From positions 248,001 to 312,000 of the IMG/VR virus record IMGVR_UViG_3300034073_005389: 64,000 nt of DNA, one strand, 5' to 3'. Positions 1 through 64,000 of the stretch are shown here, one piece after another. Under the pieces are notes generated by a model that worked only from the letters and a program-made list of their open reading frames with translations, was not told where the DNA came from and searched no databases. The position numbers and the translations under genes are program-made. How positions within the stretch are numbered: the first letter of the stretch is position 1; each line of letters begins with the position of its first letter.

Positions 1-107
1 GGACTCTCAAAATTACAAAGTAAAATCTTTGATTTTGTGGAGTTGTAGGCGGATAATCTTTAAAAGGAATAATTTCGTATGGCTTCCAATCGTTTAACAT
101 ACCCATT

Positions 108-135
108 ATTGTAATTATACATAAATTAGTGTCAA
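108..135 (-). promoter_or_regulatory. sigma70-like promoter TTGACA-N16-TACAAT
   Basis: Minus strand reads TTGACA (130-135), 16-nt spacer, TACAAT (108-113). Confidence 0.7.
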
Positions 136-2354
136 GGCAGGGTTTAATTTTATTAAATAGAGGCTGCCCATATGGCTACCATTTTCATGAACTTTCTCCT
201 TCTAAAGCTAGATCGGCTACTTTTTTAGCTTCTTTCTTAAATCTTTCCATATCTTTACGAGATGGGGTAATCCTAGCTTCACTATTTTGAAAATGATAAT
301 ATTGAGTAGAAATATAAGAGCTATAAATAGCAAGCCACTTCATTTTTTGGTAGTCTTCGTATGTCATTGCTTAACCTCAAACCTTTTATCTAAAGCCGTC
401 CTAATCTTTCTCATCATTGCGATGTTATCTTCTGCATCGAATTGACCTTCCAAATGATCTGCACAATCAAGCAACAAATCTCTTAAACTTTCAATTTCGT
501 CTTCTTTAGTATTTAATTTTAAATAAAGATCTGTTTCCATCTCTCCCATGTTATGAGAGGTTTGCTTGGCAGCCTCAATAGCTTTATCTCTTTCAAATTT
601 TAACAACTCCATTTGCTGTTGATAAGTAGGTGGCGCATGAATGTCTTTGACGCCATTAGCAGCAATATTACAGTATTCTGTAAGCAAATTATTCTGCTCG
701 CATAATTCACGCAATAACTCAAACCTAACTGCATACCATTCTTCAGTATGCTGTCTAGAACGTGAATCGCTGATTAGCATATCAGCGTTGTTTCGCAGTT
801 CAATTAATAGAGAGATGTCTTCATTTTTCTGAAAGCCTTGACCTAAATCTTTGGGAATCCAAGGTCCAGGAGTAGCCGCCCTATTTAATCTTTCTAGATT
901 AAGAAGCTTTTCTTTATGAAGTTTCCAGCTTTGATTTCTTTTCTCAATCAAGCCCATTCTTTTAATATTAGACATAATTTACTCAATCTTTTTACTCATC
1001 TTATTTAATTTTTCTAATAAGATATCTCTTTCCTCTACTATAGCTCCGCCACAATTACATCCATCATAATATGTTGGGCAATCTTCTAAATTTTTATGGT
1101 TTCCATGATAACATTCTTGCCAGAAATCGATTTCTTCTTCTGCAGTCATACAATCTTGGCAACGCAATTTATTATCTAAATAACTATCACAAATCCTTGA
1201 AGGATGTGGGGTCATATTAAATCTCTTTTGCTCGAAGAAAACTCATAGATAATCAATCCATAATCTGTAAAATGCCAAATTTGTTTTAGTTAATTGAAAA
1301 GCCGACCAACCACCCCAAGTAACCCTAAATTCCCTGCCATAACAAAGATTATGTTGACTTTTGGAAAGGGCAAGATAGGGTTGATCATATCTATCTTTGC
1401 CACCGTGAAAACATAATCCTAGAAAAAAATAAGCAAAAACTTTAGGCTTCATCTAATTCAATCCTTGTCAAGTAAAGAGCAGAAGAAAAATAATTCATTA
1501 TATCTTTCTTTGATTTGTCTTTTAGATTGCCGTAGAAGGATGGAAATGTTGGATCGCTCATTAATTCAGAAATAAATTCTTTTAACCATTTGTTGTAAGT
1601 TAACTTACTGGAAAAATAGTGGCGCTTAACGTCACCATCATGCCACATATAGATATGTTTCTTACTCATTATTTTGGTTCCCAAATAATCTTAATTCTAC
1701 CATCGCGCTTACATTGGCTATAGCTCTTTAATGTGCCCCAATCTTCAGGCTCTTCGCATTCTGCGTGAGTAACAAATACATATTGCTGACCTTCTTGCGT
1801 TTTCTCAACGCTAGTAACAACATAAGTTGTCTTGTCCCGAATAAATACTGTACCAATTTTAGGCTCAACAAATCCACATCTTTCAGCATCTAATTCTAGA
1901 CCATGCAATGAATCATATAGTGATCCATAATCATATGATACTGGATAAGCTTTAGATGATACTTTAAACTCATTCATGCTGGGCTCAATATCAATTGTAC
2001 AGCCCTCTGGATAAAGCTCTCTAATCCATTTCTCAACAGCATCACAATTTTCTCTCATCTTCTCTTCCTTTTTTAAGAGAAGATCTTCTTGATCATTGAC
2101 ATCTGAATATTTATTGTATGTGTGCAATCTGTCAGCAAAAGATGCTTTCTTTAAGCGAATTACTTTGGTACGAAATCCAGAATTTGTAAATTCATTTGCC
2201 TTTTTCTTCGCATCTTCTTGATGAGAAAACCGAAATGCTTCTTTTTGGCTTTTAACAAAAATATATGTTGGTGCGAATTCTTTTTTGTAATAACAATTAT
2301 CAGATAATCTTTTAATAACCCATTTTTTCATAATGAAATCCTTTATCTAGCACC

Positions 2355-2382
2355 AAGTTAAATTTTAAAAATAGCCTGTCAA
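2355..2382 (-). promoter_or_regulatory. sigma70-like promoter TTGACA-N16-TAACTT
   Basis: TTGACA at 2377-2382 and TAnnnT at 2355-2360, upstream of ORF 1669..2331. Confidence 0.6.
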
Positions 2383-2409
2383 GAGGGCGTTAATTTATAA
2401 ATTAATACG

Positions 2410-2910
2410 TCACTTTAAACTTTTTTGCAAAGCTTTTTCTGCTTGAGCCAAACGCTTTTCTAAATTTTCTTTATGAATCTTTAATTGCTCTAAATCATAA
2501 ACTTGTTTTTGCGCAGCATAAACTTTCATCTTTTCTTTATATTCCGACATATCTTTCAAATATTGCGCATAGTTTTTCTCATAAGTCTCCATCTTAGACT
2601 TATATTGCTTCATCTGCTTATCATAATTTTCATTCTCTACATCCTCATACCAAGACAAATACATTTCCTTAATCTCTGCATCATCATCATATGCTGATGC
2701 CCTAACAGATAAACTAATTTCATTTTCTGGAACATTAATTTGGTTAGCGGCAGCAATAATGTCAGATAAAGAAAAAGACATTGTAGAGGCATAAGAACCG
2801 CCAAAAGAATATGTCCTCTCCACCCCTTTTAATGTTTTAGAAGGTGGATGTGGTTTATATGGAGAAGAAGGTAATCTAGGCTCTTTAGGTGCTTTCATTT
2901 TGTTAGCCAT
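2410..2910 (-). CDS. Hypothetical protein, Pro-rich N-terminus plus coiled coil; paralog of 10674..11153
   Basis: Shared KxPxxP start, YxDDD motif and ENxNYxKQxKxY coiled-coil segment. Confidence 0.65.
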   Translation of the reverse strand: MANKMKAPKEPRLPSSPYKPHPPSKTLKGVERTYSFGGSYASTMSFSLSDIIAAANQINVPENEISLSVRASAYDDDAEIKEMYLSWYEDVENENYDKQMKQYKSKMETYEKNYAQYLKDMSEYKEKMKVYAAQKQVYDLEQLKIHKENLEKRLAQAEKALQKSLK

Positions 2911-3345
2911 AACTTTCTATTTCTCTAATCCAGTTAATTGGATAAGTGTTTTGCTCAAAAATACAGTTAACGCAGTTTTATTTAATAAAGACATTTTCGT
3001 ATCTTTATTAACTTCATCCATAGAAGCTATAATAATCTCTTTAGCCTTTTGTATTCCCGTAGAATAACCATCTTTAACTCCTTGAGCATAATTAAGTAAT
3101 TCAGTTTTCTGAACTTTTTTCTTAACTTGTTTGGTAGTCATAGATTTATCTTGCGGAATAGGTCCTTGGCTGTTTAAGCGAGAACTATCTCCTGATACAA
3201 AAGAAGGTTGATTATCACAACGATTACAACCAAAAACATCGAAGGTTTTACCTTCAAGAAGAAAAGAAGTATGCTGGATTTGACCAACAAGGCATTTATT
3301 GCAATTCATATAATATAATAATGATTATGTAATAACTAACTGATT

Positions 3346-3621
3346 TGGCTCCGACTCCAGGATTCGGACCTGGGACCCGAGAGTTACAATCCTACTTCGG
3401 CTTTCGCCGCCCTCTAAATTGAGGTTCGTAGTCTGGACTATCCCATCACCCGTTCTGGGTGGATCCATTATAGTCTCTGCACCTTCCCTTATCGGGCTTG
3501 GCTCAGGATTGCCATATCTTGCGATGAAGGGTTCCCTGAATTTCGGATCTTTTACACCAATTATCCCTAACTGGCGCTGCCACTAACAGCTCTCTGCTAC
3601 TACCAACTGAGCTAAGTCGGA
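3346..3621 (-). tRNA. trnN: tRNA-Asn(GUU), intron-containing (exons 3586-3621 and 3346-3386), CCA encoded
   Basis: Joined exons give TCCGACT/AGTCGGA acceptor stem, G73-CCA, GAGAG/CTCTC anticodon stem and loop CTGT|TAA. Confidence 0.95.
3387..3585 (-). mobile_element. Group I intron (IC3-like, 199 nt) between tRNA positions 35 and 36
   Basis: Core elements AAUUCAGGGAAC, AAUCCUGAGC, GUGCAGAGACUA and GAUAGUCC; P1 GCUGU/GCAGC with U.G at the splice site; P3 GAUCC/GGAUC; P8 CACCC/GGGUG; GAAA-capped P9; terminal G. Confidence 0.93.
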
Positions 3622-3635
3622 AAAACTTACAACTA

Positions 3636-4298
3636 CTATATATTGTATTTCTCTTTTATTTTTTTAATAAAAGCATAGGTAGTGGATTTTGATCTATTAT
3701 ATCTTAATGCTATTTCTTTTACAGACATAGACTTTATTATGTCTATCATGATCTCATCACTATCCCACACAGATTTATATATCACCTCATCGCTACATTT
3801 TCTTGAACAAAAATTTCTTTTATTTTCAGCAGACTTATATACTTTAATTTCTTTTTCGCAATTAGAACATTTCTTGAAAACTGATCCTATATCAATCTTT
3901 TTTTCTGGAACAATTTTTCTTAAATTTTCATAAGTCTTTTCATTATTAATTTTATCTAAAATGTCATGAACTTCTCCATGACAATTTGAACATAATAATT
4001 CACACTTATCTAATTCTAATTTAATTTTTTCCCAAGATCTAATATTTGGATTAGAGATAGTAAAATCTTTTTGCTGCGGATCAATATGATGAAAAACTAA
4101 AGATCGTATTGATTTAGAATATCCGCATTTACTACATGCGCCGCCTTTATACTCTATAGCTTTTAATTTTAAAGCTCTACGACTTTCACTTATTCTCCAA
4201 CGTAAATAAATCTTTCTCTCTGAAGTTAATTTCCTTTTTGTCATAATAGTATGACAATTTATGTATACAGCTAAGCTATATCGTAAAATTTTTATCAC
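3636..4298 (-). CDS. Free-standing HNH endonuclease with zinc fingers (start may be 4244)
   Basis: CSKCGY...LVFHHIDP...CELLCSNCHGEVH HNH motif, a second CxxC...FCSRKC finger and a C-terminal HTH-like segment. Confidence 0.85.
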   Translation of the reverse strand: MIKILRYSLAVYINCHTIMTKRKLTSERKIYLRWRISESRRALKLKAIEYKGGACSKCGYSKSIRSLVFHHIDPQQKDFTISNPNIRSWEKIKLELDKCELLCSNCHGEVHDILDKINNEKTYENLRKIVPEKKIDIGSVFKKCSNCEKEIKVYKSAENKRNFCSRKCSDEVIYKSVWDSDEIMIDIIKSMSVKEIALRYNRSKSTTYAFIKKIKEKYNI

Positions 4299-6819
4299 AT
4301 TTTATGTGAAACATAATTTAAAAAGAAATTAGCTACATCTAATGAATTATTAAATAACTTATATCCCATTAATTGTTTTGGATTACCATGAGGATTAAAA
4401 TATTCTTCATATTCTACTTTCCACATATTTTCTTCAATACATTTAACAGTAATACAATTACTATAACTTATATCGATTTCTAATTGTATTATCTGCTGTA
4501 ATATTTCAGCAGTTAATTGTTCAGGTTTCATTTTTACTATGTAAAGTAATAAGTATGTTAAACCGCCAAAAGTCTAAGCTAATTTTATAATCATAATTAT
4601 TAAATTGTTTTGACATAATGGGAAAGATAGTAATACTTCCAATATTACCTAATCTATAAAATTTAGACTTAAACCGTTTCATAACTTTTCACTAGTATAA
4701 CGCTTGTGGCGTGAGTGTCAAGGGCTGCAATTATTTAGTAATGATTTGCTCAAAGACTCGACTAAAACCTCCAGAATTGTATTCCCAAGCTGAATGCGGT
4801 GCGTAATCTGGATCATTTCTATCTAACATATCAATAAAATAAAAGACTTCACCTAAATTACAATTTTTAGAAAAAATTTCTTGAGGATCTCCTTCACAAT
4901 CGCATACAAGAATAAAACCTTTAACTGGACCAGTATGAGTCCGAGTAATGTTTGTAGATGAATTGATTTTTTCACTCATATTAAGGCTTTTTCTTTCCAA
5001 AAAGGTTTTCCCATCTATTTACCCACCATTTCATTTGACCAATTGTTGAAGGAGGTACAGAACAAAAATCTCCATGATATGGAACATGCTGTCCTCCTTT
5101 TTTCTCCTTAGAAGCAATAGCTGCTGTAAAAATTTCACAAATAGCTTCTAACTCATCCCAATAGGTATCCCTTTGGCACCATGGGCATGAAGCTGCTTTT
5201 TCGGTTGCTCCATCCCATGGAATCCAATGAGCCTCATGGGTTTCACAATAACGAATCATAGATGCATTATAAGATTTTACTTCCGAATTACTCATCTGCC
5301 ATCTCCAGCATACCTTCAAGGAAATCCATCTCAATATCTCCTAGAACAACTGTGTACCTATAGGTATTATACAAGGGATTAACCTTACAGACTACACCAG
5401 TTTTAGTAGTCAAGCCTGAATGTCTCATAATATATGAGAGTGCCTGAATAATACGAACTTTATCACCTACGTTGAAGTTAGGTGGTGGACTGGATATTGA
5501 TTCACTCATATTTTACCTATCTATATCTTTTGTAAGTCCATCAAGCCATATTTCATCTTCACATCTTCTATATAATTCAAATTCGTAATATTTTTTAAAA
5601 TGTTCAGGATTATAAAAATTTTCTCTATTAGGAGCGGTAAAATGACGATTCAAAAAATCTAAATGTTTTTGATATTCTGTATCATTTTTTTGATTGTACC
5701 TATGACCAACAAATTTATAACCCAAAGATCGGCAAATAGTAATATCATCCCCAGAGTCATTAAAAATGAAAATATCTTTAGGAGAAGTATTTTTACAAAA
5801 TTCAAATAAATCTGGAGCTATTCTATTAACAACGTAATCTTTTACTTCTTGTTTTTCTTCATCAGAATACAAAGAAATATCTTTATCAAAGACTCTACTA
5901 TAGCATTCTGTCATAATATAATTAGTAAGATACTCCAAATCTTGGAAGCACTCCTTATCATCATTTAAAGCATGCCAACCACCTTTACCTAAATCATAGG
6001 CGGTTTTATTGTGACGATTAATAATGTAATATTCGATTCCCATATTGAAATACATGCCTCACATTACTAAATGTTTGTCACTTTTAAATTCGGTGATAAC
6101 TTCCCAAAGTAACCCAAACAAGCTGGCGTTATAATGCGCATACATTCCATAAAATAAGACCCAACATGGACCTGGAGAGATTATGCCAGGATCTTCAAGA
6201 TGAATAGAAAAGAAACGGTTGTTAAAATTATATTTCATATATTAATCTCGATCTGTATCTAATTGTAAGTAGGGAGGTTCAGATTGCAAACATTTGACAA
6301 TATATTCTCTTAATAATGGAGCGATTTCTAATTCATCGACTTCTACATCATTACAAAACTTATGCTCATCGCATCTATAAACAGATGTTCTGAATTCAAT
6401 GCCTTTATCTTCTTCAGAATAAAGCTCATAACGAGTAGCTAAAGATGAGCAAGATATTCTGTCACATTTGGGTAGTGACATAATTATCTTTTTAGCTAAA
6501 GCATATTTGGTATGAATATCAATCATAATTATCCTTTTTATAAGGCAAAGTTTTTACTTTTAAAAATGTAAAAACTTTTTACTCCCTCATAATCATGAGT
6601 ACCGATTCTAAATCCTATTTTATGTAAATGATCTGCCCAAATATAATGAACAGATTTTTCTGATTGTAGGCAATCATAGTTATAACCATCCATATAAATC
6701 CAGCAACCATCTTTTTCAGGCTGCCTGAAACCTTTATTTGGTCCAGATTTGATGACTGGTTGAGAACTTACTGATTTTTTTGTTTTGTCCTTACCTAAGG
6801 TTTCAATCATAAAAGTCAA
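4295..6819 (-). other. Array of small hypothetical ORFs
   Basis: Co-oriented coupled ORFs; includes an unlisted ~59-aa ORF at about 6058-6238. Confidence 0.7.
4694..4721 (-). promoter_or_regulatory. sigma70-like promoter TTGACA-N16-TATACT, likely driving ORF78-HNH-tRNA-Asn
   Basis: TTGACA at 4716-4721 and TATACT at 4694-4699. Confidence 0.75.
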
Positions 6820-7169
6820 ATATTACTAATAATTTCAAAATTGATTTGATGTAACTTGGCACGATTAATCATATCTTTTGTGCCTCTGCTAGATTCTATA
6901 TCCTGATGAAAAGCTATTACTAATTCTGGATTAGTTTCATCAATCATTTTTTGATTTCTTTTAGGTCCTGCTGATTTACCATGTTTATTCCATTCAGCAG
7001 GAAAACATTTAATGTTGAGCCCAAGTTTCTTGGCAACAGAATCAGCAATCATATCTGCCCCTCGACAACCTCCATGTACAATAGTTGTACTAGAAGGTAA
7101 AGATTGTAATCTTTTATAGACAATATCTATATCAGTCCAATCTCTAGAGCCGCAAACTAAAACTATCAT
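6816..7169 (-). CDS. SLOG superfamily protein (YspA/cpYpsA-related, DUF2493-like)
   Basis: VLVCGSRDW...IVHGGCRGAD...AGPKRNQKM...VIAFH...SRGTKDMI motif order. Confidence 0.85.
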   Translation of the reverse strand: MIVLVCGSRDWTDIDIVYKRLQSLPSSTTIVHGGCRGADMIADSVAKKLGLNIKCFPAEWNKHGKSAGPKRNQKMIDETNPELVIAFHQDIESSRGTKDMINRAKLHQINFEIISNI

Positions 7170-8653
7170 GGTAATTTATTCCTCGTCATTAGAATTAATT
7201 TTTTTATAGAATCATTAGCAAATATTTGAGCATGTTTTTGAAATATATTATTCAATGCCTCGCAAACTGGTTGGCAATTTTTAAAAATTTTATCTCGAAA
7301 AACAACAACAAAATTATCTTTGTTTTCAGGATCTTCCAAAGAAACATACCATTCATCGTCTATTATGTCATGTATTAATTGGAATGGAAATAAAATATCT
7401 TTATCTTTCATTTTGAGCAAGCTACTTAGCAAAGGTCCAAACTTCTAATTTTTTCAAGCCCATAGCGGACTTTAAAAAAGTAAAATCAATTTTATCAAAT
7501 TCACCTTTATGGTAAATATGATCTAATTGTTCAAAAGTCATATCTGCTTGAAATGTAGTTAAAAGAGCTTTGGCTCCAAGCTCATTCTCAATTTTTTTTA
7601 CCATTAATGATGCGGCGCTTTTTTCTGTAAAAAATAAAGCATATCCAAGCTCTGGAGAAGTAACTAAAAAAACTCTATTCATAAATAATCTTTTTCTTCA
7701 ATTTCTTTGATTTTTTCTAAAAACGAATCTTCGCCATGATCTCCTGAATACAAATAATCTATGGCTTTCATTATCTTAGCCACTCTTCTAATCTCTGGTA
7801 TTTTAGACTTTAGTAAACTAATTACTTCTTCGCTATAATTAGGTGCATAATTATATTCGTCTACTTTAGAATTATTCTCAATATTATTTTCAAGTTCATC
7901 AGCAAACTGATCAACTTTGTAATAAACATATTCATTTGAACAAAAATGACCGCCGCTCATTTTCAGCCTTTATATGTTAGGTCATCTTCATTATCTGTTT
8001 CTTGATAATATCCTACAACATCGCACATATTTTTAATAAAATCATAGGCATTACTAATTACATGATCGCCTTGATAAATAGTTTCAGAGCAGCTAATTTC
8101 ATTTTCTTCAATGAATTGCTGACATAAAGCCCATAACACATCTTTAGGATTTATTTTTTTACGCATAGTTTACTTTCAAAAAGTTTGATTTACTACAATT
8201 TTTCCGATTTCAACTTCTCTTGAAATTTTTATTTGTTTAGTAGTAAACTTATCATTTTTTAGATAGCCCATTATTCCTACTTTAATAAGATCCATGTGAG
8301 TTTCTGGCTCATATCGTTTATAAAGCCAAGCAGGAGCTTGCTTCATAAAATATTTTTGATAATCTTGAGGATTAAGAGTGATGCTTGTACAATTCTGACT
8401 ACTATCAGAAAACAAGAAAGAATCAACTTTTTGAAAAAACTTTTCAATCTCAATATCTTGTTCAAGATTTTCTTGTGCAAGATAATCTTTGTTCTTTCTA
8501 AGAATCTTATGAGCATTTTCTACTGCTGTATTGAGTTTACCAACAACAGATAACCGCTCATCTAGAGTAACTTCTAGAATTTCTAGCGCATACTTTACTT
8601 CATCTATATAAGATAGATTTAATTTATCTAAAAAATCTTTAATTACAGATGCG

Positions 8654-8726
8654 GCAATTTTCTTATTAGATTCTTTTCTATCCATAAATATTTTTACCTA
8701 CACGTTTATTTTGCACTTACAAATAT
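8654..8726. repeat. 73-bp direct repeat, copy 1 (5' UTR plus first codons of ORF 8176..8685)
   Basis: Matches 9367-9439 with a single mismatch. Confidence 0.9.
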
Positions 8727-9366
8727 GATTCTATCCCGCCTTCAGTAAACCCACGCAACCGATCTCTTGAATTTTTTGAGCTTTGGATCATCATTCATCA
8801 AAGATTGAATTTTTTTATTCATGCGGATCTTCCAGGTTGTTTTTGGGCTAACCCACATGCCAAATACACTTGGGAAGTAGATGAATGGATTTCCTGGTGG
8901 CGTACCGATTTGTTTAATAATAGCCGAAACATTATTGATCTCAACCTCAAATCGATAACGAGAATCTTTGGAATTCCAAAAACTATAATTGGTTACCATA
9001 GCATCCACCTTAAAGATCCTCCTCCGGGATCACATGAAAATTGAAAGTATGGTAACCCCATTTAACCAAACCATCGCTGCCTGCAAAGATACCGTGTCCT
9101 TTCATGCCTGGAATCTCCCCTAAGAATAGGACTGGATCGCCTGATTTCCAGGGATACTTCTCCTCATACCCTGGGGGTGAAGAAAAAACCACAAGAAATC
9201 CATAGGTTATTCCAACCGGGAAATTAACAGGATTTTTTAGGTGTTCATCCAGTGGTAACCAATCTTCAAATTGTTCACGTTGGTATAATGCCATTTTCAA
9301 AACCGCCCTTCCAGGTTATCCATAGTGCTCATTTTATTCAGTTCCATGAAGTTTTTCTTGGTTGCA

Positions 9367-9439
9367 GCAATTTTCTTATTAGATTCTTTTCTATCCATAA
9401 ATATTTTTACCTGCACGTTTATTTTGCACTTACAAATAT
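9367..9439. repeat. 73-bp direct repeat, copy 2
   Basis: Same sequence; begins a 33-aa ORF MDRKESNKKIAATKK... at 9297-9398 (minus). Confidence 0.9.
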
Positions 9440-9462
9440 AAGGCTTGTCGTAAGCATGTCAA
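9435..9462 (-). promoter_or_regulatory. sigma70-like promoter TTGACA-N16-TATATT
   Basis: TTGACA at 9457-9462 and TATATT at 9435-9440. Confidence 0.7.
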
Positions 9463-10673
9463 GTGACGATAATTTTATAAATTACCACGGGTGAGCGTCT
9501 GTCACGATTCCAGCCATAATGGTAATATTAATTCTAGAGCTAGATTTGTTTGTTTCTAGCATGAATCCTTTACCATCTTTAGCGGAAACTCTACATTCAT
9601 AACCATTACCATGAATAATTTTCTCCGCAATTTCTACTGGCAAACCTCTAACTACCAAAGAAACTTCTACTGTAGTTAGCTTATAAGGAGAGTCTACAGA
9701 AATTTTCATACTTCAATTCCAATCTTAAATAAATCTTCTTTGTCAATTTTATAATTATGCTGTGCCCATTTTTGATCTAGATGAGAATCTACCCATTGTT
9801 TGTATGATTTACTATCATACATAACCTGATTTCCAAAAGTAAAACTATCTGACATAAACAATGCTTCAATTAATGACTTTAATTTGTATGCATTAAACTG
9901 AGCGTAGTAATAAACGCCAGGGTAGATATAAATTTTATCTTGATAAAGAAAACATTTTATATTAAAATTACTATGAGTAACTTTCTTTAGCTGCATATCA
10001 AAACCACAAACAGCAGTTCGATATTCAGAAACATCTTCATCATCTGGCGGAATCTTACCTGGATTATAATTTGGATTTGGCACAGATTCCCACCACATAT
10101 ATGGTGATTTGTAATCAAATTGATAATGAGAAAACTCTTTGGAAGCTAGCTCCAATATAGATTGGATTCTCCCTGATAAGTTTTCTCTTACTTGAGGATC
10201 AATACAAATAAGATCAGATATTTTCATCTTTAAAACTCACATTAACAGCATCTATCTCTACATTACAGAGAGTAACAAAACAAGTTGCTAATAAAGAATC
10301 GGCTTTGCAAGTCCAAGTTATTTCTTGGACACAAGGAATAACTTCTCCTGTATTTGAATTTATCAGCTTTGTTCCGGTCGTTGTTCCATCACTAATTATT
10401 TTTAATTTATAAGAATTATTATCTGTATTCATTTTTACTTTTCCTCTAGTTTTTGAATTTTAGATTTCAAGGTAACATTGAAATTAGCAAAATGCTTATC
10501 GCCAGGTTGTACATTGTATTGTGCGCTAGCATCTTCTCCCCAACCATAACCAACTTTAATTGGAACAGTAAGGTTCAAGTTAATTTTAACTGATTCTATT
10601 TTGCCAGTAAATAGAATTCTCATTTGTTTAGCTAAAGAATCTTTGATTTCTTTTGGAAGTTTAGATTTGCTTT

Positions 10674-11153
10674 TCATTTCTTTGCCTCATGCATTTGAAC
10701 AAATTTTTTCGCTTCTTCTAGGCGGATTTGAAATTCCTTGACTTCTTCTTGCTTAACCCAAAGCTTCCATTCTTTTACTTCTTGTTTGTAAGCCTTGTAA
10801 TCTTCTTGATATTTAGCAAGAGCTTTTTCGTAAGCTTTAATTTGCTTATTGTAATTTGGATTTTCTTTTTCTTGTTCAACTATTGAATATAGTTCAAGAG
10901 CAAAATCGTCGTCATCACTATATGGCTTTTTGAATTCTAAATGAATAGTTTCAGTCGGAATATTCTCTCTAAGAAGCTCTTTTAAACTAAACATGGCACA
11001 GTCATATAATGTTTTTTCGCCAAGATATTTATAACTAACTCGTTCAGTAATAGTTTTAGGCGGCTCTTTAGGTTTAGTTGGAGCACGAGGTTTGATAATC
11101 CTATCCCAACCTCTTCGCTTCTTTATCTCTGACTTAAGATTTTTTTCGCTCAT
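10674..11153 (-). CDS. Hypothetical protein, paralog of 2410..2910
   Basis: KPRAPTKPKEPPKT, YSDDDD and ENPNYNKQIKAYEK segments align with the paralog. Confidence 0.65.
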   Translation of the reverse strand: MSEKNLKSEIKKRRGWDRIIKPRAPTKPKEPPKTITERVSYKYLGEKTLYDCAMFSLKELLRENIPTETIHLEFKKPYSDDDDFALELYSIVEQEKENPNYNKQIKAYEKALAKYQEDYKAYKQEVKEWKLWVKQEEVKEFQIRLEEAKKFVQMHEAKK

Positions 11154-12678
11154 AATATTTCAACTCCATATACAATTTCCACCATTCCGATTTTAGCTAT
11201 CTATGTCCCACATAAATCCAATGTTCTTTTCCCATTGCAAAAGAACTTGAGAATAGCTTCTTTTCATTTGCTCTTTCGGAATTTCCCAAATAAGTAGATC
11301 GCCGTTCCAATGGGTATGGCGGATCAGTTTATAACTTTTACCAACATCCAAGTACTTTTGCATTATATTATCTGGAACTTCCAAAGTATTTATTTCGATA
11401 TTATCATCATCGAATGATTTAACTTCCGCTTTAAGCAATTTACATTCAATAATTTTTCCTACGAATAAGTTAGCGCTTTGTTTATCGCTCATGTTTCCAA
11501 CTCTCCTTATGACCTAGTTGTTAAACAACCTTCTCAATATCTTTCTTTATGAGCTTTATGGATATTTAATTTTTTAAACTTTGTTTCGCTCATAGCAATC
11601 CGCTACTTGTTTTAGTTTTTGAATAACAACTTCCCTTAGATTATGCATCAAAGAATCAAGCCTGTTAATATCGGAAACAAGCTCTCTAATGTCAGAAGCT
11701 TCTAGTCGATCAGAGTTGCAGGCTCGATAATGAGCATCTTCATCTATTCCTTCTTCGATTAAATGCTCAATCAAATCGACAATTATTTGATCTTTGGTTG
11801 GAAGATAAATATCTTGTTCCTCTTCCTTGGCTAAAGGTATTGATGGAGTTTCTTGCATAACATGCCAACCATCTTTTATTAATTGATCGGTGAATTCTTT
11901 TGGAACAACTGGAAATGTTGTATTTTTCATTTTTTTAAATCTTCTACTGCTAAACGCGCATCCAATAATCCATTAGATTCATTATATAATTGATCTAAAA
12001 CATAAGATGGTATTTTTGATGTGTGCAATTGTATTCCTACTGGAGTATCCATTTCTGTTTCAATTATATAAGAATCAGTTGCTGGATCATAAATAATAAT
12101 TTGATTAGGCAAAATCTGACAAAATGTTTCACCGGAAGAATCTTTTTTAATTTTCATTTTTCAAATTGTTTAGAATTAATAGGGTAAAGATATTTATTGG
12201 TAATCACTGCATAACCACAAGCACATTTCCAAATAGTTCGTTCTGCATCTGTTGGGGTCGCATAATACATACCAACATCACCATGTTTATGTAAATTTAC
12301 TTTTTGATAAAATTCTTCTTCAGAAAGAGCTATGCCAAGCTCGTCTGACTCTACATAATGAATAGTTTTCATAAGTATTTTACTCTAATCAAAAGTCATC
12401 AAAAGTCAATAACAAATGAGGGTTCTCATTGTATGGATCGTTCATGTATGATAATTCTACATACACTTTTGTCAAGTCCTTACCTTCTACCATTTTTAAT
12501 AGTCTGGCTAAAGAAATTTTATTTTCATACCATCCAAAATCTTTAAAAATAGTAGATCCATCAGCAGTCTTTGATTTAATCTCTTTTGATTCAACTGGTT
12601 GTTGTAATGTCTTTTTTGGTCGTGGCATAATAATCTTTCCAACTATCCTGAAAAACTGGATAGTTCAAATATGAAATT

Positions 12679-13086
12679 TCAATGAAGCTCACAGCTGTCT
12701 TTTGAACAGCGCCCTGTGATCCGCAACCTATTGCGAGCAAACCAACGATAAGCTGCATCGAGCATGTGCCTTATTCCAGGCAATCGTGTCAGTGTAACGA
12801 GCGGAGAGAATCCTACGGCACTGTATAACCGTCTGAATACTTCGACACCTTCTACCCATTCTCCAGGACCCTCTGCACCAATTTCACGTCCCTGAATGCG
12901 TGCCATTAGATCATCAAACGTCTTTCCAACAGATGCTGGATCAAAAGATTGATCAGCAATATCGGTAAAGCGTACTCGACCCTTTCTATCTAACCATCTA
13001 AGCAGACGGATTTCACGAACGCACAAAGGGCAATCGCCATCGAAGAACACCTCAAAGCATGGACTTAAAACACGAACATTTGTCAT
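12679..13086 (-). CDS. DCC family thiol-disulfide oxidoreductase (DUF393)
   Basis: FFDGDCPLC (DxxCxxC) and YRWFARNR motifs; GC clearly above the flanks. Confidence 0.9.
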   Translation of the reverse strand: MTNVRVLSPCFEVFFDGDCPLCVREIRLLRWLDRKGRVRFTDIADQSFDPASVGKTFDDLMARIQGREIGAEGPGEWVEGVEVFRRLYSAVGFSPLVTLTRLPGIRHMLDAAYRWFARNRLRITGRCSKDSCELH

Positions 13087-13088
13087 AT

Positions 13089-13716
13089 CTATTCCTTAAT
13101 ATCTTTCTCATCTTCTAAATTATTTAGATAAAATGGTAATGCTCCTTCCGGCATCTTTTGAATTGGAAAAGACGATTTCATCAAATGCATGGAAGTAGAT
13201 TCTGTATGACCGCATGATTTACATCGAAAAATACCAGCATAAACTCTTAAAGAGATTCCACGGCTCATTTCTAGATTCTCTGCATCACATTTAGTACATT
13301 TGCCAGCAACTTCTTCAAATTTTGCCCCGCCAAGCAAACTCATCATGCCCAAACTATTGTCACTAATTATTTTTTTTAAAATCATGGCTCATATAAATCT
13401 CTCAATTGAAAATTTGAAGCATTTTCATTTTTTCTATAATCTGTAAATAATTATCTCTATCTACAAAATAAGAATAATTTATTCTGCTTACATCATAAGT
13501 TTTCTTGCCAGGAGTCATATCCACAACCAATGTTTCTTTATCAGTAATAGTAAATTTATAATCCAATATTTTAAAAGAAGCTAAAAATGTATCATTATGA
13601 AACTTAATGATCCCATAATCATATATGCAACCACATTTATAATAACCCGTTTTAAACTCAATTAAAAATTGATTAGAACAAAATGGACATTGATAACCAT
13701 ACTCTGAAACAGACAT
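13089..13716 (-). other. Two small CxxC zinc-ribbon hypothetical ORFs
   Basis: CTKC/CKSC in one and CPFC/CGC in the other. Confidence 0.55.
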
Positions 13717-13755
13717 ATTATAAATATTCTACTGATAAATCTATCAATCCATAAT

Positions 13756-14109
13756 TCAAGCTTTTTGCTTTGCCTTATCATAATCCGCACTATACCACAA
13801 TGCCATTGCCTCTGGTGTCTTAAATTTTTCCCATTTGCCGGTCTCTGGATTAAAAGCACCTGTCCTGCTACTAATTTCTTTTAGTGTTTCTTCCATAGCG
13901 ACATTAGGATCATACCCACGAATCTTCATAGCATTAACAGCAAATACAATGATATCACACAATGCGTCAATCTCTCCACTACCATCCTTGGCTCGCAAAA
14001 ACTCACTTAATTCTTCTGCTAAGAAACTAGCATGAGCAGTCTTATCCCACTCAATGTTCAATAATCCTCGCTCTTTTGCCCAAGCATTAATACGATCAAA
14101 ATGTGTCAT
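13756..14109 (-). CDS. MazG-like NTP pyrophosphohydrolase (all-alpha)
   Basis: WAKERG...LAEELSEF...EIDALCDIIVFA acidic metal-binding pattern. Confidence 0.75.
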   Translation of the reverse strand: MTHFDRINAWAKERGLLNIEWDKTAHASFLAEELSEFLRAKDGSGEIDALCDIIVFAVNAMKIRGYDPNVAMEETLKEISSRTGAFNPETGKWEKFKTPEAMALWYSADYDKAKQKA

Positions 14110-14124
14110 GTTTTATTTCCTTTT

Positions 14125-14610
14125 TTAATACAAATATAAAGTTGTAATAAGATTACTAATTTTTTCTTCTGAAATATTATTTTCTTCACCAAACTTTTTA
14201 ATTTTAGTGATGAAATCATTAATATCATCATCAGTATAAATACGATTGTGAATCGTAAGATAACCAGCATCTAATGCTGGCGAATATGATTCTGGTCCAA
14301 ATTTAAAAACATCATATAATGTATAACGATAAGAACCTTTATCTATTATCTCAGATTGATAAATTCTTCTACATACAGCACAAAATACATCCAGTTGCTG
14401 CTCTTTGGTTAAAGAATTCCAAAATTCTTCAGATTTACTTTCTAAAATATCGCTTGTAGAGTCTTCCATAAATTCTTCAGCACCTTCTTGATAGTCTAGT
14501 GACTTATAACAATACATACAGTAAAAATCACAAAATTCAAAATTATCTTCTGTATAATGGTGTTTGTGATCAGGACTATCTGAACAAAAAGAATTACTCA
14601 TATTTTTCAC
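14125..14610 (-). CDS. Hypothetical protein
   Basis: 161-aa ORF in the minus-strand run. Confidence 0.6.
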   Translation of the reverse strand: MKNMSNSFCSDSPDHKHHYTEDNFEFCDFYCMYCYKSLDYQEGAEEFMEDSTSDILESKSEEFWNSLTKEQQLDVFCAVCRRIYQSEIIDKGSYRYTLYDVFKFGPESYSPALDAGYLTIHNRIYTDDDINDFITKIKKFGEENNISEEKISNLITTLYLY

Positions 14611-14642
14611 ACTTATGAGGTGTCAAAATTTACTCTGGTAAG

Positions 14643-14670
14643 AGTATAATTTTATAAATTACCCTGTCAA
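14643..14670 (-). promoter_or_regulatory. sigma70-like promoter TTGACA-N16-TATACT
   Basis: TTGACA at 14665-14670 and TATACT at 14643-14648. Confidence 0.75.
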
Positions 14671-14680
14671 GAGGGTCCTA

Positions 14681-15097
14681 TTATTTTAAATTAAACAATA
14701 TTAACCCTATTAACATAATAAAAGAGGCTATAATTTTGTTAGTACTAAATTGCTCTTGCAAAAACATGACAGAAAACAAAGTAGTAATAACTGGATTAAT
14801 AGAAATCATTAATGTCAAAGCGCTCGTATCATTGCTGGATTTTAACAATATTCCAAACATGACTGCGCCAACAACATGAGTAGCAATGCAAACAATACCC
14901 CAAAATACTCCTGACAAATTATAATTAGAAATTTGACTTTTAGAAAGCAAATATAACCAAATAGGTATCTCTAACGCATAAACTGCTCCTGCCACTATCT
15001 GTAATTGATATGGATGGATTCTGTCTACTGCTAACTTCCTAAAAAGTGAAGATAGTCCAAAAGCTAATATAGTTAAAAAAATAAGTAAATATTTCAT
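14681..15097 (-). CDS. EamA/DMT-family small membrane transporter
   Basis: About five hydrophobic helices; INPVITTLFSVMFLQEQ...KII C-terminal EamA pattern. Confidence 0.75.
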   Translation of the reverse strand: MKYLLIFLTILAFGLSSLFRKLAVDRIHPYQLQIVAGAVYALEIPIWLYLLSKSQISNYNLSGVFWGIVCIATHVVGAVMFGILLKSSNDTSALTLMISINPVITTLFSVMFLQEQFSTNKIIASFIMLIGLILFNLK

Positions 15098-15163
15098 AAT
15101 CTTCCTAAGAAAAAATGAAGAGGGTAACTAATACCCTCCTCATATACATAATGTAAATATTTA

Positions 15164-17095
15164 TCAACTATCTCGCCACAAATTAGCCGCTGCAAAAGCT
15201 AAAATCTCTTCTGCCGAATCTGGATTATATCCAATATTCATTAACTGCTCTGTCATATCTGAGTATTTCTTCTGCTGCTCAGAATCTCTTGTCTTGCTCT
15301 TTGTCACAATTCTAGCAATTGACTTAATGCCAGTAATTAAATATGACTCAATAGCAGACTTCAAAGGCTCATAACTAGTATACTTAATTGTATCTCCTCG
15401 TCTCATTCTAGAGAACATATAGGCAGTTACATCACTTCTAAAGCCATCTTTAGAAGAACCAGTGATACCAATCTGCTCCTCAATAGACTTCATAAAAGCT
15501 TCATCTGGAGTACGCTCTTCTTTTGTTACTCTGTCTTTTAATTTAACACGAGTTACATATGCCTCTGCATGATCCATGTAATTCTCAAAGATAGATTGAG
15601 CCTGCTCCTCATAAGCTGTAATAAATGCCTTGGCAATTTCACTTTCTAGTATCTTTAGATACTCTTCACGAATTGTCTTTTGTAGTAACTCTAAACAATG
15701 TGCTTTAAATTGCTCATCAGTAATCTGCTCTTTTACCATTCTGGTTAAAGAATTAATTACTGAAACAGGAGTAATCATATTCTTTTCTGAATTAGTTAAC
15801 GCATGATCTAATGATTTAGTGATAAATCTAGTAGAAATACCATCTAAACCCTCATGCTTAGCTTCTTCTCGTAAATCCTTAATATCTACCTTCTTAACTC
15901 TGCCCTTTTCAATGATTTCTTCACCATTGTAAATCTTCATCTTAGTCAATAAATCACATTTGCCAGATGTCTTTAATCTGCTCATTACAGAGAACATAGA
16001 AGCAACCTTCAAAGTATGAGGTGCGATATGTGCAGTAAAGTCTGATTTACCTAACATCTTTTCGTAAATCTTAATTTCTTGATCTAACTCAAGACAATAA
16101 GGAACAGCTACTTTTACAATACGGTCTAAAATAGCCTCATTAGTATGTTCAGACTGGAATCTATTCCATTCTGCTTCATTACAGTGAGCTAAAATAACTC
16201 CATCAAAATGAAGCATGTCTGATTTGCCAGGAGAAGGAACTCGTTTTTCTTGAGTAGCAGTAATAATAGTATGTAAGAATTCAATTTCATTCTTAAATAC
16301 TTCTACTAATTCTACGATACCACGATTGCCTACGTTGAAAGCGCCGGTTAAGGATAATGCTCGTGGATCATCTTCTGAGTATTTATCTAGTTTAGAAATA
16401 TCTACCGAGCCAATTAGCACAGAAACATCTTGTGAGTTAGCATCCATAGGGGGAACTGCTGCTACGCCACGTCTAGCCCTTTGAGAGAATGATGTTTCTT
16501 CTACTTCAAAGTTTTCATACTTACCGTCTAATTCATTCATGAGCTTATGACGGGCTACAGGAGAAATATCACCTTCAATTTTAACATTAAGTGTTTTCTC
16601 AAATGAGTCTCTTAAAGATCGAGGAATGAGTTGTAGTGGTTCGCCACGGTGAGGATCGCCCTTTAGGTGGTAGTATTTCTTACCTTCTAGCGCCTTTTTA
16701 ATATGTTCGGTGAGGGCTGACTTGCCTGCGCCTACTGGACCCATTAATAACAATACCTGGCGGGATTCTTCGCCACGCTGAGCGGCAGATGAAAGGAAAG
16801 ACATTACTTTGTTAATAACGTTTTCCATACCAAAGAATTCGTTTTCAAAATATTTATAGAGTTTTACATTTTCTCCATCAAATATTTTATGCTTACGGAT
16901 ATCGGAATCTGGCATAGTTTCTACGCCACGTTCTACAATAGCTTCGTATAATCTTTTATGTGATGATTTAACAATAGATGGATCTTGCTCGACTAAATCA
17001 ATGTAATCCATCAAGTTGCCAGAAAATTTCTTATTTTGACTGGCAGATTCTCTTGCCGATTGAATTTGTTTTAATAGTTGTTCTTTGGTACTCAT
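15164..17095 (-). CDS. prkA: PrkA/YeaG family AAA+ serine kinase
   Basis: LLLMGPVGAGKS Walker A; GAFNVGNRGIVELVEVFK; HCNEAEW...EAILDR; YCL family motifs; 643 aa. Confidence 0.95.
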   Translation of the reverse strand: MSTKEQLLKQIQSARESASQNKKFSGNLMDYIDLVEQDPSIVKSSHKRLYEAIVERGVETMPDSDIRKHKIFDGENVKLYKYFENEFFGMENVINKVMSFLSSAAQRGEESRQVLLLMGPVGAGKSALTEHIKKALEGKKYYHLKGDPHRGEPLQLIPRSLRDSFEKTLNVKIEGDISPVARHKLMNELDGKYENFEVEETSFSQRARRGVAAVPPMDANSQDVSVLIGSVDISKLDKYSEDDPRALSLTGAFNVGNRGIVELVEVFKNEIEFLHTIITATQEKRVPSPGKSDMLHFDGVILAHCNEAEWNRFQSEHTNEAILDRIVKVAVPYCLELDQEIKIYEKMLGKSDFTAHIAPHTLKVASMFSVMSRLKTSGKCDLLTKMKIYNGEEIIEKGRVKKVDIKDLREEAKHEGLDGISTRFITKSLDHALTNSEKNMITPVSVINSLTRMVKEQITDEQFKAHCLELLQKTIREEYLKILESEIAKAFITAYEEQAQSIFENYMDHAEAYVTRVKLKDRVTKEERTPDEAFMKSIEEQIGITGSSKDGFRSDVTAYMFSRMRRGDTIKYTSYEPLKSAIESYLITGIKSIARIVTKSKTRDSEQQKKYSDMTEQLMNIGYNPDSAEEILAFAAANLWRDS

Positions 17096-17115
17096 CTACT
17101 CTTTCCTTGTTAGAA

Positions 17116-17313
17116 TTACACTCTTCTAAAGCTTCCTTTAAACTTAGCCGGGGTTTCTTGCTCTTCTTGTTCTTCTAATTGTTTATTACTAATCACATCT
17201 TGTAAATATAAGACAATTTCTTTTGCTTTATCTTCTTCAGAAACAGGTTGTCTTAAAATAGACAAAATTGTATGATAATAATTATTTTTATCTATAATAT
17301 TTATTTTAGTCAA
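17116..17313 (-). CDS. Small hypothetical protein within the cassette
   Basis: 65 aa, overlapping the spoVR stop. Confidence 0.55.
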   Translation of the reverse strand: MTKINIIDKNNYYHTILSILRQPVSEEDKAKEIVLYLQDVISNKQLEEQEEQETPAKFKGSFRRV

Positions 17314-18631
17314 TGGATGTTACCTCATCATTTACTCTAGCCAATAATCTAACAGAGTTTCCCCACAAAGTTTTAATATGATGTACTACTGTAGTGGCAT
17401 ATGTTACTTCTAAATCTCTTCCATCATGTTCATGATATAAAACTAATTCGTTATTTCTTCTAACTTCTTCTACATAAACTACTGGAATAGAACCACCGCC
17501 AACTGATTTGGCTAATTCATTTTTAACAACTTCCCAACCATCCTCATCAGATATATCCTCGACAACTAATCCATTACCTCTTTTTTTGACGTAAGTAAAC
17601 AAATTTAATTCAGCACATAGTTCTGCGTCAAGATATTGTCTAATAAATGATGCATCATGGCATGCTTCTCTAGCAATCAGACATTCTTCCCAACCATATT
17701 TTTTCTCTATATGACGATATAAATGAAAACCTAAATGATATGGATTGATAGATCCAATATGCGGTCTAATAACTTGATTATGAGACTTAATAATAGGAAG
17801 ATGATATTCTGAAGGTAAATCTAAATCATGACAGATTTTATAATGCATTGCGCAAGAAAATCCTTCATTTGAGACTTTAGTTTGAATTTGTGGCCAGAAA
17901 TATTGACCTTCATCTCTAATAATATCAATGATATCTTTTTTCCAGCTAGGTAATTTAGCGTTCTCAGAAATAAAACCTAACAAATCATAATCTGGCTCTA
18001 AAGGAATTTTTTCTAATTCTCTATTTATTCTAAGCTGACGATTTGTATCATTTCTTTCTTTGGCTTCTTTTAATTCTTGAAGTTTTTCTTCTTTAATTTC
18101 TTCTTGAGTTCTACGACGTAAACCATATTTAGTAGTCTGAAATTGAACGGCATGACATGCATCAATTACTTTTTCTACTTCTTCGATTCCAATATTAGTA
18201 TCTTCTACATAAGATTGAATCCTCTTTTTAGCTGCACGGAATCTTTGAATAACTGTTTCAGGTCTAGTATCTTTAAACATTCTGTTATTTTTAAAAAAAT
18301 CAGAATGCCCAACGCAATGAGCCATAATAAGAATCTGTAAATATAATGGATTCTCTCTCATTAAATATGCAATTGACGGATGGCTATTGATGATAAGTTC
18401 GTAAGGTAAACCTTCCATACCAAGATTATACATCTGGTGTGTTCGCTCAAAAGCTTTGCCAAGAGACCAATGATTATACATAGACGGCATGCCATGATGA
18501 GCCATAGCCCCTATCATTTCATAATAATCTATTGTCTCATACTCGATAGGATAAGGGTCCAATTTGTACTTAGGATATATTTCATTAATTTTCTCATCCC
18601 ATTTTTCTAGATCTGATAATGTATAATCCAT
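17306..18631 (-). CDS. spoVR: SpoVR/YcgB family protein
   Basis: GMPSMYNHWSLGK, YELIINSHPSIAYL, AHCVGHSDFFKNN, QTKVSNEG and INPYHLG. Confidence 0.95.
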   Translation of the reverse strand: MDYTLSDLEKWDEKINEIYPKYKLDPYPIEYETIDYYEMIGAMAHHGMPSMYNHWSLGKAFERTHQMYNLGMEGLPYELIINSHPSIAYLMRENPLYLQILIMAHCVGHSDFFKNNRMFKDTRPETVIQRFRAAKKRIQSYVEDTNIGIEEVEKVIDACHAVQFQTTKYGLRRRTQEEIKEEKLQELKEAKERNDTNRQLRINRELEKIPLEPDYDLLGFISENAKLPSWKKDIIDIIRDEGQYFWPQIQTKVSNEGFSCAMHYKICHDLDLPSEYHLPIIKSHNQVIRPHIGSINPYHLGFHLYRHIEKKYGWEECLIAREACHDASFIRQYLDAELCAELNLFTYVKKRGNGLVVEDISDEDGWEVVKNELAKSVGGGSIPVVYVEEVRRNNELVLYHEHDGRDLEVTYATTVVHHIKTLWGNSVRLLARVNDEVTSID

Positions 18632-18633
18632 AC

Positions 18634-19812
18634 TTACACCTCGGAGCTAACTCCATTTAATATATTCTTAAAAGCAACCCAAACATCTTCTTTTCTTAAG
18701 ATATAAGCTGTATGCAATTTTTTATCTCTTAAGGGTTGCAAAACATCATACAGTGTAGCGGGTTGCTCATAAGCACTGCTAGTAACATCTTTATCTGGAT
18801 TAATTTCGCAATATCCAAACAATTGACATACTTCTTTTAATTCAGATACTTTATCGGCAAATATTTTATTATCAAAACCAAAGTTATCTCCATCGCTACA
18901 TTGAAAAATATAAATATTCCAAGCAGAAGGATGATATCTTTTATCAATAATTTCTTCCACTAATTTAACACCAGAAGAAGCTACTGTTCCACCGTATGTA
19001 CTTTGAGTAAAGAAGTCTTTTTCGTTTACTTCTCTTGCCTCTGCATCATGGGTAACGAAAACAATATCTAATGTTTCGTATTTGCTACGAAGAAACTGAT
19101 ACATCAAAAAGCAAAAGCTTCTAGCTAAGAACTTTTTGTCAGTGCTCATGGAGCCAGAAACATCCATTAAGAAAAAGACAACAGCATTAGTAGAAGGTTC
19201 CTCTTTCTTTTTATAATGCCTGAATTTTAAATCATCTTCATGGAATGGAAAAGTTTCGCCTTCTTCGGCAGTTTCTGGATCGAAACCAGAAGCTTTCATT
19301 CTTTTAATTCTAGCAATAGCAGATTTTTTCTTATCTAATCTAGGAATAATGCCTTCAGAACGATAACCACTACGCTTTAGCTTTTCTTGAGAAATATTGG
19401 ATAGTTGTTTTCGTTGCAACTCTGGAAGATTTAAGTCCTCAAATAAATATTGGGATAATTCATCTAGTGAAATTTCTACTTCGTAAAATTCTTCACCTTT
19501 TTCATTTCCGGCTTTATTACCAGGGGCAGGTTGATCATCATCTGATTGCCCGATTTTTTGACCTTTTTGAAGATCTTTGCCAGGAGCAGACCCTACTTGT
19601 TTAGAAGAGTTAGCACCATAGACAAACTTATATTCTTTAATACCTCTGACAGGTATTTTGAATTTCTTTTTTCCGTTTTCACCAATGATAGATTCTTCAG
19701 CTACAATGTTATGAATTCCGTCTTTAATAGCCTTTTCTATCTTCTGTTTATGACGCCTTCTATCAGAAGCGGAGCGATCTGCTGTGGTTTTATGTTCTCG
19801 GAAAATAGACAT
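18634..19812 (-). CDS. yeaH: YeaH/YhbH (UPF0229) vWA-domain protein
   Basis: DRSASDRRRH start; FFLMDVSGSM MIDAS motif; GGTVASS; WNIYIFQCSDGDN. Start set at the Met of MSIFREH. Confidence 0.93.
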   Translation of the reverse strand: MSIFREHKTTADRSASDRRRHKQKIEKAIKDGIHNIVAEESIIGENGKKKFKIPVRGIKEYKFVYGANSSKQVGSAPGKDLQKGQKIGQSDDDQPAPGNKAGNEKGEEFYEVEISLDELSQYLFEDLNLPELQRKQLSNISQEKLKRSGYRSEGIIPRLDKKKSAIARIKRMKASGFDPETAEEGETFPFHEDDLKFRHYKKKEEPSTNAVVFFLMDVSGSMSTDKKFLARSFCFLMYQFLRSKYETLDIVFVTHDAEAREVNEKDFFTQSTYGGTVASSGVKLVEEIIDKRYHPSAWNIYIFQCSDGDNFGFDNKIFADKVSELKEVCQLFGYCEINPDKDVTSSAYEQPATLYDVLQPLRDKKLHTAYILRKEDVWVAFKNILNGVSSEV

Positions 19813-19918
19813 TTTTAAAAAATACCTGGTTATTAGCATTAATATGCTTTTAATTTTAATTATCGCACGATATCGGCGTATAATGATATATTATATATCA
19901 AAGAAAAGAGAAATTAAA

Positions 19919-20074
19919 ATGAAAAACAAATCTATCTTAATAAGACTTTCAGATGATGAAATGAAAGAAATAAATGATTTATTTAAAAAAGAAATAGTCA
20001 ATAATGATTTAATTAGCAGGAGTGAATTTGTAAGAAGACTAATTAAATTGGGCATGGTGCAATATGAAAAATAA
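19919..20074 (+). CDS. Ribbon-helix-helix (CopG-like) DNA-binding protein
   Basis: KSILIRLSDDEMKEI...SRSEFVRRLI pattern; coupled to the downstream endonuclease. Confidence 0.6.
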   Translation: MKNKSILIRLSDDEMKEINDLFKKEIVNNDLISRSEFVRRLIKLGMVQYEK

Positions 20075-21554
20075 ATATGACACTAATTCCTTCATAAGGG
20101 TTGCGGCTGAAATTCATAAAAATAAATATGATTATTCTAAATCAGAATATACTACTATTTCTAATAAAATCACTATTATTTGCCCTAATCATGGAGAATT
20201 TAAACAAGAGGCAAAGTACCATTTAAAGGGTGGTGGATGCTATCAGTGCGCTAAAGAGTCTCGTAAAACCCCAAAAACAAGTATTGAAACTTTCATTGAA
20301 AAAGCAAGAAAAATATTTGGTAATAATTATTGTTATGATGAAGTTAATTATATTAATACTCTTACTAAAGTAAAAATAATTTGTAAAGAACACGGCTCTT
20401 TTGAACAAAAGCCAGTAAGTCATCTATCTGGAAGTGGATGCAGACTATGTTTTCATAACAGAAAAACATCGTCTAACGATCAATTCATAGATAAAGCAAT
20501 CAAAATTCATGGAAATAAATATAGTTATTTGCTATCTGAATATAAAAACAATAAATCAAATATAAAGATATTATGCCCTATTCATGGAGAGTTTGTACAA
20601 CAAGCCGCAGCTCATTTAAGAGGAGCTAATTGTCCAAGTTGCTCAAGGAAAACAGAAAAAATAGCAGGAGAATTTTTTAATAAAGTTAATCAGCTATATA
20701 AAAATAAATATGATTACTCATTATCAAAATATAAAAATAATAGGGAAAAAATAATTATTATTTGCCCAATTCATGGACAATTTACTCGTCAACCATGTAA
20801 ACATCTGGTAGGATACGGATGTTCCAGGTGTGGAAAATATGCAAAATTATCAAATAATTATTTTATTGAAAGAGCAGTTGAGCTACATGGCGATAAGTAT
20901 GATTACTCAAATATTAATATTACTAGTAATAAATCAATTGCGAGAATTATTTGCAAAATTCATGGCGAATTTAATCAGGAAGCAGGAAGCCACTTAAAAG
21001 GCAGCGGCTGTTCTGGATGTAGTGGTACTAAAAAATTAGACACCAATATTTTCATTAAAAGATCTAAAAAGATTCATGGAGATAAATATGATTATTCTTT
21101 ATCTAAATATGTTGGAATCAATAAAAAAGTTAAAATTATTTGTAAAGAACATGGAGAATTTTTACAAATAGCAAATAATCATATGCTTGGTGGAGGGTGT
21201 CCTAAATGTGGAGTAAGCTGCTCTAAAGATGAAATATCATGGATTAAATCATTTAATAATTTAAATATTATTTCTGGATACGACAAATTAATTATTAATA
21301 ATAAAAAATTAAAACCTGACGGATTTGATCCAACCACCAACACTGTTTATGAGTTTTATGGAGATTATTGGCATGGTAATCCAAAAAAATTTAAATCAGA
21401 AGATATCAACCCTTCTAATAATATTAGTTTTGGAGAACTTTATAAAAAAACTATAAAAAGAGCTAATATGATAAAAATGGCTGGTTACAATCTTGTTTCA
21501 ATTTGGGAATACGATTATAGAAAATCTCTATGTAAAACCAAAGATATTAAATAA
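20064..21554 (+). CDS. Free-standing endonuclease: six DUF723-like zinc repeats plus an EDxHD/Vsr-like nuclease domain
   Basis: Six KYDYS...IICxxHGxF...HLxGxGCxxC repeats; C-terminal PDGFD...VYEFYGDYWHG. Confidence 0.85.
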   Translation: MKNKYDTNSFIRVAAEIHKNKYDYSKSEYTTISNKITIICPNHGEFKQEAKYHLKGGGCYQCAKESRKTPKTSIETFIEKARKIFGNNYCYDEVNYINTLTKVKIICKEHGSFEQKPVSHLSGSGCRLCFHNRKTSSNDQFIDKAIKIHGNKYSYLLSEYKNNKSNIKILCPIHGEFVQQAAAHLRGANCPSCSRKTEKIAGEFFNKVNQLYKNKYDYSLSKYKNNREKIIIICPIHGQFTRQPCKHLVGYGCSRCGKYAKLSNNYFIERAVELHGDKYDYSNINITSNKSIARIICKIHGEFNQEAGSHLKGSGCSGCSGTKKLDTNIFIKRSKKIHGDKYDYSLSKYVGINKKVKIICKEHGEFLQIANNHMLGGGCPKCGVSCSKDEISWIKSFNNLNIISGYDKLIINNKKLKPDGFDPTTNTVYEFYGDYWHGNPKKFKSEDINPSNNISFGELYKKTIKRANMIKMAGYNLVSIWEYDYRKSLCKTKDIK

Positions 21555-21585
21555 TTTTAATTATATATCCAAAAGATATTATTAA

Positions 21586-21885
21586 TTATTGTAAGATATA
21601 CAATTTATAATTCTGCTTTTCTACTCTGTCAAGAACAGATTGTAAGTTTTTAATTGCAGAAGCTAATGTTTTTCCTTTCCCTTCCACTATATTAGAATCA
21701 ATGTCAGGGAAAGGATTAGCTAAATAAGTAACATACTCAGAATTATTTTCCTGGGTTAAAGGAAAAACATACCAATTTTTTTGATATTCATAATATTCAA
21801 TGCTAACTATCACCCAATTCATTGGGTGATAAGTCATTTTCTTAATTTTATTTTGAATATTTATTACTTGTTTAGAGACTTTCAT
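21586..21885 (-). CDS. Hypothetical protein coupled to aceA
   Basis: Start overlaps the aceA stop. Confidence 0.6.
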   Translation of the reverse strand: MKVSKQVINIQNKIKKMTYHPMNWVIVSIEYYEYQKNWYVFPLTQENNSEYVTYLANPFPDIDSNIVEGKGKTLASAIKNLQSVLDRVEKQNYKLYILQ

Positions 21886-23123
21886 TAGAATTGCTCTTGT
21901 TCAGTAGAGCCATGCAAGGCTAATGTAGACGATTTACCAGCAGCAATAACTTGAGATACTGCATCAAAATAACCTGTACCTACTTCTCGCTGGTGTTTAG
22001 TAGCCGTATATCCAACAGCCTCAGCATTAAATTCTGCTTGCTGCAACTCTGAATAAGCAGCCATTCCTCTATCACGGTATTGATTCGCCAATTGATACAT
22101 AGAGTGATTCAATGAATGGAATCCTGCCAAAGTTACAAACTGGAATTTATAACCCATAGCGCCTAATTCACGCTGAAATTTAGCGATAGTTGCATCATCT
22201 AAATTCTTCTTCCAATTAAAAGAAGGAGAGCAATTATAAGCTAGCAACTTTCCAGGAAATTTGGAATGTACAGCTTCTGCAAAAAGTCTAGCCTGTTCTA
22301 GATCTGGTGTAGAAGTCTCCATCCAAATCAAATCAGCATAAGGAGCATAAGCCAATGCCCTAGCTACAGAACGTTCTAGACCTGTACGGCATAAATAGTA
22401 AAAACCTTCAGGGGTTCGACCTTTATTTGCATCAATATAATGCTTATCATAGGGATCAACATCACTAGTGATAAGATTAGCAGAGTCTGCGTCAGTGCGA
22501 GCAATAATAAGAGTAGGAACTCCCATTACATCTGCTGCAAGTCTAGCGGCATTTAAAGTACGAATGAATTGAGAAGTAGGTACTAGAACTTTACCTCCCA
22601 TATGACCACATTTCTTTTCAGAAGCTAATTGATCTTCAAAATGAATACCAGAAGCACCGGCTTCAATCATAGCTTTAGTTAGTTCAAACACATTAAGAGG
22701 TCCACCAAAACCAGCTTCGGCATCAGCTACGATAGGAGCATACCAATCTGTTTTATTTTTACCTTCTGCGGTTTCAATTTGATCGGCTCGTTGTAGTGCG
22801 TTATTGATACGCTTTACAACGGCAGGAACGCTATTAGCTGGGTATAGGCTTTGGTCTGGATACATTTCTCCAGCTAGATTGGCATCAGCGGCAACCTGCC
22901 AACCAGAAAGATAAATAGCTTTTAATCCGGCTTTGACTTGTTGCATGGCTTGATTGCCAGTAAGAGCACCTAAAGCGGCAACATAAGGTTCTTCATGAAG
23001 AAGCTTCCAAAGCTTGTTAGCGCCATCGGTGGCTAATGTGTAAGCAATTTGTTTTGAGCCTCTGAGGCGCACAACATCTTGATATGTATAATTACGAACA
23101 ATTCCTGCAAATCTTTCTTTCAT
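21885..23123 (-). CDS. aceA: Isocitrate lyase
   Basis: [31 protein letters not shown], catalytic [16 protein letters not shown] and KHQREVG. Confidence 0.97.
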
Positions 23124-23135
23124 AAAATCTCCAAT

Positions 23136-23759
23136 TTATTTAAAAACTAATTTTATTTGTTTTTTATTAACTATCTTAATAAATTCTTCTTGAGAAGAAG
23201 CTTTAATTTCTTGATTAAAGTAATAAAATTTTTTAATTTTAATAGAACCATCTTCTAAATATTCGATATGTGCGGCATCATCTTCTCGGTGAAGCAATTC
23301 GTGACTATACCATTGCTCTTCCATTCTTAAGCCATTTGAATAATATTTAATATATGCTGGTCCATTTTCTCTATGATAACACCTTGAATGAGGAGGGCTT
23401 GTGCCTGATTTCCAATATTCTTCATATTTAGTACCATCATCATTATAATAAGTAGTGACCGCCCCGCCATCTTTTCTATAATATTTGTTATGTTGCCACC
23501 ACTCTTCTATTTTAATATTTTTGTTTTCAGAATATTGTATTTTAGCTGGACCATCTTCACGATGAAGTTGACCATTTATATAATAACCTTCATATTCAAG
23601 ATCACCATTATCAAAATATGATATATGTGCAGGTCCATCTTCCCGGTGGAGTCGGCATTTATTATACCAAAACTCATCTATTTTATTTAGAAATTTAAAA
23701 TAAATTTCTTTTTTAAGATTATTGGGAGAGTAATAAATAATCTTATTAGTCTTAGACAT
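23136..23759 (-). CDS. MORN-variant (LHREDGPA) repeat protein, YwqK-like
   Basis: About five (L)HRExGPA...Y.x.NG repeats. Confidence 0.8.
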   Translation of the reverse strand: MSKTNKIIYYSPNNLKKEIYFKFLNKIDEFWYNKCRLHREDGPAHISYFDNGDLEYEGYYINGQLHREDGPAKIQYSENKNIKIEEWWQHNKYYRKDGGAVTTYYNDDGTKYEEYWKSGTSPPHSRCYHRENGPAYIKYYSNGLRMEEQWYSHELLHREDDAAHIEYLEDGSIKIKKFYYFNQEIKASSQEEFIKIVNKKQIKLVFK

Positions 23760-23820
23760 AAGAAAAATTTATATAAATCTTTATTTAAGATAATTCAGGC
23801 AAGAATATTTAAATATAAAA

Positions 23821-24093
23821 TTATTTATTAATATCTTGTTTAATTTTATTTAAAATATCTTGCAAAGTAGGTTTTAATAACGACAAAACAGTATCAATAT
23901 CTATTTTATCTAAATCTTCAGCTTCTGGTTTTTCAGAGCAGATATAACTAGAATTAAAATCAGAAATATAACTTTCTGGCGCTTTAGAAAAAGAATTTTT
24001 GTTAACTAATTCTAGCATCATTTGTTTAAATAATGATGCGACCCATTCTTCATTGTTAGTATTTGTCATGAGTGAAAAATATGTCTTATGCAA
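23821..24093 (-). CDS. Hypothetical protein
   Basis: 90-aa ORF. Confidence 0.5.
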   Translation of the reverse strand: MHKTYFSLMTNTNNEEWVASLFKQMMLELVNKNSFSKAPESYISDFNSSYICSEKPEAEDLDKIDIDTVLSLLKPTLQDILNKIKQDINK

Positions 24094-24129
24094 ATATAAG
24101 TCAAGTAAGAGTTCTATTATAATAAATTA

Positions 24130-25368
24130 CTATGCGCCATAATCTGTTTTCCAAGGCGCAAAGCCTAATACTTTAAATAAGTCTAATTTATTTGGAGTAT
24201 TATTATATTGAGTTCTAGTAACATTACCATAAGCTACAACAGAAGGATTAGTAAAGCTATACTTCAACATATAGTTGTTAGCAAATATGGCTGAATTACC
24301 ATTTCCACCAAATAAAAATGCACGATCATAAATAACTGCCAAATGTGAAGAAGATACATTTCCTGGAATAGTTTTACCAGTATCTCCCCATTGAAGCGGT
24401 GAGGATAAGCTACATTGTAAAATCTTAGTCTGATATTTTTCATTTATTGCTGCATTGGTAGGAGTGATAAGATATCCTTTATCTCCTATAGTAAAAAACT
24501 GACCACAACATACTTCAAAGGGCAAGATAAATAAAGAAGTAGACCATGTAGTTGGATTGCTTAATGAGGCAGTAAAAATACTATTAACAGGATTACCATC
24601 AAAATTTTGACCACCAAACAAATACACGTTATTATCTATAATCCCTAAATGGGAATTATAGAGCGGTATTGGTAATGTCATTCCTGTATCTACCCAATTT
24701 AAGGGATCATTGGCTGGCGCTCGCAAAATAGCACTTGTAGCATGAGTTATTTCATATCCTCCAAATAAATAAATATAATTATCTATAATTGCTAACTGTG
24801 AATTTTGCAATCTTTTAGGCAACAAAGGACCATGATCTGTCCAGTCTAAAGGATTAGAGATACTGGCAGAATAAATATGATCAGTGCTTTGCGTATCTGC
24901 CCCGCCAAATAAATAAATATATCCATCAATAATAGCTAATTGAGATCCAGAAATTGCACTAGGCAATTGACCTACCACTTGCCATTCAGCTGGTCTGCTT
25001 AAACTTGCTTTTAATATACTATTAGAATACTTACCGCCAAATATATAAACGCTTCCCGAGTAACCATCATAGCCATCATACCCATCAATGATAGCAATTT
25101 GTCCTTCATAAAGTGATTCTGGTAAAACCTTTTTCATAGGTGACCAGGTTACTACATCAGGAAATGATATGTTAAATGGGAAGTTGAAATCGGCAATTAC
25201 TGAACTATCTAAAATAGCATAAGCTTGTACGTCTACAAAAGGATTATTTCCTGATTTTAACCCTGTATAATATTGGGCACTAAAATCAGGCTCATTATCT
25301 ACTACCCAAGTTCTATATTGGGTAATATTTAAATCTACATCTCTACCAATCATTTTATAGCGTACCAT
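24130..25368 (-). CDS. Kelch-repeat beta-propeller protein
   Basis: Repeated SQLAIIDxYIYLFGG...I..A...P..W units (about six). Confidence 0.85.
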   Translation of the reverse strand: MVRYKMIGRDVDLNITQYRTWVVDNEPDFSAQYYTGLKSGNNPFVDVQAYAILDSSVIADFNFPFNISFPDVVTWSPMKKVLPESLYEGQIAIIDGYDGYDGYSGSVYIFGGKYSNSILKASLSRPAEWQVVGQLPSAISGSQLAIIDGYIYLFGGADTQSTDHIYSASISNPLDWTDHGPLLPKRLQNSQLAIIDNYIYLFGGYEITHATSAILRAPANDPLNWVDTGMTLPIPLYNSHLGIIDNNVYLFGGQNFDGNPVNSIFTASLSNPTTWSTSLFILPFEVCCGQFFTIGDKGYLITPTNAAINEKYQTKILQCSLSSPLQWGDTGKTIPGNVSSSHLAVIYDRAFLFGGNGNSAIFANNYMLKYSFTNPSVVAYGNVTRTQYNNTPNKLDLFKVLGFAPWKTDYGA

Positions 25369-25386
25369 ATAGGTTATGCTATAATA

Positions 25387-26886
25387 TTATATTGATGAAA
25401 ACTTAGAAACTAAAACAAGTCTAGATTTTGCTCTCGTAGCTGCTACATAAGCAATATTAGCTTCTTCATTTGGTTTTTCTACAAATTTTAGACTTGGTTC
25501 TAGCCATTGGCGCAAAGTCCATTTTAAAATAAAAACATCTTCTTTTTCTAATCCTTTAGCTCTATGTACGGTAGAAAGGATAATAACATTTTTCTCATCT
25601 GTATCATTAAAAAGCTCGATTGCTTTTTGTTCTACCTCATTAGTAGAGGAGCATTCTTCGCAAAGATTAACTAAGCATTCATATCTATCTAGTACGTTTT
25701 CTGTATTAATATTTTTTTCTTTTAACTTTTCTACTTCTTCATCTTTCCATTTTTCCAACCATTTTAAGAAAGCTGGTATTTGTTTTTTCTTAGATTTTTT
25801 AACTAAAAATCCTAATTGTTTGCCTACGTCTCTGCCCCGGATATTAGCTTTAATACCCATTTTAATAAACTGCATACAAATTTTAATCATAGGAGCATTA
25901 GTCCTAGACAAAATAAAAGCTCCAGGTTTTGCTTTATTATAAAGCTCATTTAATGAGATTTCTTCTACCACTCCTTCTTTGGCAGAATCAGGGCAGGTAA
26001 TGTCTGGAACCCAATGTTTAGCTAATGCAATTACTTTTTTAGGGCAACGATAAGAAATAGGTAGTGTTAGTATCTTAGAATTATTTTGTTTTTTTAAATC
26101 TTGGATAATAGAAGAGTCTGCAAATCTCCAACCATAAATAGCTTGATTAGGATCTCCTACTACGATCATTCTACCGCCAGCGGTGCAGACTTTTTTAGCC
26201 ATGACTAATTGAGATCTATTTAAGTCTTGAGCTTCATCAGAAAAAACATAATGATATTGTCCTAAAAACAAATTATATACAAATGGAAACCAACACATAT
26301 CGTTAAAATCGATTTTGTTAGTAATGGCTTTATCTTTTGCCAGAGCTTTTATTACATATTGAATAAAAGTTTTTCTTTCTATTTCACATAAATCAACTCC
26401 AAATTGATCAATAATATGATCAATTTGAGAGGGGGTGTCTTGCAAGCTATATTTACAATAAGCAATTGTGTCAGATAAATTGACCAACAAATCATACTCT
26501 GTATCTTCTCCTAATAAGTCTTTTAGGATAGAGAAAATTTTGTTATCATCAATTTCTACATTACCAAACTTTTGTTTAATGGCACGATATCCTAAAGAAT
26601 GAAAAGTAAGAACATCTACATACGAAGGAGATCTAGATCGTAGTTCTTCTTGAATTATCTTATTGAAGGCTAAAGCAATTGCTTTTTTACCTCTTGGAAT
26701 ATATTTAAAGCTTTCTACAATAGAAGTTGTTTTGCTAGCTCCAGCATATGCTTCTACAATAGTATGACCTTCGCCTTGAGCGATATCTTTAAATAAAGCT
26801 TTTTGATAGGAAGACCACTCTAATTTAGGCGCAGGCTTAATTAGATAAGATGTATCTTCTTTTTTAGGAGGAAATTTTTTATTCAT
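25387..26886 (-). CDS. UvrD/Rep superfamily 1 helicase
   Basis: EAYAGASKT (atypical Walker A), DEAQD, VGDPNQAIYGWR, SYRCP, STVHRAKGLE and YVAATRAK. Confidence 0.92.
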   Translation of the reverse strand: MNKKFPPKKEDTSYLIKPAPKLEWSSYQKALFKDIAQGEGHTIVEAYAGASKTTSIVESFKYIPRGKKAIALAFNKIIQEELRSRSPSYVDVLTFHSLGYRAIKQKFGNVEIDDNKIFSILKDLLGEDTEYDLLVNLSDTIAYCKYSLQDTPSQIDHIIDQFGVDLCEIERKTFIQYVIKALAKDKAITNKIDFNDMCWFPFVYNLFLGQYHYVFSDEAQDLNRSQLVMAKKVCTAGGRMIVVGDPNQAIYGWRFADSSIIQDLKKQNNSKILTLPISYRCPKKVIALAKHWVPDITCPDSAKEGVVEEISLNELYNKAKPGAFILSRTNAPMIKICMQFIKMGIKANIRGRDVGKQLGFLVKKSKKKQIPAFLKWLEKWKDEEVEKLKEKNINTENVLDRYECLVNLCEECSSTNEVEQKAIELFNDTDEKNVIILSTVHRAKGLEKEDVFILKWTLRQWLEPSLKFVEKPNEEANIAYVAATRAKSRLVLVSKFSSI

Positions 26887-28321
26887 TTCAAGAAAATGCT
26901 AGGTATTTTTTTACATCAAATAATTCTATAGGAGAATCTCCTACTTTATACAAGTTAATTAATCTAGACCTAGACATTAAAATATACTCTAAATAATTAG
27001 TATTAATCACTGATTTTTTATTTTCATTGCTAAACTGCATAATATTTTTTTTCATTTTTTTCAAATTAGCTAATCTTATCTTATTTATAAGATCTGGCTC
27101 AATTTCAACTTGATCTATTTTTTCAATTAGATTATGTTCTTTTTTGACTACAAATCTATAATTATCTGCCTCTAAATAAGCAGTTTCATTTAAACATGAA
27201 GGATCTTCATTAGCAAGAAGATTACAAAACAACATGCCATTTTTAATGTTTTGGTTGGTAAAATTAAACTTTTTTATGGTAGCAAATGGCTTATACCAAG
27301 TAGTATTAACAAAACCTACAAAAACAAAAACATCACCTCTTTTGTTTTTATAAACTCCGCCTGCCTCTAATTTCTTTTTTGGAATTAAAGGCATATTTTT
27401 TTTATTATTGTAGTCTAATATAAGATTATGAATTTCAGAATCAATTCTAACTAATCTAGTAGAAGATCCTATTTTAGCCCATATATATTCACCTGGCAGA
27501 ACTCCACCAACTTTGCACCCCTCTTTAATTAGAGCGTCTAATAAAACATCATCTTTTAAATCTACTAAATAATTATTTATTACTACTTTAATTTGAGTAG
27601 AAGATCCATATCTTTTAATGGAAAAGAGTCTTATGTTTTTAATGGGATTATTATCAACTTCTATTGAAGTAGGTATTGGTCTAGCATATCCTTTTAAGAG
27701 GTTTTGTGCTACTTTTAAGCTTTTTGCATCATTAGGATCAGCAACTGATGCTTGACAAACTAATTCTTCATTTTTATTTTTTCTAGATTTATAATCTAGC
27801 CCCCAATTTACACCTTGGAGCATTTTCTTTTCTGGTAAATAAAAATAAACAATTTTTTGGGGAATAGATCCGGCTATATTCATAATATCCTTCTTGCTCA
27901 AGAATAAACGCTTAATTTTCCTGTTTTATTAACAGTTTTAATCATTCTACACATAAAATCAATAACTGAATCTACATTATCAGTTTTAAATAAACCATTA
28001 GATTGTTGAGGCGCGCAGTAATTTACTATATCTCTTAAATCTTGAAATCTAAAATCTGATAATGGAATTATATTTGTTCCATCTATAACACAACGATTCT
28101 GATCTCTAATTATTTGAGAAATAGAAAAATTTATCTCAAATTCTTGATCTTGTTTTTTAGACGTAAAAATAACTTTATATTTGTCTAAATTGATATGATA
28201 AGTAATTTCTGGAATTATAGAAACATAATGTGTAGCTTGCCGCCTAAATTGGGTAAAATCTAAACTTTCATTAAAATGAAATGTAAACAACATATATTAT
28301 ACCTTTCACAGCCTCTACTAC

Positions 28322-28349
28322 AGAGTATATTTTATAAATAGCTTGTCAA
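28322..28349 (-). promoter_or_regulatory. sigma70-like promoter TTGACA-N16-TACTCT
   Basis: TTGACA at 28344-28349 and TAnnnT at 28322-28327. Confidence 0.6.
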
Positions 28350-28370
28350 GCGTAACTAATTTTAAAAATT

Positions 28371-28397
28371 AAAAAAGACGCAACATTGCGCCTTTTT
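28371..28397. terminator. Probable intrinsic terminator
   Basis: CGCA/TGCG stem flanked by A- and T-tracts. Confidence 0.45.
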
Positions 28398-29310
28398 AAG
28401 AAAATATATATTGAAAGTTAATTAATACAAGAAAGATTTAGTTTTTGGTTCTCCATTTCATATTTATTGATAATATCTAAACAAATAGAAGCTTGACTTA
28501 CAGCATCTCCAAAATATGGATTTTTAGATATTGATTCTAAAAAATTTTTGATGAAAGGTAATGATTCTTTTTTTACTATATTATTTTTAATTGCTTCGTT
28601 TATACCTACCTCTAAAATATGTTCCATTTGTGTTTGAACTTGCCAGCCAAGCTTATTGTATTCCTGACAAATATGTATAATGTCAGAAATATCTAACGGA
28701 ATACTGTACTCTTCTTCCGTGACTTGAGGTGTGTTCAGCCAAAAAATATTAGAAATATTAGTAGTCATCGGTAACTCCATATCAAGATAGTATTTACACT
28801 GTGTAATTTTTATTTATTTCTAACTCCTCCTATGATAATATGCTTACCATATTATACCAAAATATTAGAAATATTACACTTAAATCTCAATAAGAAATTA
28901 ACCTAAATAATCATATATTACATCAAAACCATAAACATTATATAAGTCTTCTAACTCACTTCTTAAGTTTGAAAAAGTCACAGAAAAATTAGTTAGTGAA
29001 TTTTCTCCATCATGAATTTCAAAAAATATATCTTGAATTATATTTTGAGGATATTCTTCCTGCAAAGACCCAATTATTCTTAATAAAGTAGTTGAAGGAT
29101 CCCTGTCTGTAATAGGATCTATCTCCACTAATTTCACATACTTTTCTTTATTTATTTTAGAATCAGTAAAATGTATTAATACATTTCCAACACAAGATTG
29201 AATATATTTTATTATATCAAGATTCATATAATGAACATAAACAATATCTCTATTATATTCATCAATTCCTACACTATCAAACCAATCTTGGTTCTTAAAA
29301 CTTTCTAATT

Positions 29311-29907
29311 TCATATTCTATATTTTTTCTCTATTTTAGAAGCTACTTTTATTAGTTTTTGAACTGAATCAATTAATGAAGCCTGAGCGGCAGGTTTGGC
29401 TTCTCCCCTACCACTTAGAGCTTGTTGCTGACCAGCATCTGGTGCTGGGGCTTTTACACTTGATAATGCAAGATTGGCAGAAGATGATATCTCATTTAAT
29501 GCTTCTTTTACTTTGTTTAAGTAATTTGCACTATTATTTAATGTTGCATCTTTATTTTCAGGATTCATCTCCTGAACAATGCCCAATAAATCCATTAATG
29601 GTTTTGCTACACTCATATCTACAGATTTATTCATAATATAAGGAGCAACGCTAGTATATGCAAAATGTTTTGCTGGAGCAGTTAATTGTCCATCTTGAAC
29701 TAACTTATAATAAGCCTCTGCATTGCTCTTTAATTTATTAACAGCATCGATAATTTCTGCATCTTTTCCATTATCCTGAGGAGCTAATCTGCGACGAGCA
29801 TTTAACATATTAGTGGCAACTATTGGTTTAACCAAATTAATTAATTTTGCAGCTGCTGCTTCAACTTGTTTCATTGCCATAATTGGATTCATTGGAAGTG
29901 TTGCCAT
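29311..29907 (-). CDS. Hypothetical Ala-rich helical protein
   Basis: 198 aa; C-terminal LIKVASKIEKKY resembles the shared leader motif. Confidence 0.6.
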   Translation of the reverse strand: MATLPMNPIMAMKQVEAAAAKLINLVKPIVATNMLNARRRLAPQDNGKDAEIIDAVNKLKSNAEAYYKLVQDGQLTAPAKHFAYTSVAPYIMNKSVDMSVAKPLMDLLGIVQEMNPENKDATLNNSANYLNKVKEALNEISSSANLALSSVKAPAPDAGQQQALSGRGEAKPAAQASLIDSVQKLIKVASKIEKKYRI

Positions 29908-29980
29908 AATTATTCCTTTATATTAAAACTTTAATATAATAATATTATATTACTATGTAATATAACTTTAAAGGACTTGT

Positions 29981-30574
29981 ATGAACGATATTGATCCTAT
30001 TAACTATTTATTTGTAATAGCAGAATATGTAGAAGAAAAATATACTAAGACTGGCGATCAGCTAGTTGTTACTGCTGCTAAAAAGAAAAAACCATCAGGC
30101 ATTGCCACCAAAACAAATCCAGCCCTATGGAGTCGCTGCAAGAGCGAAGCCAAGTCTAGAATGGGAGGTAAGCATTCCGCCAGAGCTATGCAACTAGCTG
30201 TCAAATTATATAAACAACGTGGCGGTGGATTTAGAGGTGGTAAACCAACTGCCAAAACAAATAAAATGAAAAAATGGACCAAACAAAAATGGATGTATCT
30301 TTCTGACTTTAAAAAGAAAAAAAAAGACAGAAATAAACTAGATGACAATAATGTCGATGATTATGCTGATGAATATACTAATTACATCAATGATGATATT
30401 GGATACATAGACGATAATGATATCGGAAGATATCTACCAGAAGATAAATGGGAATCACTATCACCTGGCGAAAGAGAAGCCACAGATAAAAAAAAGAGAA
30501 AAGAAGGTAAAAATAAGCAATATGTTCCCAATACAGAAAAAGCAAAAGTAAAATCTAAAAGAAAATATTACTGA
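29981..30574 (+). CDS. Basic hypothetical phage protein
   Basis: TNPALWSRCK...HSARAMQLAVKLYKQRGGGFRG and GRYLPEDKWESLSPGEREATDKKKR segments. Confidence 0.65.
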   Translation: MNDIDPINYLFVIAEYVEEKYTKTGDQLVVTAAKKKKPSGIATKTNPALWSRCKSEAKSRMGGKHSARAMQLAVKLYKQRGGGFRGGKPTAKTNKMKKWTKQKWMYLSDFKKKKKDRNKLDDNNVDDYADEYTNYINDDIGYIDDNDIGRYLPEDKWESLSPGEREATDKKKRKEGKNKQYVPNTEKAKVKSKRKYY

Positions 30575-31096
30575 TTATTTTTTATTAGCCAATTCGTAAT
30601 TATTATATCTATCATCATCTGTTACCTCCTTAACTACTTTTAAGTAAGGAGGTATTTTTACTTTATCTTTTTTATTCTCTAATTCAACTTCTAATAATGC
30701 TAATCCTGCTAAATCATTTTTAAAAACATCTAATTCAAATACATGATCTTCATGTTTAAATAAAAATCTAATTTTCTCTACTGACTTTTTATCAGGATGA
30801 CATTTTTTTACTAATTTATTATATTCTTCTTTAGATATTTCTTTTTCTTCTTCTTTATTTGTACTTGGATCTGAAGTTTTATATTTTTTATTGTAATGAT
30901 AAACTGTTTCTGTATCTCCAGCCAAACCCTCTACTGTTTTTCTAACTCTTGGAGATATTCCGTCTTTGTCTGGTTCAAGATAAAACTGAACAATTCTTTT
31001 TACATCTATTAAATGATCAAATAGTTTACCTAAATCCGACCAAGATTTAGGTAATTTAATAACAAATTTTCTTTCAATTTCTAATTTTTTACCCAT
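30575..31096 (-). CDS. CYTH-domain protein
   Basis: LEIERKF (ExExK), FELDVF, LLEVEL and EVTDDDRYNN. Confidence 0.88.
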   Translation of the reverse strand: MGKKLEIERKFVIKLPKSWSDLGKLFDHLIDVKRIVQFYLEPDKDGISPRVRKTVEGLAGDTETVYHYNKKYKTSDPSTNKEEEKEISKEEYNKLVKKCHPDKKSVEKIRFLFKHEDHVFELDVFKNDLAGLALLEVELENKKDKVKIPPYLKVVKEVTDDDRYNNYELANKK

Positions 31097-31101
31097 AATT
31101 A

Positions 31102-31740
31102 CTAATCCAAGTTAATATAAACTACTATAGTATTTTCTGATGAAGCAAAAGAATACAAAGAAGAACTTGGCTCCCATTCTTCTCCAGCAGCAAAAGCCAT
31201 TATTTCCATAAAGTCTAAAGGCTCATCCCACTCCAAAGAAGCTTTTTTCTTTCTTGGGTCTTCCATGCCCTCATATTTTCTTTTATAGTATTCGCTATCA
31301 ATGGCTTTTTGAGCATCAAATTTGTCTATTAACTTTAATTGAATTCTTCGACTATATTTACCCGCACAAGATCTAGAACAAAAGGGACCACTTTTGTTCT
31401 TTTTAGCTTTATCACGAATTAATCTAGGAGACCTTTCAAATTCTTTATCACACCATGCACAGTTAAATTTAACCATTTTTACACGGCGAGTATCATTGGC
31501 ACTATGCTCTTTACGAGGAACTAGTCTTAAATTACTAATATCATTGTTATCAAAATTAGAATCCCAGTGGTCCACTGTTTCTTTGTCAGGGTGTAATTTC
31601 CTGCCAAGATGAAGTTCCATAACCCATTTAGGGTATGAAACAGTGCGGCGTTTACCTTTACGGTCCACCACAATAACTATTTTTCTATTATCTTGTCTAG
31701 TATAGGGTCCCCATACTTTAAACTTATCTGCATATGCCAT
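31102..31740 (-). CDS. HNH endonuclease with zinc finger
   Basis: VMELHLGRKL...VDHWDSNFDNNDISNL; CAWC...FCSRSC. Confidence 0.82.
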   Translation of the reverse strand: MAYADKFKVWGPYTRQDNRKIVIVVDRKGKRRTVSYPKWVMELHLGRKLHPDKETVDHWDSNFDNNDISNLRLVPRKEHSANDTRRVKMVKFNCAWCDKEFERSPRLIRDKAKKNKSGPFCSRSCAGKYSRRIQLKLIDKFDAQKAIDSEYYKRKYEGMEDPRKKKASLEWDEPLDFMEIMAFAAGEEWEPSSSLYSFASSENTIVVYINLD

Positions 31741-31824
31741 GCTTTATATAATAAAATATTCGTAATTAAACTATCTTATCTTTTATAAAGATCACCAATT
31801 ACACCTTTATATTTCCTACTATAA

Positions 31825-32235
31825 TCAACCTATTTGGGCGAAAGCATGTCGTATTTTTCCTGACTTGCTAACAAAGACATTGCCACGACAAACGTCTCCG
31901 TCATCTATAGAAAGATTATAAAATACGAATTGTATTAGTGAAGTGTTAGTTTCACAATCTAATATACTATGTAATTCCCAATTTTCTGGCTTACTAGCCT
32001 CTTGTTGTAAAAAGCTAGACATTTGCTCTGGAGTTTCTAGTAATTTACTATAATCTCCATTTGGAGCGATGTTAGCCACTTCTTGGCACACCTTTTCGGA
32101 ATTGTATTTTAAATAATTAGATAATGACTCTTTTAAATCATTAATAAAAATATTTAATTTTTCTTTAACTTTAGCATCAATAACTTCAATGGTATCATTC
32201 GGCTGTAAATTTAATTCTTCAATTGAATTGATCAT
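31825..32235 (-). CDS. Hypothetical protein
   Basis: 136-aa ORF. Confidence 0.6.
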   Translation of the reverse strand: MINSIEELNLQPNDTIEVIDAKVKEKLNIFINDLKESLSNYLKYNSEKVCQEVANIAPNGDYSKLLETPEQMSSFLQQEASKPENWELHSILDCETNTSLIQFVFYNLSIDDGDVCRGNVFVSKSGKIRHAFAQIG

Positions 32236-32298
32236 AATTATTCCTTTATATAAATTACTACTAATTAGATATGTATATGTCTAATCTTTTGGTGATTT

Positions 32299-33396
32299 AT
32301 GTCAAACGAAAAAACAAAAAATATAACAATACAACAAATAGATAAGTTAGCAACTATTTTAGAATCTAATTCTTTTAGAATAAAAAAAGAAGCTGGTAAA
32401 TATCAGGGACTAGCTAAATTATTTCAAAAAAGCTTTACACAAGCGCTTGGAGGAGCTACAGATGATGCGGCAAAAGCGGCGGCAACAAATGCCGCAAAAA
32501 ATGCTGTAAGAGCTAAAATAACTAATGATCCTGCTTTACTGGCTAGAATACAAGCCAGCACTGGGTTTACTAGTATAGACGATTTTATAGATCAAGCTGC
32601 TAAAAAAGGAATGAAAAAAATAAAATTGCCAGGACCCCCAACGCCCAATAGTCGTATACCGCCAGACCTTCAGCAATATTTAAAGTATGATGATGCTGCA
32701 AAAAAATATGTAACCACTGGTGTGCCTCCTGCAGCAGAAAGAAGAGCTATTCAAAAACAAATTTCTACTTTTATTGCAGGACAAAATAAATTAAATGCAG
32801 ATGCTGCTAAAGCAGCCGCAAAAGCTGCCAGAGACTTAGCAAAATTTCAAGCAGGTATTGATGCCGCTGTAGAGGGCATGGGTTTTACCGCTAAAGCCAG
32901 AAAAGGGGCAATAGCTTTAGGCTCATTATCTGTACTATACTTCATGCTAACAGGCAAATCTGCAAGCAGTGAAGATCCAAATAGTCAAAAAGTTATTAAA
33001 AAAGTAATGGAAAATGCAGGCTCTATGACTGATAATAGTATCAAACTTCCAAATCTAACTAATAAAATAAGCAGCTTTACTTCATCTCTTAATTCATTAA
33101 ATGTATCAGAAGAAAAGAAAACACGCTTATCAGGCTATATAGATAAATTATCTTCTATCCAAAAAGCATTAGAAAAATGCGGCGAGCCTTTATCTGATAA
33201 AAATGCAAATACTTTTACAGAAAATTTAAAAACAGCTGAAAATGAAATTAATTCATATTTAGGAAAACATGATAATTTAATTGCGTTCTTAACCAAGAAT
33301 TCAGATTTAGGTCCAGCAGCAGAAGGAATTAAACAAGATTTAATAAATTACCTAGGCGCAGTTGAAGAAACCCGCAAAAATATGGGGAAAGCATAA
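32299..33396 (+). CDS. Ala-rich helical protein with a hydrophobic segment (possible virion/internal protein)
   Basis: 365 aa; IALGSLSVLYFMLTG segment; leader ending IKKEA. Confidence 0.65.
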   Translation: MSNEKTKNITIQQIDKLATILESNSFRIKKEAGKYQGLAKLFQKSFTQALGGATDDAAKAAATNAAKNAVRAKITNDPALLARIQASTGFTSIDDFIDQAAKKGMKKIKLPGPPTPNSRIPPDLQQYLKYDDAAKKYVTTGVPPAAERRAIQKQISTFIAGQNKLNADAAKAAAKAARDLAKFQAGIDAAVEGMGFTAKARKGAIALGSLSVLYFMLTGKSASSEDPNSQKVIKKVMENAGSMTDNSIKLPNLTNKISSFTSSLNSLNVSEEKKTRLSGYIDKLSSIQKALEKCGEPLSDKNANTFTENLKTAENEINSYLGKHDNLIAFLTKNSDLGPAAEGIKQDLINYLGAVEETRKNMGKA

Positions 33397-34112
33397 TGAA
33401 CAGCAAGCAAATTAAAAATATTTTAAAGCTGGCAGATAAATATTATCAATACTCCTCTTATGCTTACAAGAGCGCCAGTATTATGAAAGCTTTACAATTT
33501 GGAAGTAAAGGGGCTATGATTATCAGCCCACTAATAGAATTGGCGATGGGTATAGTAAAAGATAATAGCGAAATTTTAAAAGTTTCTAATTCATTATATG
33601 AATCACTTAATACATATAAAAGCTCATATGGTTTTGGTAAACATGAAGATTTTTTATCAAATTATATGACAAAACTTGGAGATTTTAAATCATCTTTCGC
33701 AGAAGCGAATAATATAAAAGAAAATGATCCAGAAAATTCTTTAGCAGTTTTAAAAAAAATTATTGATAATGGAGAATTTTTAGTTCTTAACACAAAGAAA
33801 GTTATAGATTCTATCAGAAGCATGAAATCAGTTGGAGGTCAAGCTTTTGATTTATTAAAAGAATTATCTCTAAGCTTTGGGGCAGAAACTGCCACAACTA
33901 ATATTATTGAACAAGCAGGAAACTTATCTATGCTATTAGATGCTGAATTCCCCAATATCGAAGCAAAATATCAGGAACTAATGAACGCAATTGAAACTCA
34001 CTCGGCAAGTGAGGCTGGAGGGAATGCCAATGGTCCTGCCGCAGAACCCACTACAGAAACTGCTACTCCTGAAGAAAGTATTTTATCACAATTAGAAGGT
34101 ATATCTTTATAA
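33396..34112 (+). CDS. Hypothetical protein, tandem paralog A
   Basis: Shares YKxSYGFGxHxDFLSxY, SMKSVGG and ILSQLxGISL with 34122..34877. Confidence 0.75.
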   Translation: MNSKQIKNILKLADKYYQYSSYAYKSASIMKALQFGSKGAMIISPLIELAMGIVKDNSEILKVSNSLYESLNTYKSSYGFGKHEDFLSNYMTKLGDFKSSFAEANNIKENDPENSLAVLKKIIDNGEFLVLNTKKVIDSIRSMKSVGGQAFDLLKELSLSFGAETATTNIIEQAGNLSMLLDAEFPNIEAKYQELMNAIETHSASEAGGNANGPAAEPTTETATPEESILSQLEGISL

Positions 34113-34121
34113 GAGATTTTT

Positions 34122-34877
34122 ATGAATAAAAAAGATATAAATTATATAGTAAAGCTATCTAACAAATATGAAAGATATACTTATCAATTAGAAAGTCGTG
34201 CAATTGCGCCTGCTGCGGCTGCAGCAGGCGTGCTAGGTCCCATATTAACAGCCATGACCGTTGGAGCAATAGTCAATGGAATTGTCAATTATTTAAAAAA
34301 TAGCCCTGAGCTAATAGACAATGCTAAATTACTATATAATACGTTATTAGACTATAAAAAATCATATGGCTTTGGTGAACATGATGATTTTCTTTCTAAG
34401 TATACTGAAAACTTAGAAAAGTTTATCACAGCATATAATAGCGTAAATAACAATCCAGATAGAAAAGATAAAAGTCTTTTAGATGATTTTGAATCAATTA
34501 TTAAAAATGGTAGTGAGATTCAGGCTAAGTCTGAAAAAGTAATAGAAGCAATTGAAAGCATGAAATCTGTTGGAGGCTCTATTTTTAGTGCCTTAAAAAC
34601 CGTATCACTTAATTTTGGGTTTGAAACAGATACATCCACTATCTTAGATCAGGCTACCAATGTAGCAGTATTGGTTGGCAAATATCTTCCAGAAATTAAA
34701 TTAAGACATAAAAAATTAATGGAAGAAATCCAAGCGCAAATTATTAATAATCAATCAACCCCTGAATCTGAAATACCTGCTGAAACTCCTACCGAAACTC
34801 CTACAGCAGAAAAACCATCTCCAGAAACTAGAAAAGAAGAAGATATCTTATCACAATTAGGCGGTATATCTTTATAA
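34122..34877 (+). CDS. Hypothetical protein, tandem paralog B
   Basis: Same shared motifs as paralog A. Confidence 0.75.
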   Translation: MNKKDINYIVKLSNKYERYTYQLESRAIAPAAAAAGVLGPILTAMTVGAIVNGIVNYLKNSPELIDNAKLLYNTLLDYKKSYGFGEHDDFLSKYTENLEKFITAYNSVNNNPDRKDKSLLDDFESIIKNGSEIQAKSEKVIEAIESMKSVGGSIFSALKTVSLNFGFETDTSTILDQATNVAVLVGKYLPEIKLRHKKLMEEIQAQIINNQSTPESEIPAETPTETPTAEKPSPETRKEEDILSQLGGISL

Positions 34878-34880
34878 GAT

Positions 34881-35702
34881 ATGACCTCTATATTGAAAAA
34901 TAATGAAAATAAAATTTTAAAATTATATCAAGATGGATATGGTACAACCTATATCGCTAATTTAATTGGCGTTAAATATCCATCTATTAGAAAATTCTTA
35001 CAAAGAAAGAATATAAAAATAAGATCTAAAGCCGATGCAGCCATTCTTTCTTGCGACAGACGTAAAAAGTATTTATTTAATAAAAATTTTTTTACTACTC
35101 CCAGTTGGCAACTAGCCTACTTTGCCGGATTTTGTTTAGCTGATGGCAGCTTATATATTACTAAAAACACTTCTAGACTCACTATTTCTATTCATCAAGA
35201 TGATAAGAATATCTTAGAACACTTCTGTCAATGGATGCAATATCCCTTACAAGGAATTGTTCCAGGTACTAATAATAAAATGGCTTTACGAGTTTCAGAT
35301 CCTGTTTTAGTAAATAATTTAAAGCCATATGGAATCGTTCCTAACAAAACTTATCAACCTAATTTAAAGTTAAATATTCCTAATCAATATATTAAACCAT
35401 TTTTAATTGGATTTATTGATGGAGATGGTACTTTAAAATATAATTTAAAAACAGGCTATAGATTTGGGATAGTAGGAAACAAAATAACAATTGACAATAT
35501 TGTAAATCTATTACAGCAAATAGGCTTTAATAAAGATTTTGTAATTGCAGATGATCCTGTAGATAAAGTTTGGAAACGAGTTTGTTTGTATCGTAAACAG
35601 GATATTTGCGATTTAGTATCTTTATTAGAGCCTAATAAATATTTTTATTTAAAAAGAAAGTGGCAGAATTACTTAGACTTTTTGTCAGCGGCATCCATTT
35701 GA
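34881..35702 (+). CDS. Free-standing LAGLIDADG endonuclease with N-terminal HTH
   Basis: AYFAGFCLADGS and PFLIGFIDGDGT motifs; 3' end overlaps the convergent ORF 35669..36355. Confidence 0.88.
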   Translation: MTSILKNNENKILKLYQDGYGTTYIANLIGVKYPSIRKFLQRKNIKIRSKADAAILSCDRRKKYLFNKNFFTTPSWQLAYFAGFCLADGSLYITKNTSRLTISIHQDDKNILEHFCQWMQYPLQGIVPGTNNKMALRVSDPVLVNNLKPYGIVPNKTYQPNLKLNIPNQYIKPFLIGFIDGDGTLKYNLKTGYRFGIVGNKITIDNIVNLLQQIGFNKDFVIADDPVDKVWKRVCLYRKQDICDLVSLLEPNKYFYLKRKWQNYLDFLSAASI

Positions 35703-36355
35703 CGGCATACTTTATTTGCCCAAGCTCTACCAGGATCGCCACCCCAAAGTAGCCAAGCCACGTATCCTTTGTCTTGGCTCAATGGTTTACCACCACTTGC
35801 ACCTTTATTTTTCTCATGACGATCAAAGAAGGCTTTCATTCTACGAACAGTAGAAGGGCTTAAGGTTTTTCTATTTTTTAGTGAAACTGCTCTAGCTACA
35901 CCAGAACCAATTCCTTGCTTATGAGCTTGTTGTACATTAAGCCCGCCTTTGCCTTTGTTTTTCTTACGTAATTCTAAGCCACGAGCAGCGGCAGAAGCAG
36001 CAGATTCTGAAGGCTTGAAGTCAATATGATCATATTTTCCAGCAGCTAGTTTGATCATATCTTGATGATCAATCTCTGCTTCTGCTACTTTCTCAGAACG
36101 AACATATCCCAAAATTTTAGTTACGTTCATTTTGGCAATAGCTAAAGATTCATCTGCCCATTGTGGTAAATCATCTTTTGCATTCATAATTGAAAGCAAT
36201 TCAGAAGCATCTGTAATGATATTTTTTAAATTAGCATATGCCATGTAAGAAACAGGTCTAACGCCTTCATGCTCTTCTACAACAACATCAGGGTCTACAT
36301 CTACTAATTTTTTTTCAAATTTTTGAGCTATTTTTAATAATTTATCGACATTCAT
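35669..36355 (-). CDS. Two-domain phage protein, probable head-associated
   Basis: SYMAY...DDLPQW domain plus RGLELR...RAVSL...LSPSTVRRMKAFFDRH...AWLLWGGD, a domain I recall from phage head/prohead proteins. Confidence 0.6.
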   Translation of the reverse strand: MNVDKLLKIAQKFEKKLVDVDPDVVVEEHEGVRPVSYMAYANLKNIITDASELLSIMNAKDDLPQWADESLAIAKMNVTKILGYVRSEKVAEAEIDHQDMIKLAAGKYDHIDFKPSESAASAAARGLELRKKNKGKGGLNVQQAHKQGIGSGVARAVSLKNRKTLSPSTVRRMKAFFDRHEKNKGASGGKPLSQDKGYVAWLLWGGDPGRAWANKVCRQMDAADKKSK

Positions 36356-36377
36356 GATTTACATAGCATTTTATGCA

Positions 36378-37016
36378 CTATAGCTTTTCAAAAATTTGCT
36401 CAATCATTTTACATCTTTTTTCAACAACTTCCCAATTAATATCTTCCCATGATAATCTGACATACTCTTTTTTATCGGATAAATGATCTTTCCAGTAAGC
36501 ATGCTCCCACATATCAACAACTAATAAAGGAATAAAGCCGATAGGGCAATTATCATGATGACTTTCTATTGCGGCAATAGAGGTTTTCTTGTCATATAAA
36601 GAATATCCCCAAACAGCCCAACCACTAACTGGAACAAAGGCAGTGCTAATAAAATTATCTTCAAAATTATTTAATGTTTTAAAATCTTTTTTAATTAATT
36701 GCAAAGTACATTTACCAGGAGAAGATTTGCCTCCTAGATTTCCAAAATACAACTCATGTAAATAGGCTCCGTTAGCTGCCCAAGTAATACGTCTTTTTAT
36801 TTGAGCAAATTGAGAATTAGGAATATCATCTTTGATTTTAGAAAAATTTGTTTTATCTAAAACAGACACCATTTTATTATAATTTTTTACATAATTATGA
36901 TAAAGAGTATCTCTGTGAGCCTCTAACACTTCATTAGAAATAGAGTCTAATTCATTTTCTAATGGAAATTTTTTAGGTTTTAAATCTTGAGCTAATGCTA
37001 TAAATCTTTTATTCAT
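36378..37016 (-). CDS. sod: Fe/Mn superoxide dismutase
   Basis: Ligand motifs AHRDTLYHNYV, NGAYLHELYF and DMWEHAY. Confidence 0.88.
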   Translation of the reverse strand: MNKRFIALAQDLKPKKFPLENELDSISNEVLEAHRDTLYHNYVKNYNKMVSVLDKTNFSKIKDDIPNSQFAQIKRRITWAANGAYLHELYFGNLGGKSSPGKCTLQLIKKDFKTLNNFEDNFISTAFVPVSGWAVWGYSLYDKKTSIAAIESHHDNCPIGFIPLLVVDMWEHAYWKDHLSDKKEYVRLSWEDINWEVVEKRCKMIEQIFEKL

Positions 37017-37041
37017 AAAAGAATATAAAAATATTACAATA

Positions 37042-37206
37042 TTAATCTCTTAATACGAAACAATATCCTCCGCACATACATTCTAACAAAAATTTATCTT
37101 CATTTACGTCTTCAATATCTTTTTCTTCTTCAAATTCTGTTTGAAGAATAGCTTCACATTTTTCACATCTAAAAATAAATTTTCTTTTTTTATCGTTAAA
37201 AAACAT
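37042..37206 (-). CDS. Small zinc-ribbon protein (54 aa, not in the ORF track)
   Basis: MFFNDKKRKFIFRCEKC...ECMCGG read directly from the sequence. Confidence 0.55.
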   Translation of the reverse strand: MFFNDKKRKFIFRCEKCEAILQTEFEEEKDIEDVNEDKFLLECMCGGYCFVLRD

Positions 37207-37232
37207 ACTTATATATTGTTTTATGATACAAA

Positions 37233-38111
37233 CTATATACAGTACGGAGAAAAATAAATTCTTTCTCTATGGCTATTTTCTTTACCTCTTTTGTTACCTA
37301 GATTGGCTAATCCGCCATTAGCTTTCCAAGCAACTACTTTCCAAGTATCGGGAAAAAAATAATCATTCTCATATCCGCAAACCGCAATTCTTAATCTTGG
37401 ATTATCTCCTTGAGAGATAGCCCATTTACAAACATCATGGTATAAATTAGATTCTTCTGAATATACTTTATCCCTGTTATTGGTAGAGTAAGGAGGGTCT
37501 AAAAATACTGCAGTAATATCTTTTTCTCCTATACCTTTACTTTTATTTAAAATAGATGGAGATAAAACTTTAGACCAATCTCCGCAACATATTCTTACTC
37601 TTCTTATTCTTTTCTGTAAAGATTGCATCCAATCTAAGATTGGATATGTCATTCCATGAACTCCTCCACCGGCTGAGGATAATAAAGGCATAGCTTTTAA
37701 GCCTTTTGGTTGGAGCCAATTATTTCCGATAGAGGCAGAAATGCCCCAAACCCACCATCCGGCAATTTTTGCATCATAAAATGATGCATCATCATCCATC
37801 TTTTTTCTAAATTCATCATTAATTTGTGATATAATCCATTTATGTCTAGCATGCAAATCAGCTTCTGTAACTGGATAATCCGCATATTTAGCAACTTGTT
37901 CGGCATCAGCACTAACTGCTCTCCAAAAATTAACAATAAGACAATCTTTATCATTAACGGTTTCTATTTTAGAGGGAGAGGGATTGGCTAATAATACTGC
38001 TAAAGAGCCAGCAAAAGGCTCGACATAATTAGAAATGTTCCCAAATTTAGACCAAATAAGATTAGCTACTTTGCTTTTACCTCCAAAATAAGGAAAAGGT
38101 GATTTTAACAT
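37233..38111 (-). CDS. DNA adenine methyltransferase (D12/Dam-like)
   Basis: PFPYFGGKS, YVEPFAGS and FLDPPY. Confidence 0.9.
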   Translation of the reverse strand: MLKSPFPYFGGKSKVANLIWSKFGNISNYVEPFAGSLAVLLANPSPSKIETVNDKDCLIVNFWRAVSADAEQVAKYADYPVTEADLHARHKWIISQINDEFRKKMDDDASFYDAKIAGWWVWGISASIGNNWLQPKGLKAMPLLSSAGGGVHGMTYPILDWMQSLQKRIRRVRICCGDWSKVLSPSILNKSKGIGEKDITAVFLDPPYSTNNRDKVYSEESNLYHDVCKWAISQGDNPRLRIAVCGYENDYFFPDTWKVVAWKANGGLANLGNKRGKENSHRERIYFSPYCI

Positions 38112-38178
38112 AGTTAATTACTTATACCCACTAATAAAAAAATATATAATTTATCTAATTATAGATAAGAGAGAACTT

Positions 38179-40692
38179 ATGATTCTAAATAATTTATTAA
38201 AAGCTGCTGATTTATATTTTAATCAAACACATAATTTTTTATCTTTAGCAGAAGAAGATGATGATGATGATGATGATCTTCTAAAGACAATTAAAAGTAA
38301 TAGAGAATTAAATAAATTATTTAATGATGCTGGAAGTTATTTAAAAATTATAACAGATACAAGTCTTGTTGCTAATATAATGAAGTGTTTTGTTGCTGCA
38401 GCGAAAGCTGTAACAGCAAAAGCTGGATATGAAACTGTTATTGATTTAATCAAAACAGCTCTTATTGATTTAGATGCAGAATTTTCAAATGATCCTAAAT
38501 ATGCTCAATCAAATGCAGCAGCAGAAGAAATAGAAGGAATTTTAATAGACCTTAAAATCTATCTGGAAAACCTTCCAAAAGAAGATAAAAATCCAGCAAA
38601 AGAAAAAGAAATAAAAGAATTTATTTATTCTAAATTAAACATAGGATTGTTAAATGTAGCTAAACAAGTTTCACAAGAATTTGCACAACAAGAATCTAGA
38701 CCAGAAAGTGGGGAAGGCGGCGAAGAAGCTCCTAGTGAATTTGAAAATAAATTAGAAATGGCACAAGACCCCGCAGAAAGAAGCTATAGCGTTTTCAATA
38801 AAAGAGAGTATTTTCAGTGGTCTGATTTGATAGATAAAGAAATTAAAAATTATGAAAATATTATAAAAATATTTGATCCGTCTACTGAACCATTACCAGT
38901 TCAGAGAGTCAGAACCCTTATTGACTTATTAAGAAAAATTTTTAAATTATCTAAGGATATGGAACACCTTCAAGATAAAGTTAATACGTATGATACTAAT
39001 AGCACGGATCCAGCAGTAGTAAAAGAAAGAGAAGATTTAAAATCTAAACAACAAGAGTTATTAACTCTAGTAAAAGAAAGAAGAAAAGAAAAAGCAACTG
39101 TAAGAAGATATTTGGCTGATAAGTCTAATAGTATTTTAGAAAAAGAATTGTTTTATTTAAACAGCAATCCTAATCTTGATAAGAATGAAAGAGGTGATTC
39201 TCAGTTTAGAAAACTAATTTTAAAATTAAAGATTGATTTAAATAAATCTTTATCTAGCAGAGATTATGGAAAAACAAAAACCAACAAAGAAAGAGCTGGT
39301 CTCTTAACCGCGCTAGAGCAAGAAAACCAAAGAAATACAATTAACAATCAAAGATTCGTAACACAATCAGTTCAAAATATTATTAAGCCAAGACAGAAAG
39401 TTATTGACGATCTTTCTAAGAAAATTACTTCAATAGAAGAAGTTACTCGTAACCTAACAGAGTTTCGTGATAAAGTAAATCGGGGCGAATTTGGTCCTAT
39501 AGCACAAAAAATATGGACTATTTTAAAGAGAATAGCTAATAATAAAAGTGATGATGTCACTAAGAAAGTAACAAAATTTTTTTTGTACGGCAAACTTATA
39601 CCAGAGGTAAGAAAAGGGGCAAATAATTCAACTTACTATCAAAATAATAAAGAGTCAATAGATAGATTAATCTCTCTTATCAATCAAGCAACCGCTTTAA
39701 GATCACAAAGCAATTATAAATCTAATCCATTATATATTAGCATAATATCACAAATAAAAAATCAAAAAAATATTGTATATAGTGCTATAAGAGAAAATTT
39801 GCAGCAAGAATATAATAATTTAAATTCTCAACAAAAAGCAACTAAAGAGTATGAGGCTACTTATGGTCCTATAAGGAGATATCTAAATAACTTTTACACA
39901 GAAAGTAGTGAGGGTGATAGAGGACAGTATTTCTATCATTTAAAACGTGATGATGGTGATAATTATTTCTTTTATGTAAATGATGATACCGATAAATCAA
40001 ATATTGAAAATATAATTAATAAATTAAAAGAAATAGATTTATTAAATAAATCTGCAGAAAGTGATGAAAAGATTTTTGCACCTACAAATAGGTATGATTA
40101 CGAATCCATGTTTACAGAGCTAGTTGATGAACTATCATCTGCTATAAACAGAACGAAAAGTTTTGCAGAAATAGAAGAAAATTTAAAAAAGAACATGGAC
40201 TCTCTTAACTCTTCCAGATTTGAAATAGATGAAGAGACTGGCGCTGAAGAAGAAGTATCTGATATATATGTATCTAAAGGAAGAGATAATAAATACAATG
40301 TAACAATTATCAATCCTCCTGACGACACGGGAGAAAGAACAGCTTTATTAGAAAGCATAAAAGAAAAAATTATAAACCATAATAAAGAAATAGATGATCT
40401 TTCTGGTCAAAGATGGTTATCTAGTAGAAATAGAGACAAATTATCTTCTTATAGAATAAACACACAAATTAATATAGCAGGACAAAAACCAGTACAAGCC
40501 ACTGAAGATAAAGATGTTCCTGCAGGACAGCCCGCCGCACCAAAAGCGGCTCCCCCAACAGCTGCTCCAAAACCAGCAAAACCAGCAAAACCAGCTGCTA
40601 CAAAACCAGAAACTGCTACAAAACCAGCTGTGACTCAAGAATATATTAATAATTTGATGGATGAAACATTAAAAAGATTCCTTGGAAAATAA
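38179..40692 (+). CDS. Large helical hypothetical protein with Pro/Ala-rich tail
   Basis: 837-aa ORF; acidic run after the leader; PAKPAKPA tail. Confidence 0.75.
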   Translation: MILNNLLKAADLYFNQTHNFLSLAEEDDDDDDDLLKTIKSNRELNKLFNDAGSYLKIITDTSLVANIMKCFVAAAKAVTAKAGYETVIDLIKTALIDLDAEFSNDPKYAQSNAAAEEIEGILIDLKIYLENLPKEDKNPAKEKEIKEFIYSKLNIGLLNVAKQVSQEFAQQESRPESGEGGEEAPSEFENKLEMAQDPAERSYSVFNKREYFQWSDLIDKEIKNYENIIKIFDPSTEPLPVQRVRTLIDLLRKIFKLSKDMEHLQDKVNTYDTNSTDPAVVKEREDLKSKQQELLTLVKERRKEKATVRRYLADKSNSILEKELFYLNSNPNLDKNERGDSQFRKLILKLKIDLNKSLSSRDYGKTKTNKERAGLLTALEQENQRNTINNQRFVTQSVQNIIKPRQKVIDDLSKKITSIEEVTRNLTEFRDKVNRGEFGPIAQKIWTILKRIANNKSDDVTKKVTKFFLYGKLIPEVRKGANNSTYYQNNKESIDRLISLINQATALRSQSNYKSNPLYISIISQIKNQKNIVYSAIRENLQQEYNNLNSQQKATKEYEATYGPIRRYLNNFYTESSEGDRGQYFYHLKRDDGDNYFFYVNDDTDKSNIENIINKLKEIDLLNKSAESDEKIFAPTNRYDYESMFTELVDELSSAINRTKSFAEIEENLKKNMDSLNSSRFEIDEETGAEEEVSDIYVSKGRDNKYNVTIINPPDDTGERTALLESIKEKIINHNKEIDDLSGQRWLSSRNRDKLSSYRINTQINIAGQKPVQATEDKDVPAGQPAAPKAAPPTAAPKPAKPAKPAATKPETATKPAVTQEYINNLMDETLKRFLGK

Positions 40693-40695
40693 AAA

Positions 40696-41148
40696 ATGAA
40701 TATCAATAAAAGAAAAAATATTTTAAAAAAAATGTCTTTCCTAGATGAGGAAAACAAGTATCTAGCAAAAAATCCTGCTTTAGAAGCAGGAGAAGATCTA
40801 CCTGCAGAAAAATCTTCTGCTCAAGAAGATATTCCTAATACAAATCTTCCAGATCCTATAACTCCAGCATCAGCGTTAGAAGAAATAGAAATTGTTGAAC
40901 CTACAACAACAGGAACTACTAGTTATGAGCCAGATATGACTAGTATTAGCCCAGATCAAATGAGTATAATAAATGAAATATTTTTTCAAGCAATAAATGA
41001 TTTTACCAATGAAAAAATAATGTCTCAAGAATTTGATCCAGAAATTGCCGAATCAGCACTACAAGAAATAAAAAGTATACTTACTCAAGGAGAACAATCA
41101 AAATTTTTAGCAGCTGCTAACAAAAAAACTAATACTTTAAAGAAGTAA
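40696..41148 (+). CDS. Acidic hypothetical protein
   Basis: 150 aa, coupled to the upstream gene. Confidence 0.65.
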   Translation: MNINKRKNILKKMSFLDEENKYLAKNPALEAGEDLPAEKSSAQEDIPNTNLPDPITPASALEEIEIVEPTTTGTTSYEPDMTSISPDQMSIINEIFFQAINDFTNEKIMSQEFDPEIAESALQEIKSILTQGEQSKFLAAANKKTNTLKK

Positions 41149-42064
41149 AAGTTTTACAATACTTATCCCAAGACTTATCGTTTGTTAACGATTCAAATTT
41201 AAAATTAATAAACTCATTTTTGAGAGAAGGAAAATCTGCAATTCCTTCTCTCAATTCTATTTCTTCTTCTGGAACAGATCTAAATTCTATTAATTGGCGA
41301 TTAATACTAAAATTAGCTCTATTTTCTTCTATATCTAGAAATTTAGATAGCAAATCTATATTTGATGCAATCTGCAAAGCTTTTTTAGGTGTTAATAACG
41401 CCGGAATATTATCCGATTTATCTCCATTTAAACACTTCCATACTACATACGGATACTCTGGAGTATCCATAAAAACCTTTTTAATAGAATTATAAATTCT
41501 ACAATTCTTATACCCTCTTTGAAGTATTTGTAAGTAGTCTGTATCGTTACTGACCACTACTAAATCTTCTGTCTTTAAGTTTTCACATAATGTAGAGATT
41601 ACATCATCACACTCGTAATCAGCCGCTTTCGCAATTGTAATTGGCAAATATTCTAATAATCTAATTATTTCTTTCTTAGCAGAATGAAATTTTGCCATCT
41701 CCTCTTGCTTGCTTGCTGTTTTAACAATCCTATTTGCTTTGTACTCGCTGTACAAATCGTATCTAAATTGAGGATGCCCCTCTAATACGAAAAAGCATTT
41801 GTCAGGAGAAAACATTTCAATTAATGGTCGCAAATTTCTAAAAAAATTAAATATTAAAACATAATCTTCATTAGCCTGAGAAAAACACCTACCCTCATCT
41901 AACATCCATTGTTGACCACAAGTACAATGCTGTTTTTCTTCTGCACGAAGTTTATGATTGCAATTTAACTCTAAACAACTTTCATGGACTTGCTTCTTAA
42001 ATCCAAAATTAATATTGGCTCGCCAAATAAAATTCAAACCATCAATTAATAAAATTTTATCCAT
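41129..42064 (-). CDS. 5'-3' exonuclease / flap endonuclease (T4 RNase H-like)
   Basis: ILLIDGLN, FRYDLYSEYKANR, YECDDVI, VSNDTDYLQ and GDKSDNIP. Confidence 0.92.
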   Translation of the reverse strand: MDKILLIDGLNFIWRANINFGFKKQVHESCLELNCNHKLRAEEKQHCTCGQQWMLDEGRCFSQANEDYVLIFNFFRNLRPLIEMFSPDKCFFVLEGHPQFRYDLYSEYKANRIVKTASKQEEMAKFHSAKKEIIRLLEYLPITIAKAADYECDDVISTLCENLKTEDLVVVSNDTDYLQILQRGYKNCRIYNSIKKVFMDTPEYPYVVWKCLNGDKSDNIPALLTPKKALQIASNIDLLSKFLDIEENRANFSINRQLIEFRSVPEEEIELREGIADFPSLKNEFINFKFESLTNDKSWDKYCKTFTSLKY

Positions 42065-42113
42065 TTTAAATAAAATGCCCCCAAACTAAGGGAACATTTC
42101 CTAAAAAATTAAA

Positions 42114-42722
42114 TCATTTAATCTTAAATGAAGAGAATACTTCCAGACAAATATCTTCTACTAAAGGATCATCAGTAGTTCCGCCACAAGATAATCCATA
42201 AGCAAAATTATTCTTAGTAGTTACCCAATTTAGTATTGTAACCTTATCTTTACTAGCTTCTATTTCTAGAAACTTCTGAGCATTAGAATATAAATCTCTA
42301 GTAGATACTATCTCTGCGCCAGTAGCTCGAATACCTCTCATAGAATGAATTACATACTCATCATATGAGCCTGGAAAAGTCTCTGTAGCTAATACCAGTA
42401 CTACACTAACAGGCTCTTCTAACAAACCTGTTAAGGCAATATCTTTTTCTGTAGAAAAAGTAATTTGCATTTGAAATGGTACTGATAGCTCCCAACTATC
42501 TTTGCTGATTGTTTTTTTGCTTTCTACTGGGGTTGGAGGTGCAGCATCCTCCAACCCAGCATCTTCTACATTACCAGCATCCAAAGTAGTAGAAGCATCA
42601 GGAATCACTGGTACAGGTCTATTATGACAAGAGGTGCATGATGAAAACATCAAAATACAAATCATTGTTGCGATTGATGTAAAACTTGCTGCCAATACTA
42701 CTAAAAAATTATTTTTCATCAA
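42114..42722 (-). CDS. Secreted/lipoprotein-like protein, PsbP/DcrB-like tail
   Basis: Hydrophobic N-terminus ending FSSC; DAS/DAG/DAA low-complexity linker. Confidence 0.5.
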   Translation of the reverse strand: MMKNNFLVVLAASFTSIATMICILMFSSCTSCHNRPVPVIPDASTTLDAGNVEDAGLEDAAPPTPVESKKTISKDSWELSVPFQMQITFSTEKDIALTGLLEEPVSVVLVLATETFPGSYDEYVIHSMRGIRATGAEIVSTRDLYSNAQKFLEIEASKDKVTILNWVTTKNNFAYGLSCGGTTDDPLVEDICLEVFSSFKIK

Positions 42723-42759
42723 ATACCTCCTATTATATTAAATAACTTTATTTATTATA

Positions 42760-43176
42760 TCAATCTTCATCTAGATCAGCTAGATCTGTATCTGTAGACT
42801 CAGAAGTATCTACAGGTGCAGATGCCTCAATCTTTTCTTTCATTTGCTTTTTGGCTGCTTCTTTAAGCAGCAGAGCTTGCTGCTTCTTTTGCTTATCAGC
42901 GGCTCGCATAATCCCGCCACGAGCCCCGCGAGTCACATGCCAATCTGGATTATTACGAACATAATAGCGAACAACTGCATCTGCTTCTTTTAACTGTTTT
43001 TCATTCCAGTTAAATCGACTGGTCAACATACCCAGTAATGCAGGAAATTGCAGATTTGTATCTGCTGACCAGTCATTTAAAATCTCTTCTGTAGCAAGAA
43101 AAATAACTGAAAGACGATCTAGTACATGATTAACGTTTGTGTTCATATTTTTCACCCTTTGTAATGAATTGTTCAA
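42760..43176 (-). CDS. Winged-helix-like protein with RGxxGG wing (paralog 1 of 3)
   Basis: WHVTRGARGGIM. Confidence 0.5.
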   Translation of the reverse strand: MNNSLQRVKNMNTNVNHVLDRLSVIFLATEEILNDWSADTNLQFPALLGMLTSRFNWNEKQLKEADAVVRYYVRNNPDWHVTRGARGGIMRAADKQKKQQALLLKEAAKKQMKEKIEASAPVDTSESTDTDLADLDED

Positions 43177-43366
43177 TTTTAGAATTAAAAATTAAATAAG
43201 CATAAGTGCCAACCGCAGCAATTATACCAAATACAAAAGCTATGTTTTTACCTAAATACAATAATGAAAAGAAAAAATGTGCAGAAACAAGATAAGTAAT
43301 AAGGACATTAAAAGCCGTCATACACATAATTAAAAATAATTTATTTATAATAATTAAAATTCGCAT
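43130..43366 (-). CDS. Small two-TM membrane protein
   Basis: Two hydrophobic segments; the real start is probably the internal Met. Confidence 0.45.
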   Translation of the reverse strand: MRILIIINKLFLIMCMTAFNVLITYLVSAHFFFSLLYLGKNIAFVFGIIAAVGTYAYLIFNSKIEQFITKGEKYEHKR

Positions 43367-43979
43367 TTTTATTTATGGTACAACGATCAAAATCAATTAA
43401 TTTAAAATTATTATTCTTGTCTTTCATGATATTTCTAGGATGAATATCATTATGACTAATTGAAACATTATTCAAATTTTCACAAAATAGTATAATCTTC
43501 TCAGAAGAGAAGTCAAGCCCCAGTCTCAGACCAGAAAGCATTTCTTTTATTTTTAAGATTGAAAAATTTTTCTTTGCATTTCTATCTTCATGTGATAAGA
43601 TGCTGTGAAAAACTTTTTTCTCATCTTCTGAGATTTTAGATAGCTTTTCCATCACATAATAATACAAAATGTACTTTTGCTTAGAACCATCGTACATATC
43701 ACGACTATATTCTCCTAGACAATCGTGCTCGTACACTTGTGCGTATGCAAGTGGCTTTTTATTAGCGATATATGACAATATCTTATCAATGTTTTGATAA
43801 TCACTTTTTAGTGAAGTATCAAAGTAATCAAATTTTACACAGAACTTAATTACTTTATTTTCTTCATTCTGCAATGAAAACACTTGCCCGTCTGCACCAA
43901 TACCAAGCTCTGCGCCAATTAAATGATTAGTGTGACAACTATTCTGATTAATTAATTTAAGTACCTGCATAAATAACAT
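43341..43979 (-). CDS. Protein kinase-like (ePK/RIO/APH fold)
   Basis: LGIGADGQVF, VIKF, YYVMEKL, HNDIHPRNIM and LIDFD. Confidence 0.85.
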   Translation of the reverse strand: MLFMQVLKLINQNSCHTNHLIGAELGIGADGQVFSLQNEENKVIKFCVKFDYFDTSLKSDYQNIDKILSYIANKKPLAYAQVYEHDCLGEYSRDMYDGSKQKYILYYYVMEKLSKISEDEKKVFHSILSHEDRNAKKNFSILKIKEMLSGLRLGLDFSSEKIILFCENLNNVSISHNDIHPRNIMKDKNNNFKLIDFDRCTINKNANFNYYK

Positions 43980-43980
43980 A

Positions 43981-44003
43981 AAAGCCTGGGTTTGCCAGGC
44001 TTT
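43981..44003. terminator. Intrinsic terminator (bidirectional form)
   Basis: AAAGCCTGG-GTTTG-CCAGGCTTT downstream of the H1-like gene. Confidence 0.75.
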
Positions 44004-44027
44004 TATTCTTTAAATTTAAAAGATAAA

Positions 44028-44369
44028 TCAACCAGAGACAGGGGTTACTGTCACTGAACCTGTGCTATCTAGCTTTGGCTCTACTACACGAGGAGTAGCT
44101 GGCTTTACTACTCTTTTTACTGGCTTTTTAACTGACTTCTTTGTTGATTTCTTACCAGAAAGCTTTTTAGCAGGAGCCTTCTTTACTGGCTTCTTTGTTG
44201 ACTTCTTTGTTGATTTCTTGCTAACTTTAGCTGAACCCTTAGTTGATTTAACAGGCTTCTTAGCTGATTTCTTAGTTGATTTGGCTGGCTGCTTTTTAGC
44301 CGAGCTTTTCTTTGACTTGGTGCTTTTGGTTGCTTTAACTGACTTCTTAGCTGCTAATTGAACTGACAT
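44028..44369 (-). CDS. Histone H1-like Lys-rich protein
   Basis: MSVQLAAKKSVK... with repeated KKSTKK / KKPVK units; start set at the internal Met. Confidence 0.8.
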   Translation of the reverse strand: MSVQLAAKKSVKATKSTKSKKSSAKKQPAKSTKKSAKKPVKSTKGSAKVSKKSTKKSTKKPVKKAPAKKLSGKKSTKKSVKKPVKRVVKPATPRVVEPKLDSTGSVTVTPVSG

Positions 44370-44449
44370 AATTAAAATCTCCTTAAATAATTTGAATATT
44401 TGATGAAGAACATCTTCATACAAAATTTAACATGAATAATATAACACTT

Positions 44450-45178
44450 TCACACGTTAATTAACTGCAATCGTCTCTTAACGTTATTTTTTCTTACACC
44501 ATGCGCTTCAAATGCAATACCAAAATTCTTTTCATAAAGACGATCTGCATTGAAACAAAGACGACATTCTGTACAACCAATTTCCTTGCCACCAGGACTG
44601 GTTTGCGCAGGACATGGGATATACTTTACATCAGAGCCAGGCAAAGTAAATGCCTTTGGTGAAGAAAATTCAGATACCACAATTGCTGGAGCGTAGCCTT
44701 GCTTTCTAGCCTCTACAGCATCTTCTGGCTTATCAATTGATGCCAAGACAGATACATGACTCCATGTATCTCTATGGACATTCATCCAAGCATGGGTATA
44801 GGTCCAACAGTCACCGCCACCACGCTTTTTCCAACGACCTACTGAGCTATTAATTAGCTTAGTTCCTTTTACAGTCCTAGAGTCTCCAGATACATGCAAA
44901 CGCATATCACGACCCAAAGGAATGTTTTTACCATTATAAGATTGATCAATAGCTTGAGCTTCTTGTCTTGCTACTTGTAGCGCAGTCAAACCTACTGCAT
45001 CAGCATCAAGGCGACGAACAGTAAAACCCACATATGAATTCTCGGCATAACAACCATTGCCGTTTTTGAGTTGACATGAAGTAGGACAGCTGCCCTTGAT
45101 AGAAACATATGTGCTGTCAACAGGGCGATTACCCAGCTTGGTATTCTGAGAATTAGAAACATACTTAGCTACGGACAT
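44450..45178 (-). CDS. Cys-rich phage protein (gp88-like / DUF7227-like by recollection)
   Basis: SCPTSCQL...GCYA, RLHVSGD, WTYTH, CPAQ...CTECRLC. Confidence 0.45.
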   Translation of the reverse strand: MSVAKYVSNSQNTKLGNRPVDSTYVSIKGSCPTSCQLKNGNGCYAENSYVGFTVRRLDADAVGLTALQVARQEAQAIDQSYNGKNIPLGRDMRLHVSGDSRTVKGTKLINSSVGRWKKRGGGDCWTYTHAWMNVHRDTWSHVSVLASIDKPEDAVEARKQGYAPAIVVSEFSSPKAFTLPGSDVKYIPCPAQTSPGGKEIGCTECRLCFNADRLYEKNFGIAFEAHGVRKNNVKRRLQLINV

Positions 45179-45483
45179 ATAAATACCTAAATCGTTAAGA
45201 TGTTAATTTTAACTGCGGTGAATTTAGCAAAAATAAAAGGGATGCTGCGTACTTGTTTCAACAATAAGATTAAAAATCTTATCTGCGTTTTTTCCAAAGT
45301 TTCAAGATTGCTGCTTTTGTATGGTGCTGAAAAATACTTATTTCCGAAGAGTTTCATATTTTTCTAACCATAAAACATCGCGTTCCCCAACGCGAGCTTT
45401 TGTTCTTTCAGAACTCTAAGCAAGAGAAGATTTACGGTAATGACTCCGTTATTCATGGGTCTATCTTACCCACTAGCAGAGAA

Positions 45484-46098
45484 TTACTCTGCGTTAAGTT
45501 TAAAGAAATCTACAATAGAGTGCATAATGATTCCGCTTGCAGTTCCTACGTTTAAACTTCTAACTGAACCATATTGCTCAATATATACCATTTTGTCACA
45601 TAATTTTTGCATAGTAGGCGTCAATCCTACTCCCTCTTCTCCAAAAATTAATAATGTGTTCTTCTCCCAATTATGTGAAGAAATGGAAACAGACCCAGCA
45701 ATATTATCCACACCCACAAACACATACTTATCTTTCAATGTAAGTAACTGTTCTATTGTAGCTATCCACTGAACATCACTATAATTATGAACGCCACAAG
45801 TGCCTCGACGATCAAATTTTTTATTCCCAACATAGAAAATTTCTCGTGCATTAAAAGCATTAGCATTCCTAATGATTGTTGCAAGATTAAAATCTCCAAT
45901 CACATTTTCACAAAGAATAGCATATGGAAACGCTGTCTCTGCTAACTTAGCCTTAATCTCTGCTGTTGTCAAGTGTTTAAAATGATCAACAACGTTATAA
46001 GTCCAAGATGCTAAATGCTCATTTTTATTAATTAAAGCTGCTTGATGCAAAGGCGCATCAAGCAGTAAATTAGGAGTTGTTGTATTTTTTTCCTTCAT
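45484..46098 (-). CDS. trmH: TrmH/SpoU RNA 2'-O-methyltransferase
   Basis: FNLATIIRNANAF, IFGEEGVGL and VRSLNVGTASGI. Confidence 0.92.
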   Translation of the reverse strand: MKEKNTTTPNLLLDAPLHQAALINKNEHLASWTYNVVDHFKHLTTAEIKAKLAETAFPYAILCENVIGDFNLATIIRNANAFNAREIFYVGNKKFDRRGTCGVHNYSDVQWIATIEQLLTLKDKYVFVGVDNIAGSVSISSHNWEKNTLLIFGEEGVGLTPTMQKLCDKMVYIEQYGSVRSLNVGTASGIIMHSIVDFFKLNAE

Positions 46099-46099
46099 A

Positions 46100-47650
46100 T
46101 TATTGAATTGACTTCATTGTCGGAAATAGAATTACATCTCTAATAGAAGCTGCATTAGTAAGCAACATAAACAATCGATCTAGTCCAATTCCAAATCCAA
46201 TGGCAGGTGGCATACCATACTGCAAAGCAGTTACATAGTCAGCATCAAAATCCATTGCATCCTTACTGTTATCTGCAAGCTGTTCCTTAAACCGGAGTTC
46301 TTGTTCCGTTGGATCATTCAACTCCTGAAAAGCATTGCACAATTCACGACCATCTACGAATAATTCAAATCGATCACAGAAAGATGAGTTACTATCCTTA
46401 GATCTTGCCAAAGGACAAATATCCTTTGGATAGTCAGTAATAAATACAGGAACAGAATACTTGTTATCCGAGGTACGATAATCCTGAGTTAAAAAAGGCT
46501 CAGCCATATATTCAAAGAAAGTACAAATAACTTGACCCATAGACTTAGCCTTAGTTACTTCTGACCACATCTCTTCCATATCAATCTTCCGATTTACATG
46601 ATGAGACAACTGCTCATAACTAACTCCAGACTTAGTAATATGAAGCTTTACCCCTAGCTTTTCAGCGGCATTATGCACCGCTTGAAGCATAGTAACCTGT
46701 ACTGGATTACTAAATGTAAATGTTCTATTTTCCTTCCACGCAAGATAAATTGGAAGAATGTTCTTTGGTAGATGCTTTTCTAAATACATTTCCACATGCG
46801 CAAACATGCTAGTAGTTCTTTCGATTAGCTTTGGAAAATTACCATAAGCCTCGTAGAACTCCATCATAGTAAACTCTGGATTATGTCGAGTAGATAATCC
46901 TTCATTTCTATAATTTCTACCAATCTCAAAAACCTTATCCATACCGCCTACCAGTAAACGCTTTAGATAAAGTTCTGGAGCAATACGCAGAAACAAATCC
47001 ATATCCAAGGCATTATGATGAGTAGTAAAAGGCTTTGCGTTAGCTCCGCTACTAACAGTATTAAGAGTGCTGGTTTCTACTTCTAAAAAACCTTCACGCT
47101 CCATGTAATCGCGGATTCCACGCAAAGCATAACTACGCACTACGAAAACTGCACGACTTTCTTCTGAAGAAAGAAGATCAAGATATCGTTGGCGATACTT
47201 AGTTTCGGTATCAGAAATACCAGCAAACTTTTCTGGCATTGGTCGGTGAGACTTAGTAAGTAGTCTCCAATTTAGAAGCAAAAGACTTTTTTCGCTAGTC
47301 TTACTGAGACAAAGCTTGCCTTCTACTTCGATAATATCACCAAGATCCATAAGGCGAATATTTTGGAAATCAGAACAAGCAGCCTTACTGATAATAAGCT
47401 GAATAGAGCCGGTACTATCATACATTGTTACAAATGCAATCGAACCTCCCTTTCTAAAAGTTTGGATACGACCACGAGTAACAACCGACTCTCCTAAATC
47501 ATCTGGATTAATAGAAATAGGAGTATTATCACTAAACTGACAAAGCAACGTTCCGATTTCAACTCCAGTGGAGTTAGCAAGTGGATAAGTTCCGCTATTT
47601 ACTTCTTCATGCTTAGAGATACGGGTACGAATTAAATCTTGTTCAGACAT
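46100..47650 (-). CDS. lysS: Lysyl-tRNA synthetase, class II
   Basis: OB anticodon domain, YRQRYLDL, LRIAPELYLKRL, FRN-type motif 2 (YRNEG...HNPEFTM) and motif 3 GFGIGLDRL. Confidence 0.96.
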   Translation of the reverse strand: MSEQDLIRTRISKHEEVNSGTYPLANSTGVEIGTLLCQFSDNTPISINPDDLGESVVTRGRIQTFRKGGSIAFVTMYDSTGSIQLIISKAACSDFQNIRLMDLGDIIEVEGKLCLSKTSEKSLLLLNWRLLTKSHRPMPEKFAGISDTETKYRQRYLDLLSSEESRAVFVVRSYALRGIRDYMEREGFLEVETSTLNTVSSGANAKPFTTHHNALDMDLFLRIAPELYLKRLLVGGMDKVFEIGRNYRNEGLSTRHNPEFTMMEFYEAYGNFPKLIERTTSMFAHVEMYLEKHLPKNILPIYLAWKENRTFTFSNPVQVTMLQAVHNAAEKLGVKLHITKSGVSYEQLSHHVNRKIDMEEMWSEVTKAKSMGQVICTFFEYMAEPFLTQDYRTSDNKYSVPVFITDYPKDICPLARSKDSNSSFCDRFELFVDGRELCNAFQELNDPTEQELRFKEQLADNSKDAMDFDADYVTALQYGMPPAIGFGIGLDRLFMLLTNAASIRDVILFPTMKSIQ

Positions 47651-47656
47651 ATTTCC

Positions 47657-47881
47657 TCAATTAATCATATTCTTATCGTCAGAAGAATCTTCACCACTAA
47701 GAATATCATTTACCGAATTATCAACAGTACGCAGCAAATCCTCAGCAGCATCCATTAAAAGGGTACTTAGACTTAAGCACTCAGCTGAATTAAGAACTCC
47801 AAGAGAAATAGTAACTTCCTCTGTCTCAAGGGAAACTTCAACTTGCTCATCTGCAATTTTATTAATGGTAATATTAATCAT
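47657..47881 (-). CDS. Small acidic hypothetical protein
   Basis: 74 aa within the operon. Confidence 0.55.
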   Translation of the reverse strand: MINITINKIADEQVEVSLETEEVTISLGVLNSAECLSLSTLLMDAAEDLLRTVDNSVNDILSGEDSSDDKNMIN

Positions 47882-47884
47882 AAT

Positions 47885-48283
47885 TTACACCGTGTAAACA
47901 CGGTCCTTATCTTGTTGTGGGAACCAGATTCCGTACTGATTATCGTTAATAGTATAATAAACTTTTTTAACTCGATGTGCTCGAATTTTCAATTGACAAT
48001 CTGGACAAGGACGAGCCATAGCGAGGGAACGATCCTTGCGCAAAACACGAGAAACAAAAATCACACCATCTTTGCCTAGCTTACGAAGCAAACGACTTTC
48101 GGCATGAGAATTAACATTTACATTGGACATTTGCACAGAAGAAGAAAAAGAAACGGCGCCATTTCTAGAAGAAACCATGACGCCATCTTTTCTAATTCCA
48201 ATTGCTCCCAACCAAAAACTGCGAAGATCCGCACTATTAGTGGGAAGTGCTAGTCCCGCCGCCTCCAACAGAAAATCCAGCAT
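47885..48283 (-). CDS. Zn-dependent cytidine-deaminase-fold protein
   Basis: HAE...PCPDC signature. Confidence 0.85.
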   Translation of the reverse strand: MLDFLLEAAGLALPTNSADLRSFWLGAIGIRKDGVMVSSRNGAVSFSSSVQMSNVNVNSHAESRLLRKLGKDGVIFVSRVLRKDRSLAMARPCPDCQLKIRAHRVKKVYYTINDNQYGIWFPQQDKDRVYTV

Positions 48284-48611
48284 CTACGACCTCACAAGTA
48301 CAATTGCACTCAGATAAACACATACCCTTAGCTTCTGAATAAAATCCACCACAACCACAGTCTGATAGTAATGTTGGTTGTTGACCTGTACAAACAAAGC
48401 AATCACTTGAACTTACTGGTGCTGTCGCAGACACAGATGCAGATGGAGCACTATGCGAAACTGCTGGAGCACCATGAGACATTACAGATGATAACTCTGC
48501 GCTAAGATGAGTGCTAGGTTTGTTAGTTCCACCACCTAGATTAGCGTCTTGTGATGTACATGAGATTACAAAAAATGTTAGTGTTGTTAGAAATTTTTTC
48601 ATTTTATTCAC
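48237..48611 (-). CDS. Cys-rich lipoprotein-like protein
   Basis: MKKFLTTLTFFVISC lipobox-like start; CFVC...CGC...C.C.C. Confidence 0.5.
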   Translation of the reverse strand: MNKMKKFLTTLTFFVISCTSQDANLGGGTNKPSTHLSAELSSVMSHGAPAVSHSAPSASVSATAPVSSSDCFVCTGQQPTLLSDCGCGGFYSEAKGMCLSECNCTCEVVDAGFSVGGGGTSTSH

Positions 48612-49209
48612 CTTTAAATTGTTTTAAAATTTGTTTACGAATTACTTTTGGAAACCCTGGATTCAATTCTAAATATTTTGGCAAGATTTCATGCCGAATC
48701 TTATTTCTCATATATTTAGTATCTTGATTACTAGGATCTTCAATCCAAGGAACTTGGTGTCGTAAGCACCAATTTACCATTTCACTTTTAAGATTAAGTA
48801 AAAATGGTCGAATAATCAAACCGTTAATATATGGAATTAATCTAGGCAATCCATGAGCAGAAGTAAAAATCCAATTTTCCATCTGATCATTTAAATTATG
48901 AGCCATCACCATAGGAAGCTGGAATTTCTTAAACCAATTATATCTTTGGTTTCTCCAATATTCTTCCCAAGACTCTTGTTTAGATTTATCGGAACATATT
49001 GTGCCAATTTCTAAATCAATTTTGTGCTGACTACAATAATCTTGAATAAATGTCTGAGCTAAAGCTCCGAACTCAGTACCATGATTAAAGTAACATACTT
49101 TGATTTCTCTTCCACCATTTTTAAGAAAATGTAGTGCCGCCATACTATCAGCACCACCAGAACAAGCCAAAGTAACTTGATATGGAATTTTATTTAGTAA
49201 TCGCAACAT
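48604..49209 (-). CDS. tilS: tRNA(Ile)-lysidine synthase, catalytic domain only
   Basis: ACSGGADSM, FNHG, RNQRY, AHNLNDQME, IIRPFL, WIEDPSN and MRNKIRHEILP. Confidence 0.93.
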   Translation of the reverse strand: MLRLLNKIPYQVTLACSGGADSMAALHFLKNGGREIKVCYFNHGTEFGALAQTFIQDYCSQHKIDLEIGTICSDKSKQESWEEYWRNQRYNWFKKFQLPMVMAHNLNDQMENWIFTSAHGLPRLIPYINGLIIRPFLLNLKSEMVNWCLRHQVPWIEDPSNQDTKYMRNKIRHEILPKYLELNPGFPKVIRKQILKQFKGE

Positions 49210-49216
49210 AATACGA

Positions 49217-50080
49217 ATGCACATATATCTGCATATATGTATGTCTGAAATTAAATGTAAATTTTGCGAAAAAATATTATTATCTAATATGTCTAGATCA
49301 ATACATCAATTAAGATGTAATCTTAATCCAGAATTTGACCCAAACAGATTTACAACACCATCTAGAAGAGGAAAGTATAAGTCAAACTCTCCATCTAAAA
49401 GCACATTAAAAAAACAAGAAAGTAAAACCCGACTAAAAAAACAATTAGATACAAAAAAATTTGTATGCCAATATTGTTGGCATGACATTACGACTTCAAC
49501 AAAACTGCCGCCTAAATTTTATTTTAAAGGCTTAAGGCTACATGAATCTATGTGCGGTAAAAATCCGCATGGGAAATCAGTAATGTATCCAACTAAACAT
49601 TCAGATAAAACTATCGAAAAATTAAAAGAGTCAGGTAAAAAAAGAGTTTGGACTCAGGAACAAAAAATAAAACTTAGTGAAAGTATGAAAAATGCTGTTA
49701 AAAAGCATCCGGAATCATACACAAATTCTAATAGAGGAAGGGTTAAACAAATAATATTTGATAATATCAAATTTCATGGTAAATGGGAAGTTGCTTTCTA
49801 TAAATGGTCAAAAGAAAACAATATTGAGATAAAAAAAAATATTGAAGGATTTAACTATTATTGGAGAGGTAATAGAACATATTTTCCTGATTTTTATCTT
49901 CCAAAATTAGAATTATTTATTGAAATAAAAGGATATGAAACATATCGAGACCAAGCAAAATGGTCTGCATTTCCTAAGAAACTTATAGTAATTAGAAAAG
50001 AACAAATTTTACAAATTAATAAAGGAATATTTCCTGGAATAGAAAGCATTCCTTTAACTAGTCCGACAAACAGGACTTGA
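49217..50080 (+). CDS. Free-standing PD-(D/E)xK endonuclease with zinc fingers and NUMOD3-like segment (start may be 49241)
   Basis: KWEVAF...YFPDFYL...FIEIKG; CxxC...HxxxC fingers; KHSDKTIEKL. Confidence 0.8.
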   Translation: MHIYLHICMSEIKCKFCEKILLSNMSRSIHQLRCNLNPEFDPNRFTTPSRRGKYKSNSPSKSTLKKQESKTRLKKQLDTKKFVCQYCWHDITTSTKLPPKFYFKGLRLHESMCGKNPHGKSVMYPTKHSDKTIEKLKESGKKRVWTQEQKIKLSESMKNAVKKHPESYTNSNRGRVKQIIFDNIKFHGKWEVAFYKWSKENNIEIKKNIEGFNYYWRGNRTYFPDFYLPKLELFIEIKGYETYRDQAKWSAFPKKLIVIRKEQILQINKGIFPGIESIPLTSPTNRT

Positions 50081-50373
50081 ACCTGTAACCACGCGATTAT
50101 GCTTACCACTACGATTTTCATCGCCTTTTTAAAGTTTGTGGTCTGGACTATACCTTCCCTCTCGGGTCTAACGTCTAGTCTCTACACCTTCTCAAATTTA
50201 TTGAGCTTGGCTCGGGATTAGCATATAAATTTCTTTACTTAGCTTTCCCCGAATTTGTCAGATTCTACCAAGATGTTTCACTTGGCAACCCACGATAGTA
50301 TATCATGAACATATATTGTTTTTAGATATACAATCTTCGAGTCGCATGCTCTAACCAATTGAGCTATTGTCGG
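50062..50373 (-). tRNA. trnI: tRNA-Ile2(CAU), intron-containing (exons 50340-50373 and 50062-50101), CCA not encoded
   Basis: Joined exons give CCGACAA/TTGTCGG, A73 and GCGACT|CATAATCGC, the anticodon arm I recall from E. coli ileX; lacks the initiator features; adjacent to tilS. Confidence 0.88.
50102..50339 (-). mobile_element. Group I intron (IC3-like, 238 nt) between tRNA positions 33 and 34
   Basis: AAAUUCGGGGAA, AAUCCCGAGC, GUGUAGAGACUA and UAUAGUCC; P1 GCGACU/GGUUGC; P3 UCUGAC/GUUAGA; P8 CCC-GAGA-GGG; terminal G. Confidence 0.92.
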
Positions 50374-50421
50374 ATAAACTTTATTTCATCATCTCGATTT
50401 CGACGCTTACCTTGCCCCTCA

Positions 50422-50454
50422 CTTATAGTCGGGCTGGTTGCCCGATGGGCAACC
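50422..50454 (-). promoter_or_regulatory. Palindromic box GGTTGCCCATCGGGCAACC-N8-TATAAG, copy 1 (upstream of tRNA-Ile2)
   Basis: Perfect 8-bp stem with 3-nt loop; same box and spacing as copy 2. Confidence 0.6.
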
Positions 50455-50461
50455 GCAAGCT

Positions 50462-51684
50462 TTAGCTATCGATTTGTTGTAGCTTTTCAAAAAACTTAAT
50501 CACATTCTCTCTAGACAACTTATATAGATTACCTCCAAAATCTTTGGTATCCATATAATAATTATACTGAACCATATCGGTTATATTCTTAACCGGTCTA
50601 TAATCTTTGTCAAGATTAAAAAGAAAACTAAAGTCTGGAGACTTTACTAAATTACGTGTCGTAAGGGCATATATCATACCCTCTCCTTGTTTTAAAGGAG
50701 AAAATTTTTCCACACCCATTAAAGAAACAAGATAATAATCTTGTTGTGCATTTTCTGGATTAGATGAATTATTATAATGAAATTCGGCAGGAGTCACCCA
50801 AGCCACATAATTTTTAAAATGTGTATGACCCAAACATAACATAAATAAATCTTTCTACTTCATCAAAATCAATAATTTTCTACTTGCTCAACAATTTCTA
50901 ATTCTTGAAAAAATTCCTGCTCTACAGGGCGACCTTGGTCAATTGGTTCAATTCCACAATCTGTAGGAATTGCAATCAGCACAACTTGATTATTAATCAC
51001 TACTTCTTTGTAGTCAACAGGACAGCCCAATTCTTTAGGTAAAGATGATGAAAAATCCTCGGCAGAATCTTGAACAGTATCCTGCTCCAACTCCTCTGAT
51101 TCTGGTAACTCTTGGAAGTTATAACAACCAGTTAATACCAAACAAAGAATAAAAAAATGTCTCATGACTAAATACCAATTAATTAGTTAACTTAACTAAT
51201 CTCCTTTATTATTTTTTAAAAATTCAGTAGCAGATTTATTAATACGCTCTTCTCTTTTATCTTCTTGCTCTCTATAATGATCTTTACATAGCGTCATGTA
51301 CCAACTACCAAGAACTCTATTCTCTCCAGGAACACCACAAGTTTCACAAATATGAAAACTCATATTCTCTGCCATAGAAATGGCTCCAGAAATATAATCA
51401 TTGGTGCAGCTAGTGTAAAACCTAAGACCACCAAATTTTTCTTTAACTTGAACCGCAGTAAATAAATCTAACAAACTCTTATTAGTTTTATGATCAAAAT
51501 CTTTATTTACTGGAGAATCTGGATTACTAACTCTCCACTCAATATGTTCAAGATGAGATTCAATTATTGAGCATAGATTATCTATTATCTTATACCAACC
51601 AGAACCACACTCTATGTGTGTTAGATTTTTAAACACTCTAGGATACTTTTCCAGTAAAGTAGAATACCAAACTTCTTTAGTCAT
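50462..51684 (-). other. Three hypothetical ORFs (126, 98 lipoprotein-like, 162 aa)
   Basis: The 162-aa ORF carries the common phage motif QVKEKFGGLRFY...CETCG. Confidence 0.7.
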
Positions 51685-51915
51685 AAAAGCTCTTCTTTGT
51701 GTTCAGTATGAGTATCATCACAATGCTTCTCATGACATTTATGAGAATATTTTGTATGATACCATGTATGAAGTTTCTTAAACCATATTCCAACAAAAGG
51801 AATAAGAGACATAATTAAAAATAATTCATCAGCACAAAAATGCATACTGGACTCCTCTTAAGAAATTTGCAACCGAGAATATATCACCTACATATATTTT
51901 AGATATTAAAAATAT

Positions 51916-51984
51916 ATTTATAACTTTGTTAAAGCGGCAAAACTAGTAAGTCTACCACTGTAGTACAGCAACAAAGTTATAAAT
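51916..51984. repeat. 15-bp perfect inverted repeat in an ORF-free region
   Basis: ATTTATAACTTTGTT (51916-51930) and AACAAAGTTATAAAT (51970-51984). Confidence 0.85.
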
Positions 51985-52239
51985 AATATTTTAAAGACTA
52001 CCTTCTAAGTGATAAATCTCTCGACAAAAAATGGGATATATTATAGGGAAGAGTAGTTCTTTTATGATCTAAGAAGATCTGATCAAGTAGAAGAAAATAA
52101 TATACAGTAAAATTAATACTATCTCCCAGAGTTTTTGGGAGAAGTTGACTTTCTCTTTAGAACTTCCATCAGGTGGATGGCAGGTAAAAGTCAATTAATA
52201 TCCTAATTATTAGGGTTATACTAATATAAGATATTATTA

Positions 52240-52755
52240 CTATTTATTTTTAATTCTAGAAGTCTGGACAAACAGATCATTCATGCTCAAATAGTAATCA
52301 TTAACATCCAGCTCATAGTAACCACAATTTTTCAGCATTATGGCTGAGTTTTTCACATCTCCTGCATGAAAAAATGTTAATGCTCCTTTACATCTATTTT
52401 TAATAACTTTCCAATAATTCCTAGCGCCTTCATGGAAGGAAAGGAAAGATCTAAATCTAGAACTAGCTACTTTGTAGTATGCCCTAGTGGCATGATTAAC
52501 ATGGGCTCCAATATTTCCTAAATTATAATTATATACTAATTTACCTTTACCATTTTCAAGTGCAATTTGTGACCAAGCCATATTTACAGTATTTTTGGAC
52601 GCTGGCTTATCAAAAACTTCTAAATAAGTTTCTTTTAAAACTTCTTTTAATTTTTCTTCTTGAATAGGTGTTTGGTGTTTTTTTATCTCAAAATTAGCAG
52701 AACATTCTTCAACAGGACCAAATGTTCCAAGTATAATACACAATGATTTTATCAT
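52240..52755 (-). CDS. Glucosaminidase/lysozyme-like protein
   Basis: QIALENG..., YNYNLGNI, FRSFLSFHEG and GYY resemble the GH73 pattern. Confidence 0.45.
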   Translation of the reverse strand: MIKSLCIILGTFGPVEECSANFEIKKHQTPIQEEKLKEVLKETYLEVFDKPASKNTVNMAWSQIALENGKGKLVYNYNLGNIGAHVNHATRAYYKVASSRFRSFLSFHEGARNYWKVIKNRCKGALTFFHAGDVKNSAIMLKNCGYYELDVNDYYLSMNDLFVQTSRIKNK

Positions 52756-52817
52756 TATATTCTCCTTTTATGTTTGTTATGGTGGGAATATAATATATAA
52801 TTATGAATAGAAAATAG

Positions 52818-52890
52818 CTGAGGAAGAAGGATTCGAACCTTCAACTTACGGATTCAAAGTCCGTCATTCTGCCAATTGAATTATTCCTCA
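52818..52890 (-). tRNA. trnQ: tRNA-Gln(UUG)
   Basis: TGAGGAA/TTCCTCA stem, G73, ACGGA-CTTTGAA-TCCGT arm and GGTTCGAATCC. Confidence 0.93.
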
Positions 52891-53030
52891 ATGCACTAAT
52901 TAAATTATTAGTGCAAAAATTTTAGTGCAAAACAATCTCTTCATCTGAACTATCAGCTGAATCTTCTAAGGAGATAAGAACTTCTCCATCTGGATAAATA
53001 TATGTATACCATCCACGAGGAAATTTATCT

Positions 53031-53267
53031 TCACTCATCATCTTCTTCGTCCTCATCGCTATCAAAATCTTCTTCCTCTTCCTCTTCTTCATCATCATCT
53101 GATTCAAATTCTACTAACTCACCATCTTCATCTTGCATAAGACCAGTAAGAATAACTATTTGACCATCGTCGTCAGTTGTAAGTTCAAAACCATTTGGAA
53201 ATAGTTCTTCCAATGCTTCTTCTAAATCTTCAAGAGTCATCATATGTATCTCCTTATTATTAAGCAC
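53031..53267 (-). CDS. Highly acidic small protein
   Basis: Roughly half Asp/Glu. Confidence 0.65.
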   Translation of the reverse strand: MLNNKEIHMMTLEDLEEALEELFPNGFELTTDDDGQIVILTGLMQDEDGELVEFESDDDEEEEEEEDFDSDEDEEDDE

Positions 53268-53350
53268 TATTATAACAGTAGTTGTAAGATTTTTACTTTT
53301 TAAGTAAAAATTTTGGCGCTATGTGATTGAACGTGATCTCACACACAGCA

Positions 53351-53381
53351 ACCTGCTAACTATGGCAAATAGTTAGCAGGT
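53351..53381. repeat. 13-bp perfect inverted repeat (terminator or operator)
   Basis: ACCTGCTAACTAT-GGCAA-ATAGTTAGCAGGT; no U-tract. Confidence 0.7.
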
Positions 53382-53390
53382 GATTATCAT

Positions 53391-53729
53391 TCACTTCATA
53401 TGAACGCGAACTACTCCGCCACCGTGACCACGAACCACAGTAAACTGAGTTCCAAGAGAAGTTTGAGCCTTAATATAGCTATGAACCTGCTTGCTAATTG
53501 CTGGGAACAAAGCTGGATCTTTAGAGATTGCAGTAGATACAGTGTAAACCAGCATAGTAGTTGGGATAGCAGAAGCACTATTATCAAATACTGCGTGCAT
53601 AGCGCGCTCAATATCTGTAGCTGGAACCTCATTTCGTGAAACCCAATCAGTTAGTGCCTTAGTATAAGCGGCAACTGAAGCGTTTACGTCAACTGAACCA
53701 TCAACACCATGAACTGTGAACTTATCCAT
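53391..53729 (-). CDS. Winged-helix-like protein with RGxxGG wing (paralog 2)
   Basis: FTVVRGHGGGVV. Confidence 0.5.
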   Translation of the reverse strand: MDKFTVHGVDGSVDVNASVAAYTKALTDWVSRNEVPATDIERAMHAVFDNSASAIPTTMLVYTVSTAISKDPALFPAISKQVHSYIKAQTSLGTQFTVVRGHGGGVVRVHMK

Positions 53730-53805
53730 TTTTAATTATATCTCCAATTATTATAATACTACTCAAACAATCTAAAATAGAACTATTCTATTTTAGAAAA
53801 CTAAA

Positions 53806-54138
53806 TCAATCTTCTGATACTGATTCAGAATTTGGGGCTACTTGAACCTCTACCTTTTTAGTGGGCTTCTTACTAGCATTTGGATCAGGCTTAAGAATAC
53901 CACCATGAGCGCCACGCCTAACTAGTACACCAGGATATGACTCTAGCAAAAATCGAATTGTTGGATATAGTTGAGGACCAGTCATTCCGAATTCTGCACC
54001 TAACTCAGCGGCAAGGGCAGTTGCAGGGATTTTATCTCCTGGATTTAGAGCTTCAATTCTCTCAGATGCCTTAACAAAAATTTCACGAATCTTATTTAGA
54101 GAAGCCTCTACATGATCTACATTATGCATTTTATTCAC
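53806..54138 (-). CDS. Winged-helix-like protein with RGxxGG wing (paralog 3)
   Basis: IPATALAAELG...QLYPTIRFL...VRRGAHGGIL. Confidence 0.55.
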   Translation of the reverse strand: MNKMHNVDHVEASLNKIREIFVKASERIEALNPGDKIPATALAAELGAEFGMTGPQLYPTIRFLLESYPGVLVRRGAHGGILKPDPNASKKPTKKVEVQVAPNSESVSED

Positions 54139-54182
54139 TCCAATTTACTTTGTTACTAACTTGGTACAGGGTACCGCCTCTA

Positions 54183-54215
54183 CTTATAAAAACCTAGGTT
54201 GCCCGATGGGCAACC
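54183..54215 (-). promoter_or_regulatory. Palindromic box-N8-TATAAG, copy 2
   Basis: Identical 19-bp palindrome at 54197-54215; TATAAG at 54183-54188. Confidence 0.6.
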
Positions 54216-54241
54216 CATATAATTACTTTATCTACAATAAC

Positions 54242-54568
54242 TCAATTTCGAGTTAAACCATTTTGGCGAATCCAAAGTCGAGCAGCCTTAATTGCTCTAG
54301 TTGGTGCGTCTTTATAAGATACAATATCTTTCATTACCGCTTCTGAAATATCGTGCATAGTAGCTTCTCTATGCATGGAGATCTTTAGCGGTTCCTCCAA
54401 AAGACGACCAAGAGCAAGTTGTCGTGCTACTGCACGATTAAAACGATCTCTTGGATTTAAGACTGAAAGCTGATAAGTAGCTGTCCCACTACTACGGTTC
54501 ACTTGAATTGCAAGACAACCAACGGGATGACCATTTTCTGAACGAAGATACATAATACGACGTGACAT
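54242..54568 (-). CDS. Hypothetical protein
   Basis: 108 aa; NPRDRFNRAVARQLALGRL is a common phage motif. Confidence 0.65.
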   Translation of the reverse strand: MSRRIMYLRSENGHPVGCLAIQVNRSSGTATYQLSVLNPRDRFNRAVARQLALGRLLEEPLKISMHREATMHDISEAVMKDIVSYKDAPTRAIKAARLWIRQNGLTRN

Positions 54569-54642
54569 ATTTATTACTCCTTGTTAACTAAACTTGGTTT
54601 AATTAGGTATTGATATTAGACGATTAAGATAAGGATTAAGTT

Positions 54643-55344
54643 ATGAATAGAATAATTATTTGTGGAAAAGATTATAGCCTTGATTGCCCCACTTTAACTT
54701 GGAAAGATAAAGGCGGATTTAATGCTTATCCTTACAAAAAGTTTAATTTAAGAAACTTAAAATTAGAAGATTTAAAGAAACAATCTTCTTGTTTTGTATT
54801 GCACCATTCAGTTACTTATACTGCGGCTACTTGCCAAGCCGTTTTAGTAAGCAGGGGTTTATCCTGTACTTTTCTAATTGATGATAATGACGTAGATGGA
54901 TATGCTACATTATATCAAACTTTAGATGTAAAAGAAGGTGCTTGGTCACATGGCGAAATGAATAATTTTGGTGCCGGAGTAGAAATTTGTTATATGCCCC
55001 AAGCATGGGAAAATAAAAATTTGTACTCCGAAAGTAATAGAAAAAAATTTAATGTTCCAGAACACTTTGTAGTGGATGATACAGTTCAAGGAAGAACATT
55101 AAAAGTCTTTGCGCCTACTGAAGCTCAAATAAAAACTTTAAAATGTTTAATTAAAACAGTATGTTCTGCTCTTGATATTCCTATGATTTTTCCTAAAAAT
55201 CAGGAAGGAAATATTATTAAAAGTATTTTATCAGATCCTAAACAACATAAAGGATTACTGGGTCATTTTAATATTAGTAAACAAAAAAACGACCCAGCAG
55301 GTTTAGATTTAGATTATCTTGAAAAATTTTTAAATGAAGAATAG
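54643..55344 (+). CDS. N-acetylmuramoyl-L-alanine amidase (Amidase_2)
   Basis: FVLHHS, AWSHG, GVEIC and LLGHFNISKQKNDP. Confidence 0.85.
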   Translation: MNRIIICGKDYSLDCPTLTWKDKGGFNAYPYKKFNLRNLKLEDLKKQSSCFVLHHSVTYTAATCQAVLVSRGLSCTFLIDDNDVDGYATLYQTLDVKEGAWSHGEMNNFGAGVEICYMPQAWENKNLYSESNRKKFNVPEHFVVDDTVQGRTLKVFAPTEAQIKTLKCLIKTVCSALDIPMIFPKNQEGNIIKSILSDPKQHKGLLGHFNISKQKNDPAGLDLDYLEKFLNEE

Positions 55345-55377
55345 TTTTTTTATTTGGGGTTCGTTGCCTTACCCTCA

Positions 55378-55405
55378 CTTCTAGTGAGGCGAGATGACCG
55401 ATGGG
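55378..55405 (-). promoter_or_regulatory. Degenerate copy 3: CCCATCGG-N14-TAGAAG
   Basis: Same core and the same core-to-hexamer spacing as copies 1 and 2. Confidence 0.45.
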
Positions 55406-55424
55406 AACCCCTCCTTGAATCACG

Positions 55425-56504
55425 CTATTTATTTAAATTATAGCCTTCTCCAACTAATTTTAGTTGCATTCTAGAATTTAATTTTGGTTCAAATCTTTCT
55501 TTTGTAGTTTTAACTACAAAACCTTCTCTAATATGCTTGCCGCCTAAGGTAGTCAATCCTTCAGCATAAGGATACATCTGATCTTTGCCAAGCCATTTCC
55601 CACGATACAACTCAGGGACCATATCTAATTGTAGATCGTTAATAATCTCAACAAATTTATCATAATCTAAATATCTTCCTGTTTTACGATCCCAGATATC
55701 AAAAAATCTAATTCTTGACTGATACTTACCATTTACTGGTGTTGTATCGTACTTAAATCCTTTAACTAGTCCATATAGCTCTCCAAAGAAAACTAAATTA
55801 GGATATCTAGTTAATTTTTCTTCTAGATTATAACGGATAGCAATATCCCACCAAGAATCTCCACCATCTCTTCTTTTATAGAGATTTCTAGATTTTACCC
55901 AGAATTTTTCTCCATCAAAACAATAGGAAGAATTCGCCCCATGTATTTTTTCGTTAATTACTATTTCTTCGTCAGGAAGTAAGCAATTTGCATACTGTCT
56001 CAATCCAGATACATCATAAAATGGAATACTCCATCCTACAGGAGATTTTTCCGTTTTTCCTGGATTAAGTTTTGCTTGCTCAGTATGTTCTTCTTCATCT
56101 TCTTCCATCTTTTTAAGATTAAAGAATTCAACTACTGAATCCCCAACAGAAAAATTATATGGGGCAGGAACCAGCATTCCCTGACTATAAATATTTCTAA
56201 TTTTCTTTGCCTTGATAACTCTGTATTTATCGGGAACAGAACCTAAAGTATATTTAGTGCCAATTACTTTTACTTCTCCTGATTCTGTTTTTTGAGTAAG
56301 TTTTGGGCAAAGAAAATAAAATTGTTGAGTGTCAGGAACGATAGTATCAGTTGGAAAATAAGCCGCTACACTATTTACTTTAAATTCCCCAGTCTTAATT
56401 ATTACTGGATAATCTCCAAGTACAGTTGCTATTTCTAAATTATCAGCATTAGGATGCTTTTCTATTTTTTCAATAATTACTACCTGTGGATTCCATTCTG
56501 ACAT
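55425..56504 (-). CDS. RNA ligase (Rnl2-like, DRB0094/Rnl5 type)
   Basis: N-terminal IEKHPNADNLE OB-like domain; EKIHG, FGELYG, REGFVVK and LKLV. Confidence 0.9.
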   Translation of the reverse strand: MSEWNPQVVIIEKIEKHPNADNLEIATVLGDYPVIIKTGEFKVNSVAAYFPTDTIVPDTQQFYFLCPKLTQKTESGEVKVIGTKYTLGSVPDKYRVIKAKKIRNIYSQGMLVPAPYNFSVGDSVVEFFNLKKMEEDEEEHTEQAKLNPGKTEKSPVGWSIPFYDVSGLRQYANCLLPDEEIVINEKIHGANSSYCFDGEKFWVKSRNLYKRRDGGDSWWDIAIRYNLEEKLTRYPNLVFFGELYGLVKGFKYDTTPVNGKYQSRIRFFDIWDRKTGRYLDYDKFVEIINDLQLDMVPELYRGKWLGKDQMYPYAEGLTTLGGKHIREGFVVKTTKERFEPKLNSRMQLKLVGEGYNLNK

Positions 56505-56598
56505 AATAATCTCCTTTAAGACTTAAAACTAAATATGGTCAGAAGAATACTAATACCTAGTATTATTTGTAATTTAAAAAATATTATATCCATAATTT

Positions 56599-56859
56599 TT
56601 ACACAAACAAATCTAAACCATATTCAGTCAAGGTAATATACTCATCATATTTAGCTGTGCCACTTTTTAATTTATCTTTAAGATAAATTAAATGCTTACA
56701 AGTCTTGCTACCACGATGAATAAAAGAAGGACAATTACAAGACCACTTTACTCCCCTACCTCCTTCTTTTTTAGATTTGCCTGTCCTGCTAATTCTATAA
56801 GGAATATCTTTATTTTTATTACTAAAACTCCAAACTAAAGCTACAGTTTCTTGATCCAT
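56599..56859 (-). CDS. SWIM zinc-finger protein
   Basis: WSCNCPSF...CKH. Confidence 0.8.
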   Translation of the reverse strand: MDQETVALVWSFSNKNKDIPYRISRTGKSKKEGGRGVKWSCNCPSFIHRGSKTCKHLIYLKDKLKSGTAKYDEYITLTEYGLDLFV

Positions 56860-57806
56860 TAATTTTTAATATCCTTAAAAAATTGTAACAAATTTGTTTC
56901 GGAAAAGTTTTTACGCTCTGATGAAGTACTAGATACTGCAAAATTTTGCTCTACTGCATCCAAATACATAGTAAATGTTCCATCAGAACCCATATAAAAA
57001 GTATTCCATGCTTCAGATGTAAAATACCTTTTGGCATTTAATTGTTGCAAAGCAAGGTTATCAAAAGATAAAATAATGTTATTATATTTGAAATATTTAA
57101 CTAATTGAGTATACCACTCATATTTATTAGCTTCTACTTCTTTATTTTTTAAATAGTAATTTAAACCATTACCATATTTCTTATAGCCAAGAATTAATAC
57201 CTTGCACTCTTTATTATTTTGTTGACAAAGTTGATATAATTGATCAATGTCGTCAACATGATTAATTCCCATTATTACATGAAATACTAGATGATCAGTT
57301 AATGAAATAATAGGTTGAATATCGTTCAGATACTTCGAATCAGAATAAGAAATACCAATACCAAAAACTAAATTATCAGTAATTAATTTTTCAATTAAAG
57401 ACTGATAATTTTTAACATGTTTTTGATTAATAGTAATATTAGGAATTAATCCTTGTTTTCTAACATTTTGTAGGAAGCTAATTAGCTTAGGATGAGCTAA
57501 TGGATTACCTCCTCCAATTGCTATCTCTACACCAGCCGGTAGAACCGAAAGCTCTAATTCTAACCTCTCTAGGTCAGCATGTTTGCCTTTTAAATTAGAC
57601 TTTTCATGGCAAAATGCGCATATAGGATTATCTGATGTTGGTTCGCAATAATTAGTGATCTTTACATCTAAAGATGATGGAAAGTCTACTGTTAATAGTT
57701 CTTGAGAACTATATTCTCTTTCAAGAGAGCCATCTTCAAATAATGTAACAGTAGTATTTCCATTTTGATACTTATGAAGAATTTGGCTCATCTTTGATTT
57801 TATCAA
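56859..57806 (-). CDS. Radical SAM protein with CX8CX2C cluster motif
   Basis: ITNYCEPTSDNPICAFCHE; EIAIGGGNPLAHP; NITIN. Confidence 0.85.
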   Translation of the reverse strand: MIKSKMSQILHKYQNGNTTVTLFEDGSLEREYSSQELLTVDFPSSLDVKITNYCEPTSDNPICAFCHEKSNLKGKHADLERLELELSVLPAGVEIAIGGGNPLAHPKLISFLQNVRKQGLIPNITINQKHVKNYQSLIEKLITDNLVFGIGISYSDSKYLNDIQPIISLTDHLVFHVIMGINHVDDIDQLYQLCQQNNKECKVLILGYKKYGNGLNYYLKNKEVEANKYEWYTQLVKYFKYNNIILSFDNLALQQLNAKRYFTSEAWNTFYMGSDGTFTMYLDAVEQNFAVSSTSSERKNFSETNLLQFFKDIKN

Positions 57807-58569
57807 TAGTAAATTTAATATTTTCTATAGAATTTACTTTATAAGTGGGGATTTTATATCCAATAACAAAATCAGCATCATATAAAATACAAATGCCATG
57901 CTCTATTAAAGAGAAACTATTTAGCTCTTTGCCATCTAAATCTTTAGACTTATTAAAGTTTGGATCAAATATTCTATAGTTAGAATAACTAATATTTTGA
58001 TCAGATAACTTATAAGTCATAAGTTTAAGTGATTTTTTAATCTCTGATGTTTCAGGGTATCCTAAAAACTTTGTGACGAGATTTGTATTTTCTACTTTTA
58101 AGAAATGAGTATATTTACTTTCTGGATGATTATAAAATTCACAATCAGCATCTGAATTATCATTTCCAGTATACAGCCAGCAGCTTGGATTAAAAATCCA
58201 ATTTTTAAGAATTTCTTTAGATTGAAAGATTGTTTTTGCCTCACCATCTTCTGACCAAGAAGATTGGTGATCAATATTAGAATCTCTAAGATCCCAATAA
58301 ATATCTTTGGCTCCAGTTTGCTCTTTTAGCACTTCATTTAACATTTCCACTTCTTGTGGATGGTCTTGACAAAAGACGGCTGCATAATTTGCTTTTGTGG
58401 TAGCATCGTTATATTTTTCCCATTCCCAACCAAATAAGCCGCCAGTCAAAGTAATAATACCATTATCTGGTATAATAGAATCGTAAATGCCGCTAACATT
58501 GGACACAATGGAAACAGAATGAGTGCTAGATGAATTAGTTTCAAAAACTTTATTCCTAATATTTTTCAT
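57772..58569 (-). CDS. Uncharacterised FETNSSSTHS-family protein, radical SAM partner
   Basis: RNKVFETNSSSTHS, FGWEWE, IDHQS and LYTGNDN; overlaps the rSAM start. Confidence 0.75.
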   Translation of the reverse strand: MKNIRNKVFETNSSSTHSVSIVSNVSGIYDSIIPDNGIITLTGGLFGWEWEKYNDATTKANYAAVFCQDHPQEVEMLNEVLKEQTGAKDIYWDLRDSNIDHQSSWSEDGEAKTIFQSKEILKNWIFNPSCWLYTGNDNSDADCEFYNHPESKYTHFLKVENTNLVTKFLGYPETSEIKKSLKLMTYKLSDQNISYSNYRIFDPNFNKSKDLDGKELNSFSLIEHGICILYDADFVIGYKIPTYKVNSIENIKFTIDKIKDEPNSS

Positions 58570-58591
58570 ATGTTACCTAATAACAATTTAG

Positions 58592-58672
58592 TGGGAAGTG
58601 ATGAATTTGAACCACCGTAGTCTATGACAAAGCGTTTACAGCGCTCCCCCGTTAGCCACTTGGGTAACTTCC
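58592..58672 (-). tRNA. trnY: tRNA-Tyr(GUA)
   Basis: GGGAAGT/ACTTCCC stem, A73, AGCG-CTGTAAA-CGCT arm and long variable arm. Confidence 0.9.
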
Positions 58673-58869
58673 CGAATACAGCATATGCAAGCTGACATAT
58701 GCACTATATCTTTAAGGCATATATAGTTTGCCATTAAATCAATAATAATTCTGAGACCTAAAATTCATATACCGCTCTTGCTTTAAGAATTTAATCTCAT
58801 CTTCTAAAATTTTAATTTTTTTCTCTAGCTCTTCTATTTTAGCTAGTAAAATTTTTACATCTTCCAAAA

Positions 58870-59692
58870 CTAATTTACCATTTTTTTATCAGATACCAAA
58901 TGTTCTCCTATAGCATACCCAATATCTGTAAGTTGGTAATATACTGTACCATCTTTAATAAAAGAGCTAACCAAACCATTAGCTAGCATTTGCTCCATAG
59001 CAAGATGAAATTCAGTTAATGATAAATTTAAATCTTCAAAACAAAATGGAGATCGAGGACTCATTATATTCTCTTTCTATAATTTATTAAAAATTGTTTG
59101 TGATCGTTGCACAAAATTTGACCTGCTTTAATAAATAAAAAAGCATCTGCTTCAGACCAGCCTTTATAAATTAAAGCATCATGTATTGATTGTATTGATT
59201 CTCCAATCAATATAGCTTGAGACACTATTGATATGATCTCATCAGCACGATCAATGCTGCTCATGGTCTACAGGCGTAGCAAGTATGCTTTCCGTCATTT
59301 GCGTCAGCAACTGCAAATTGATTATAGTTATTACATTTACGGCAAATAGCTCCGCTTTTATTTAAATTAATTTTAATCTGAGAAGAATTAGAAATTGACA
59401 TTCCAATTGAATTAGGTTTACTAAGTTTTGTTGGGCAAATAATAAATCTCATTGTGTCTGAGAAATTCATCTCTAATACTGCTTGTTGATAATTTCCTGT
59501 AGAAATTAAATTTTGAATATTATTTGATACAATAGGATCTAATTTTAAAAAATCTACTTCATTACAGTAGATGGCACAAGCTTGCTGATATGCCTCTCTT
59601 TCAGAAGAATATATTGGGATAGGGGTAGATTCGTTTTTCCAAACAGAAAACCCCTCATCTTTATAACTGATCTTAATAAGATATTTATTCAT
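58870..59692 (-). other. Three small hypothetical ORFs
   Basis: Coupled ORFs; the last has a C-terminal CxxC...CxxC. Confidence 0.65.
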
Positions 59693-59848
59693 CTACTTTT
59701 CCTTTGGGGTAATACATATAACCTATGGCAGATAAATGTAAAATAATAAAAAAATAAAATAAATATTTTATATTATCATTGACAGTAAAAACTACCATGG
59801 CGCATGTAATCAAATTCATAATTAGCGCTGGTAACAAGTTTTCATATT

Positions 59849-60220
59849 TCACTTAAAAACTTCCCATGTTCCATTAGAAAATAAATAAAAATAATTCATA
59901 ACAGAATCAGGAATTTTTTGTTTCATTTCAGAAACTGAAGAATAATTTATAGTTTCATAGATATCGTCTCCTTCTCTTCTATCTCTAGGATAAGAGATTA
60001 CCCAATTAGGAGTAGGACTATGGAAAGAGTGCGGCTCACCAATTTCATGGTTAAGCTCAGAAATTGGTCCTATTTTTATTAAATCTAACACCTTATCTAA
60101 TTTTAGATAAGATTTTTCTAAAATTGATAAGTGGTGCTTAGGATATCCATCCCAATGACAATAAATGCCTTCAATAGAATTGTCTAATTTAATATAGCCA
60201 ATAAATGATCTGGTTGACAT
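59849..60220 (-). CDS. Conserved phage hypothetical protein
   Basis: MSTRSFIG...IYCHWDGYP family motif. Confidence 0.75.
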   Translation of the reverse strand: MSTRSFIGYIKLDNSIEGIYCHWDGYPKHHLSILEKSYLKLDKVLDLIKIGPISELNHEIGEPHSFHSPTPNWVISYPRDRREGDDIYETINYSSVSEMKQKIPDSVMNYFYLFSNGTWEVFK

Positions 60221-60233
60221 AACTTTCCTTTAG

Positions 60234-60305
60234 AGCAGGCGACAAGACTTGAACTTGCAACATTTCGGATGGAAACCGAAGGCTCTGCCATTGAGCTACG
60301 CCTGC
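60234..60305 (-). tRNA. trnG: tRNA-Gly(UCC)
   Basis: GCAGGCG/CGCCTGC stem, U73 and TTCGG-TTTCCAT-CCGAA arm. Confidence 0.92.
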
Positions 60306-60340
60306 AAATACTAAAAACAATATATCAAAACTATTAATAG

Positions 60341-60844
60341 TTGAATATAACTATTATGAAATATAGTGTTCAAACAAGAATAAATTTTTTACAAAAATTT
60401 GCTAATCAAAAAACATATTCAATTTATTCAGTAGAGCAATGGAAAAATATATTAAAAAGAGTAGCTGGAAATATTAACAACTCTTTTAAAGATAGCAAGA
60501 CTCCTCCAGCTACTTTCTGGGAGAGAAACTATCTTACTGGAAAAGAAACACAATATTCTAATTGCATTATTAAATATGCTATTTTTGATAAAAATGAATT
60601 TCCGGCTATAGTTTTTATGTTTCCCAACCCAGACGTTTTTCGCTCTTGCTATTATAGGGCAGGTGATGGTCCTAAAAGAATGTCTTTAGCTAAGAAGCTG
60701 TTAGAAGAAGCTTTGCTTAAAGAAAATCCACCTATACCTGTTTCAGATTTTGAATATGACTTTAGTGGACAAATAAGTGAGGCAAAAGTGCCAATAAATT
60801 ATGATATTCTTATTATCTGCCAACCTAAAGGCATTGGCAAATAA
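60341..60844 (+). CDS. Hypothetical protein
   Basis: Isolated plus-strand 167-aa ORF. Confidence 0.6.
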   Translation: MNITIMKYSVQTRINFLQKFANQKTYSIYSVEQWKNILKRVAGNINNSFKDSKTPPATFWERNYLTGKETQYSNCIIKYAIFDKNEFPAIVFMFPNPDVFRSCYYRAGDGPKRMSLAKKLLEEALLKENPPIPVSDFEYDFSGQISEAKVPINYDILIICQPKGIGK

Positions 60845-60851
60845 TTTGCTT

Positions 60852-62393
60852 TTATGCATAAAAACAAATTCTCGCCGCACCTTGCCGTCTAGCTTTTAGG
60901 ATAATATCCTTAATATTTACCGGCACCGCACTTGTTAAGTAATTTTTGATATACCATTCTTCTGTTTCATCCGGGAACAGATGATGAATGAATTCATAAG
61001 TAGATTGATGAACAAAAGATGAATTAATTTCAAGCCAACGATCAAAACTATCAGTTACCATCCCACTGATATTTACTTCAGCCAACTTAGAAATATCAAA
61101 ATTAATATCACTCATATTATTTTTTATTTCATCCTTCTGAACTTTGACACTCTTCAATTTCTTGATCAGCTTTATAATTTAGCCACTCTAACCACTGATC
61201 TTCTAGATCATGTAGTGATACGAACTCTGTAAAGAGTTGAAGCATAGTATCTTCATTCCAACCAGTCTTTTCAGCAATATCGCTACCAGAAATATAATCA
61301 GGAATCATAGAAATATAATCCATAGTCTACAAAAATAAAAATTTAAAATAAAATTGGGGCATAGAGTTTCTATGCCCCAACCTTTTTTCACATATGTCGT
61401 AAGTGCTCGGACCTCTGAGTCTCTGACATATTATTCCACTCGCACAACCCTTCATAAGTTGCATTTACTTCACGAACAATCTCCCAACCATGAGAGACTT
61501 CAACCTCTTCTACTTGACCAATATCCTCATTAAAGATTTTGGCAGTATAAACTCTATCTCTCTTTTGCACAACAATCTTATGTACTTTTTCTCCAGGCTT
61601 ACTTAGCCTGCCGCTAATTTGACAAACAAACATTTCAATCATCCTCCTCGTCTCGACGACGACGTTTAGATGGCAATTCAACTCCACTAACAAAGTTATG
61701 TCTCTCTAAATCATCTCCATAAACAACGTAACTATCATCACCAAACTCTACCACGAAAGCATCTGCGTTCTGCACACGAGAAATAATTTCTCCAACTTTA
61801 TTTAAAAGTTGAGACCTTCCAACATGCTTTACTCTATCACCAGGCATAAAATAATACTTATTAAACATAAATCTCCTACTTAAATACTGCCAGTTTTTCA
61901 AACTTAACTTTTTTAAAGCTCAATCCATTTAGCAACCATTGTGAACCAACTTCTACTCTAATAGATGATGGTACGTAAATCGGCTTACCCCAAGCTCTTT
62001 TATAAGCATTGGGGTGCCTAATAATGTCCCCTGATTTATTTGTATGATAGTAACTTTTACCTCGCAATTTAGGAGGTGAATCACCATCAACAACTACAAT
62101 TCGGCAATTATTTCTAGCACCGGCTACTTCTCTTATCCATTTCTTCAATAGTCGAGAAACATCTGTCTTTGCGCTTATTTTTTGCATAAAAATTTTTATT
62201 AGAACTTGATCTTTGTTTTAGATGCAGTTTGGTTATACAAACCCTTCTTCATATCAAACCAAGTAGTTGCCATGATATCTCCAGCATCTACTAGCTTACG
62301 AGCAAATTGCTTTAGTGAAAGTCCCTTACCTTCTTTACGCCATCGTAGTTTAAGCTGCTGACCTGTTGTAAATTGCTCTGTTGCATTACTCAT
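60852..62393 (-). other. Array of six small hypothetical ORFs
   Basis: Co-oriented coupled ORFs. Confidence 0.7.
61354..61380 (-). terminator. Intrinsic terminator
   Basis: TTGGGGCATAGA/TCTATGCCCCAA 12-bp stem followed by a U-rich tract on the minus strand. Confidence 0.85.
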
Positions 62394-62449
62394 ATTAACT
62401 TACTCCTTTTTATACTGATAAAATTATAAGAGCACCACGCCCTTATAAG

Positions 62450-62477
62450 AGTCTATTTTTTATAAATTACCTGTCAA
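62450..62477 (-). promoter_or_regulatory. sigma70-like promoter TTGACA-N16-TAGACT
   Basis: TTGACA at 62472-62477 and TAGACT at 62450-62455. Confidence 0.7.
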
Positions 62478-62497
62478 CCAGTCAGAAATTTTAAAAA

Positions 62498-63247
62498 TTA
62501 ACTAACAATAAGTTGCTCAATAATTTGAATTGTAAATTCTGGACCAGAAGTCTGAATACACTCCACACCAGTAGAAGTAACCGGATAATCATTTCCTCCA
62601 GGAAATAAAGCATCTCCCACAAATAACATATCTTCTACAGATAGATGTAGATATCTATCTAATTGTTGAATTCCAAATGCTTTATCAATACCCTTCTTAG
62701 TTACATCAATAGATGTTGATCCACCAGTTTTAATATCAAACTCTGGTAAAAGTTCAGATATTTCTTTAATCAACACTAGTCTCTTTGAGAAATTTGGATC
62801 CCAACTCTTTTTTATTTCTACTGGTGCTTGTTGACCTAATGCAGAAAAAGTTACCTGAGAACCTCTGTTCTCTAACTTATCTCCCCAAGATTCAGCGGGC
62901 AACACTACCTTAGTAGTGGAGAATACTTTTTCAAAAGCAGAGTATATTTTAGTAATTTCTTCTAAAGAAAAATTATCAGAATATAATTGCTCCCATAAAT
63001 TACCAGTGGGATTACTATAAAAACTAGTTCCAGAAGTTGGAAGTAAAAATAATTTTTTATTTTCTTCATTTGAAGAATTTAAATTAGCTAGCAGCTGCGT
63101 TTGAAACTGATTCCAATTGCCGCCAGAAATAATAGCTACACTAAATTTTTGTAACAGCTTTTTTAAGCTGCTAGCCATAGATGTGCTAATAGCTGATTTG
63201 CTTTCAGCCAATGTTCCATCTAAATCAAAAATAATTAACTTTTTCAT
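62498..63247 (-). CDS. HAD-IIB hydrolase, phosphomannomutase-like
   Basis: IFDLDGTL, IISGG, ENRGSQVTFSALG, GGSTSIDV..KG..K and FVGDALFPGGNDY. Confidence 0.9.
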   Translation of the reverse strand: MKKLIIFDLDGTLAESKSAISTSMASSLKKLLQKFSVAIISGGNWNQFQTQLLANLNSSNEENKKLFLLPTSGTSFYSNPTGNLWEQLYSDNFSLEEITKIYSAFEKVFSTTKVVLPAESWGDKLENRGSQVTFSALGQQAPVEIKKSWDPNFSKRLVLIKEISELLPEFDIKTGGSTSIDVTKKGIDKAFGIQQLDRYLHLSVEDMLFVGDALFPGGNDYPVTSTGVECIQTSGPEFTIQIIEQLIVS

Positions 63248-63639
63248 TTACTTAAAAGCCAAGAAGATGACTGTACTTTTTCTCCTAAACCATCTACTAT
63301 AGATATTCCTAATTGTTTGCAAATTTTAGACTCAGGAATCTCTGACGAAAAACGATCTCCGCCCTTTGCAAAAATATTAGGCTTAATCGCAGCCAGACTT
63401 TCACAAACTGAAGTGTCTTGATCAATAGATAAAAATACTTCATCTACACATTTTAGAGCAGAAACAATAAACATTCTTTCCTGCTCATCCATAAATTCTT
63501 TAGAATTTTTTAAAGCACGCTGCTTGTCATTATTAATGATAACAATTAAATAATCTCCAAGAGATTTTGCTTTTTGTAAATATTCTACATGACCTTTATG
63601 TAATGGATTAAAATATCCGCTGGCTGCAACTTTTATCAT
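63244..63639 (-). CDS. Cytidylyltransferase (TagD/RfaE-II-like)
   Basis: VAASGYFNPLHKGH (HxGH), FAKGGDR and KVQSSS; start set at MIKVAASG. Confidence 0.9.
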   Translation of the reverse strand: MIKVAASGYFNPLHKGHVEYLQKAKSLGDYLIVIINNDKQRALKNSKEFMDEQERMFIVSALKCVDEVFLSIDQDTSVCESLAAIKPNIFAKGGDRFSSEIPESKICKQLGISIVDGLGEKVQSSSWLLSK

Positions 63640-63643
63640 AAAC

Positions 63644-63865
63644 TTACCGCTCCCATGCGGTGCTATATAACATCTTAAGCATTTCTGGAGTAATAGGTCC
63701 GATAGTTGTAGGAGGTCCATTATGTGATGATGGAATCACAATAATATTGTAAGAATCAGTAGATGGATCGTACCTTAGAATTTTGTTAGGACTAATTCTT
63801 GTAGAAGTAGTCCCGTTAATCTCTTTCCTGATCTCCATCTTCTTTGCTTTCATCAAATTTATCAA
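63644..63865 (-). CDS. Small protein, paralog of 11927..12157
   Basis: ISPNKILRYDPSTDSY versus ILPNQIIIYDPATDSY. Confidence 0.55.
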   Translation of the reverse strand: MINLMKAKKMEIRKEINGTTSTRISPNKILRYDPSTDSYNIIVIPSSHNGPPTTIGPITPEMLKMLYSTAWER

Positions 63866-64000
63866 GTTCTACAGCTAACCAACCTTCTGCATTTTCTAAT
63901 GCTTCGTGAATGGTAGCGCATCCTTTAGTCTGTGGTAAAGATGTATCTCCTTCTACACATCCTACTAGCCACCATTTATTGGTAAAAAGATCCTTGACCA

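What the first reader, a model, noticed from the sequence alone, without database searches (positions are those of the whole stretch)
45484..60305. Translation kit matched to AT-rich codons
Seen: TrmH, LysRS and TilS, plus tRNAs reading AUA, CAA, GGA, AAY and UAY. Phage genes use ATA freely (three in the first 14 codons of ORF 32299). Known: these A/U-rich codons and Lys/Asn demand are low in GC-rich hosts. Inference: a coordinated decoding-supplement module that supplies charging and modifying enzymes as well as tRNAs.
Basis: partly seen in the sequence, partly recalled or inferred. Interest (0 to 1): 0.6.

Follow-up and report, generated by a model that had tools for sequence, protein, structure and literature searches.

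The report
Phage translation kit with intron-split tRNAs
A 361-kb freshwater jumbo phage carries an operon of tRNA-handling enzymes plus tRNAs that match its own AT-rich codons, a known kind of kit; the unexpected part is that two of these tRNA genes are interrupted by self-splicing group I introns.

Summary
LysRS (46100-47650) and a TilS catalytic domain (48604-49224) pass curated cut-offs. The "TrmH" (45484-46098) is a SpoU-family methyltransferase whose nearest solved relatives are TrmH. tRNA-Gln(UUG), Tyr(GUA) and Gly(UCC) lie in range.

The AUA reader is a tRNA(CAU) at 50061-50373, split between U33 and C34 by a 238-nt group I intron, directly upstream of TilS. The Asn tRNA lies outside the range (3346-3621) and is also intron-split.

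The enzymes form one tight minus-strand unit. It runs from a 37-nt promoter-like motif (50451) to a terminator-like hairpin (45378-45395). That motif occurs 47 times, one strand only, only in the right 63 kb, which holds nearly all the tRNAs.

The tRNA set fits phage codon usage: TTA RSCU 3.56 with four Leu(UAA) genes, AGA 3.55 with two Arg(UCU), and AAA is the top codon alongside LysRS. Random anticodon sets reach the observed shift with P about 0.001.

The "GC-rich host" premise is untested, because the host is unknown. Translation kits in huge phages are already known. tRNA(CAU)-TilS synteny recurs in other phage contigs. A 2014 review states that all phage group I introns then known lay in protein genes, and I found no later report of one in a phage tRNA gene.

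The parts
50415..50451 (-). Promoter-like 37-nt motif (a CCCATCGG-N-CAAC core, then ACTATAAGTGAGGGG), 41 nt upstream of the tRNA(CAU) 5' end. It is the leftmost of 47 copies.
   Evidence: A PWM scan of the whole genome gave 47 hits, all on the minus strand and all between genome 298451 and 361468. There were none on the plus strand and none in the first 298 kb. Sequence read.
50340..50373 (-). tRNA(CAU) 5' exon, positions 1-33, ending at U33.
   Evidence: The joined exons fold as a canonical 75-nt cloverleaf (ARAGORN).
50102..50339 (-). Group I intron, 238 nt, inserted between U33 and C34. It ends in G.
   Evidence: RF00028 scores 52.1 bits against a gathering score of 50. The 5' exon end GCGACU can pair with the intron's GGUUGC, giving a U-G wobble at the splice site. 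The GUG just 5' of that can pair with the 3' exon's CAU (read). A homologous intron sits at the same site in L196 with compensatory changes.
50061..50101 (-). tRNA(CAU) 3' exon, starting at C34 (CAUAA...). No CCA is encoded.
   Evidence: The best E. coli matches are all annotated tRNA-Ile (ileX).
49217..50080 (+). Free-standing endonuclease gene (287 aa) on the opposite strand between the tRNA and TilS. It is a mobile insertion.
   Evidence: phrog_15137 endonuclease, 1.3e-20. Contigs from three other studies join 49196 to 50061 with 21 other letters in its place.
48604..49224 (-). Short TilS (tRNA-Ile lysidine synthetase), N-terminal PP-loop domain only, 206 aa.
   Evidence: A family of about 200-aa relatives occurs in phage contigs.
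48237..48611 (-). ORF of 124 aa, function unknown, within the unit.
   Evidence: No family hit.
47885..48283 (-). Cytidine/dCMP-deaminase-like ORF, 132 aa. Probably nucleotide metabolism.
   Evidence: PF00383 below cut-off. phrog_174 dCMP deaminase, 3.8e-7. Weak match to phage dCMP deaminase 4p9c.
47657..47881 (-). ORF of 74 aa, function unknown, within the unit.
   Evidence: No family hit.
46100..47650 (-). Class II lysyl-tRNA synthetase, full length (OB anticodon-binding domain plus catalytic core).
   Evidence: It is 45-51% identical to the best of 401 Pseudomonadota genomes.
45484..46098 (-). SpoU/TrmH-family RNA 2'-O-methyltransferase, 204 aa.
45378..45395 (-). Terminator-like hairpin followed by a T-run, 89 nt after the methyltransferase stop codon.
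   Evidence: sequence.
52817..52890 (-). tRNA-Gln(UUG).
   Evidence: 71.5 bits.
58591..58673 (-). tRNA-Tyr(GUA), with a long variable arm.
   Evidence: 45.7 bits.
60233..60305 (-). tRNA-Gly(UCC).
   Evidence: 64.7 bits.
3346..3621 (-). tRNA-Asn(GUU) split by a 199-nt group I intron (3387-3585) between U35 and U36. CCA is encoded. It lies outside the finding's range.
   Evidence: RF00028 scores 52.7 bits. P1 pairs GCUGU with GCAGC. The acceptor U1-A72 and G73 fit Asn (my own knowledge of E. coli tRNA-Asn).
55425..56504 (-). RNA ligase (DRB0094 type). A possible tRNA-repair function; its membership in the kit is uncertain.
   Evidence: PF09414, 2.3e-24. TIGR02306, 3.6e-26, below cut-off.
55371..55407 (-). 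Second copy of the promoter-like motif in the window. A third copy lies at 54176-54212.

Best explanation
The region is the left end of a 63-kb right arm of a 361-kb jumbo phage (33% GC). That arm carries nearly all of the phage's tRNA genes behind a repeated phage-specific promoter-like motif.

The core is one transcription unit, in this order: motif, intron-split tRNA-Ile2(CAU), short TilS, two small ORFs and a deaminase-like ORF, LysRS, SpoU/TrmH-like methyltransferase, terminator.

Proposed mechanism:
1. The pre-tRNA self-splices. It has a group I intron with U-1/omega-G boundaries.
2. Splicing creates the CUCAUAA anticodon loop.
3. The co-encoded TilS converts C34 to lysidine, so the tRNA is charged with Ile and reads AUA.
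4. The other phage tRNAs supply the isoacceptors for the phage's dominant A-ending split-box codons and for its heavy Asn and Tyr use. These are Leu UAA x4, Leu CAA, Arg UCU x2, Gln UUG, Gly UCC, Asn GUU, Tyr GUA and a candidate Ile UAU.
5. LysRS raises charging capacity for host tRNA-Lys, which has to read AAA, the phage's commonest codon.
6. The methyltransferase 2'-O-methylates tRNA.

Shown here: gene identities, intron anatomy with covariation, operon-like layout, the match between tRNA set and codon usage, and recurrence of tRNA(CAU)-TilS synteny.

Inferred: splicing, lysidine formation, the methyltransferase target, co-transcription, and above all that the kit compensates for a GC-richer host.
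For: - Gene identities.
- Introns: both reach the RF00028 gathering score. The spliced exons give canonical cloverleaves.
- Covariation: 10 split viral tRNAs share a consensus fold in which 39 of 61 pairs have compensatory changes. This includes the acceptor stem formed across the intron.
- Ile2 identity: the 15-nt anticodon arm is identical to E. coli ileX, while metT differs. The 3' exon hits genes annotated tRNA-Ile. The initiator hallmarks are absent, namely three G-C pairs in the anticodon stem and a 1-72 mismatch (read from the sequence; the rule is my own knowledge).
- tRNA(CAU) sits next to a short TilS in other contigs: L084/L085, L151, L196 and L164 and L215.
- Layout: gaps of 7 nt or less, or overlaps, between the six genes. 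Motif at 50451. Terminator-like hairpin.
- Codon usage: body GC3 is 0.20, TTA RSCU 3.56, AGA RSCU 3.55, AAA 66.8 per 1000. Codons cognate to phage tRNAs make up 274 per 1000. Permutation gives P about 0.001 and 0.03.
- Precedent: huge phages carry tRNAs, aaRS, tRNA-modifying enzymes and tmRNA (PMC7162821). PA5oct/MIJ3 carry this short TilS at 43% identity. Their GC content is described as drastically different from the host's (PMC6892783).
Against: - The host is unknown, so the central premise of a codon mismatch with a GC-rich host is untested.
- No RNA data exist. No RNA run holds the sequence, so splicing and co-transcription are unproven.
- The TilS lacks the C-terminal tRNA-binding domains of cellular TilS, so its specificity is unknown.
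- The methyltransferase is below every equivalog cut-off.
- No tRNA-Lys accompanies LysRS.
- The candidate tRNA-Ile(UAU) is called only by ARAGORN. Rfam did not list it at E <= 0.01.
- Gene calls for codon usage were crude: longest ORFs with greedy overlap removal.
Confidence: 0.7

Rival explanations
1. Counter-defence or replacement kit. The phage tRNAs, the RNA ligase and the synthetase replace or repair host tRNAs that are cleaved by anticodon nucleases, or depleted after host shut-off. Codon matching would then be a by-product, because any replacement must serve phage codons.
For: An RNA ligase lies among the tRNA genes. [quoted passage not shown] A phage tRNA-Tyr locus counters Septu cleavage of tRNA-Tyr (PMC13096335 abstract). 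Tyr and Asn tRNAs read both codons of their boxes, so they are not isoacceptor-specific supplements.
Against: tRNA copy number tracks codon bias: Leu UAA x4 and Arg UCU x2 for the two codons with RSCU about 3.5. TilS and LysRS are not repair enzymes. No tRNA-Lys is present, although tRNA-Lys is the classical nuclease target (my own knowledge). No defence system can be named because the host is unknown.
Confidence: 0.2
2. General capacity boost without any host mismatch. The host is itself AT-rich, and the kit simply raises supply for a very large burst of phage protein.
For: Short-TilS phage contigs span 31-46% GC. A 63% GC huge-phage locus also carries many tRNAs (L133). So tRNA arsenals occur regardless of composition.
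Against: The set is confined to A-ending split-box isoacceptors plus Asn and Tyr. It is not a broad sample. The closest isolates with this TilS infect a host whose GC content the MIJ3 authors call drastically different from the phage's.
Confidence: 0.2
3. Largely selfish cargo. The tRNA genes persist as landing pads for introns and homing endonucleases and have little translational role.
For: Two introns and a polymorphic endonuclease gene sit at these tRNAs. The tRNA-intron segment is nearly identical between otherwise diverged populations: 1 of 477 differences against 100 of 584 in the TilS segment of the same X10 contig. That pattern fits recent spread.
Against: The exons keep perfect cloverleaves with compensatory changes across lineages. 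tRNA(CAU)-TilS synteny is kept at 44-60% TilS identity, with and without an intron.
Confidence: 0.05

Closest known systems
Translation repertoires of huge phages (Al-Shayeb et al. 2020, PMC7162821)
   Same: A phage genome over 200 kb with tRNAs, an aminoacyl-tRNA synthetase, tRNA-modifying enzymes, an RNA ligase and a tmRNA.
   Different: That paper does not contain the words intron, lysidine or codon usage. Here the tRNA(CAU)-TilS pair, the intron-split tRNAs and the shared promoter-like motif are described.
Pseudomonas jumbo phages PA5oct and MIJ3 (Arenbergviridae; PMC6892783)
   Same: A short TilS of about 200 aa, 43% identical over 96% of the query. It lies in a terminal region of small ORFs near tRNA genes. 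The authors say the phage's GC content differs drastically from its host's.
   Different: No LysRS match came from these records: the tblastn listing names one unrelated Pseudomonas phage record (Y1). The annotated stretch shows no tRNA(CAU) next to TilS. No tRNA introns are reported. Overall relatedness of the genomes was not tested.
Bacterial group I introns in tRNA anticodon loops: Leu.3Ug, Arg.5Ug, fMet.2Ug, Ile2.5Ug and 17 newer types (Williams 2020, bioRxiv 10.1101/2020.01.27.920355)
   Same: A group I ribozyme with U-1 and omega-G inside the anticodon loop. The U33|C34 site equals the '2Ug' position known for cyanobacterial tRNA-fMet. The Azoarcus-type Ile2 intron also sits in a CAU tRNA.
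   Different: Here the 2Ug site is in an Ile2-like elongator tRNA, and a 4Ug site is in tRNA-Asn. Both are in a phage genome. A 2014 review states that all phage group I introns then known lay in protein genes (PMC3984707).
Cellular TilS (E. coli MesJ 1ni5, A. aeolicus 1wy5, G. kaustophilus 3a2k)
   Same: The N-terminal PP-loop catalytic domain, with SGGxDS conserved.
   Different: It lacks all C-terminal domains: 206 aa against 317-464 aa. In cellular enzymes these domains contact the tRNA body (my own knowledge).
Free-standing homing endonucleases beside introns in T4-like phages
   Same: An endonuclease gene adjacent to an intron-bearing gene, variably present among related phages.
   Different: It lies outside the intron, on the opposite strand, between a tRNA gene and TilS. 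Its target is unknown.

Membership tests
TilS (tRNA-Ile lysidine synthetase) | N-terminal PP-loop ATP-pyrophosphatase domain with the SGGxDS motif | tested here: met
   TIGR02432 scores 120.8 bits against a cut-off of 93.6. PF01171, 1.4e-33. The motif ACSGGADS aligns to E. coli TilS.
TilS (tRNA-Ile lysidine synthetase) | C-terminal tRNA-binding domain(s) of cellular TilS | tested here: not met
   It is 206 aa and aligns only to residues 13-208 of the 433-aa chain. The full-length model NF007942 scores 67.6 against 606. It is a short, phage-typical form.
TilS (tRNA-Ile lysidine synthetase) | A cognate tRNA-Ile2(CAU) substrate | tested here: met
   A split tRNA(CAU) lies directly upstream, with an ileX-identical anticodon arm. 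The synteny recurs.
TilS (tRNA-Ile lysidine synthetase) | Lysidine formation at C34 | not testable with these tools
   Needs mass spectrometry or an enzyme assay.
Class II lysyl-tRNA synthetase | OB anticodon-binding domain plus class II core, scoring above the equivalog cut-off | tested here: met
   PF01336 and PF00152. NF001756 scores 507 against 468, and TIGR00499 scores 493 against 427.6, over residues 13-514.
TrmH (tRNA Gm18 2'-O-methyltransferase) | SPOUT/SpoU methylase domain | tested here: met
   PF00588, 5.2e-23.
TrmH (tRNA Gm18 2'-O-methyltransferase) | Score above the TrmH equivalog cut-off, meaning specific family membership | tested here: not met
   NF008295 scores 42.2 against 227. 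The RlmB model scores slightly higher, 51 against 160. The nearest solved chains are TrmH, so the assignment is inconclusive between tRNA and rRNA targets.
Group I intron in a tRNA anticodon loop | Catalytic core matching RF00028 at the gathering score | tested here: met
   52.1 bits and 52.7 bits, against a gathering score of 50.
Group I intron in a tRNA anticodon loop | U at -1 in a wobble pair in P1, G at the intron's last position, and exons that join into a canonical tRNA | tested here: met
   Boundaries read. In each gene only one register satisfies both rules. ARAGORN folds both joined products.
Group I intron in a tRNA anticodon loop | Structure kept by compensatory changes among relatives | tested here: met
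   39 of 61 consensus pairs have double changes in 10 sequences. The sequences were picked by a conserved core pattern, which favours the core helices.
Group I intron in a tRNA anticodon loop | Self-splicing activity | not testable with these tools
   No RNA run holds the locus.
Huge-phage translation kit | A phage genome over 200 kb with tRNAs, aaRS, tRNA-modifying enzymes and tmRNA | tested here: met
   A 361,490-bp record estimated 97% complete. Virion structural and tail sheath PHROGs. A tmRNA and 13 tRNA genes.
Codon-compensation module for a GC-rich host | tRNA set enriched for phage-preferred codons | tested here: met
Codon-compensation module for a GC-rich host | Host codon usage differs from the phage's | not testable with these tools
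   The host was not identified.

The most novel reading that the evidence does not exclude
The genome is written in two codon regimes. The rightmost 13.5 kb holds small genes with GC3 of 0.58-0.67. The remaining bulk has GC3 of 0.20.

The same 47-copy promoter-like motif drives the GC-rich genes, the tRNA genes and the TilS-LysRS-methyltransferase unit. If this motif marks the first genes expressed, the phage would first translate host-like GC-rich genes with the unaided host tRNA pool. At the same time it would install its own decoding kit, which then permits translation of the AT-rich bulk.

The intron at U33|C34 would add a maturation step before C34 is exposed to TilS or MetRS.
Probability: 0.2. 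Interest if true: 0.75.

Novelty: new variant of a known kind. Interest (0 to 1): 0.5.

Why it matters
Translation kits in huge phages are established, so the kit itself adds one more example. It does come with an unusually clean match between tRNA copy number and codon bias.

What adds value:
1. [quoted passage not shown] A 2014 review says all phage group I introns then known lay in protein genes. At least 15 split tRNAs turned up among 117 IMG/VR loci carrying this intron core, including contigs of 298 kb and 543 kb. Standard tRNA scans miss such genes, so phage tRNA inventories are probably undercounted.
2. A recurrent substrate-enzyme pair, tRNA(CAU) next to a minimal TilS. This offers a natural system for asking how a TilS without tRNA-body-binding domains chooses its substrate.
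3. A one-strand, 47-copy promoter-like motif and a sharp GC3 split. Together these make the temporal logic of decoding supplementation directly testable.

Tried and rejected
Searches that found nothing useful:
- Megablast of the region and of the GC-rich tail against isolate phages: no match.
- Single-protein search for TilS relatives in viral contigs: none confirmed. The word-based protein search then found the family.
- Terminal repeats, or nucleotide paralogy between the tail and the body: none.
- T7-like RNA polymerase (PF00940), as a reader of the motif: no hit, but the control did not ring either, so this is uninformative.
- Terminase_6C: no hit, although the control rang. Gp23: no hit and the control did not ring. 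Phage identity rests instead on PHROG virion and sheath hits and the completeness estimate in the record.
- The 305-aa opposite-strand ORF at the same tRNA-TilS spacer in L215: no family hit.

GC-rich tail (genome 348-361.5 kb):
- Ribosomal RNA: rejected, no rRNA found.
- Host flank of a provirus: rejected as the best reading. The tail carries 29 copies of the same motif found in the AT-rich arm. A paralogue pair also straddles the boundary.
- Recovering a longer source contig from metagenome contigs: no match.

Host identification:
- The MYG1-like gene in the tail is at most 47% identical to any species-representative genome, and the taxa are mixed.
- LysRS is 45-51% identical to the best of 401 Pseudomonadota, about 43% to one Clostridia genome, and lower or fragmented elsewhere. 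This gives no host signal.
- Shine-Dalgarno-like motifs precede 43% of crude gene starts, against a 9% background. The tmRNA tag is ANDNAFAPMALAA. Both are weak hints only.

Functions not assigned:
- Deaminase-like ORF as a tRNA deaminase: not supported.
- Radical SAM ORF 56859-57806 as a tRNA modifier: it belongs to a phage-only family of unknown function.

Corrected calls:
- ARAGORN's intron-mode labels, Leu(caa) and Thr(tgt), were rejected in favour of CAU and GUU. Only those registers give U-1 and omega-G together with a 7-nt loop.

Full report
CONTEXT. The window is bases 248001-312000 of a 361,490-bp virus record. IMG/VR classes it as 'provirus' and it is estimated 97% complete. Overall GC is 33%. 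Large ORFs hit a PHROG virion structural protein (2e-106) and, weakly, a tail sheath. In my crude gene calls, 396 of 454 genes lie on the minus strand. Near-identical DNA occurs in subsurface, freshwater and lake metagenomes from several studies. No RNA run holds it. No isolate phage matches at the DNA level.

OBSERVATION.
- LysRS (46100-47650, minus strand) passes two curated cut-offs over its full length.
- TilS (48604-49224) passes the cut-off for the N-terminal lysidine-synthetase domain and has the SGGxDS PP-loop. It is only 206 aa and aligns only to residues 13-208 of E. coli TilS.
- The 'TrmH' (45484-46098) has a clear SpoU domain but is far below every equivalog cut-off. Its nearest solved relatives are two TrmH Gm18 methyltransferases.

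tRNA-Gln(UUG), Gly(UCC) and Tyr(GUA) lie in the range. The ATA-rich start of ORF 32299 is as described.

The AUA reader is an intron-split tRNA(CAU). The Asn tRNA is at 3346-3621, far outside the range, and is also split.

THE SPLIT tRNAs. Rfam places a group I intron at 50120-50314 (52.1 bits). ARAGORN in intron mode finds tRNA halves around it, and around a second site at 3346-3621. A focused Rfam scan scores that second site at 52.7 bits.

I applied the two boundary rules used for bacterial tRNA introns, U before the 5' splice site and G as the last intron base (bioRxiv 10.1101/2020.01.27.920355). Only one register works in each gene.
- tRNA(CAU): 5' exon 50373-50340, intron 50339-50102 (238 nt), 3' exon 50101-50061. 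This gives the loop CU|CAUAA.
- tRNA-Asn: 5' exon 3621-3586, intron 3585-3387 (199 nt), 3' exon 3386-3346. This gives the loop CUGU|UAA.

Both joined products fold as canonical cloverleaves. In each intron a short guide sequence can pair with the end of the 5' exon, with a U-G wobble at the splice site. The pairs are GCGACU with GGUUGC, and GCUGU with GCAGC (read).

The two introns share 74% of aligned columns. In 15 of these loci the core lies inside a split tRNA call. They include Leu(UAA), Arg(UCU), Lys(CUU), Asn(GUU) on contigs of 298 kb and 543 kb, and CAU tRNAs.

RNAalifold on ten such precursors gives 61 consensus pairs, 39 of them with compensatory changes. These include the acceptor stem formed across the intron. 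That set was chosen by a conserved core pattern, which biases it toward conservation of the core.

Only the 3' exon was searched, by reference. Joined sequences were used only inside my own scripts.

IS THE CAU tRNA AN Ile2? Several lines point that way.
- Across 5,423 E. coli genomes the best matches to the 3' exon lie under genes annotated tRNA-Ile. One I inspected is ileX, next to rpoD and mug. E-values are weak because the query is only 41 nt.
- The 15-nt anticodon arm GCGACUCAUAAUCGC is identical to ileX, whereas metT differs throughout the stem.
- The tRNA lacks the initiator features (three G-C pairs in the anticodon stem, an unpaired 1-72). That rule is from my own knowledge.
- A tRNA(CAU) lies just upstream of a short TilS in unrelated phage contigs:
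  - L084/L085: TilS 52% identical, tRNA about 420 nt upstream.
  - L151: 44% identical, 26 nt upstream.
  - L215: 60% identical.
  - L196: 46% identical. Here the tRNA carries a homologous intron at the same U33|C34 site, 147 nt upstream of TilS.
  - L164: 41% identical. Here a CAU tRNA appears split after U36.

I take Ile2 as likely, not proven.

THE UNIT. From tRNA(CAU) down to the methyltransferase, all genes lie on the minus strand with gaps of 7 nt or less, or overlaps. A terminator-like hairpin follows at 45395-45378.

Forty-one nucleotides upstream of the tRNA lies a 37-nt motif. A position-weight scan finds it 47 times in the genome. Every copy is on the minus strand and lies between genome 298,451 (this copy) and 361,468. 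There are none on the plus strand and none in the first 298 kb. One copy sits 61 nt before tRNA-Leu(CAA).

That arm holds every tRNA except Asn. I call the motif promoter-like from its position only. No polymerase was identified (one search was uninformative).

CODON USAGE. From 316 long ORFs outside the tail, GC3 is 0.20. TTA has RSCU 3.56 (four Leu-UAA genes) and AGA has RSCU 3.55 (two Arg-UCU genes). CAA, GGA and ATA are all common, and AAA is the commonest codon.

Codons cognate to the eight phage anticodon species make up 274 per 1000. Against 45 possible anticodons, random sets of eight reach the observed body frequency with P about 0.03. They reach the observed shift, relative to the phage's own GC-rich gene set, with P about 0.001.

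The largest shift of all belongs to Lys-UUU, for which the phage carries the synthetase rather than a tRNA. The A-ending isoacceptors supplied (Leu UUA, Arg AGA, Ile AUA, Gln CAA, Gly GGA) belong to families in which bacteria keep separate tRNAs for the A-ending codon. The abundance of those tRNAs follows genome GC (established knowledge, not tested here).

HOST. The other test cannot be run. The last 13.5 kb of the record has 50-60% GC and at first looked like host flank. It is not rRNA. It carries 29 copies of the same motif, and a small-protein family straddles the boundary. Its genes have Shine-Dalgarno sites and GC3 of 0.58-0.67. I therefore read it as part of the phage.

Its MYG1-like gene and the LysRS gave no host signal. 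The best indirect support for a GC-rich host is by analogy. The closest isolates with this short TilS are PA5oct and MIJ3. Their authors stress a GC content drastically different from that of Pseudomonas aeruginosa.

POPULATION DATA. I laid contigs from four other studies on 48000-52000 (4,001 letters, within the operators' limit).
- Three studies join 49196 to 50061 with 21 other letters between. The 287-aa plus-strand endonuclease gene (phrog_15137) is therefore an insertion that is absent elsewhere.
- All four carry the intron-bearing tRNA, with 0-1 differences over 190-477 nt.
- One X10 contig differs at 100 of 584 positions in TilS but at 1 of 477 across the tRNA, the intron and the upstream spacer. 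This suggests recent exchange of that segment.
- In L215, a different opposite-strand ORF occupies the same spacer.

COMPARISON AND VERDICT. tRNAs, synthetases, tRNA-modifying enzymes, tRNA ligases and tmRNAs in huge phages are established (PMC7162821). Phage TilS was reported in MIJ3 (PMC6892783). The kit as such is a new member of a known kind.

[quoted passage not shown] However, a review states that all phage introns observed to that date lay in protein-coding genes (PMC3984707). My four further literature searches found no later report of a phage tRNA intron. That is absence in one library, not proof of absence.

The rival readings cannot be excluded without a host and RNA data. They are counter-defence replacement, a general capacity boost, and selfish cargo.

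Noticed in passing
window 3346-3621 (-): A second intron-split tRNA, Asn(GUU), with a 199-nt group I intron between U35 and U36. It is missed by default tRNA scans and by the whole-window Rfam scan. The same tRNA and insertion site occur on IMG/VR contigs of 298 kb (L133) and 543 kb (L144).
   Followed up: yes
genome 298451-361468 (window copies at 50451, 54212, 55407): A 37-nt motif (consensus CACCCATCGGTCAACyTGCAyAACTATAGGTGAG) occurs 47 times. Every copy is on the minus strand and in the right 63 kb. In the last 13 kb it is spaced about every 350 bp. Some copies form a hairpin (GGTTGCCC-ATC-GGGCAACC). The polymerase or factor that reads it is unknown.
   Followed up: partly
L001 6500-19991 (genome about 348000-361490): A GC-rich tail (50-60% GC, GC3 0.58-0.67) of small motif-preceded genes in a phage that is otherwise 33% GC. 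It includes a MYG1/UPF0160-like exonuclease gene (L001 13031-13891). Two intrinsic-terminator-like hairpins and a 500-nt G+T-rich spacer mark the boundary (L001 about 5900-6560).
   Followed up: partly
window 49217-50080 (+): The endonuclease gene between tRNA(CAU) and TilS is absent in contigs from three other studies (21 nt in its place) and overlaps the TilS start. In L215 a different 305-aa opposite-strand ORF sits in the same spacer.
   Followed up: partly
window 50055-50531 against 48629-49212: In one lake-metagenome contig the tRNA-intron-spacer segment differs at 1 of 477 positions. The TilS segment of the same contig differs at 100 of 584. This looks like a recent recombination or homing tract.
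   Followed up: no
window 15164-19839 (-): Three adjacent genes match PHROGs annotated in Thermus phages as serine kinase (PrkA/YeaG-like, 643 aa), an unknown (441 aa), and a SpoVR/sporulation-protein-like family (401 aa). This resembles a yeaG-yeaH-ycgB-type trio in a phage.
   Followed up: partly
genome 207749-208102 (-), outside the window: A tmRNA gene with tag peptide ANDNAFAPMALAA.
   Followed up: no
genome 103937-104069 (-), outside the window: A weak group I intron-like match (25.6 bits, below the gathering score). The gene it might interrupt was not examined.
   Followed up: no
genome 338597-338672 (-) = L003 7597-7672: A candidate tRNA-Ile(UAU) with an odd D-arm. ARAGORN calls it, but Rfam does not list it at E <= 0.01. 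If real, the phage has two routes to read AUA.
   Followed up: partly
genome 321276-343475 (-): Four non-identical tRNA-Leu(UAA) genes, one Leu(CAA) and two Arg(UCU) genes are scattered singly among small ORFs rather than clustered. The second Arg gene has an atypical 85-nt form.
   Followed up: no
window 55425-58569 (-): A DRB0094-type RNA ligase, a phage-only radical SAM family protein (315 aa), and an overlapping 265-aa ORF lie between tRNA genes. Their functions are unresolved.
   Followed up: partly
window 20064-21554 (+): A 496-aa HNH/endonuclease-family ORF on the minority strand with repeated domains. It is another likely mobile nuclease.
   Followed up: no

What the first reader, a model, noticed from the sequence alone, without database searches (positions are those of the whole stretch)
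48604..50373. Splicing-gated AUA decoding unit: intron-split tRNA-Ile2 next to its own TilS
Seen: tRNA-Ile2(CAU) and tilS are co-oriented and adjacent apart from an antisense nuclease. A 238-nt group I intron lies exactly at U33|C34, so the C34 that TilS converts to lysidine has no anticodon loop until splicing. Known: TilS acts on C34 of tRNA-Ile2 to read AUA; the Azoarcus Ile-CAU intron is at 36/37, and 33/34 is known from cyanobacterial fMet. I know of no described phage tilS plus intron-tRNA unit. Inference: self-splicing (GTP- and Mg-dependent) could time AUA decoding, and the precursor would be shielded from anticodon nucleases.
Basis: partly seen in the sequence, partly recalled or inferred. 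Interest (0 to 1): 0.85.

Follow-up and report, generated by a model that had tools for sequence, protein, structure and literature searches.

The report
Intron-split phage tRNA-Ile2 beside minimal TilS
A jumbo phage carries its own kit for reading the AUA codon (a CAU-anticodon tRNA plus a stripped-down lysidine synthetase), and that tRNA gene has been colonised by two separate selfish elements, a self-splicing intron and a homing-endonuclease cassette, so the "splicing gate" is most likely a by-product and not a designed switch.

Summary
On the minus strand lie a tRNA(CAU) split at U33|C34 by a 238-nt group I intron (50373-50062), a plus-strand nuclease ORF (49241-50080), and a 206-aa TilS (49224-48604).

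The tRNA-TilS pairing is well supported. More than 535 viral contigs encode this short, catalytic-domain-only TilS. In 22 of 79 fetched loci a co-oriented tRNA(CAU) lies within 1.5 kb, and in 12 of them within 100 nt.

The gating idea is not supported.
- The intron is sporadic: 2 of those 22 loci.
- It sits at two different sites, 33/34 and 36/37.
- Related introns interrupt Leu, Lys, Thr, Arg and Asn tRNA genes in viral contigs, and the 33/34 type also occurs in bacterial genomes.

The "antisense nuclease" is an 830-bp insertion. It is absent from a relative with 83% identical TilS, whose intron-tRNA ends 16 nt before tilS. It belongs to a PD-(D/E)XK family found in 347 viral contigs. In 71 of 80 fetched loci its gene lies within 51 nt of, or overlaps, a tRNA(CAU) gene, which fits a free-standing homing endonuclease.

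Worth following up: group I introns in phage tRNA genes, a TilS lacking both C-terminal domains, and a nuclease family tied to tRNA(CAU) genes.

The parts
50340..50373 (-). tRNA(CAU) exon 1: positions 1-33 (acceptor 5' strand, D arm, anticodon-stem 5' strand, C32, U33)
   Evidence: Sequence read. The spliced product folds as a cloverleaf. Aligned with nine homologues.
50102..50339 (-). Group I intron (IC3-like), 238 nt, inserted between U33 and C34. No ORF inside it.
   Evidence: Rfam RF00028 at 52.1 bits against a gathering score of 50. The consensus fold of 10 homologues has 69 pairs, 41 of them with compensatory changes. The terminal G is conserved in 10 of 10.
50288..50291 (-). Internal guide sequence GGGU forming P1 with intron +1, U33 (G.U wobble), C32 and A31. 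Lies immediately 5' of P2.
   Evidence: U33.G in 9 of 10 homologues. Position 31 and guide position 4 covary (A-U eight times, G-C twice).
50062..50101 (-). tRNA(CAU) exon 2: C34-A35-U36, A37, A38, anticodon-stem 3' strand, variable loop, T arm, acceptor 3' strand, A73. No CCA is encoded.
   Evidence: Identical over all 40 nt in relative L406, whose TilS is only 83% identical, which indicates purifying selection.
49231..50060 (.). 830-bp insertion carrying the nuclease gene, placed exactly after the tRNA 3' end (…GGAC|) and before AGATATAT upstream of tilS
   Evidence: In L406 the same tRNA 3' end is followed by AGATATAT… and the tilS ATG after 16 nt.
49241..50080 (+). Putative free-standing homing endonuclease, 279 aa (the longest ORF starts at 49217). 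It has N-terminal CxxC…H…C zinc-finger-like motifs and a C-terminal PD-(D/E)XK nuclease domain. Its last 19 nt and stop codon lie antisense inside the tRNA 3' end.
   Evidence: PHROG 15137 at 1e-20. E183, D217, E228 and K230 are invariant in 28 homologues. AlphaFold2 mean pLDDT is 80, and the best Foldseek match is the I-Bth0305I homing endonuclease catalytic domain (probability 0.98, E 0.03). 71 of 80 homologous loci abut a tRNA(CAU) gene.
48604..49224 (-). Minimal TilS: PP-loop catalytic N-terminal domain only (206 aa as the longest ORF, probably 201 aa starting at 49209). CTD1 and CTD2 are absent.
   Evidence: TIGR02432 at 120.8 bits against a cut-off of 93.6, and PF01171 at 1.4e-33. The profile matches residues 24-228 of A. 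aeolicus TilS, with the SGGxDS, HHLxDxxET, EDxSN and RNxIR motifs conserved. All close homologues are about 200 aa. The downstream ORF 48237-48611 has no TilS C-domain match.
46100..47650 (-). Context only: full-length class II lysyl-tRNA synthetase, same strand, about 1 kb downstream of tilS. The gene order tilS-orf-deaminase-like-orf-lysS is conserved in L406.
   Evidence: NF001756 at 507 bits against a cut-off of 468. Synteny shown.

Best explanation
The locus is a phage-borne AUA-decoding module that two independent selfish DNA elements have invaded.

Core module. An AT-rich jumbo phage that uses AUA heavily encodes its own tRNA-Ile2(CAU) and, directly downstream on the same strand, a minimal TilS made of the catalytic PP-loop domain alone. 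TilS would convert C34 of that tRNA to lysidine, using ATP and lysine, so that the tRNA reads AUA and is charged with Ile. Because the enzyme lacks the C-terminal domains that cellular TilS uses to read the anticodon stem, elbow and acceptor stem, it probably recognises only the anticodon arm. It has probably co-evolved with the adjacent phage tRNA.

Invader 1. An ORF-less IC3 group I intron sits between U33 and C34. P1 pairs intron +1, U33, C32 and A31 with the guide GGGU. The intron must self-splice, using guanosine and Mg2+, before an anticodon loop exists. Lysidine formation is therefore necessarily post-splicing. I read this as a neutral consequence of intron carriage, not an evolved gate.

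Invader 2. An 830-bp cassette encoding a zinc-finger plus PD-(D/E)XK nuclease was inserted exactly at the tRNA 3' end. Members of this family almost always abut tRNA(CAU) genes. The nuclease most likely cuts nuclease-free alleles of that conserved gene in co-infecting phages and is copied in by repair. That would drag the tRNA-tilS region along, as SegB does for the T4 tRNA cluster.

Shown here: gene identities, splice junction, conserved RNA structure, linkage statistics and the insertion polymorphism. Inferred: splicing activity, lysidine formation, Ile charging, DNA cleavage and homing.
For: Intron and junction.

TilS identity and minimal architecture. [quoted passage not shown]

tRNA-TilS linkage: the family occurs in more than 535 viral contigs. 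Among 79 non-self loci, 22 have a same-strand tRNA(CAU) within 1.5 kb. In L063, where three CAU tRNAs are present, the one 24 nt from tilS has the E. coli ileX anticodon arm, and the other two look like initiator and elongator Met.

Demand for AUA decoding: AUA is 19.1 per 1000 codons and 26% of Ile codons.

The tRNA is under selection: exon 2 is identical in L406, while TilS is 83% identical.

The intron is sporadic and mobile:
- it is at 33/34 in the window, L145, L029 and seven others;
- it is at 36/37 in L047 and L015, right next to tilS;
- most tilS-linked tRNA(CAU) genes are intronless;
- 97 of 127 IC3-core hits in viral contigs lie in split tRNA genes of at least six anticodon types;
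- the same 33/34 intron is found in Planctomycetota and Accumulibacter genomes.

The nuclease is a mobile insertion: absent in L406, in L145 and in L039 compared with L029.

Nuclease family features: invariant PD-(D/E)XK residues, NUMOD3 in one homologue, and a best fold match to the I-Bth0305I homing endonuclease.

Nuclease-tRNA association: 71 of 80 homologous viral loci have a tRNA(CAU) gene 0-51 nt away, 66 of them intronless.
Against: No activity was measured for the intron, TilS or the nuclease.

Sequence alone does not separate this tRNA from elongator tRNA-Met. It is 72% identical to both E. coli ileX and metT, and only the anticodon arm (15 of 17 positions) favours ileX.

The Rfam score is only just above threshold.

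The Foldseek E-value for the nuclease domain is weak (0.03), and no cleavage site is known.

So tight an association between the nuclease family and tRNA(CAU) genes could also reflect a functional partnership instead of homing.

Recurrent introns at two sites in tilS-linked tRNA(CAU) genes could hint at some benefit of intron carriage that I cannot see.
Confidence: 0.7

Rival explanations
1. The intron is an evolved gate: GTP- and Mg-dependent self-splicing times the appearance of lysidine-modified tRNA-Ile2, and so AUA decoding, and the unspliced precursor is protected from anticodon nucleases.
For: Anatomy makes splicing obligatory before TilS can act. Intron-bearing tRNA(CAU) genes lie directly next to tilS in at least five independent loci and at two insertion sites: the window, L406 and L145 at 33/34, and L047 and L015 at 36/37.
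Against: Only 2 of the 22 tilS-linked tRNA(CAU) genes in the other loci carry an intron.

The same intron group sits in many other tRNA isoacceptors, and its 33/34 form also occurs in bacterial genomes.

No regulatory feature was found in the intron.

A precursor that is shielded is also non-functional, and the mature tRNA would be as exposed as any other. I know of no anticodon nuclease specific for tRNA-Ile2 (from memory, not tested).
Confidence: 0.08
2. The nuclease is not selfish but a working partner of tRNA(CAU). It could be, for example, a processing, repair or counter-defence enzyme that is co-expressed with the tRNA.
For: The linkage is very tight and usually co-oriented. In most of the 71 loci the gene ends 0-51 nt upstream of the tRNA(CAU) gene. 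The nuclease domain is conserved, with invariant catalytic residues.
Against: - It is present or absent between close relatives at an otherwise identical junction.
- Its orientation and side vary: antisense and downstream of the tRNA in the window, L010 and L029, sense and upstream elsewhere.
- Its N-terminal DNA-binding modules are variable, including zinc fingers and NUMOD3.
- Its nearest fold is a homing endonuclease.
- Most tilS + tRNA(CAU) loci lack it.
Confidence: 0.12
3. The CAU tRNA is an elongator tRNA-Met, and the short PP-loop protein does something other than lysidine synthesis, such as another C-modification.
For: Overall identity to E. coli metT equals that to ileX, at 72%. The enzyme lacks the domains that cellular TilS uses to reject tRNA-Met.
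Against: TIGR02432, a TilS-specific equivalog domain model, is passed above its cut-off, and TilS-specific motifs are conserved.

Loci with several CAU tRNAs place the ileX-like one next to tilS.

The window tRNA has U12-A23, C29-G41, A37, A38 and A73.

Heavy AUA use gives a clear need.
Confidence: 0.06
4. The split tRNA is a decaying pseudogene, and the intron no longer splices.
For: The Rfam score is barely above threshold. No CCA is encoded. One family member, L143, has A-U in place of the G.U wobble at the splice site.
Against: All core helices are intact and covary. P1 and the terminal G are intact in the window. Exon 2 and the intron 3' end are identical in a relative whose TilS has diverged by 17%.
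Confidence: 0.04

Closest known systems
Bacterial IC3 group I introns in tRNA anticodon loops (Azoarcus tRNA-Ile(CAU), cyanobacterial/plastid tRNA-Leu(UAA), cyanobacterial tRNA-fMet)
   Same: Small ORF-less ribozyme of about 200-250 nt. The core sequences are nearly identical (CAAAUUCGG, CCGAGCCAAGC, GGUGUAGAGACUAGACG, GUAUAGUCC). P1 is built from the anticodon-stem and loop nucleotides with a U.G wobble, and the intron ends in G. The anticodon stem pairs across the intron.
   Different: The host gene is in a phage. A 2014 review stated that all phage introns then known were in protein-coding genes (PMC3984707).

The Azoarcus-like introns in L047 and L015 do sit at 36/37.

There is a roughly 45-nt insertion between the 5' splice site and the guide sequence.

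TilS (tRNA-Ile lysidine synthetase), type I (NTD+CTD1+CTD2) and type II (NTD+CTD1)
   Same: PP-loop N-terminal catalytic domain with the SGGxDS, HHLxDxxET, EDxSN and RNxIR motifs. It passes TIGR02432 above the cut-off. The best solved relatives are 1wy5, 1ni5 and 3a2k.
   Different: It is only about 200 aa and both C-terminal tRNA-recognition domains are missing. Recent TilS literature says every TilS has at least one appended domain (PMC11947777).

The family is large: 188 clusters at 50% identity score E<=1e-30, and more than 535 viral contigs encode it.

It often lies a few tens of nucleotides from its presumed substrate gene.
Phage TilS of Pseudomonas jumbo phages MIJ3 / PA5oct
   Same: Same short family, at 43% identity over 96% of the query and about 200 aa. 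It is annotated tRNA(Ile)-lysidine synthetase (PMC6892783).
   Different: In PA5oct no tRNA gene is annotated within 3 kb of tilS. No link to a tRNA, an intron or an endonuclease was described there.
Free-standing homing endonucleases next to conserved phage genes (T4 SegB in the tRNA cluster; F-CphI beside the cyanophage psbA intron site; mobE/I-TevIII trans-homing)
   Same: An intergenic nuclease cassette inserted beside a conserved gene, present or absent among close relatives. In the window it neighbours an ORF-less group I intron, the arrangement described as collaborative or trans homing (PMC2790892, listed; SegB: PMC13096335, listed; both seen as title and abstract only, and the remaining detail is from memory).
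   Different: The catalytic domain is PD-(D/E)XK with zinc-finger-like N-terminal modules, not the GIY-YIG of SegB or the HNH of mobE. The target is unknown. 66 of the 71 tRNA(CAU) genes beside such a nuclease are intronless, so the intron is not needed for self-immunity.
PD-(D/E)XK homing endonucleases I-Bth0305I (Vsr-like) and I-Ssp6803I (encoded in the Synechocystis tRNA-fMet intron)
   Same: Restriction-endonuclease fold used for homing. I-Bth0305I is the top structural match. I-Ssp6803I likewise targets the anticodon region of a CAU-anticodon tRNA gene (PMC1995217).
   Different: There is no detectable sequence similarity to either and no Pfam PF11645 hit. This one is free-standing, not intron-encoded, and carries extra DNA-binding modules.

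Membership tests
Group I intron (Rfam RF00028; IC3-like tRNA introns) | Covariance-model score at or above the curated gathering score | tested here: met
   52.1 bits against 50, E 2.3e-10. This is only marginally above threshold.
Group I intron (Rfam RF00028; IC3-like tRNA introns) | 5' splice site after a U that forms a U.G wobble with the internal guide in P1, and a terminal intron G before the 3' exon | tested here: met
   U33.G50290 and G50102. U.G in 9 of 10 and terminal G in 10 of 10 homologues. Position 31 and guide position 4 show a compensatory change.
Group I intron (Rfam RF00028; IC3-like tRNA introns) | Conserved P2-P9 core helices maintained by covariation | tested here: met
   RNAalifold on 10 pre-tRNAs gives 69 pairs, 41 of them with changes on both sides that keep the pair.
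Group I intron (Rfam RF00028; IC3-like tRNA introns) | Guanosine-dependent self-splicing | not testable with these tools
   Needs in vitro transcription and a splicing assay, or RNA-seq.
tRNA-Ile2 (CAU anticodon, lysidine at position 34) | Canonical elongator cloverleaf with a CAU anticodon and no initiator features (1:72 mismatch, three G-C pairs at the bottom of the anticodon stem) | tested here: met
   The spliced 74-mer folds canonically. C1-G72 is paired, and the anticodon stem is UGCGA/UCGCG.
tRNA-Ile2 (CAU anticodon, lysidine at position 34) | Sequence discrimination from elongator tRNA-Met | tested here: inconclusive
   72% identity to both E. coli ileX and metT. The anticodon arm matches ileX at 15 of 17 positions and differs from metT. 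The isotype-specific models of tRNAscan-SE 2.0 were not available.
tRNA-Ile2 (CAU anticodon, lysidine at position 34) | Genetic association with TilS | tested here: met
   Same strand and adjacent in the window. The gap is 16 nt in L406. 22 of 79 other tilS loci have a same-strand tRNA(CAU) within 1.5 kb.
tRNA-Ile2 (CAU anticodon, lysidine at position 34) | k2C34 present; charged by IleRS; reads AUA | not testable with these tools
   Needs mass spectrometry and aminoacylation assays.
TilS | PP-loop ATP-pyrophosphatase N-terminal domain with TilS-specific motifs (TIGR02432) | tested here: met
   120.8 bits against a cut-off of 93.6. SGGADS is present, and H109, D113, E116, R139-P140, D163, N166 and R173-N174 are invariant in the family. 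Aligned to residues 24-228 of 1wy5.
TilS | At least one C-terminal tRNA-binding domain (CTD1; type I also has CTD2) | tested here: not met
   The protein ends after the N-terminal domain. There is no PF09179 or PF11734 hit in it or in the next ORF. The full-length model NF007942 scores 67.6 against 606. Homologues are about 200 aa and are often followed at once by a tRNA gene. It is therefore a member of the catalytic-domain family but not of either described architecture.
Free-standing homing endonuclease | Nuclease catalytic domain with intact active-site residues, plus DNA-binding modules | tested here: met
   The E…PD…ExK residues are invariant. Zinc-finger-like motifs are present, and one homologue has NUMOD3. 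The fold is nearest to I-Bth0305I.
Free-standing homing endonuclease | Presence/absence polymorphism at a fixed site between closely related genomes | tested here: met
   Window against L406: an 830-bp insertion at the tRNA 3' end. L029 against L039. L145 lacks it.
Free-standing homing endonuclease | Consistent association with one conserved target gene | tested here: met
   71 of 80 homologous viral loci have a tRNA(CAU) gene within 51 nt.
Free-standing homing endonuclease | Site-specific cleavage of the endonuclease-free allele and gene conversion | not testable with these tools
   Needs cleavage assays and mixed-infection crosses.

The most novel reading that the evidence does not exclude
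The three parts form a co-inherited drive cassette around an orthogonal decoding system. The domain-less TilS modifies only the phage's own co-evolved tRNA(CAU), which makes AUA decoding independent of the host's TilS specificity. The tRNA(CAU)-specific PD-(D/E)XK nuclease family spreads this module between co-infecting phages. The anticodon-loop introns, at 33/34 or 36/37, persist because they interrupt the recognition site of such nucleases, giving immunity through collaborative homing. Under this reading the intron has a selective role, but in DNA-level conflict and not in timing translation.
Probability: 0.2. Interest if true: 0.7.

Novelty: new variant of a known kind. Interest (0 to 1): 0.55.

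Why it matters
Three points go beyond this one locus.

(1) Group I introns in phage tRNA genes appear to be common in viral metagenome contigs. Ninety-seven split tRNA genes turned up among the first 120 loci carrying one 17-nt core motif, and one is in the cultured Agrobacterium phage Atu_ph07. A standard review said none were known. These are missed because tRNA finders do not model them, so phage tRNA repertoires are under-counted.

(2) A large family of TilS enzymes made of the catalytic domain alone, often encoded next to the presumed substrate tRNA, is a natural experiment on an open question. That question is how TilS tells tRNA-Ile2 from tRNA-Met without reading the acceptor stem. The family is small enough to be tractable for structural work.

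(3) A nuclease family that sits beside tRNA(CAU) genes in about 90% of fetched cases would, if it is a homing enzyme, be a new tRNA-gene-specific endonuclease family. It would also be a possible driver of horizontal spread of decoding modules among phages.

The specific "splicing-gated decoding" idea is not needed to explain the locus.

Tried and rejected
- ARAGORN without intron mode misses the gene. With intron mode it reports tRNA-Leu(caa) with a 220-nt intron. I rejected that call because it violates the rule of a U before the 5' splice site and a G ending the intron, and because it disagrees with the homologues.
- My first automatic splice-site solver, which ran ARAGORN on all candidate junctions, was hopelessly ambiguous. 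I replaced it with a strict stem-loop rule. That rule still mis-called the L029 type as UGA because of a G27-A43 mismatch, and I corrected this by hand.
- Megablast of the region against GenBank phages found nothing.
- A sequence search of the nuclease against the PDB gave only chance zinc-finger matches.
- Whole-tRNA identity to E. coli ileX, metT and metZ does not discriminate Ile2 from Met for the window tRNA.
- A splice site at 34/35, with the shared C assigned to exon 1, would give the same product. I rejected it because it would put C, not U, before the 5' splice site and C, not G, at the intron end. The intron 3' end GUGGUAAG also aligns with that of the tRNA-Leu introns.
- Promoter and terminator scans around the locus were uninformative.
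- The 15-mer scan of bacterial genomes returned mostly chance matches. Only 5 of 120 carried a group I core.
- Comparing exon and intron divergence, about 70% each, did not separate vertical from lateral intron inheritance.
- I could not retrieve the papers giving the cyanobacterial fMet intron position.
- Whether ORF 48237-48611 supplies a missing TilS C-terminal domain: there is no family hit, and it is not conserved next to tilS in other loci.


Full report
SOURCE AND CONTEXT. The window is part of IMGVR_UViG_3300034073_005389, a 361-kb viral contig. It has about 32% G+C, mostly minus-strand genes, and PHROG matches typical of large phages. No close relative exists among GenBank phages.

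OBSERVATION. Rfam finds one group I intron, at 50314-50120 (-), with 52.1 bits against a gathering score of 50. Reading the minus strand gives three pieces:
- exon 1 at 50373-50340, ending GCGACU;
- a 238-nt intervening sequence at 50339-50102, ending GUGGUAAG;
- exon 2 at 50101-50062, starting CAUAAUCGCG.

The joined exons form a textbook 74-nt cloverleaf with anticodon CAU, C1-G72, discriminator A73 and no encoded CCA. ARAGORN alone misses the gene, and its intron mode mis-assigns it.

The 206-aa ORF at 49224-48604 (-) passes the TilS N-terminal equivalog-domain model: TIGR02432 at 120.8 bits against 93.6. Its family profile aligns to the catalytic domains of the three solved TilS structures.

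The plus-strand ORF between the tRNA and tilS matches a PHROG 'endonuclease' family.

THE SPLICE JUNCTION. Nine further viral pre-tRNA(CAU) genes carry a homologous intron at the same place. In this set:
- the nucleotide before the intron is always U33;
- U33 faces a G of the guide sequence GGGU that lies just 5' of P2 in 9 of 10 sequences;
- position 31 covaries with guide position 4 (A-U eight times, G-C twice);
- the intron always ends in G, and exon 2 always starts CAU.

A consensus fold recovers the tRNA stems, including the anticodon stem paired across the intron, and the intron helices. Forty-one of 69 pairs show compensatory change. The intron is therefore a structured RNA under selection, and 33/34 is the junction.

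Its 3' half (…GGUAUAGUCCAGACCACAAAC…GUGGUAAG) resembles the tRNA-Leu(UAA) introns found in the same collection. The introns in L047 and L015 are Azoarcus-like and sit at 36/37.

THE tRNA-TilS PAIR. The short TilS is not an oddity.
- The 5.8-billion-protein search returned 221 relatives, and the 120 listed are almost all 197-231 aa.
- The exhaustive search found 188 clusters at 50% identity with E<=1e-30, almost all 180-230 aa.
- More than 535 IMG/VR contigs encode one.
- Cultured carriers are the PA5oct/MIJ3 Pseudomonas jumbo phages, where phage TilS was first reported (PMC6892783).

Pfam and NCBIfam find no TilS C-terminal domain in the protein or in the next ORF. [quoted passage not shown] This family is therefore a third, minimal architecture.

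In 79 fetched non-self tilS loci, 22 have a tRNA(CAU) within 1.5 kb, always on the tilS strand. Ten intronless ones lie 14-89 nt away, and two intron-bearing ones lie 74 nt away. Where several CAU tRNAs occur (L063), the one 24 nt from tilS carries the anticodon arm of E. coli ileX. The other two resemble initiator and elongator tRNA-Met.

The window tRNA is not an initiator. Its anticodon arm matches ileX at 15 of 17 positions, but overall identity does not separate ileX from metT. The Ile2 assignment therefore rests mainly on linkage.

AUA is used at 19.1 per 1000 codons and makes up 26% of Ile codons in 61 window ORFs. This gives the module an obvious job.

IS THE INTRON A GATE? The anatomy does make splicing a precondition for TilS. 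P1 engages positions 31-33, and C34 is the first exon-2 nucleotide. The distribution, however, argues against an evolved gate.
- Only L015 and L047 among the 22 tilS-linked tRNA(CAU) genes have an intron, and theirs is at 36/37.
- The 33/34 intron also occurs in tRNA(CAU) genes 7 kb from tilS (L029, L039).
- It also occurs in Planctomycetota and Accumulibacter genome assemblies.
- A 17-nt IC3 core motif hits at least 120 viral loci (capped). Of 127 hits, 97 lie inside split tRNA genes: mostly Leu(UAA) at 34/35, but also CAU at both sites, Lys(UUU and CUU), Thr(UGU), Arg(UCU) and Asn(GUU).
- The cultured Agrobacterium phage Atu_ph07 has an unannotated intron-containing tRNA-Leu(UAA) gene.

This is how a mobile, phenotypically near-neutral ribozyme behaves. 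It also contradicts the 2014 statement that all phage introns lie in protein-coding genes (PMC3984707). I found no later paper describing phage tRNA introns.

THE NUCLEASE. The closest informative relative is L406, with 83% identical TilS and the same downstream gene order through lysS. Its contig begins inside the intron 3' end. Its exon 2 is identical to the window's over all 40 nt, and its tilS ATG follows 16 nt after the tRNA.

The window has 830 extra base pairs (49231-50060) exactly at that point, and they carry the nuclease gene. The ORF simply runs on into the antisense tRNA until it meets a stop codon. L145 is another nuclease-free intron-tRNA/tilS pair, with a 147-nt spacer. L029 has the nuclease where the 88%-identical L039 does not.

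The protein family has these features:
- 63 relatives in the word-indexed protein search, and 347 viral contigs;
- variable N-termini with one or two CxxC…H…C motifs, and NUMOD3 in one member;
- a conserved C-terminal domain with invariant E183, D217, E228 and K230, the PD-(D/E)XK signature.

The AlphaFold2 model has a mean pLDDT of 80, rising to between 92 and 97 across most of the nuclease domain. Its best solved match is the catalytic domain of the homing endonuclease I-Bth0305I (probability 0.98, though E is only 0.03). Most of the other listed matches are nucleases.

Most telling, in 80 fetched homologous loci the gene lies 0-51 nt from a tRNA(CAU) gene in 71 cases: 66 intronless and 5 split. 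It is usually just upstream on the same strand, and sometimes antisense at the 3' end, as here. I read this as a free-standing homing endonuclease family whose target is the conserved tRNA(CAU) gene. It is analogous to SegB in the T4 tRNA cluster and to the free-standing enzymes that sit beside intron sites. A functional partnership with the tRNA cannot be excluded.

Because most nuclease-adjacent tRNA genes are intronless, the intron is not required for self-immunity. Whether it confers immunity here is open.

VERDICT. The functional pairing of tRNA(CAU) with TilS is well supported. The gating and shielding mechanism is not supported and is not needed. The best model is an AUA-decoding module that carries two selfish passengers.

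The novelty lies in three variants of known things: group I introns in phage tRNA genes, a TilS without C-terminal domains, and a nuclease family linked to tRNA(CAU) genes. No function was measured, and all activities are inferred.

Noticed in passing
window 46100-47650 (-), with 47657-47881, 47885-48283 and 48237-48611: A full-length class II lysyl-tRNA synthetase (NF001756, 507 bits) lies about 1 kb downstream of tilS on the same strand. The order tilS-orf-deaminase-like-orf-lysS is conserved in relative L406. Both TilS and LysRS use lysine and ATP. Whether the proximity means anything beyond a translation-gene cluster is unknown.
   Followed up: partly
window 47885-48283 (-): A small cytidine/dCMP-deaminase-like ORF, matching only below threshold (Pfam PF00383 E 1.8e-4; PHROG 174 E 3.8e-7). 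tblastn finds homologues elsewhere in other fetched tilS loci (L014, L024, L044, L049, L055). It could be a nucleotide-metabolism enzyme or a tRNA-editing deaminase.
   Followed up: partly
viral loci L088-L205; for example L015:7072-7363, L021:9320-9611, L134, L154, L168, L188: IC3-type group I introns interrupt many tRNA genes in IMG/VR contigs: Leu(UAA) at 34/35 (46 or more), CAU at 33/34 and 36/37, Lys(UUU) and Lys(CUU), Thr(UGU), Arg(UCU) and Asn(GUU). Some of the short contigs may be host fragments and not phage.
   Followed up: partly
L084:1417-1735 (Agrobacterium phage Atu_ph07, MF403008, about 112.9-113.3 kb): The cultured 490-kb jumbo phage has an unannotated gap containing a tRNA-Leu(UAA) gene split by a group I intron (…GGACUU|AUGGAUUAAAAUUUGAGUGC…GUGGUAUG|AAAAUCCG…).
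   Followed up: partly
L408:1413-2433: In a relative with 60% identical TilS, the slot between an intronless tRNA(CAU) and tilS is filled by a different antisense 305-aa ORF with no Pfam or PHROG match. The same slot seems to attract different cassettes.
   Followed up: partly
L295, L346, L348, L336, L401 (bacterial genome assemblies): Planctomycetia, Pirellulaceae, Pirellulales and Accumulibacter assemblies carry tRNA(CAU) genes with a homologous intron at 33/34. The Accumulibacter tRNA exons are identical to those of the 'viral' contig L143, so L143 may be a prophage or a host fragment.
   Followed up: partly
L143:1487-1814: This family member has A in place of G opposite U33 in P1, giving a U-A pair instead of the U.G wobble at the 5' splice site. 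That is unusual for group I introns and may impair splicing.
   Followed up: no
window 20064-21554 (+): A 496-aa ORF on the opposite strand to its neighbours, in a local dip in G+C with reversed GC skew. It matches PHROG endonuclease and HNH-endonuclease families with repeated modules (E 6e-82), and is probably another homing endonuclease.
   Followed up: no
window 58591-58673 (-): ARAGORN calls an 83-nt tRNA-Tyr(GUA) that the Rfam tRNA model does not report, even at E<=1. Other tRNAs nearby are Gln(UUG) at 52817-52890 and Gly(UCC) at 60233-60305.
   Followed up: no
L407:2499-3581: A relative with 63% identical TilS encodes a peptide-chain release factor homologue (PCRF/RF-1 domains) about 1 kb downstream of tilS. 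No tRNA was detected in the 312-nt gap upstream of tilS.
   Followed up: no
L010:7205-7288, L011, L017, L014, L027: Several tilS-linked tRNA(CAU) genes are 83-86 nt long with an extended variable arm, an unusual shape for a tRNA with a CAU anticodon.
   Followed up: no

What the first reader, a model, noticed from the sequence alone, without database searches (positions are those of the whole stretch)
49217..50080. Antisense PD-(D/E)xK nuclease whose last codons are the tRNA 3' end
Seen: the ORF ends ...TSPTNRT-stop, with TGA at 50078-50080 inside the tRNA T-arm on the opposite strand; its start faces the tilS start only about 30 bp away. Known: the cyanobacterial fMet intron (same 33/34 site) encodes the PD-(D/E)xK enzyme I-Ssp6803I. 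Inference: an external homing partner for this intron that inserted at the tRNA 3' boundary. Its transcript is antisense to the tRNA.
Basis: partly seen in the sequence, partly recalled or inferred. Interest (0 to 1): 0.6.

Follow-up and report, generated by a model that had tools for sequence, protein, structure and literature searches.

The report
Mobile nuclease gene beside phage tRNA
The ORF is a real, mobile "free-standing" homing-endonuclease gene, wedged between a phage isoleucine-type tRNA(CAU) gene and the tilS gene that modifies that tRNA. It belongs to a large undescribed nuclease family that sits next to, or inside, tRNA(CAU) genes in many phages.

Summary
A 279-aa ORF (49241-50080, +) ends 19 nt inside the 3' end of a minus-strand tRNA(CAU). 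Its TGA stop lies in the T-loop. Its start is 31 nt from the true tilS start (49209).

The tRNA carries a 238-nt ORF-less group I intron between U33 and C34. The protein has two CCHC zinc-finger-like motifs, NUMOD3-like helices and a canonical PD-(D/E)xK nuclease domain.

The ORF is an 843-bp insertion. Near-identical relatives join the tRNA 3' end to the tilS ATG through only 8-16 nt. Intron-less/ORF-less, intron+/ORF-less and intron+/ORF+ alleles all exist.

Of 68 non-redundant relatives (61 from IMG/VR, 7 from phage records and metagenome contigs), 53 end within 30 nt of, or overlap, an uninterrupted tRNA(CAU) gene. Six more abut an intron-bearing one. In Acinetobacter and Aeromonas phages the gene sits inside the anticodon itself.

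So the family homes to tRNA(CAU) genes, probably by cutting the anticodon loop. It is not proven, and it is not general, because most relatives sit beside uninterrupted tRNAs. There is no kinship with I-Ssp6803I.

The parts
48604..49209 (-). tilS (N-terminal PP-loop domain only, about 201 aa); true start ATG at 49209
   Evidence: TIGR02432 scores 120.8 bits against a cut-off of 93.6. Pfam PF01171 gives 1.4e-33. The start is fixed by the ORF-less alleles L004, L007 and L005.
49197..49202 (.). Cluster of 5 substitutions (tilS codons 3-5) relative to the ORF-less allele L004, lying 8-13 nt from the insertion point
   Evidence: The mismatch map shows 0 mismatches over 48629-49196 and then 5 within 6 nt. 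This reads as a co-conversion or target-immunity signature.
49210..50052 (+). The 843-bp insertion, absent from the ORF-less alleles; it carries the nuclease gene
   Evidence: L004 joins window 50053 directly to 49209. Contigs of runs X5, X8 and X7 skip it. The old 8-nt spacer survives at 50053-50060 with 3 changes.
49241..50080 (+). Free-standing homing-endonuclease-like ORF, 279 aa
   Evidence: P0001 matches at 100%. phrog_15137 'endonuclease' gives 1.3e-20. 63 homologues were found and 274 loci in IMG/VR.
49256..49318 (+). CCHC zinc-finger-like motif 1 (C6, C9, H22, C26)
   Evidence: The AF2 model has pLDDT 94-95 here. The family profile gives weak C2H2 zinc-finger PDB hits.
49466..49555 (+). 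CCHC zinc-finger-like motif 2 (C76, C79, H101, C105); present only in the closest relatives
49598..49699 (+). Two NUMOD3-like helical DNA-binding repeats (residues 120-153)
   Evidence: The sequence pattern and model helices 122-133 and 139-155 support this. Pfam NUMOD3 is precomputed for one homologue only (P0048) and is not called in this protein.
49733..50041 (+). PD-(D/E)xK nuclease domain; E183 (49787-89), D217 (49889-91), E228-x-K230 (49922-30)
   Evidence: Invariant columns are shown. Model pLDDT is above 93. VIA-align gives Z 7-7.7 to Vsr 1cw0, I-Bth0305I 3r3p and Bax1.
50042..50080 (+). Non-conserved tail (ESIPLTSPTNRT) read through the old spacer into the tRNA; the stop is borrowed from the T-loop
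   Evidence: Most homologues end at the GxFxGL motif. The closest antisense relatives have their own stop 6-13 nt before the tRNA.
50062..50101 (-). tRNA(CAU) 3' exon (C34 to discriminator A); no encoded CCA
   Evidence: It is 100% identical in L005, L004 and L007.
50102..50339 (-). ORF-less group I intron, 238 nt, inserted between U33 and C34. The internal guide GGUUGC (50290-50285) pairs with exon GCGACU, with a U.G pair at the splice site. The terminal G (omega-G) is at 50102.
   Evidence: Rfam gives 52.1 bits. The intron-less allele L007 fixes the ends. Four homologous introns show 18 of 42 pairs with compensatory changes.
50340..50373 (-). tRNA(CAU) 5' exon (positions 1-33)

Best explanation
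The ORF is a mobile, free-standing homing endonuclease gene. It belongs to an uncharacterised modular family: zinc finger(s), NUMOD3-like helices and a canonical PD-(D/E)xK nuclease.

The habitat of this family is the tRNA(CAU) gene of phages. In an ancestor of this 361-kb phage, the tRNA(CAU) and tilS formed one unit only 8-16 nt apart. Given the downstream tilS, this tRNA is probably the lysidine-dependent tRNA-Ile2.

The nuclease cassette was copied into that spacer, abutting the tilS ATG and facing the tRNA. It has no stop codon of its own there. Translation therefore runs through the old spacer and six codons of the tRNA 3' end to a TGA in the T-loop. That overlap is an accident of insertion, not a functional fusion.

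During mixed infection the enzyme most probably cuts tRNA(CAU) loci that lack it, in or next to the anticodon loop, about 40 bp from its own gene. Recombinational repair then copies the cassette into the cut genome. Its own tRNA allele is split at U33/C34 by the ORF-less group I intron. That split would make the allele uncuttable and would let the intron be dragged along (collaborative homing).

What is shown:
- insertion polymorphism
- nuclease motif and fold
- family-wide linkage to tRNA(CAU)
- insertion of relatives inside the anticodon
- the optional intron

What is inferred:
- that the enzyme cleaves at all
- the position of the cut
- protection by the intron

My confidence by step:
- about 0.85 that this is a homing-type mobile nuclease
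- about 0.65 that its target lies in the tRNA(CAU) gene
- about 0.4 that the intron is its immunity device and partner
For: (1) Empty sites exist.
- L004 is 97.5-99.3% identical and lacks exactly 49210-50052.
- L005 and L099 also lack the insertion.
- Freshwater runs from two other studies carry the same ORF-less junction. Run X7 holds both forms.

(2) Eight substitutions hug the insertion point, 5 at 49197-49202 and 3 at 50057-50060. There are none in the next ~570 nt on the left or ~680 nt on the right. In X7 and L005 a mosaic breakpoint lies exactly at this site.

(3) All 16 invariant family residues are present, including the E...PD...ExK motif. The fold is PD-(D/E)xK.

(4) Of 68 non-redundant relatives (61 from IMG/VR, 7 from phage records and metagenome contigs), 53 have a tRNA(CAT) within 30 nt of, or overlapping, the ORF's 3' end. 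tRNA(CAT) makes up 75 of 359 tRNAs in those loci. Six further loci abut an intron-bearing tRNA(CAU).

(5) Acinetobacter phage AM101 and 8 other records carry the gene inside the anticodon of a tRNA(CAU). That tRNA is intact in DP45, Konradin, Lazarus and others at 95-99% identity. The same holds in Aeromonas phage AsFcp_2 and in L046. Relic 5' half-tRNAs ending in the anticodon loop lie upstream of the gene in 5 loci.

(6) Introns at two different sites (33/34 and 36/37) occur in tRNA(CAU) genes next to family members. The rate is 6 of about 60, against 4 of about 305 for other tRNAs (odds ratio 8.4, p=0.002).

(7) The exons of the intron-less L007 allele are identical to the window's. Only the intron distinguishes them at the presumed target.

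(8) A second pair occurs in the same window: an HNH endonuclease ORF ends 13 nt from another intron-bearing tRNA. No other tRNA of the genome has a detected nuclease neighbour.
Against: - No cleavage, expression or splicing data exist, and no RNA run holds the locus.
- Most family members sit next to an uninterrupted tRNA(CAU). This includes the relatives with the same tilS-ORF-tRNA order (L017, L020, L083). An intron is therefore not needed for self-immunity.
- Intron+/ORF-less alleles dominate among close relatives (L004, L005, L099, X5, X7, X8). Intron and ORF thus assort independently.
- The substitution clusters and the mosaic breakpoint fit a target at the tRNA-tilS junction equally well.
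- The anticodon-inserted relatives share only about 46% identity over the nuclease half and have different N-terminal modules. Their specificity need not carry over.
- The intron-enrichment test used a model built mostly from the introns being counted.
Confidence: 0.5

Rival explanations
1. It is the same mobile homing endonuclease, but its recognition site is its own insertion site: the tRNA 3' end, the spacer and the first tilS codons. The intron is an unrelated passenger of the tRNA. Immunity comes from the insertion splitting the site and from the flanking substitutions.
For: - Eight substitutions lie within 13 nt of the insertion point, with none in the ~570 nt beyond them on the tilS side or the ~680 nt beyond them on the tRNA side.
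- A mosaic breakpoint lies exactly there in X7 and L005.
- Intron+/ORF-less alleles are abundant and would be the natural recipients.
- Relatives with the same gene order have no intron.
- SegB of T4 recognises the T-arm motif of tRNA genes (PMC2330249). The T-arm is exactly what this ORF overlaps.
Against: - Family members lie at the 5' end, at the 3' end or inside tRNA(CAU) genes, with unrelated flanking genes. The common denominator is therefore the tRNA, not tilS.
- The clean insertion cases are in the anticodon.
- The intron enrichment next to family members would be left unexplained.
Confidence: 0.3
2. The gene is a decaying or domesticated relic. It is either an inactive former homing endonuclease that is merely tolerated, or a nuclease now used by the phage for another DNA transaction. 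It no longer homes.
For: - The native stop is lost and the ORF runs into the tRNA.
- Identity to the L003 copy (59%) is lower than for the neighbouring tilS (74%).
- A decayed copy exists in Aeromonas phage AsFcp_2.
- There is no expression evidence.
Against: - The ORF is full length, with every invariant catalytic and structural residue.
- ORF+ and ORF- forms co-occur in one lake sample at about 99% identity. This indicates ongoing gain or loss.
- A useful phage function would not be optional among near-identical genomes.
Confidence: 0.12
3. The function is at the RNA level. Either the ORF's transcript acts as an antisense regulator of tRNA(CAU)/tilS expression, or the protein is an RNA endonuclease acting on tRNA precursors.
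For: - Transcription of the ORF and the tRNA is convergent, and the ORF overlaps the tRNA 3' end by 19 nt.
- The insertion separates tilS from the tRNA promoter.
- tRNA-splicing endonucleases appear among weak structural neighbours, at Z 4.5-6.
Against: - The catalytic set is the metal-dependent E/D/E/K of DNA nucleases, not the Tyr/His/Lys of splicing endonucleases.
- Most relatives lie on the same strand as the tRNA.
- ORF-less alleles show the tRNA-tilS unit works without it.
- Promoter and terminator matches are no more frequent than in shuffled sequence.
Confidence: 0.05

Closest known systems
F-CphI and the psbA intron of cyanophage S-PM2 (collaborative homing); also T4 MobE with the defunct I-TevIII intron
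   Same: [quoted passage not shown] Intron-less alleles exist in related phages. In the known cases the enzyme cuts the intron-less allele at the intron insertion site and the intron blocks self-cleavage (PMC6083498, PMC2790892, PMC3984707).
   Different: - The nuclease family differs: F-CphI uses the Endo VII motif and MobE is HNH, whereas this is PD-(D/E)xK.
- The host gene here is a tRNA, not a protein gene.
- Cleavage at the intron site is only inferred here.
- Most relatives of this enzyme live beside uninterrupted targets.
T4 SegB
   Same: It is a free-standing homing endonuclease lodged in a phage tRNA gene cluster. Its recognition site includes conserved tRNA-gene sequence, and it drives inheritance of the surrounding tRNA genes (PMC2330249). 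In coliphage IME341 a relative of the present ORF lies between tRNA(CAT) and tRNA-Arg(TCT) in the T4-type tRNA region.
   Different: SegB is a GIY-YIG enzyme that recognises the T-arm motif common to many tRNAs. The present family is PD-(D/E)xK and is tied to one anticodon class (CAU).
I-Ssp6803I (intron-encoded, tRNA-fMet of Synechocystis)
   Same: It has PD-(D/E)xK chemistry. Its target is the anticodon region of a tRNA gene with a CAU anticodon, and it is associated with a group I intron in that loop (PMC3384342, PMC1995217).
   Different: - No sequence similarity is detectable, and it is not among the top 50 structural neighbours.
- I-Ssp6803I is a 150-aa single-domain tetramer encoded inside the intron.
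- This protein is a 279-aa modular protein encoded outside the intron.
I-Bth0305I (EDxHD family) and Vsr
   Same: These are the nearest solved folds for the nuclease domain, with Z 7.4 and 7.7. I-Bth0305I is a phage homing endonuclease with a modular build.
   Different: The active site here is the classical E...PD...ExK, not EDxHD. I-Bth0305I is intron-encoded in recA.

Membership tests
PD-(D/E)xK nuclease superfamily | Conserved acidic/acidic/lysine catalytic motif (E...PD...(D/E)xK) | tested here: met
   E183, P216, D217, E228 and K230 are invariant in 63 homologues and present in the window protein.
PD-(D/E)xK nuclease superfamily | Restriction-endonuclease-like alpha/beta core fold | tested here: met
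   The AF2 domain has pLDDT above 93. VIA-align gives Z 7.7 to Vsr, 7.4 to I-Bth0305I, 7.0 to Bax1 and 6.8 to TnsA. Foldseek probabilities are 0.97-0.99 but E-values only 0.01-0.06. This is moderate support, not strong.
Free-standing homing endonuclease gene | Optional gene at a fixed site between conserved genes: presence/absence between otherwise near-identical genomes | tested here: met
   L004 at 97.5-99.3% identity lacks exactly 843 bp. The same junction is seen in runs X5 and X8, and both forms occur in X7.
Free-standing homing endonuclease gene | Site-specific double-strand cleavage of the allele lacking the gene, and its super-Mendelian inheritance | not testable with these tools
   This needs a protein assay and mixed infections.
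Free-standing homing endonuclease gene | Co-conversion of flanking markers around the insertion | tested here: inconclusive
   Eight substitutions hug the insertion point and a mosaic breakpoint lies there. The donor is unknown, so tract and immunity mutations cannot be told apart.
Collaborative homing pair (free-standing endonuclease plus ORF-less intron) | Endonuclease gene adjacent to a gene with an ORF-less self-splicing intron; intron-less alleles exist in relatives | tested here: met
   The intron is 238 nt with no ORF and matches the Rfam model. Four homologous introns show covariation. The intron-less allele is L007. The gene lies 40 nt from the insertion site.
Collaborative homing pair (free-standing endonuclease plus ORF-less intron) | The enzyme cuts the intron-less allele at or near the intron insertion site, and the intron prevents cutting | not testable with these tools
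   Support is indirect only. Relatives are inserted in the anticodon and introns are enriched. Against it, there are many relatives that carry the ORF beside an intron-less tRNA.
I-Ssp6803I family | Sequence or close structural similarity to I-Ssp6803I; small single-domain intron-encoded protein | tested here: not met
   There is no PDB hit at E<=10 with either the sequence or the family profile. It is absent from the top 50 of 48,161 chains. This protein is 279 aa, multi-domain and encoded outside the intron.
EDxHD (I-Bth0305I) family | EDxHD active-site motif | tested here: not met
   The protein sequence has no such motif. The invariant residues form E...PD...ExK.
Pfam DUF7487 (PF24308) | Score at or above the curated cut-off (27 bits) | tested here: not met
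   The score is 19.5 bits, E 0.001, over residues 205-262 only. Four homologues carry a precomputed PF24308 hit. The protein is related to this family but below threshold.
tRNA-Ile2 (lysidine-dependent, CAU) | CAU anticodon, not initiator-like, functionally paired with TilS | tested here: inconclusive
   The 1-72 pair is C-G and the anticodon stem lacks the three G-C pairs of initiators (read). tilS lies 8-16 nt downstream on the same strand in ORF-less alleles. No isotype classifier was available.

The most novel reading that the evidence does not exclude
This is one snapshot of a previously unrecognised arms race in phages. A whole PD-(D/E)xK homing-endonuclease lineage specialises on the anticodon loop of tRNA(CAU) genes. 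It takes three forms:
- It splits the tRNA outright (Acinetobacter and Aeromonas phages).
- It inserts with a replacement 5' half-tRNA behind it, so that the gene is healed. The relic halves in L042, L054, L055, L060 and L085 suggest this.
- It parks just outside the gene.

Group I introns have been recruited at least twice, at sites 33/34 and 36/37. They serve as shields for that loop and as hitch-hikers on the enzyme.

On this reading the window shows the free-standing stage of the pathway that leads to intron-encoded enzymes such as I-Ssp6803I, played out on a tRNA gene.
Probability: 0.3. Interest if true: 0.8.

Novelty: new variant of a known kind. Interest (0 to 1): 0.62.

Why it matters
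Only one PD-(D/E)xK homing endonuclease (I-Ssp6803I) is characterised. Only two cases of collaborative homing between a free-standing endonuclease and an ORF-less intron are known.

Here a large family is tied to one class of tRNA gene. There are at least 274 loci in IMG/VR plus cultured T4-like phages. The family has no literature in the library searched.

Natural alleles exist for every state: intron-less, intron only, intron plus nuclease, and nuclease inside the anticodon. That makes several questions directly testable in cultivable Acinetobacter and E. coli phages:
- the origin of mobile introns
- how such enzymes avoid cutting their own genome
- how phage tRNA sets are shuffled

The family also offers a new modular scaffold (zinc finger, NUMOD3-like helices and a classical restriction-type nuclease) with a long natural target.

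Tried and rejected
- Single-protein and two-sequence scans of IMG/VR for the ORF and for tilS found nothing. Only the 63-sequence profile worked.
- The phage collection has no near-identical DNA.
- ARAGORN's default run missed the split tRNA. With introns allowed it found the boundaries but mis-called the anticodon as Leu(caa).
- ARAGORN's 'tRNA-Arg with 1127-nt intron' at genome 345994-347211 got no Rfam intron match and is rejected.
- The first corrected-geometry script had an ORF-end bug; it read through stops. This was fixed.
- Foldseek against PDB gave no hit at E<=0.001.
- Sequence and profile searches of PDB gave no nuclease hit better than E 0.22, to T7 endonuclease I.
- Promoter and terminator scans were no better than shuffled sequence, so nothing is claimed about transcription.
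- No RNA run holds the locus, so the antisense-transcript idea and splicing remain untested.
- The intron status of the second ORF+ lineage (L003) could not be settled. Its contig ends in the T-arm, and a pattern search for its tRNA found nothing.
- The paper that would give the I-Ssp6803I intron position is not held.
- The 305-aa ORF occupying the same site in L100 matched no nuclease family.
- The big representative-protein search and the complex predictor were not used. Relatives were plentiful, and no protein-protein claim is made.

Full report
**Observation**

The window lies at 248001-312000 of a 361,490-bp viral record from IMG/VR, with 33% G+C. An ORF at 49217-50080 (+) is present. A gene caller and all homologues use the ATG at 49241, giving 279 aa (P0001).

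The minus strand carries a tRNA that ARAGORN's default run missed:
- 5' exon 50373-50340, ending at U33
- a 238-nt group I intron at 50339-50102 (Rfam RF00028, 52.1 bits against a cut-off of 50)
- 3' exon 50101-50062

The anticodon is CAU. The splice junction is not a guess. A related contig (L007) carries the same 74 nt uninterrupted. The exon end GCGACU can pair with GGUUGC at 50290-50285, with a U.G pair at the splice site, and the intron ends in G (read). Four homologous introns share a core in which 18 of 42 predicted pairs show compensatory changes.

The ORF's TGA (50078-80) is the complement of T-loop bases. ORF and tRNA overlap by 19 nt.

**The neighbours**

The gene to the left is a short TilS made of the N-terminal PP-loop domain (TIGR02432, 120.8 bits against a cut-off of 93.6). 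In alleles without the ORF, the tRNA 3' end lies 8-16 nt upstream of the tilS ATG on the same strand. This fixes the tilS start at 49209. It also shows that tRNA(CAU) and its likely modifying enzyme are one unit.

The tRNA is not initiator-like. Together with tilS, this points to the lysidine-dependent tRNA-Ile2, but no isotype classifier was available.

**The protein**

It has these parts:
- two CCHC zinc-finger-like motifs (residues 6-26 and 76-105)
- two NUMOD3-like helices (residues 120-153)
- a C-terminal domain in which E183, P216-D217 and E228-x-K230 are invariant across 63 homologues

The AlphaFold model, built with that alignment, has pLDDT 84.8 overall and above 93 in the nuclease domain. 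The nearest solved folds are Vsr (Z 7.7), the I-Bth0305I catalytic domain (7.4), Bax1 (7.0) and TnsA (6.8). Foldseek points to the same set but weakly. PHROG 15137 'endonuclease' matches at 1.3e-20. Pfam DUF7487 matches below its cut-off.

I-Ssp6803I does not appear in sequence, profile or fold searches.

Most homologues end at a GxFxGL motif, which corresponds to residue 267 here. The last 12 residues, including the six codons taken from the tRNA, are therefore an unconserved read-through.

**It is an insertion**

Contig L004 is 97.5-99.3% identical to the window. It joins window 50053 directly to 49209 and so lacks 843 bp. Its junction is letter-for-letter that of L007, so it is an ancestral-type empty site and not a deletion scar.

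L005 (about 80% identical) and L099 (tilS 81% identical) are also empty. Contigs of freshwater runs from two further studies (X5, X8) carry the L004 junction. Lake run X7 holds both an empty allele and fragments of the ORF with 2 mismatches each.

Against L004, the window has no mismatch over 48629-49196 and none over 50061-50741. It has 5 within 49197-49202 and 3 within 50057-50060, hugging the insertion point.

In X7 and L005 the tRNA-intron side is nearly identical to the window (1 mismatch in 477 nt), while the tilS side is only about 80-83% identical. A recombination breakpoint therefore lies exactly here.

The allele states seen are:

| State | Where seen |
|---|---|
| intron-less, ORF-less | L007 |
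| intron+, ORF-less | L004, L005, L099, X5, X7, X8 |
| intron+, ORF+ | window |
| ORF+, intron unknown | L003 (59% identical protein, same overlap geometry) |

**The family and tRNA(CAU)**

A profile scan of IMG/VR found 274 loci, and the best 80 were kept. These 80 loci, together with 7 loci from phage records and metagenome contigs, reduce to 68 non-redundant loci at 90% identity.
- In 49 of the 68, a tRNA(CAT) on the same strand begins within 30 nt of the ORF's stop or overlaps it. The usual overlap is exactly 10 nt, so the stop is the TAG formed by tRNA positions 8-10.
- In 4, the tRNA is antisense at its 3' end, as in the window.

tRNA(CAT) makes up 75 of the 359 tRNAs in those loci. Most 'exceptions' turned out to be intron-bearing tRNA(CAU) genes that ARAGORN had missed.

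In cultured phages the picture is sharper. In Acinetobacter phage AM101 and eight other records, the gene lies inside the anticodon of a tRNA(CAU). That tRNA is intact in DP45, Konradin, Lazarus and others at 95-99% identity. The junction is ambiguous by the dinucleotide AT: insertion is either after C34 or after U36.

Aeromonas phage AsFcp_2 (a decayed copy) and L046 show the same split. In five loci a relic 5' half-tRNA ending in the anticodon loop lies about 30 nt upstream of the gene, while a complete tRNA(CAU) follows it.

tilS accompanies the pair in L017, L020, L083 and L084, which have the window's gene order. It also does so in L067, L073 and L074, where all genes are on one strand.

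**Introns**

Next to family members, tRNA(CAU) genes carry introns at two different sites:
- U33/C34: window, L021, L049, L095
- after U36: L044, L052, L087

Among antisense arrangements with known status, 4 of 8 have an intron. With an nhmmer model of nine introns, 6 of about 60 nuclease-adjacent tRNA(CAU) genes carry an intron, against 4 of about 305 other tRNAs (odds ratio 8.4, p=0.002). The model is biased towards the introns being counted, so this is a lead rather than proof.

The genome has only two introns. The second, at window 3413-3623, sits in a Thr-like tRNA that begins 13 nt after an HNH endonuclease ORF (3636-4298). The few other nuclease genes detected in the genome are not next to tRNAs.

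**Mechanism**

The best reading is a free-standing homing endonuclease of a family dedicated to tRNA(CAU) genes. The clean insertion cases put the family's homing site in the anticodon loop.

In the window the exons are identical to those of the intron-less L007 allele. If the enzyme cuts there, only the intron protects its own genome. The intron, 40 nt away, would then be co-converted. This is the collaborative-homing scheme shown for F-CphI/psbA and MobE/nrdB (PMC6083498, PMC2790892, PMC3984707).

That last step is inference and is weakened by three points:
- There are many relatives that carry the ORF beside an intron-less tRNA.
- Intron+/ORF-less alleles are abundant.
- The flanking substitutions and the breakpoint are equally well explained by a target at the tRNA-tilS junction, in the manner of SegB, which reads the T-arm motif (PMC2330249).

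**Verdict**

This is a new variant of a known kind: an undescribed PD-(D/E)xK homing-endonuclease family with a tRNA(CAU) habitat. I found no paper on DUF7487 or on such a family in the library searched.

Noticed in passing
window 3346-4298 (-): A second group I intron (RF00028, 52.7 bits, 3413-3623) lies in a Thr(TGT)-like tRNA (ARAGORN 3346-3621). It is preceded, 13 nt upstream on the same strand, by a 220-aa HNH endonuclease ORF with a C-terminal HTH (phrog_2255, 4.5e-27). The full-window Rfam scan at gathering threshold missed this intron. I could not place its splice junction cleanly.
   Followed up: partly
window 46100-49209 (-): This is a translation-related gene block downstream of the tRNA. 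It holds the short TilS, a small ORF, a deaminase-like ORF (47885-48283, phrog_174 dCMP deaminase 3.8e-07) and a lysyl-tRNA-synthetase-like gene (46100-47650; in relative L005 the homologue carries Pfam tRNA-synt_2). Short TilS proteins of about 200 aa occur on many 100-290-kb metagenomic contigs.
   Followed up: partly
L009 2258-3000 (Acinetobacter phage AM101, NC_049511) versus L098 235-308 (phage DP45): A perfect tRNA(CAU) cloverleaf is split in the anticodon by 666 nt that are almost entirely the nuclease ORF, with no room for a ribozyme. The record annotates only an 'endonuclease' between tRNA genes. Whether any tRNA is made from it is unknown.
   Followed up: yes
L042 172-200, L054 2752-2788, L055 2832-2868, L060 2874-2906, L085 2935-2968: Relic 5' halves of tRNA(CAU), ending in the anticodon loop, lie about 30 nt upstream of the nuclease gene, while an intact tRNA(CAU) follows it. 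This suggests a cassette that inserts in the anticodon and brings a replacement half-tRNA.
   Followed up: partly
49 of the 68 non-redundant family loci, e.g. L022-L024, L027, L035-L039: The nuclease ORF typically overlaps the downstream tRNA by exactly 10 nt and stops at TAG, which is tRNA positions U8-A9-G10. RNase P processing of the tRNA would cut such an mRNA before its stop codon.
   Followed up: no
L054 442-727, L056 3900-4197, L095 245-523: Phage tRNA-Leu(UAA)-like genes carry group I introns between U34 and A35. L045 4204-4507 has an intron in a Lys-like tRNA. tRNA introns therefore seem common in these uncultured phages.
   Followed up: no
L100 1413-2433: In a relative with tilS 60% identical, the same tRNA(CAU)-tilS gap holds a different antisense ORF of 305 aa with no recognisable family. 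The site may be a shared landing place for several elements.
   Followed up: partly
window 50055-50531 versus 48629-49212, in run X7: One lake-water contig is 99.8% identical to the window on the tRNA-intron side and about 83% identical on the tilS side. The tRNA-intron segment thus appears to move between diverged phage backgrounds.
   Followed up: partly
genome 345994-347211 (L097): ARAGORN calls a tRNA-Arg(TCG) with a 1127-nt intron. Rfam finds no intron there, only a weak tRNA match elsewhere in the stretch. This is probably a false call.
   Followed up: yes
window 31501-31626 (-); genome 115013, 144946, 156216-158263: Other nuclease genes of homing type occur in the genome: HNH_3, GIY-YIG and HNH copies, some with internal stops. 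None is next to a tRNA.
   Followed up: no
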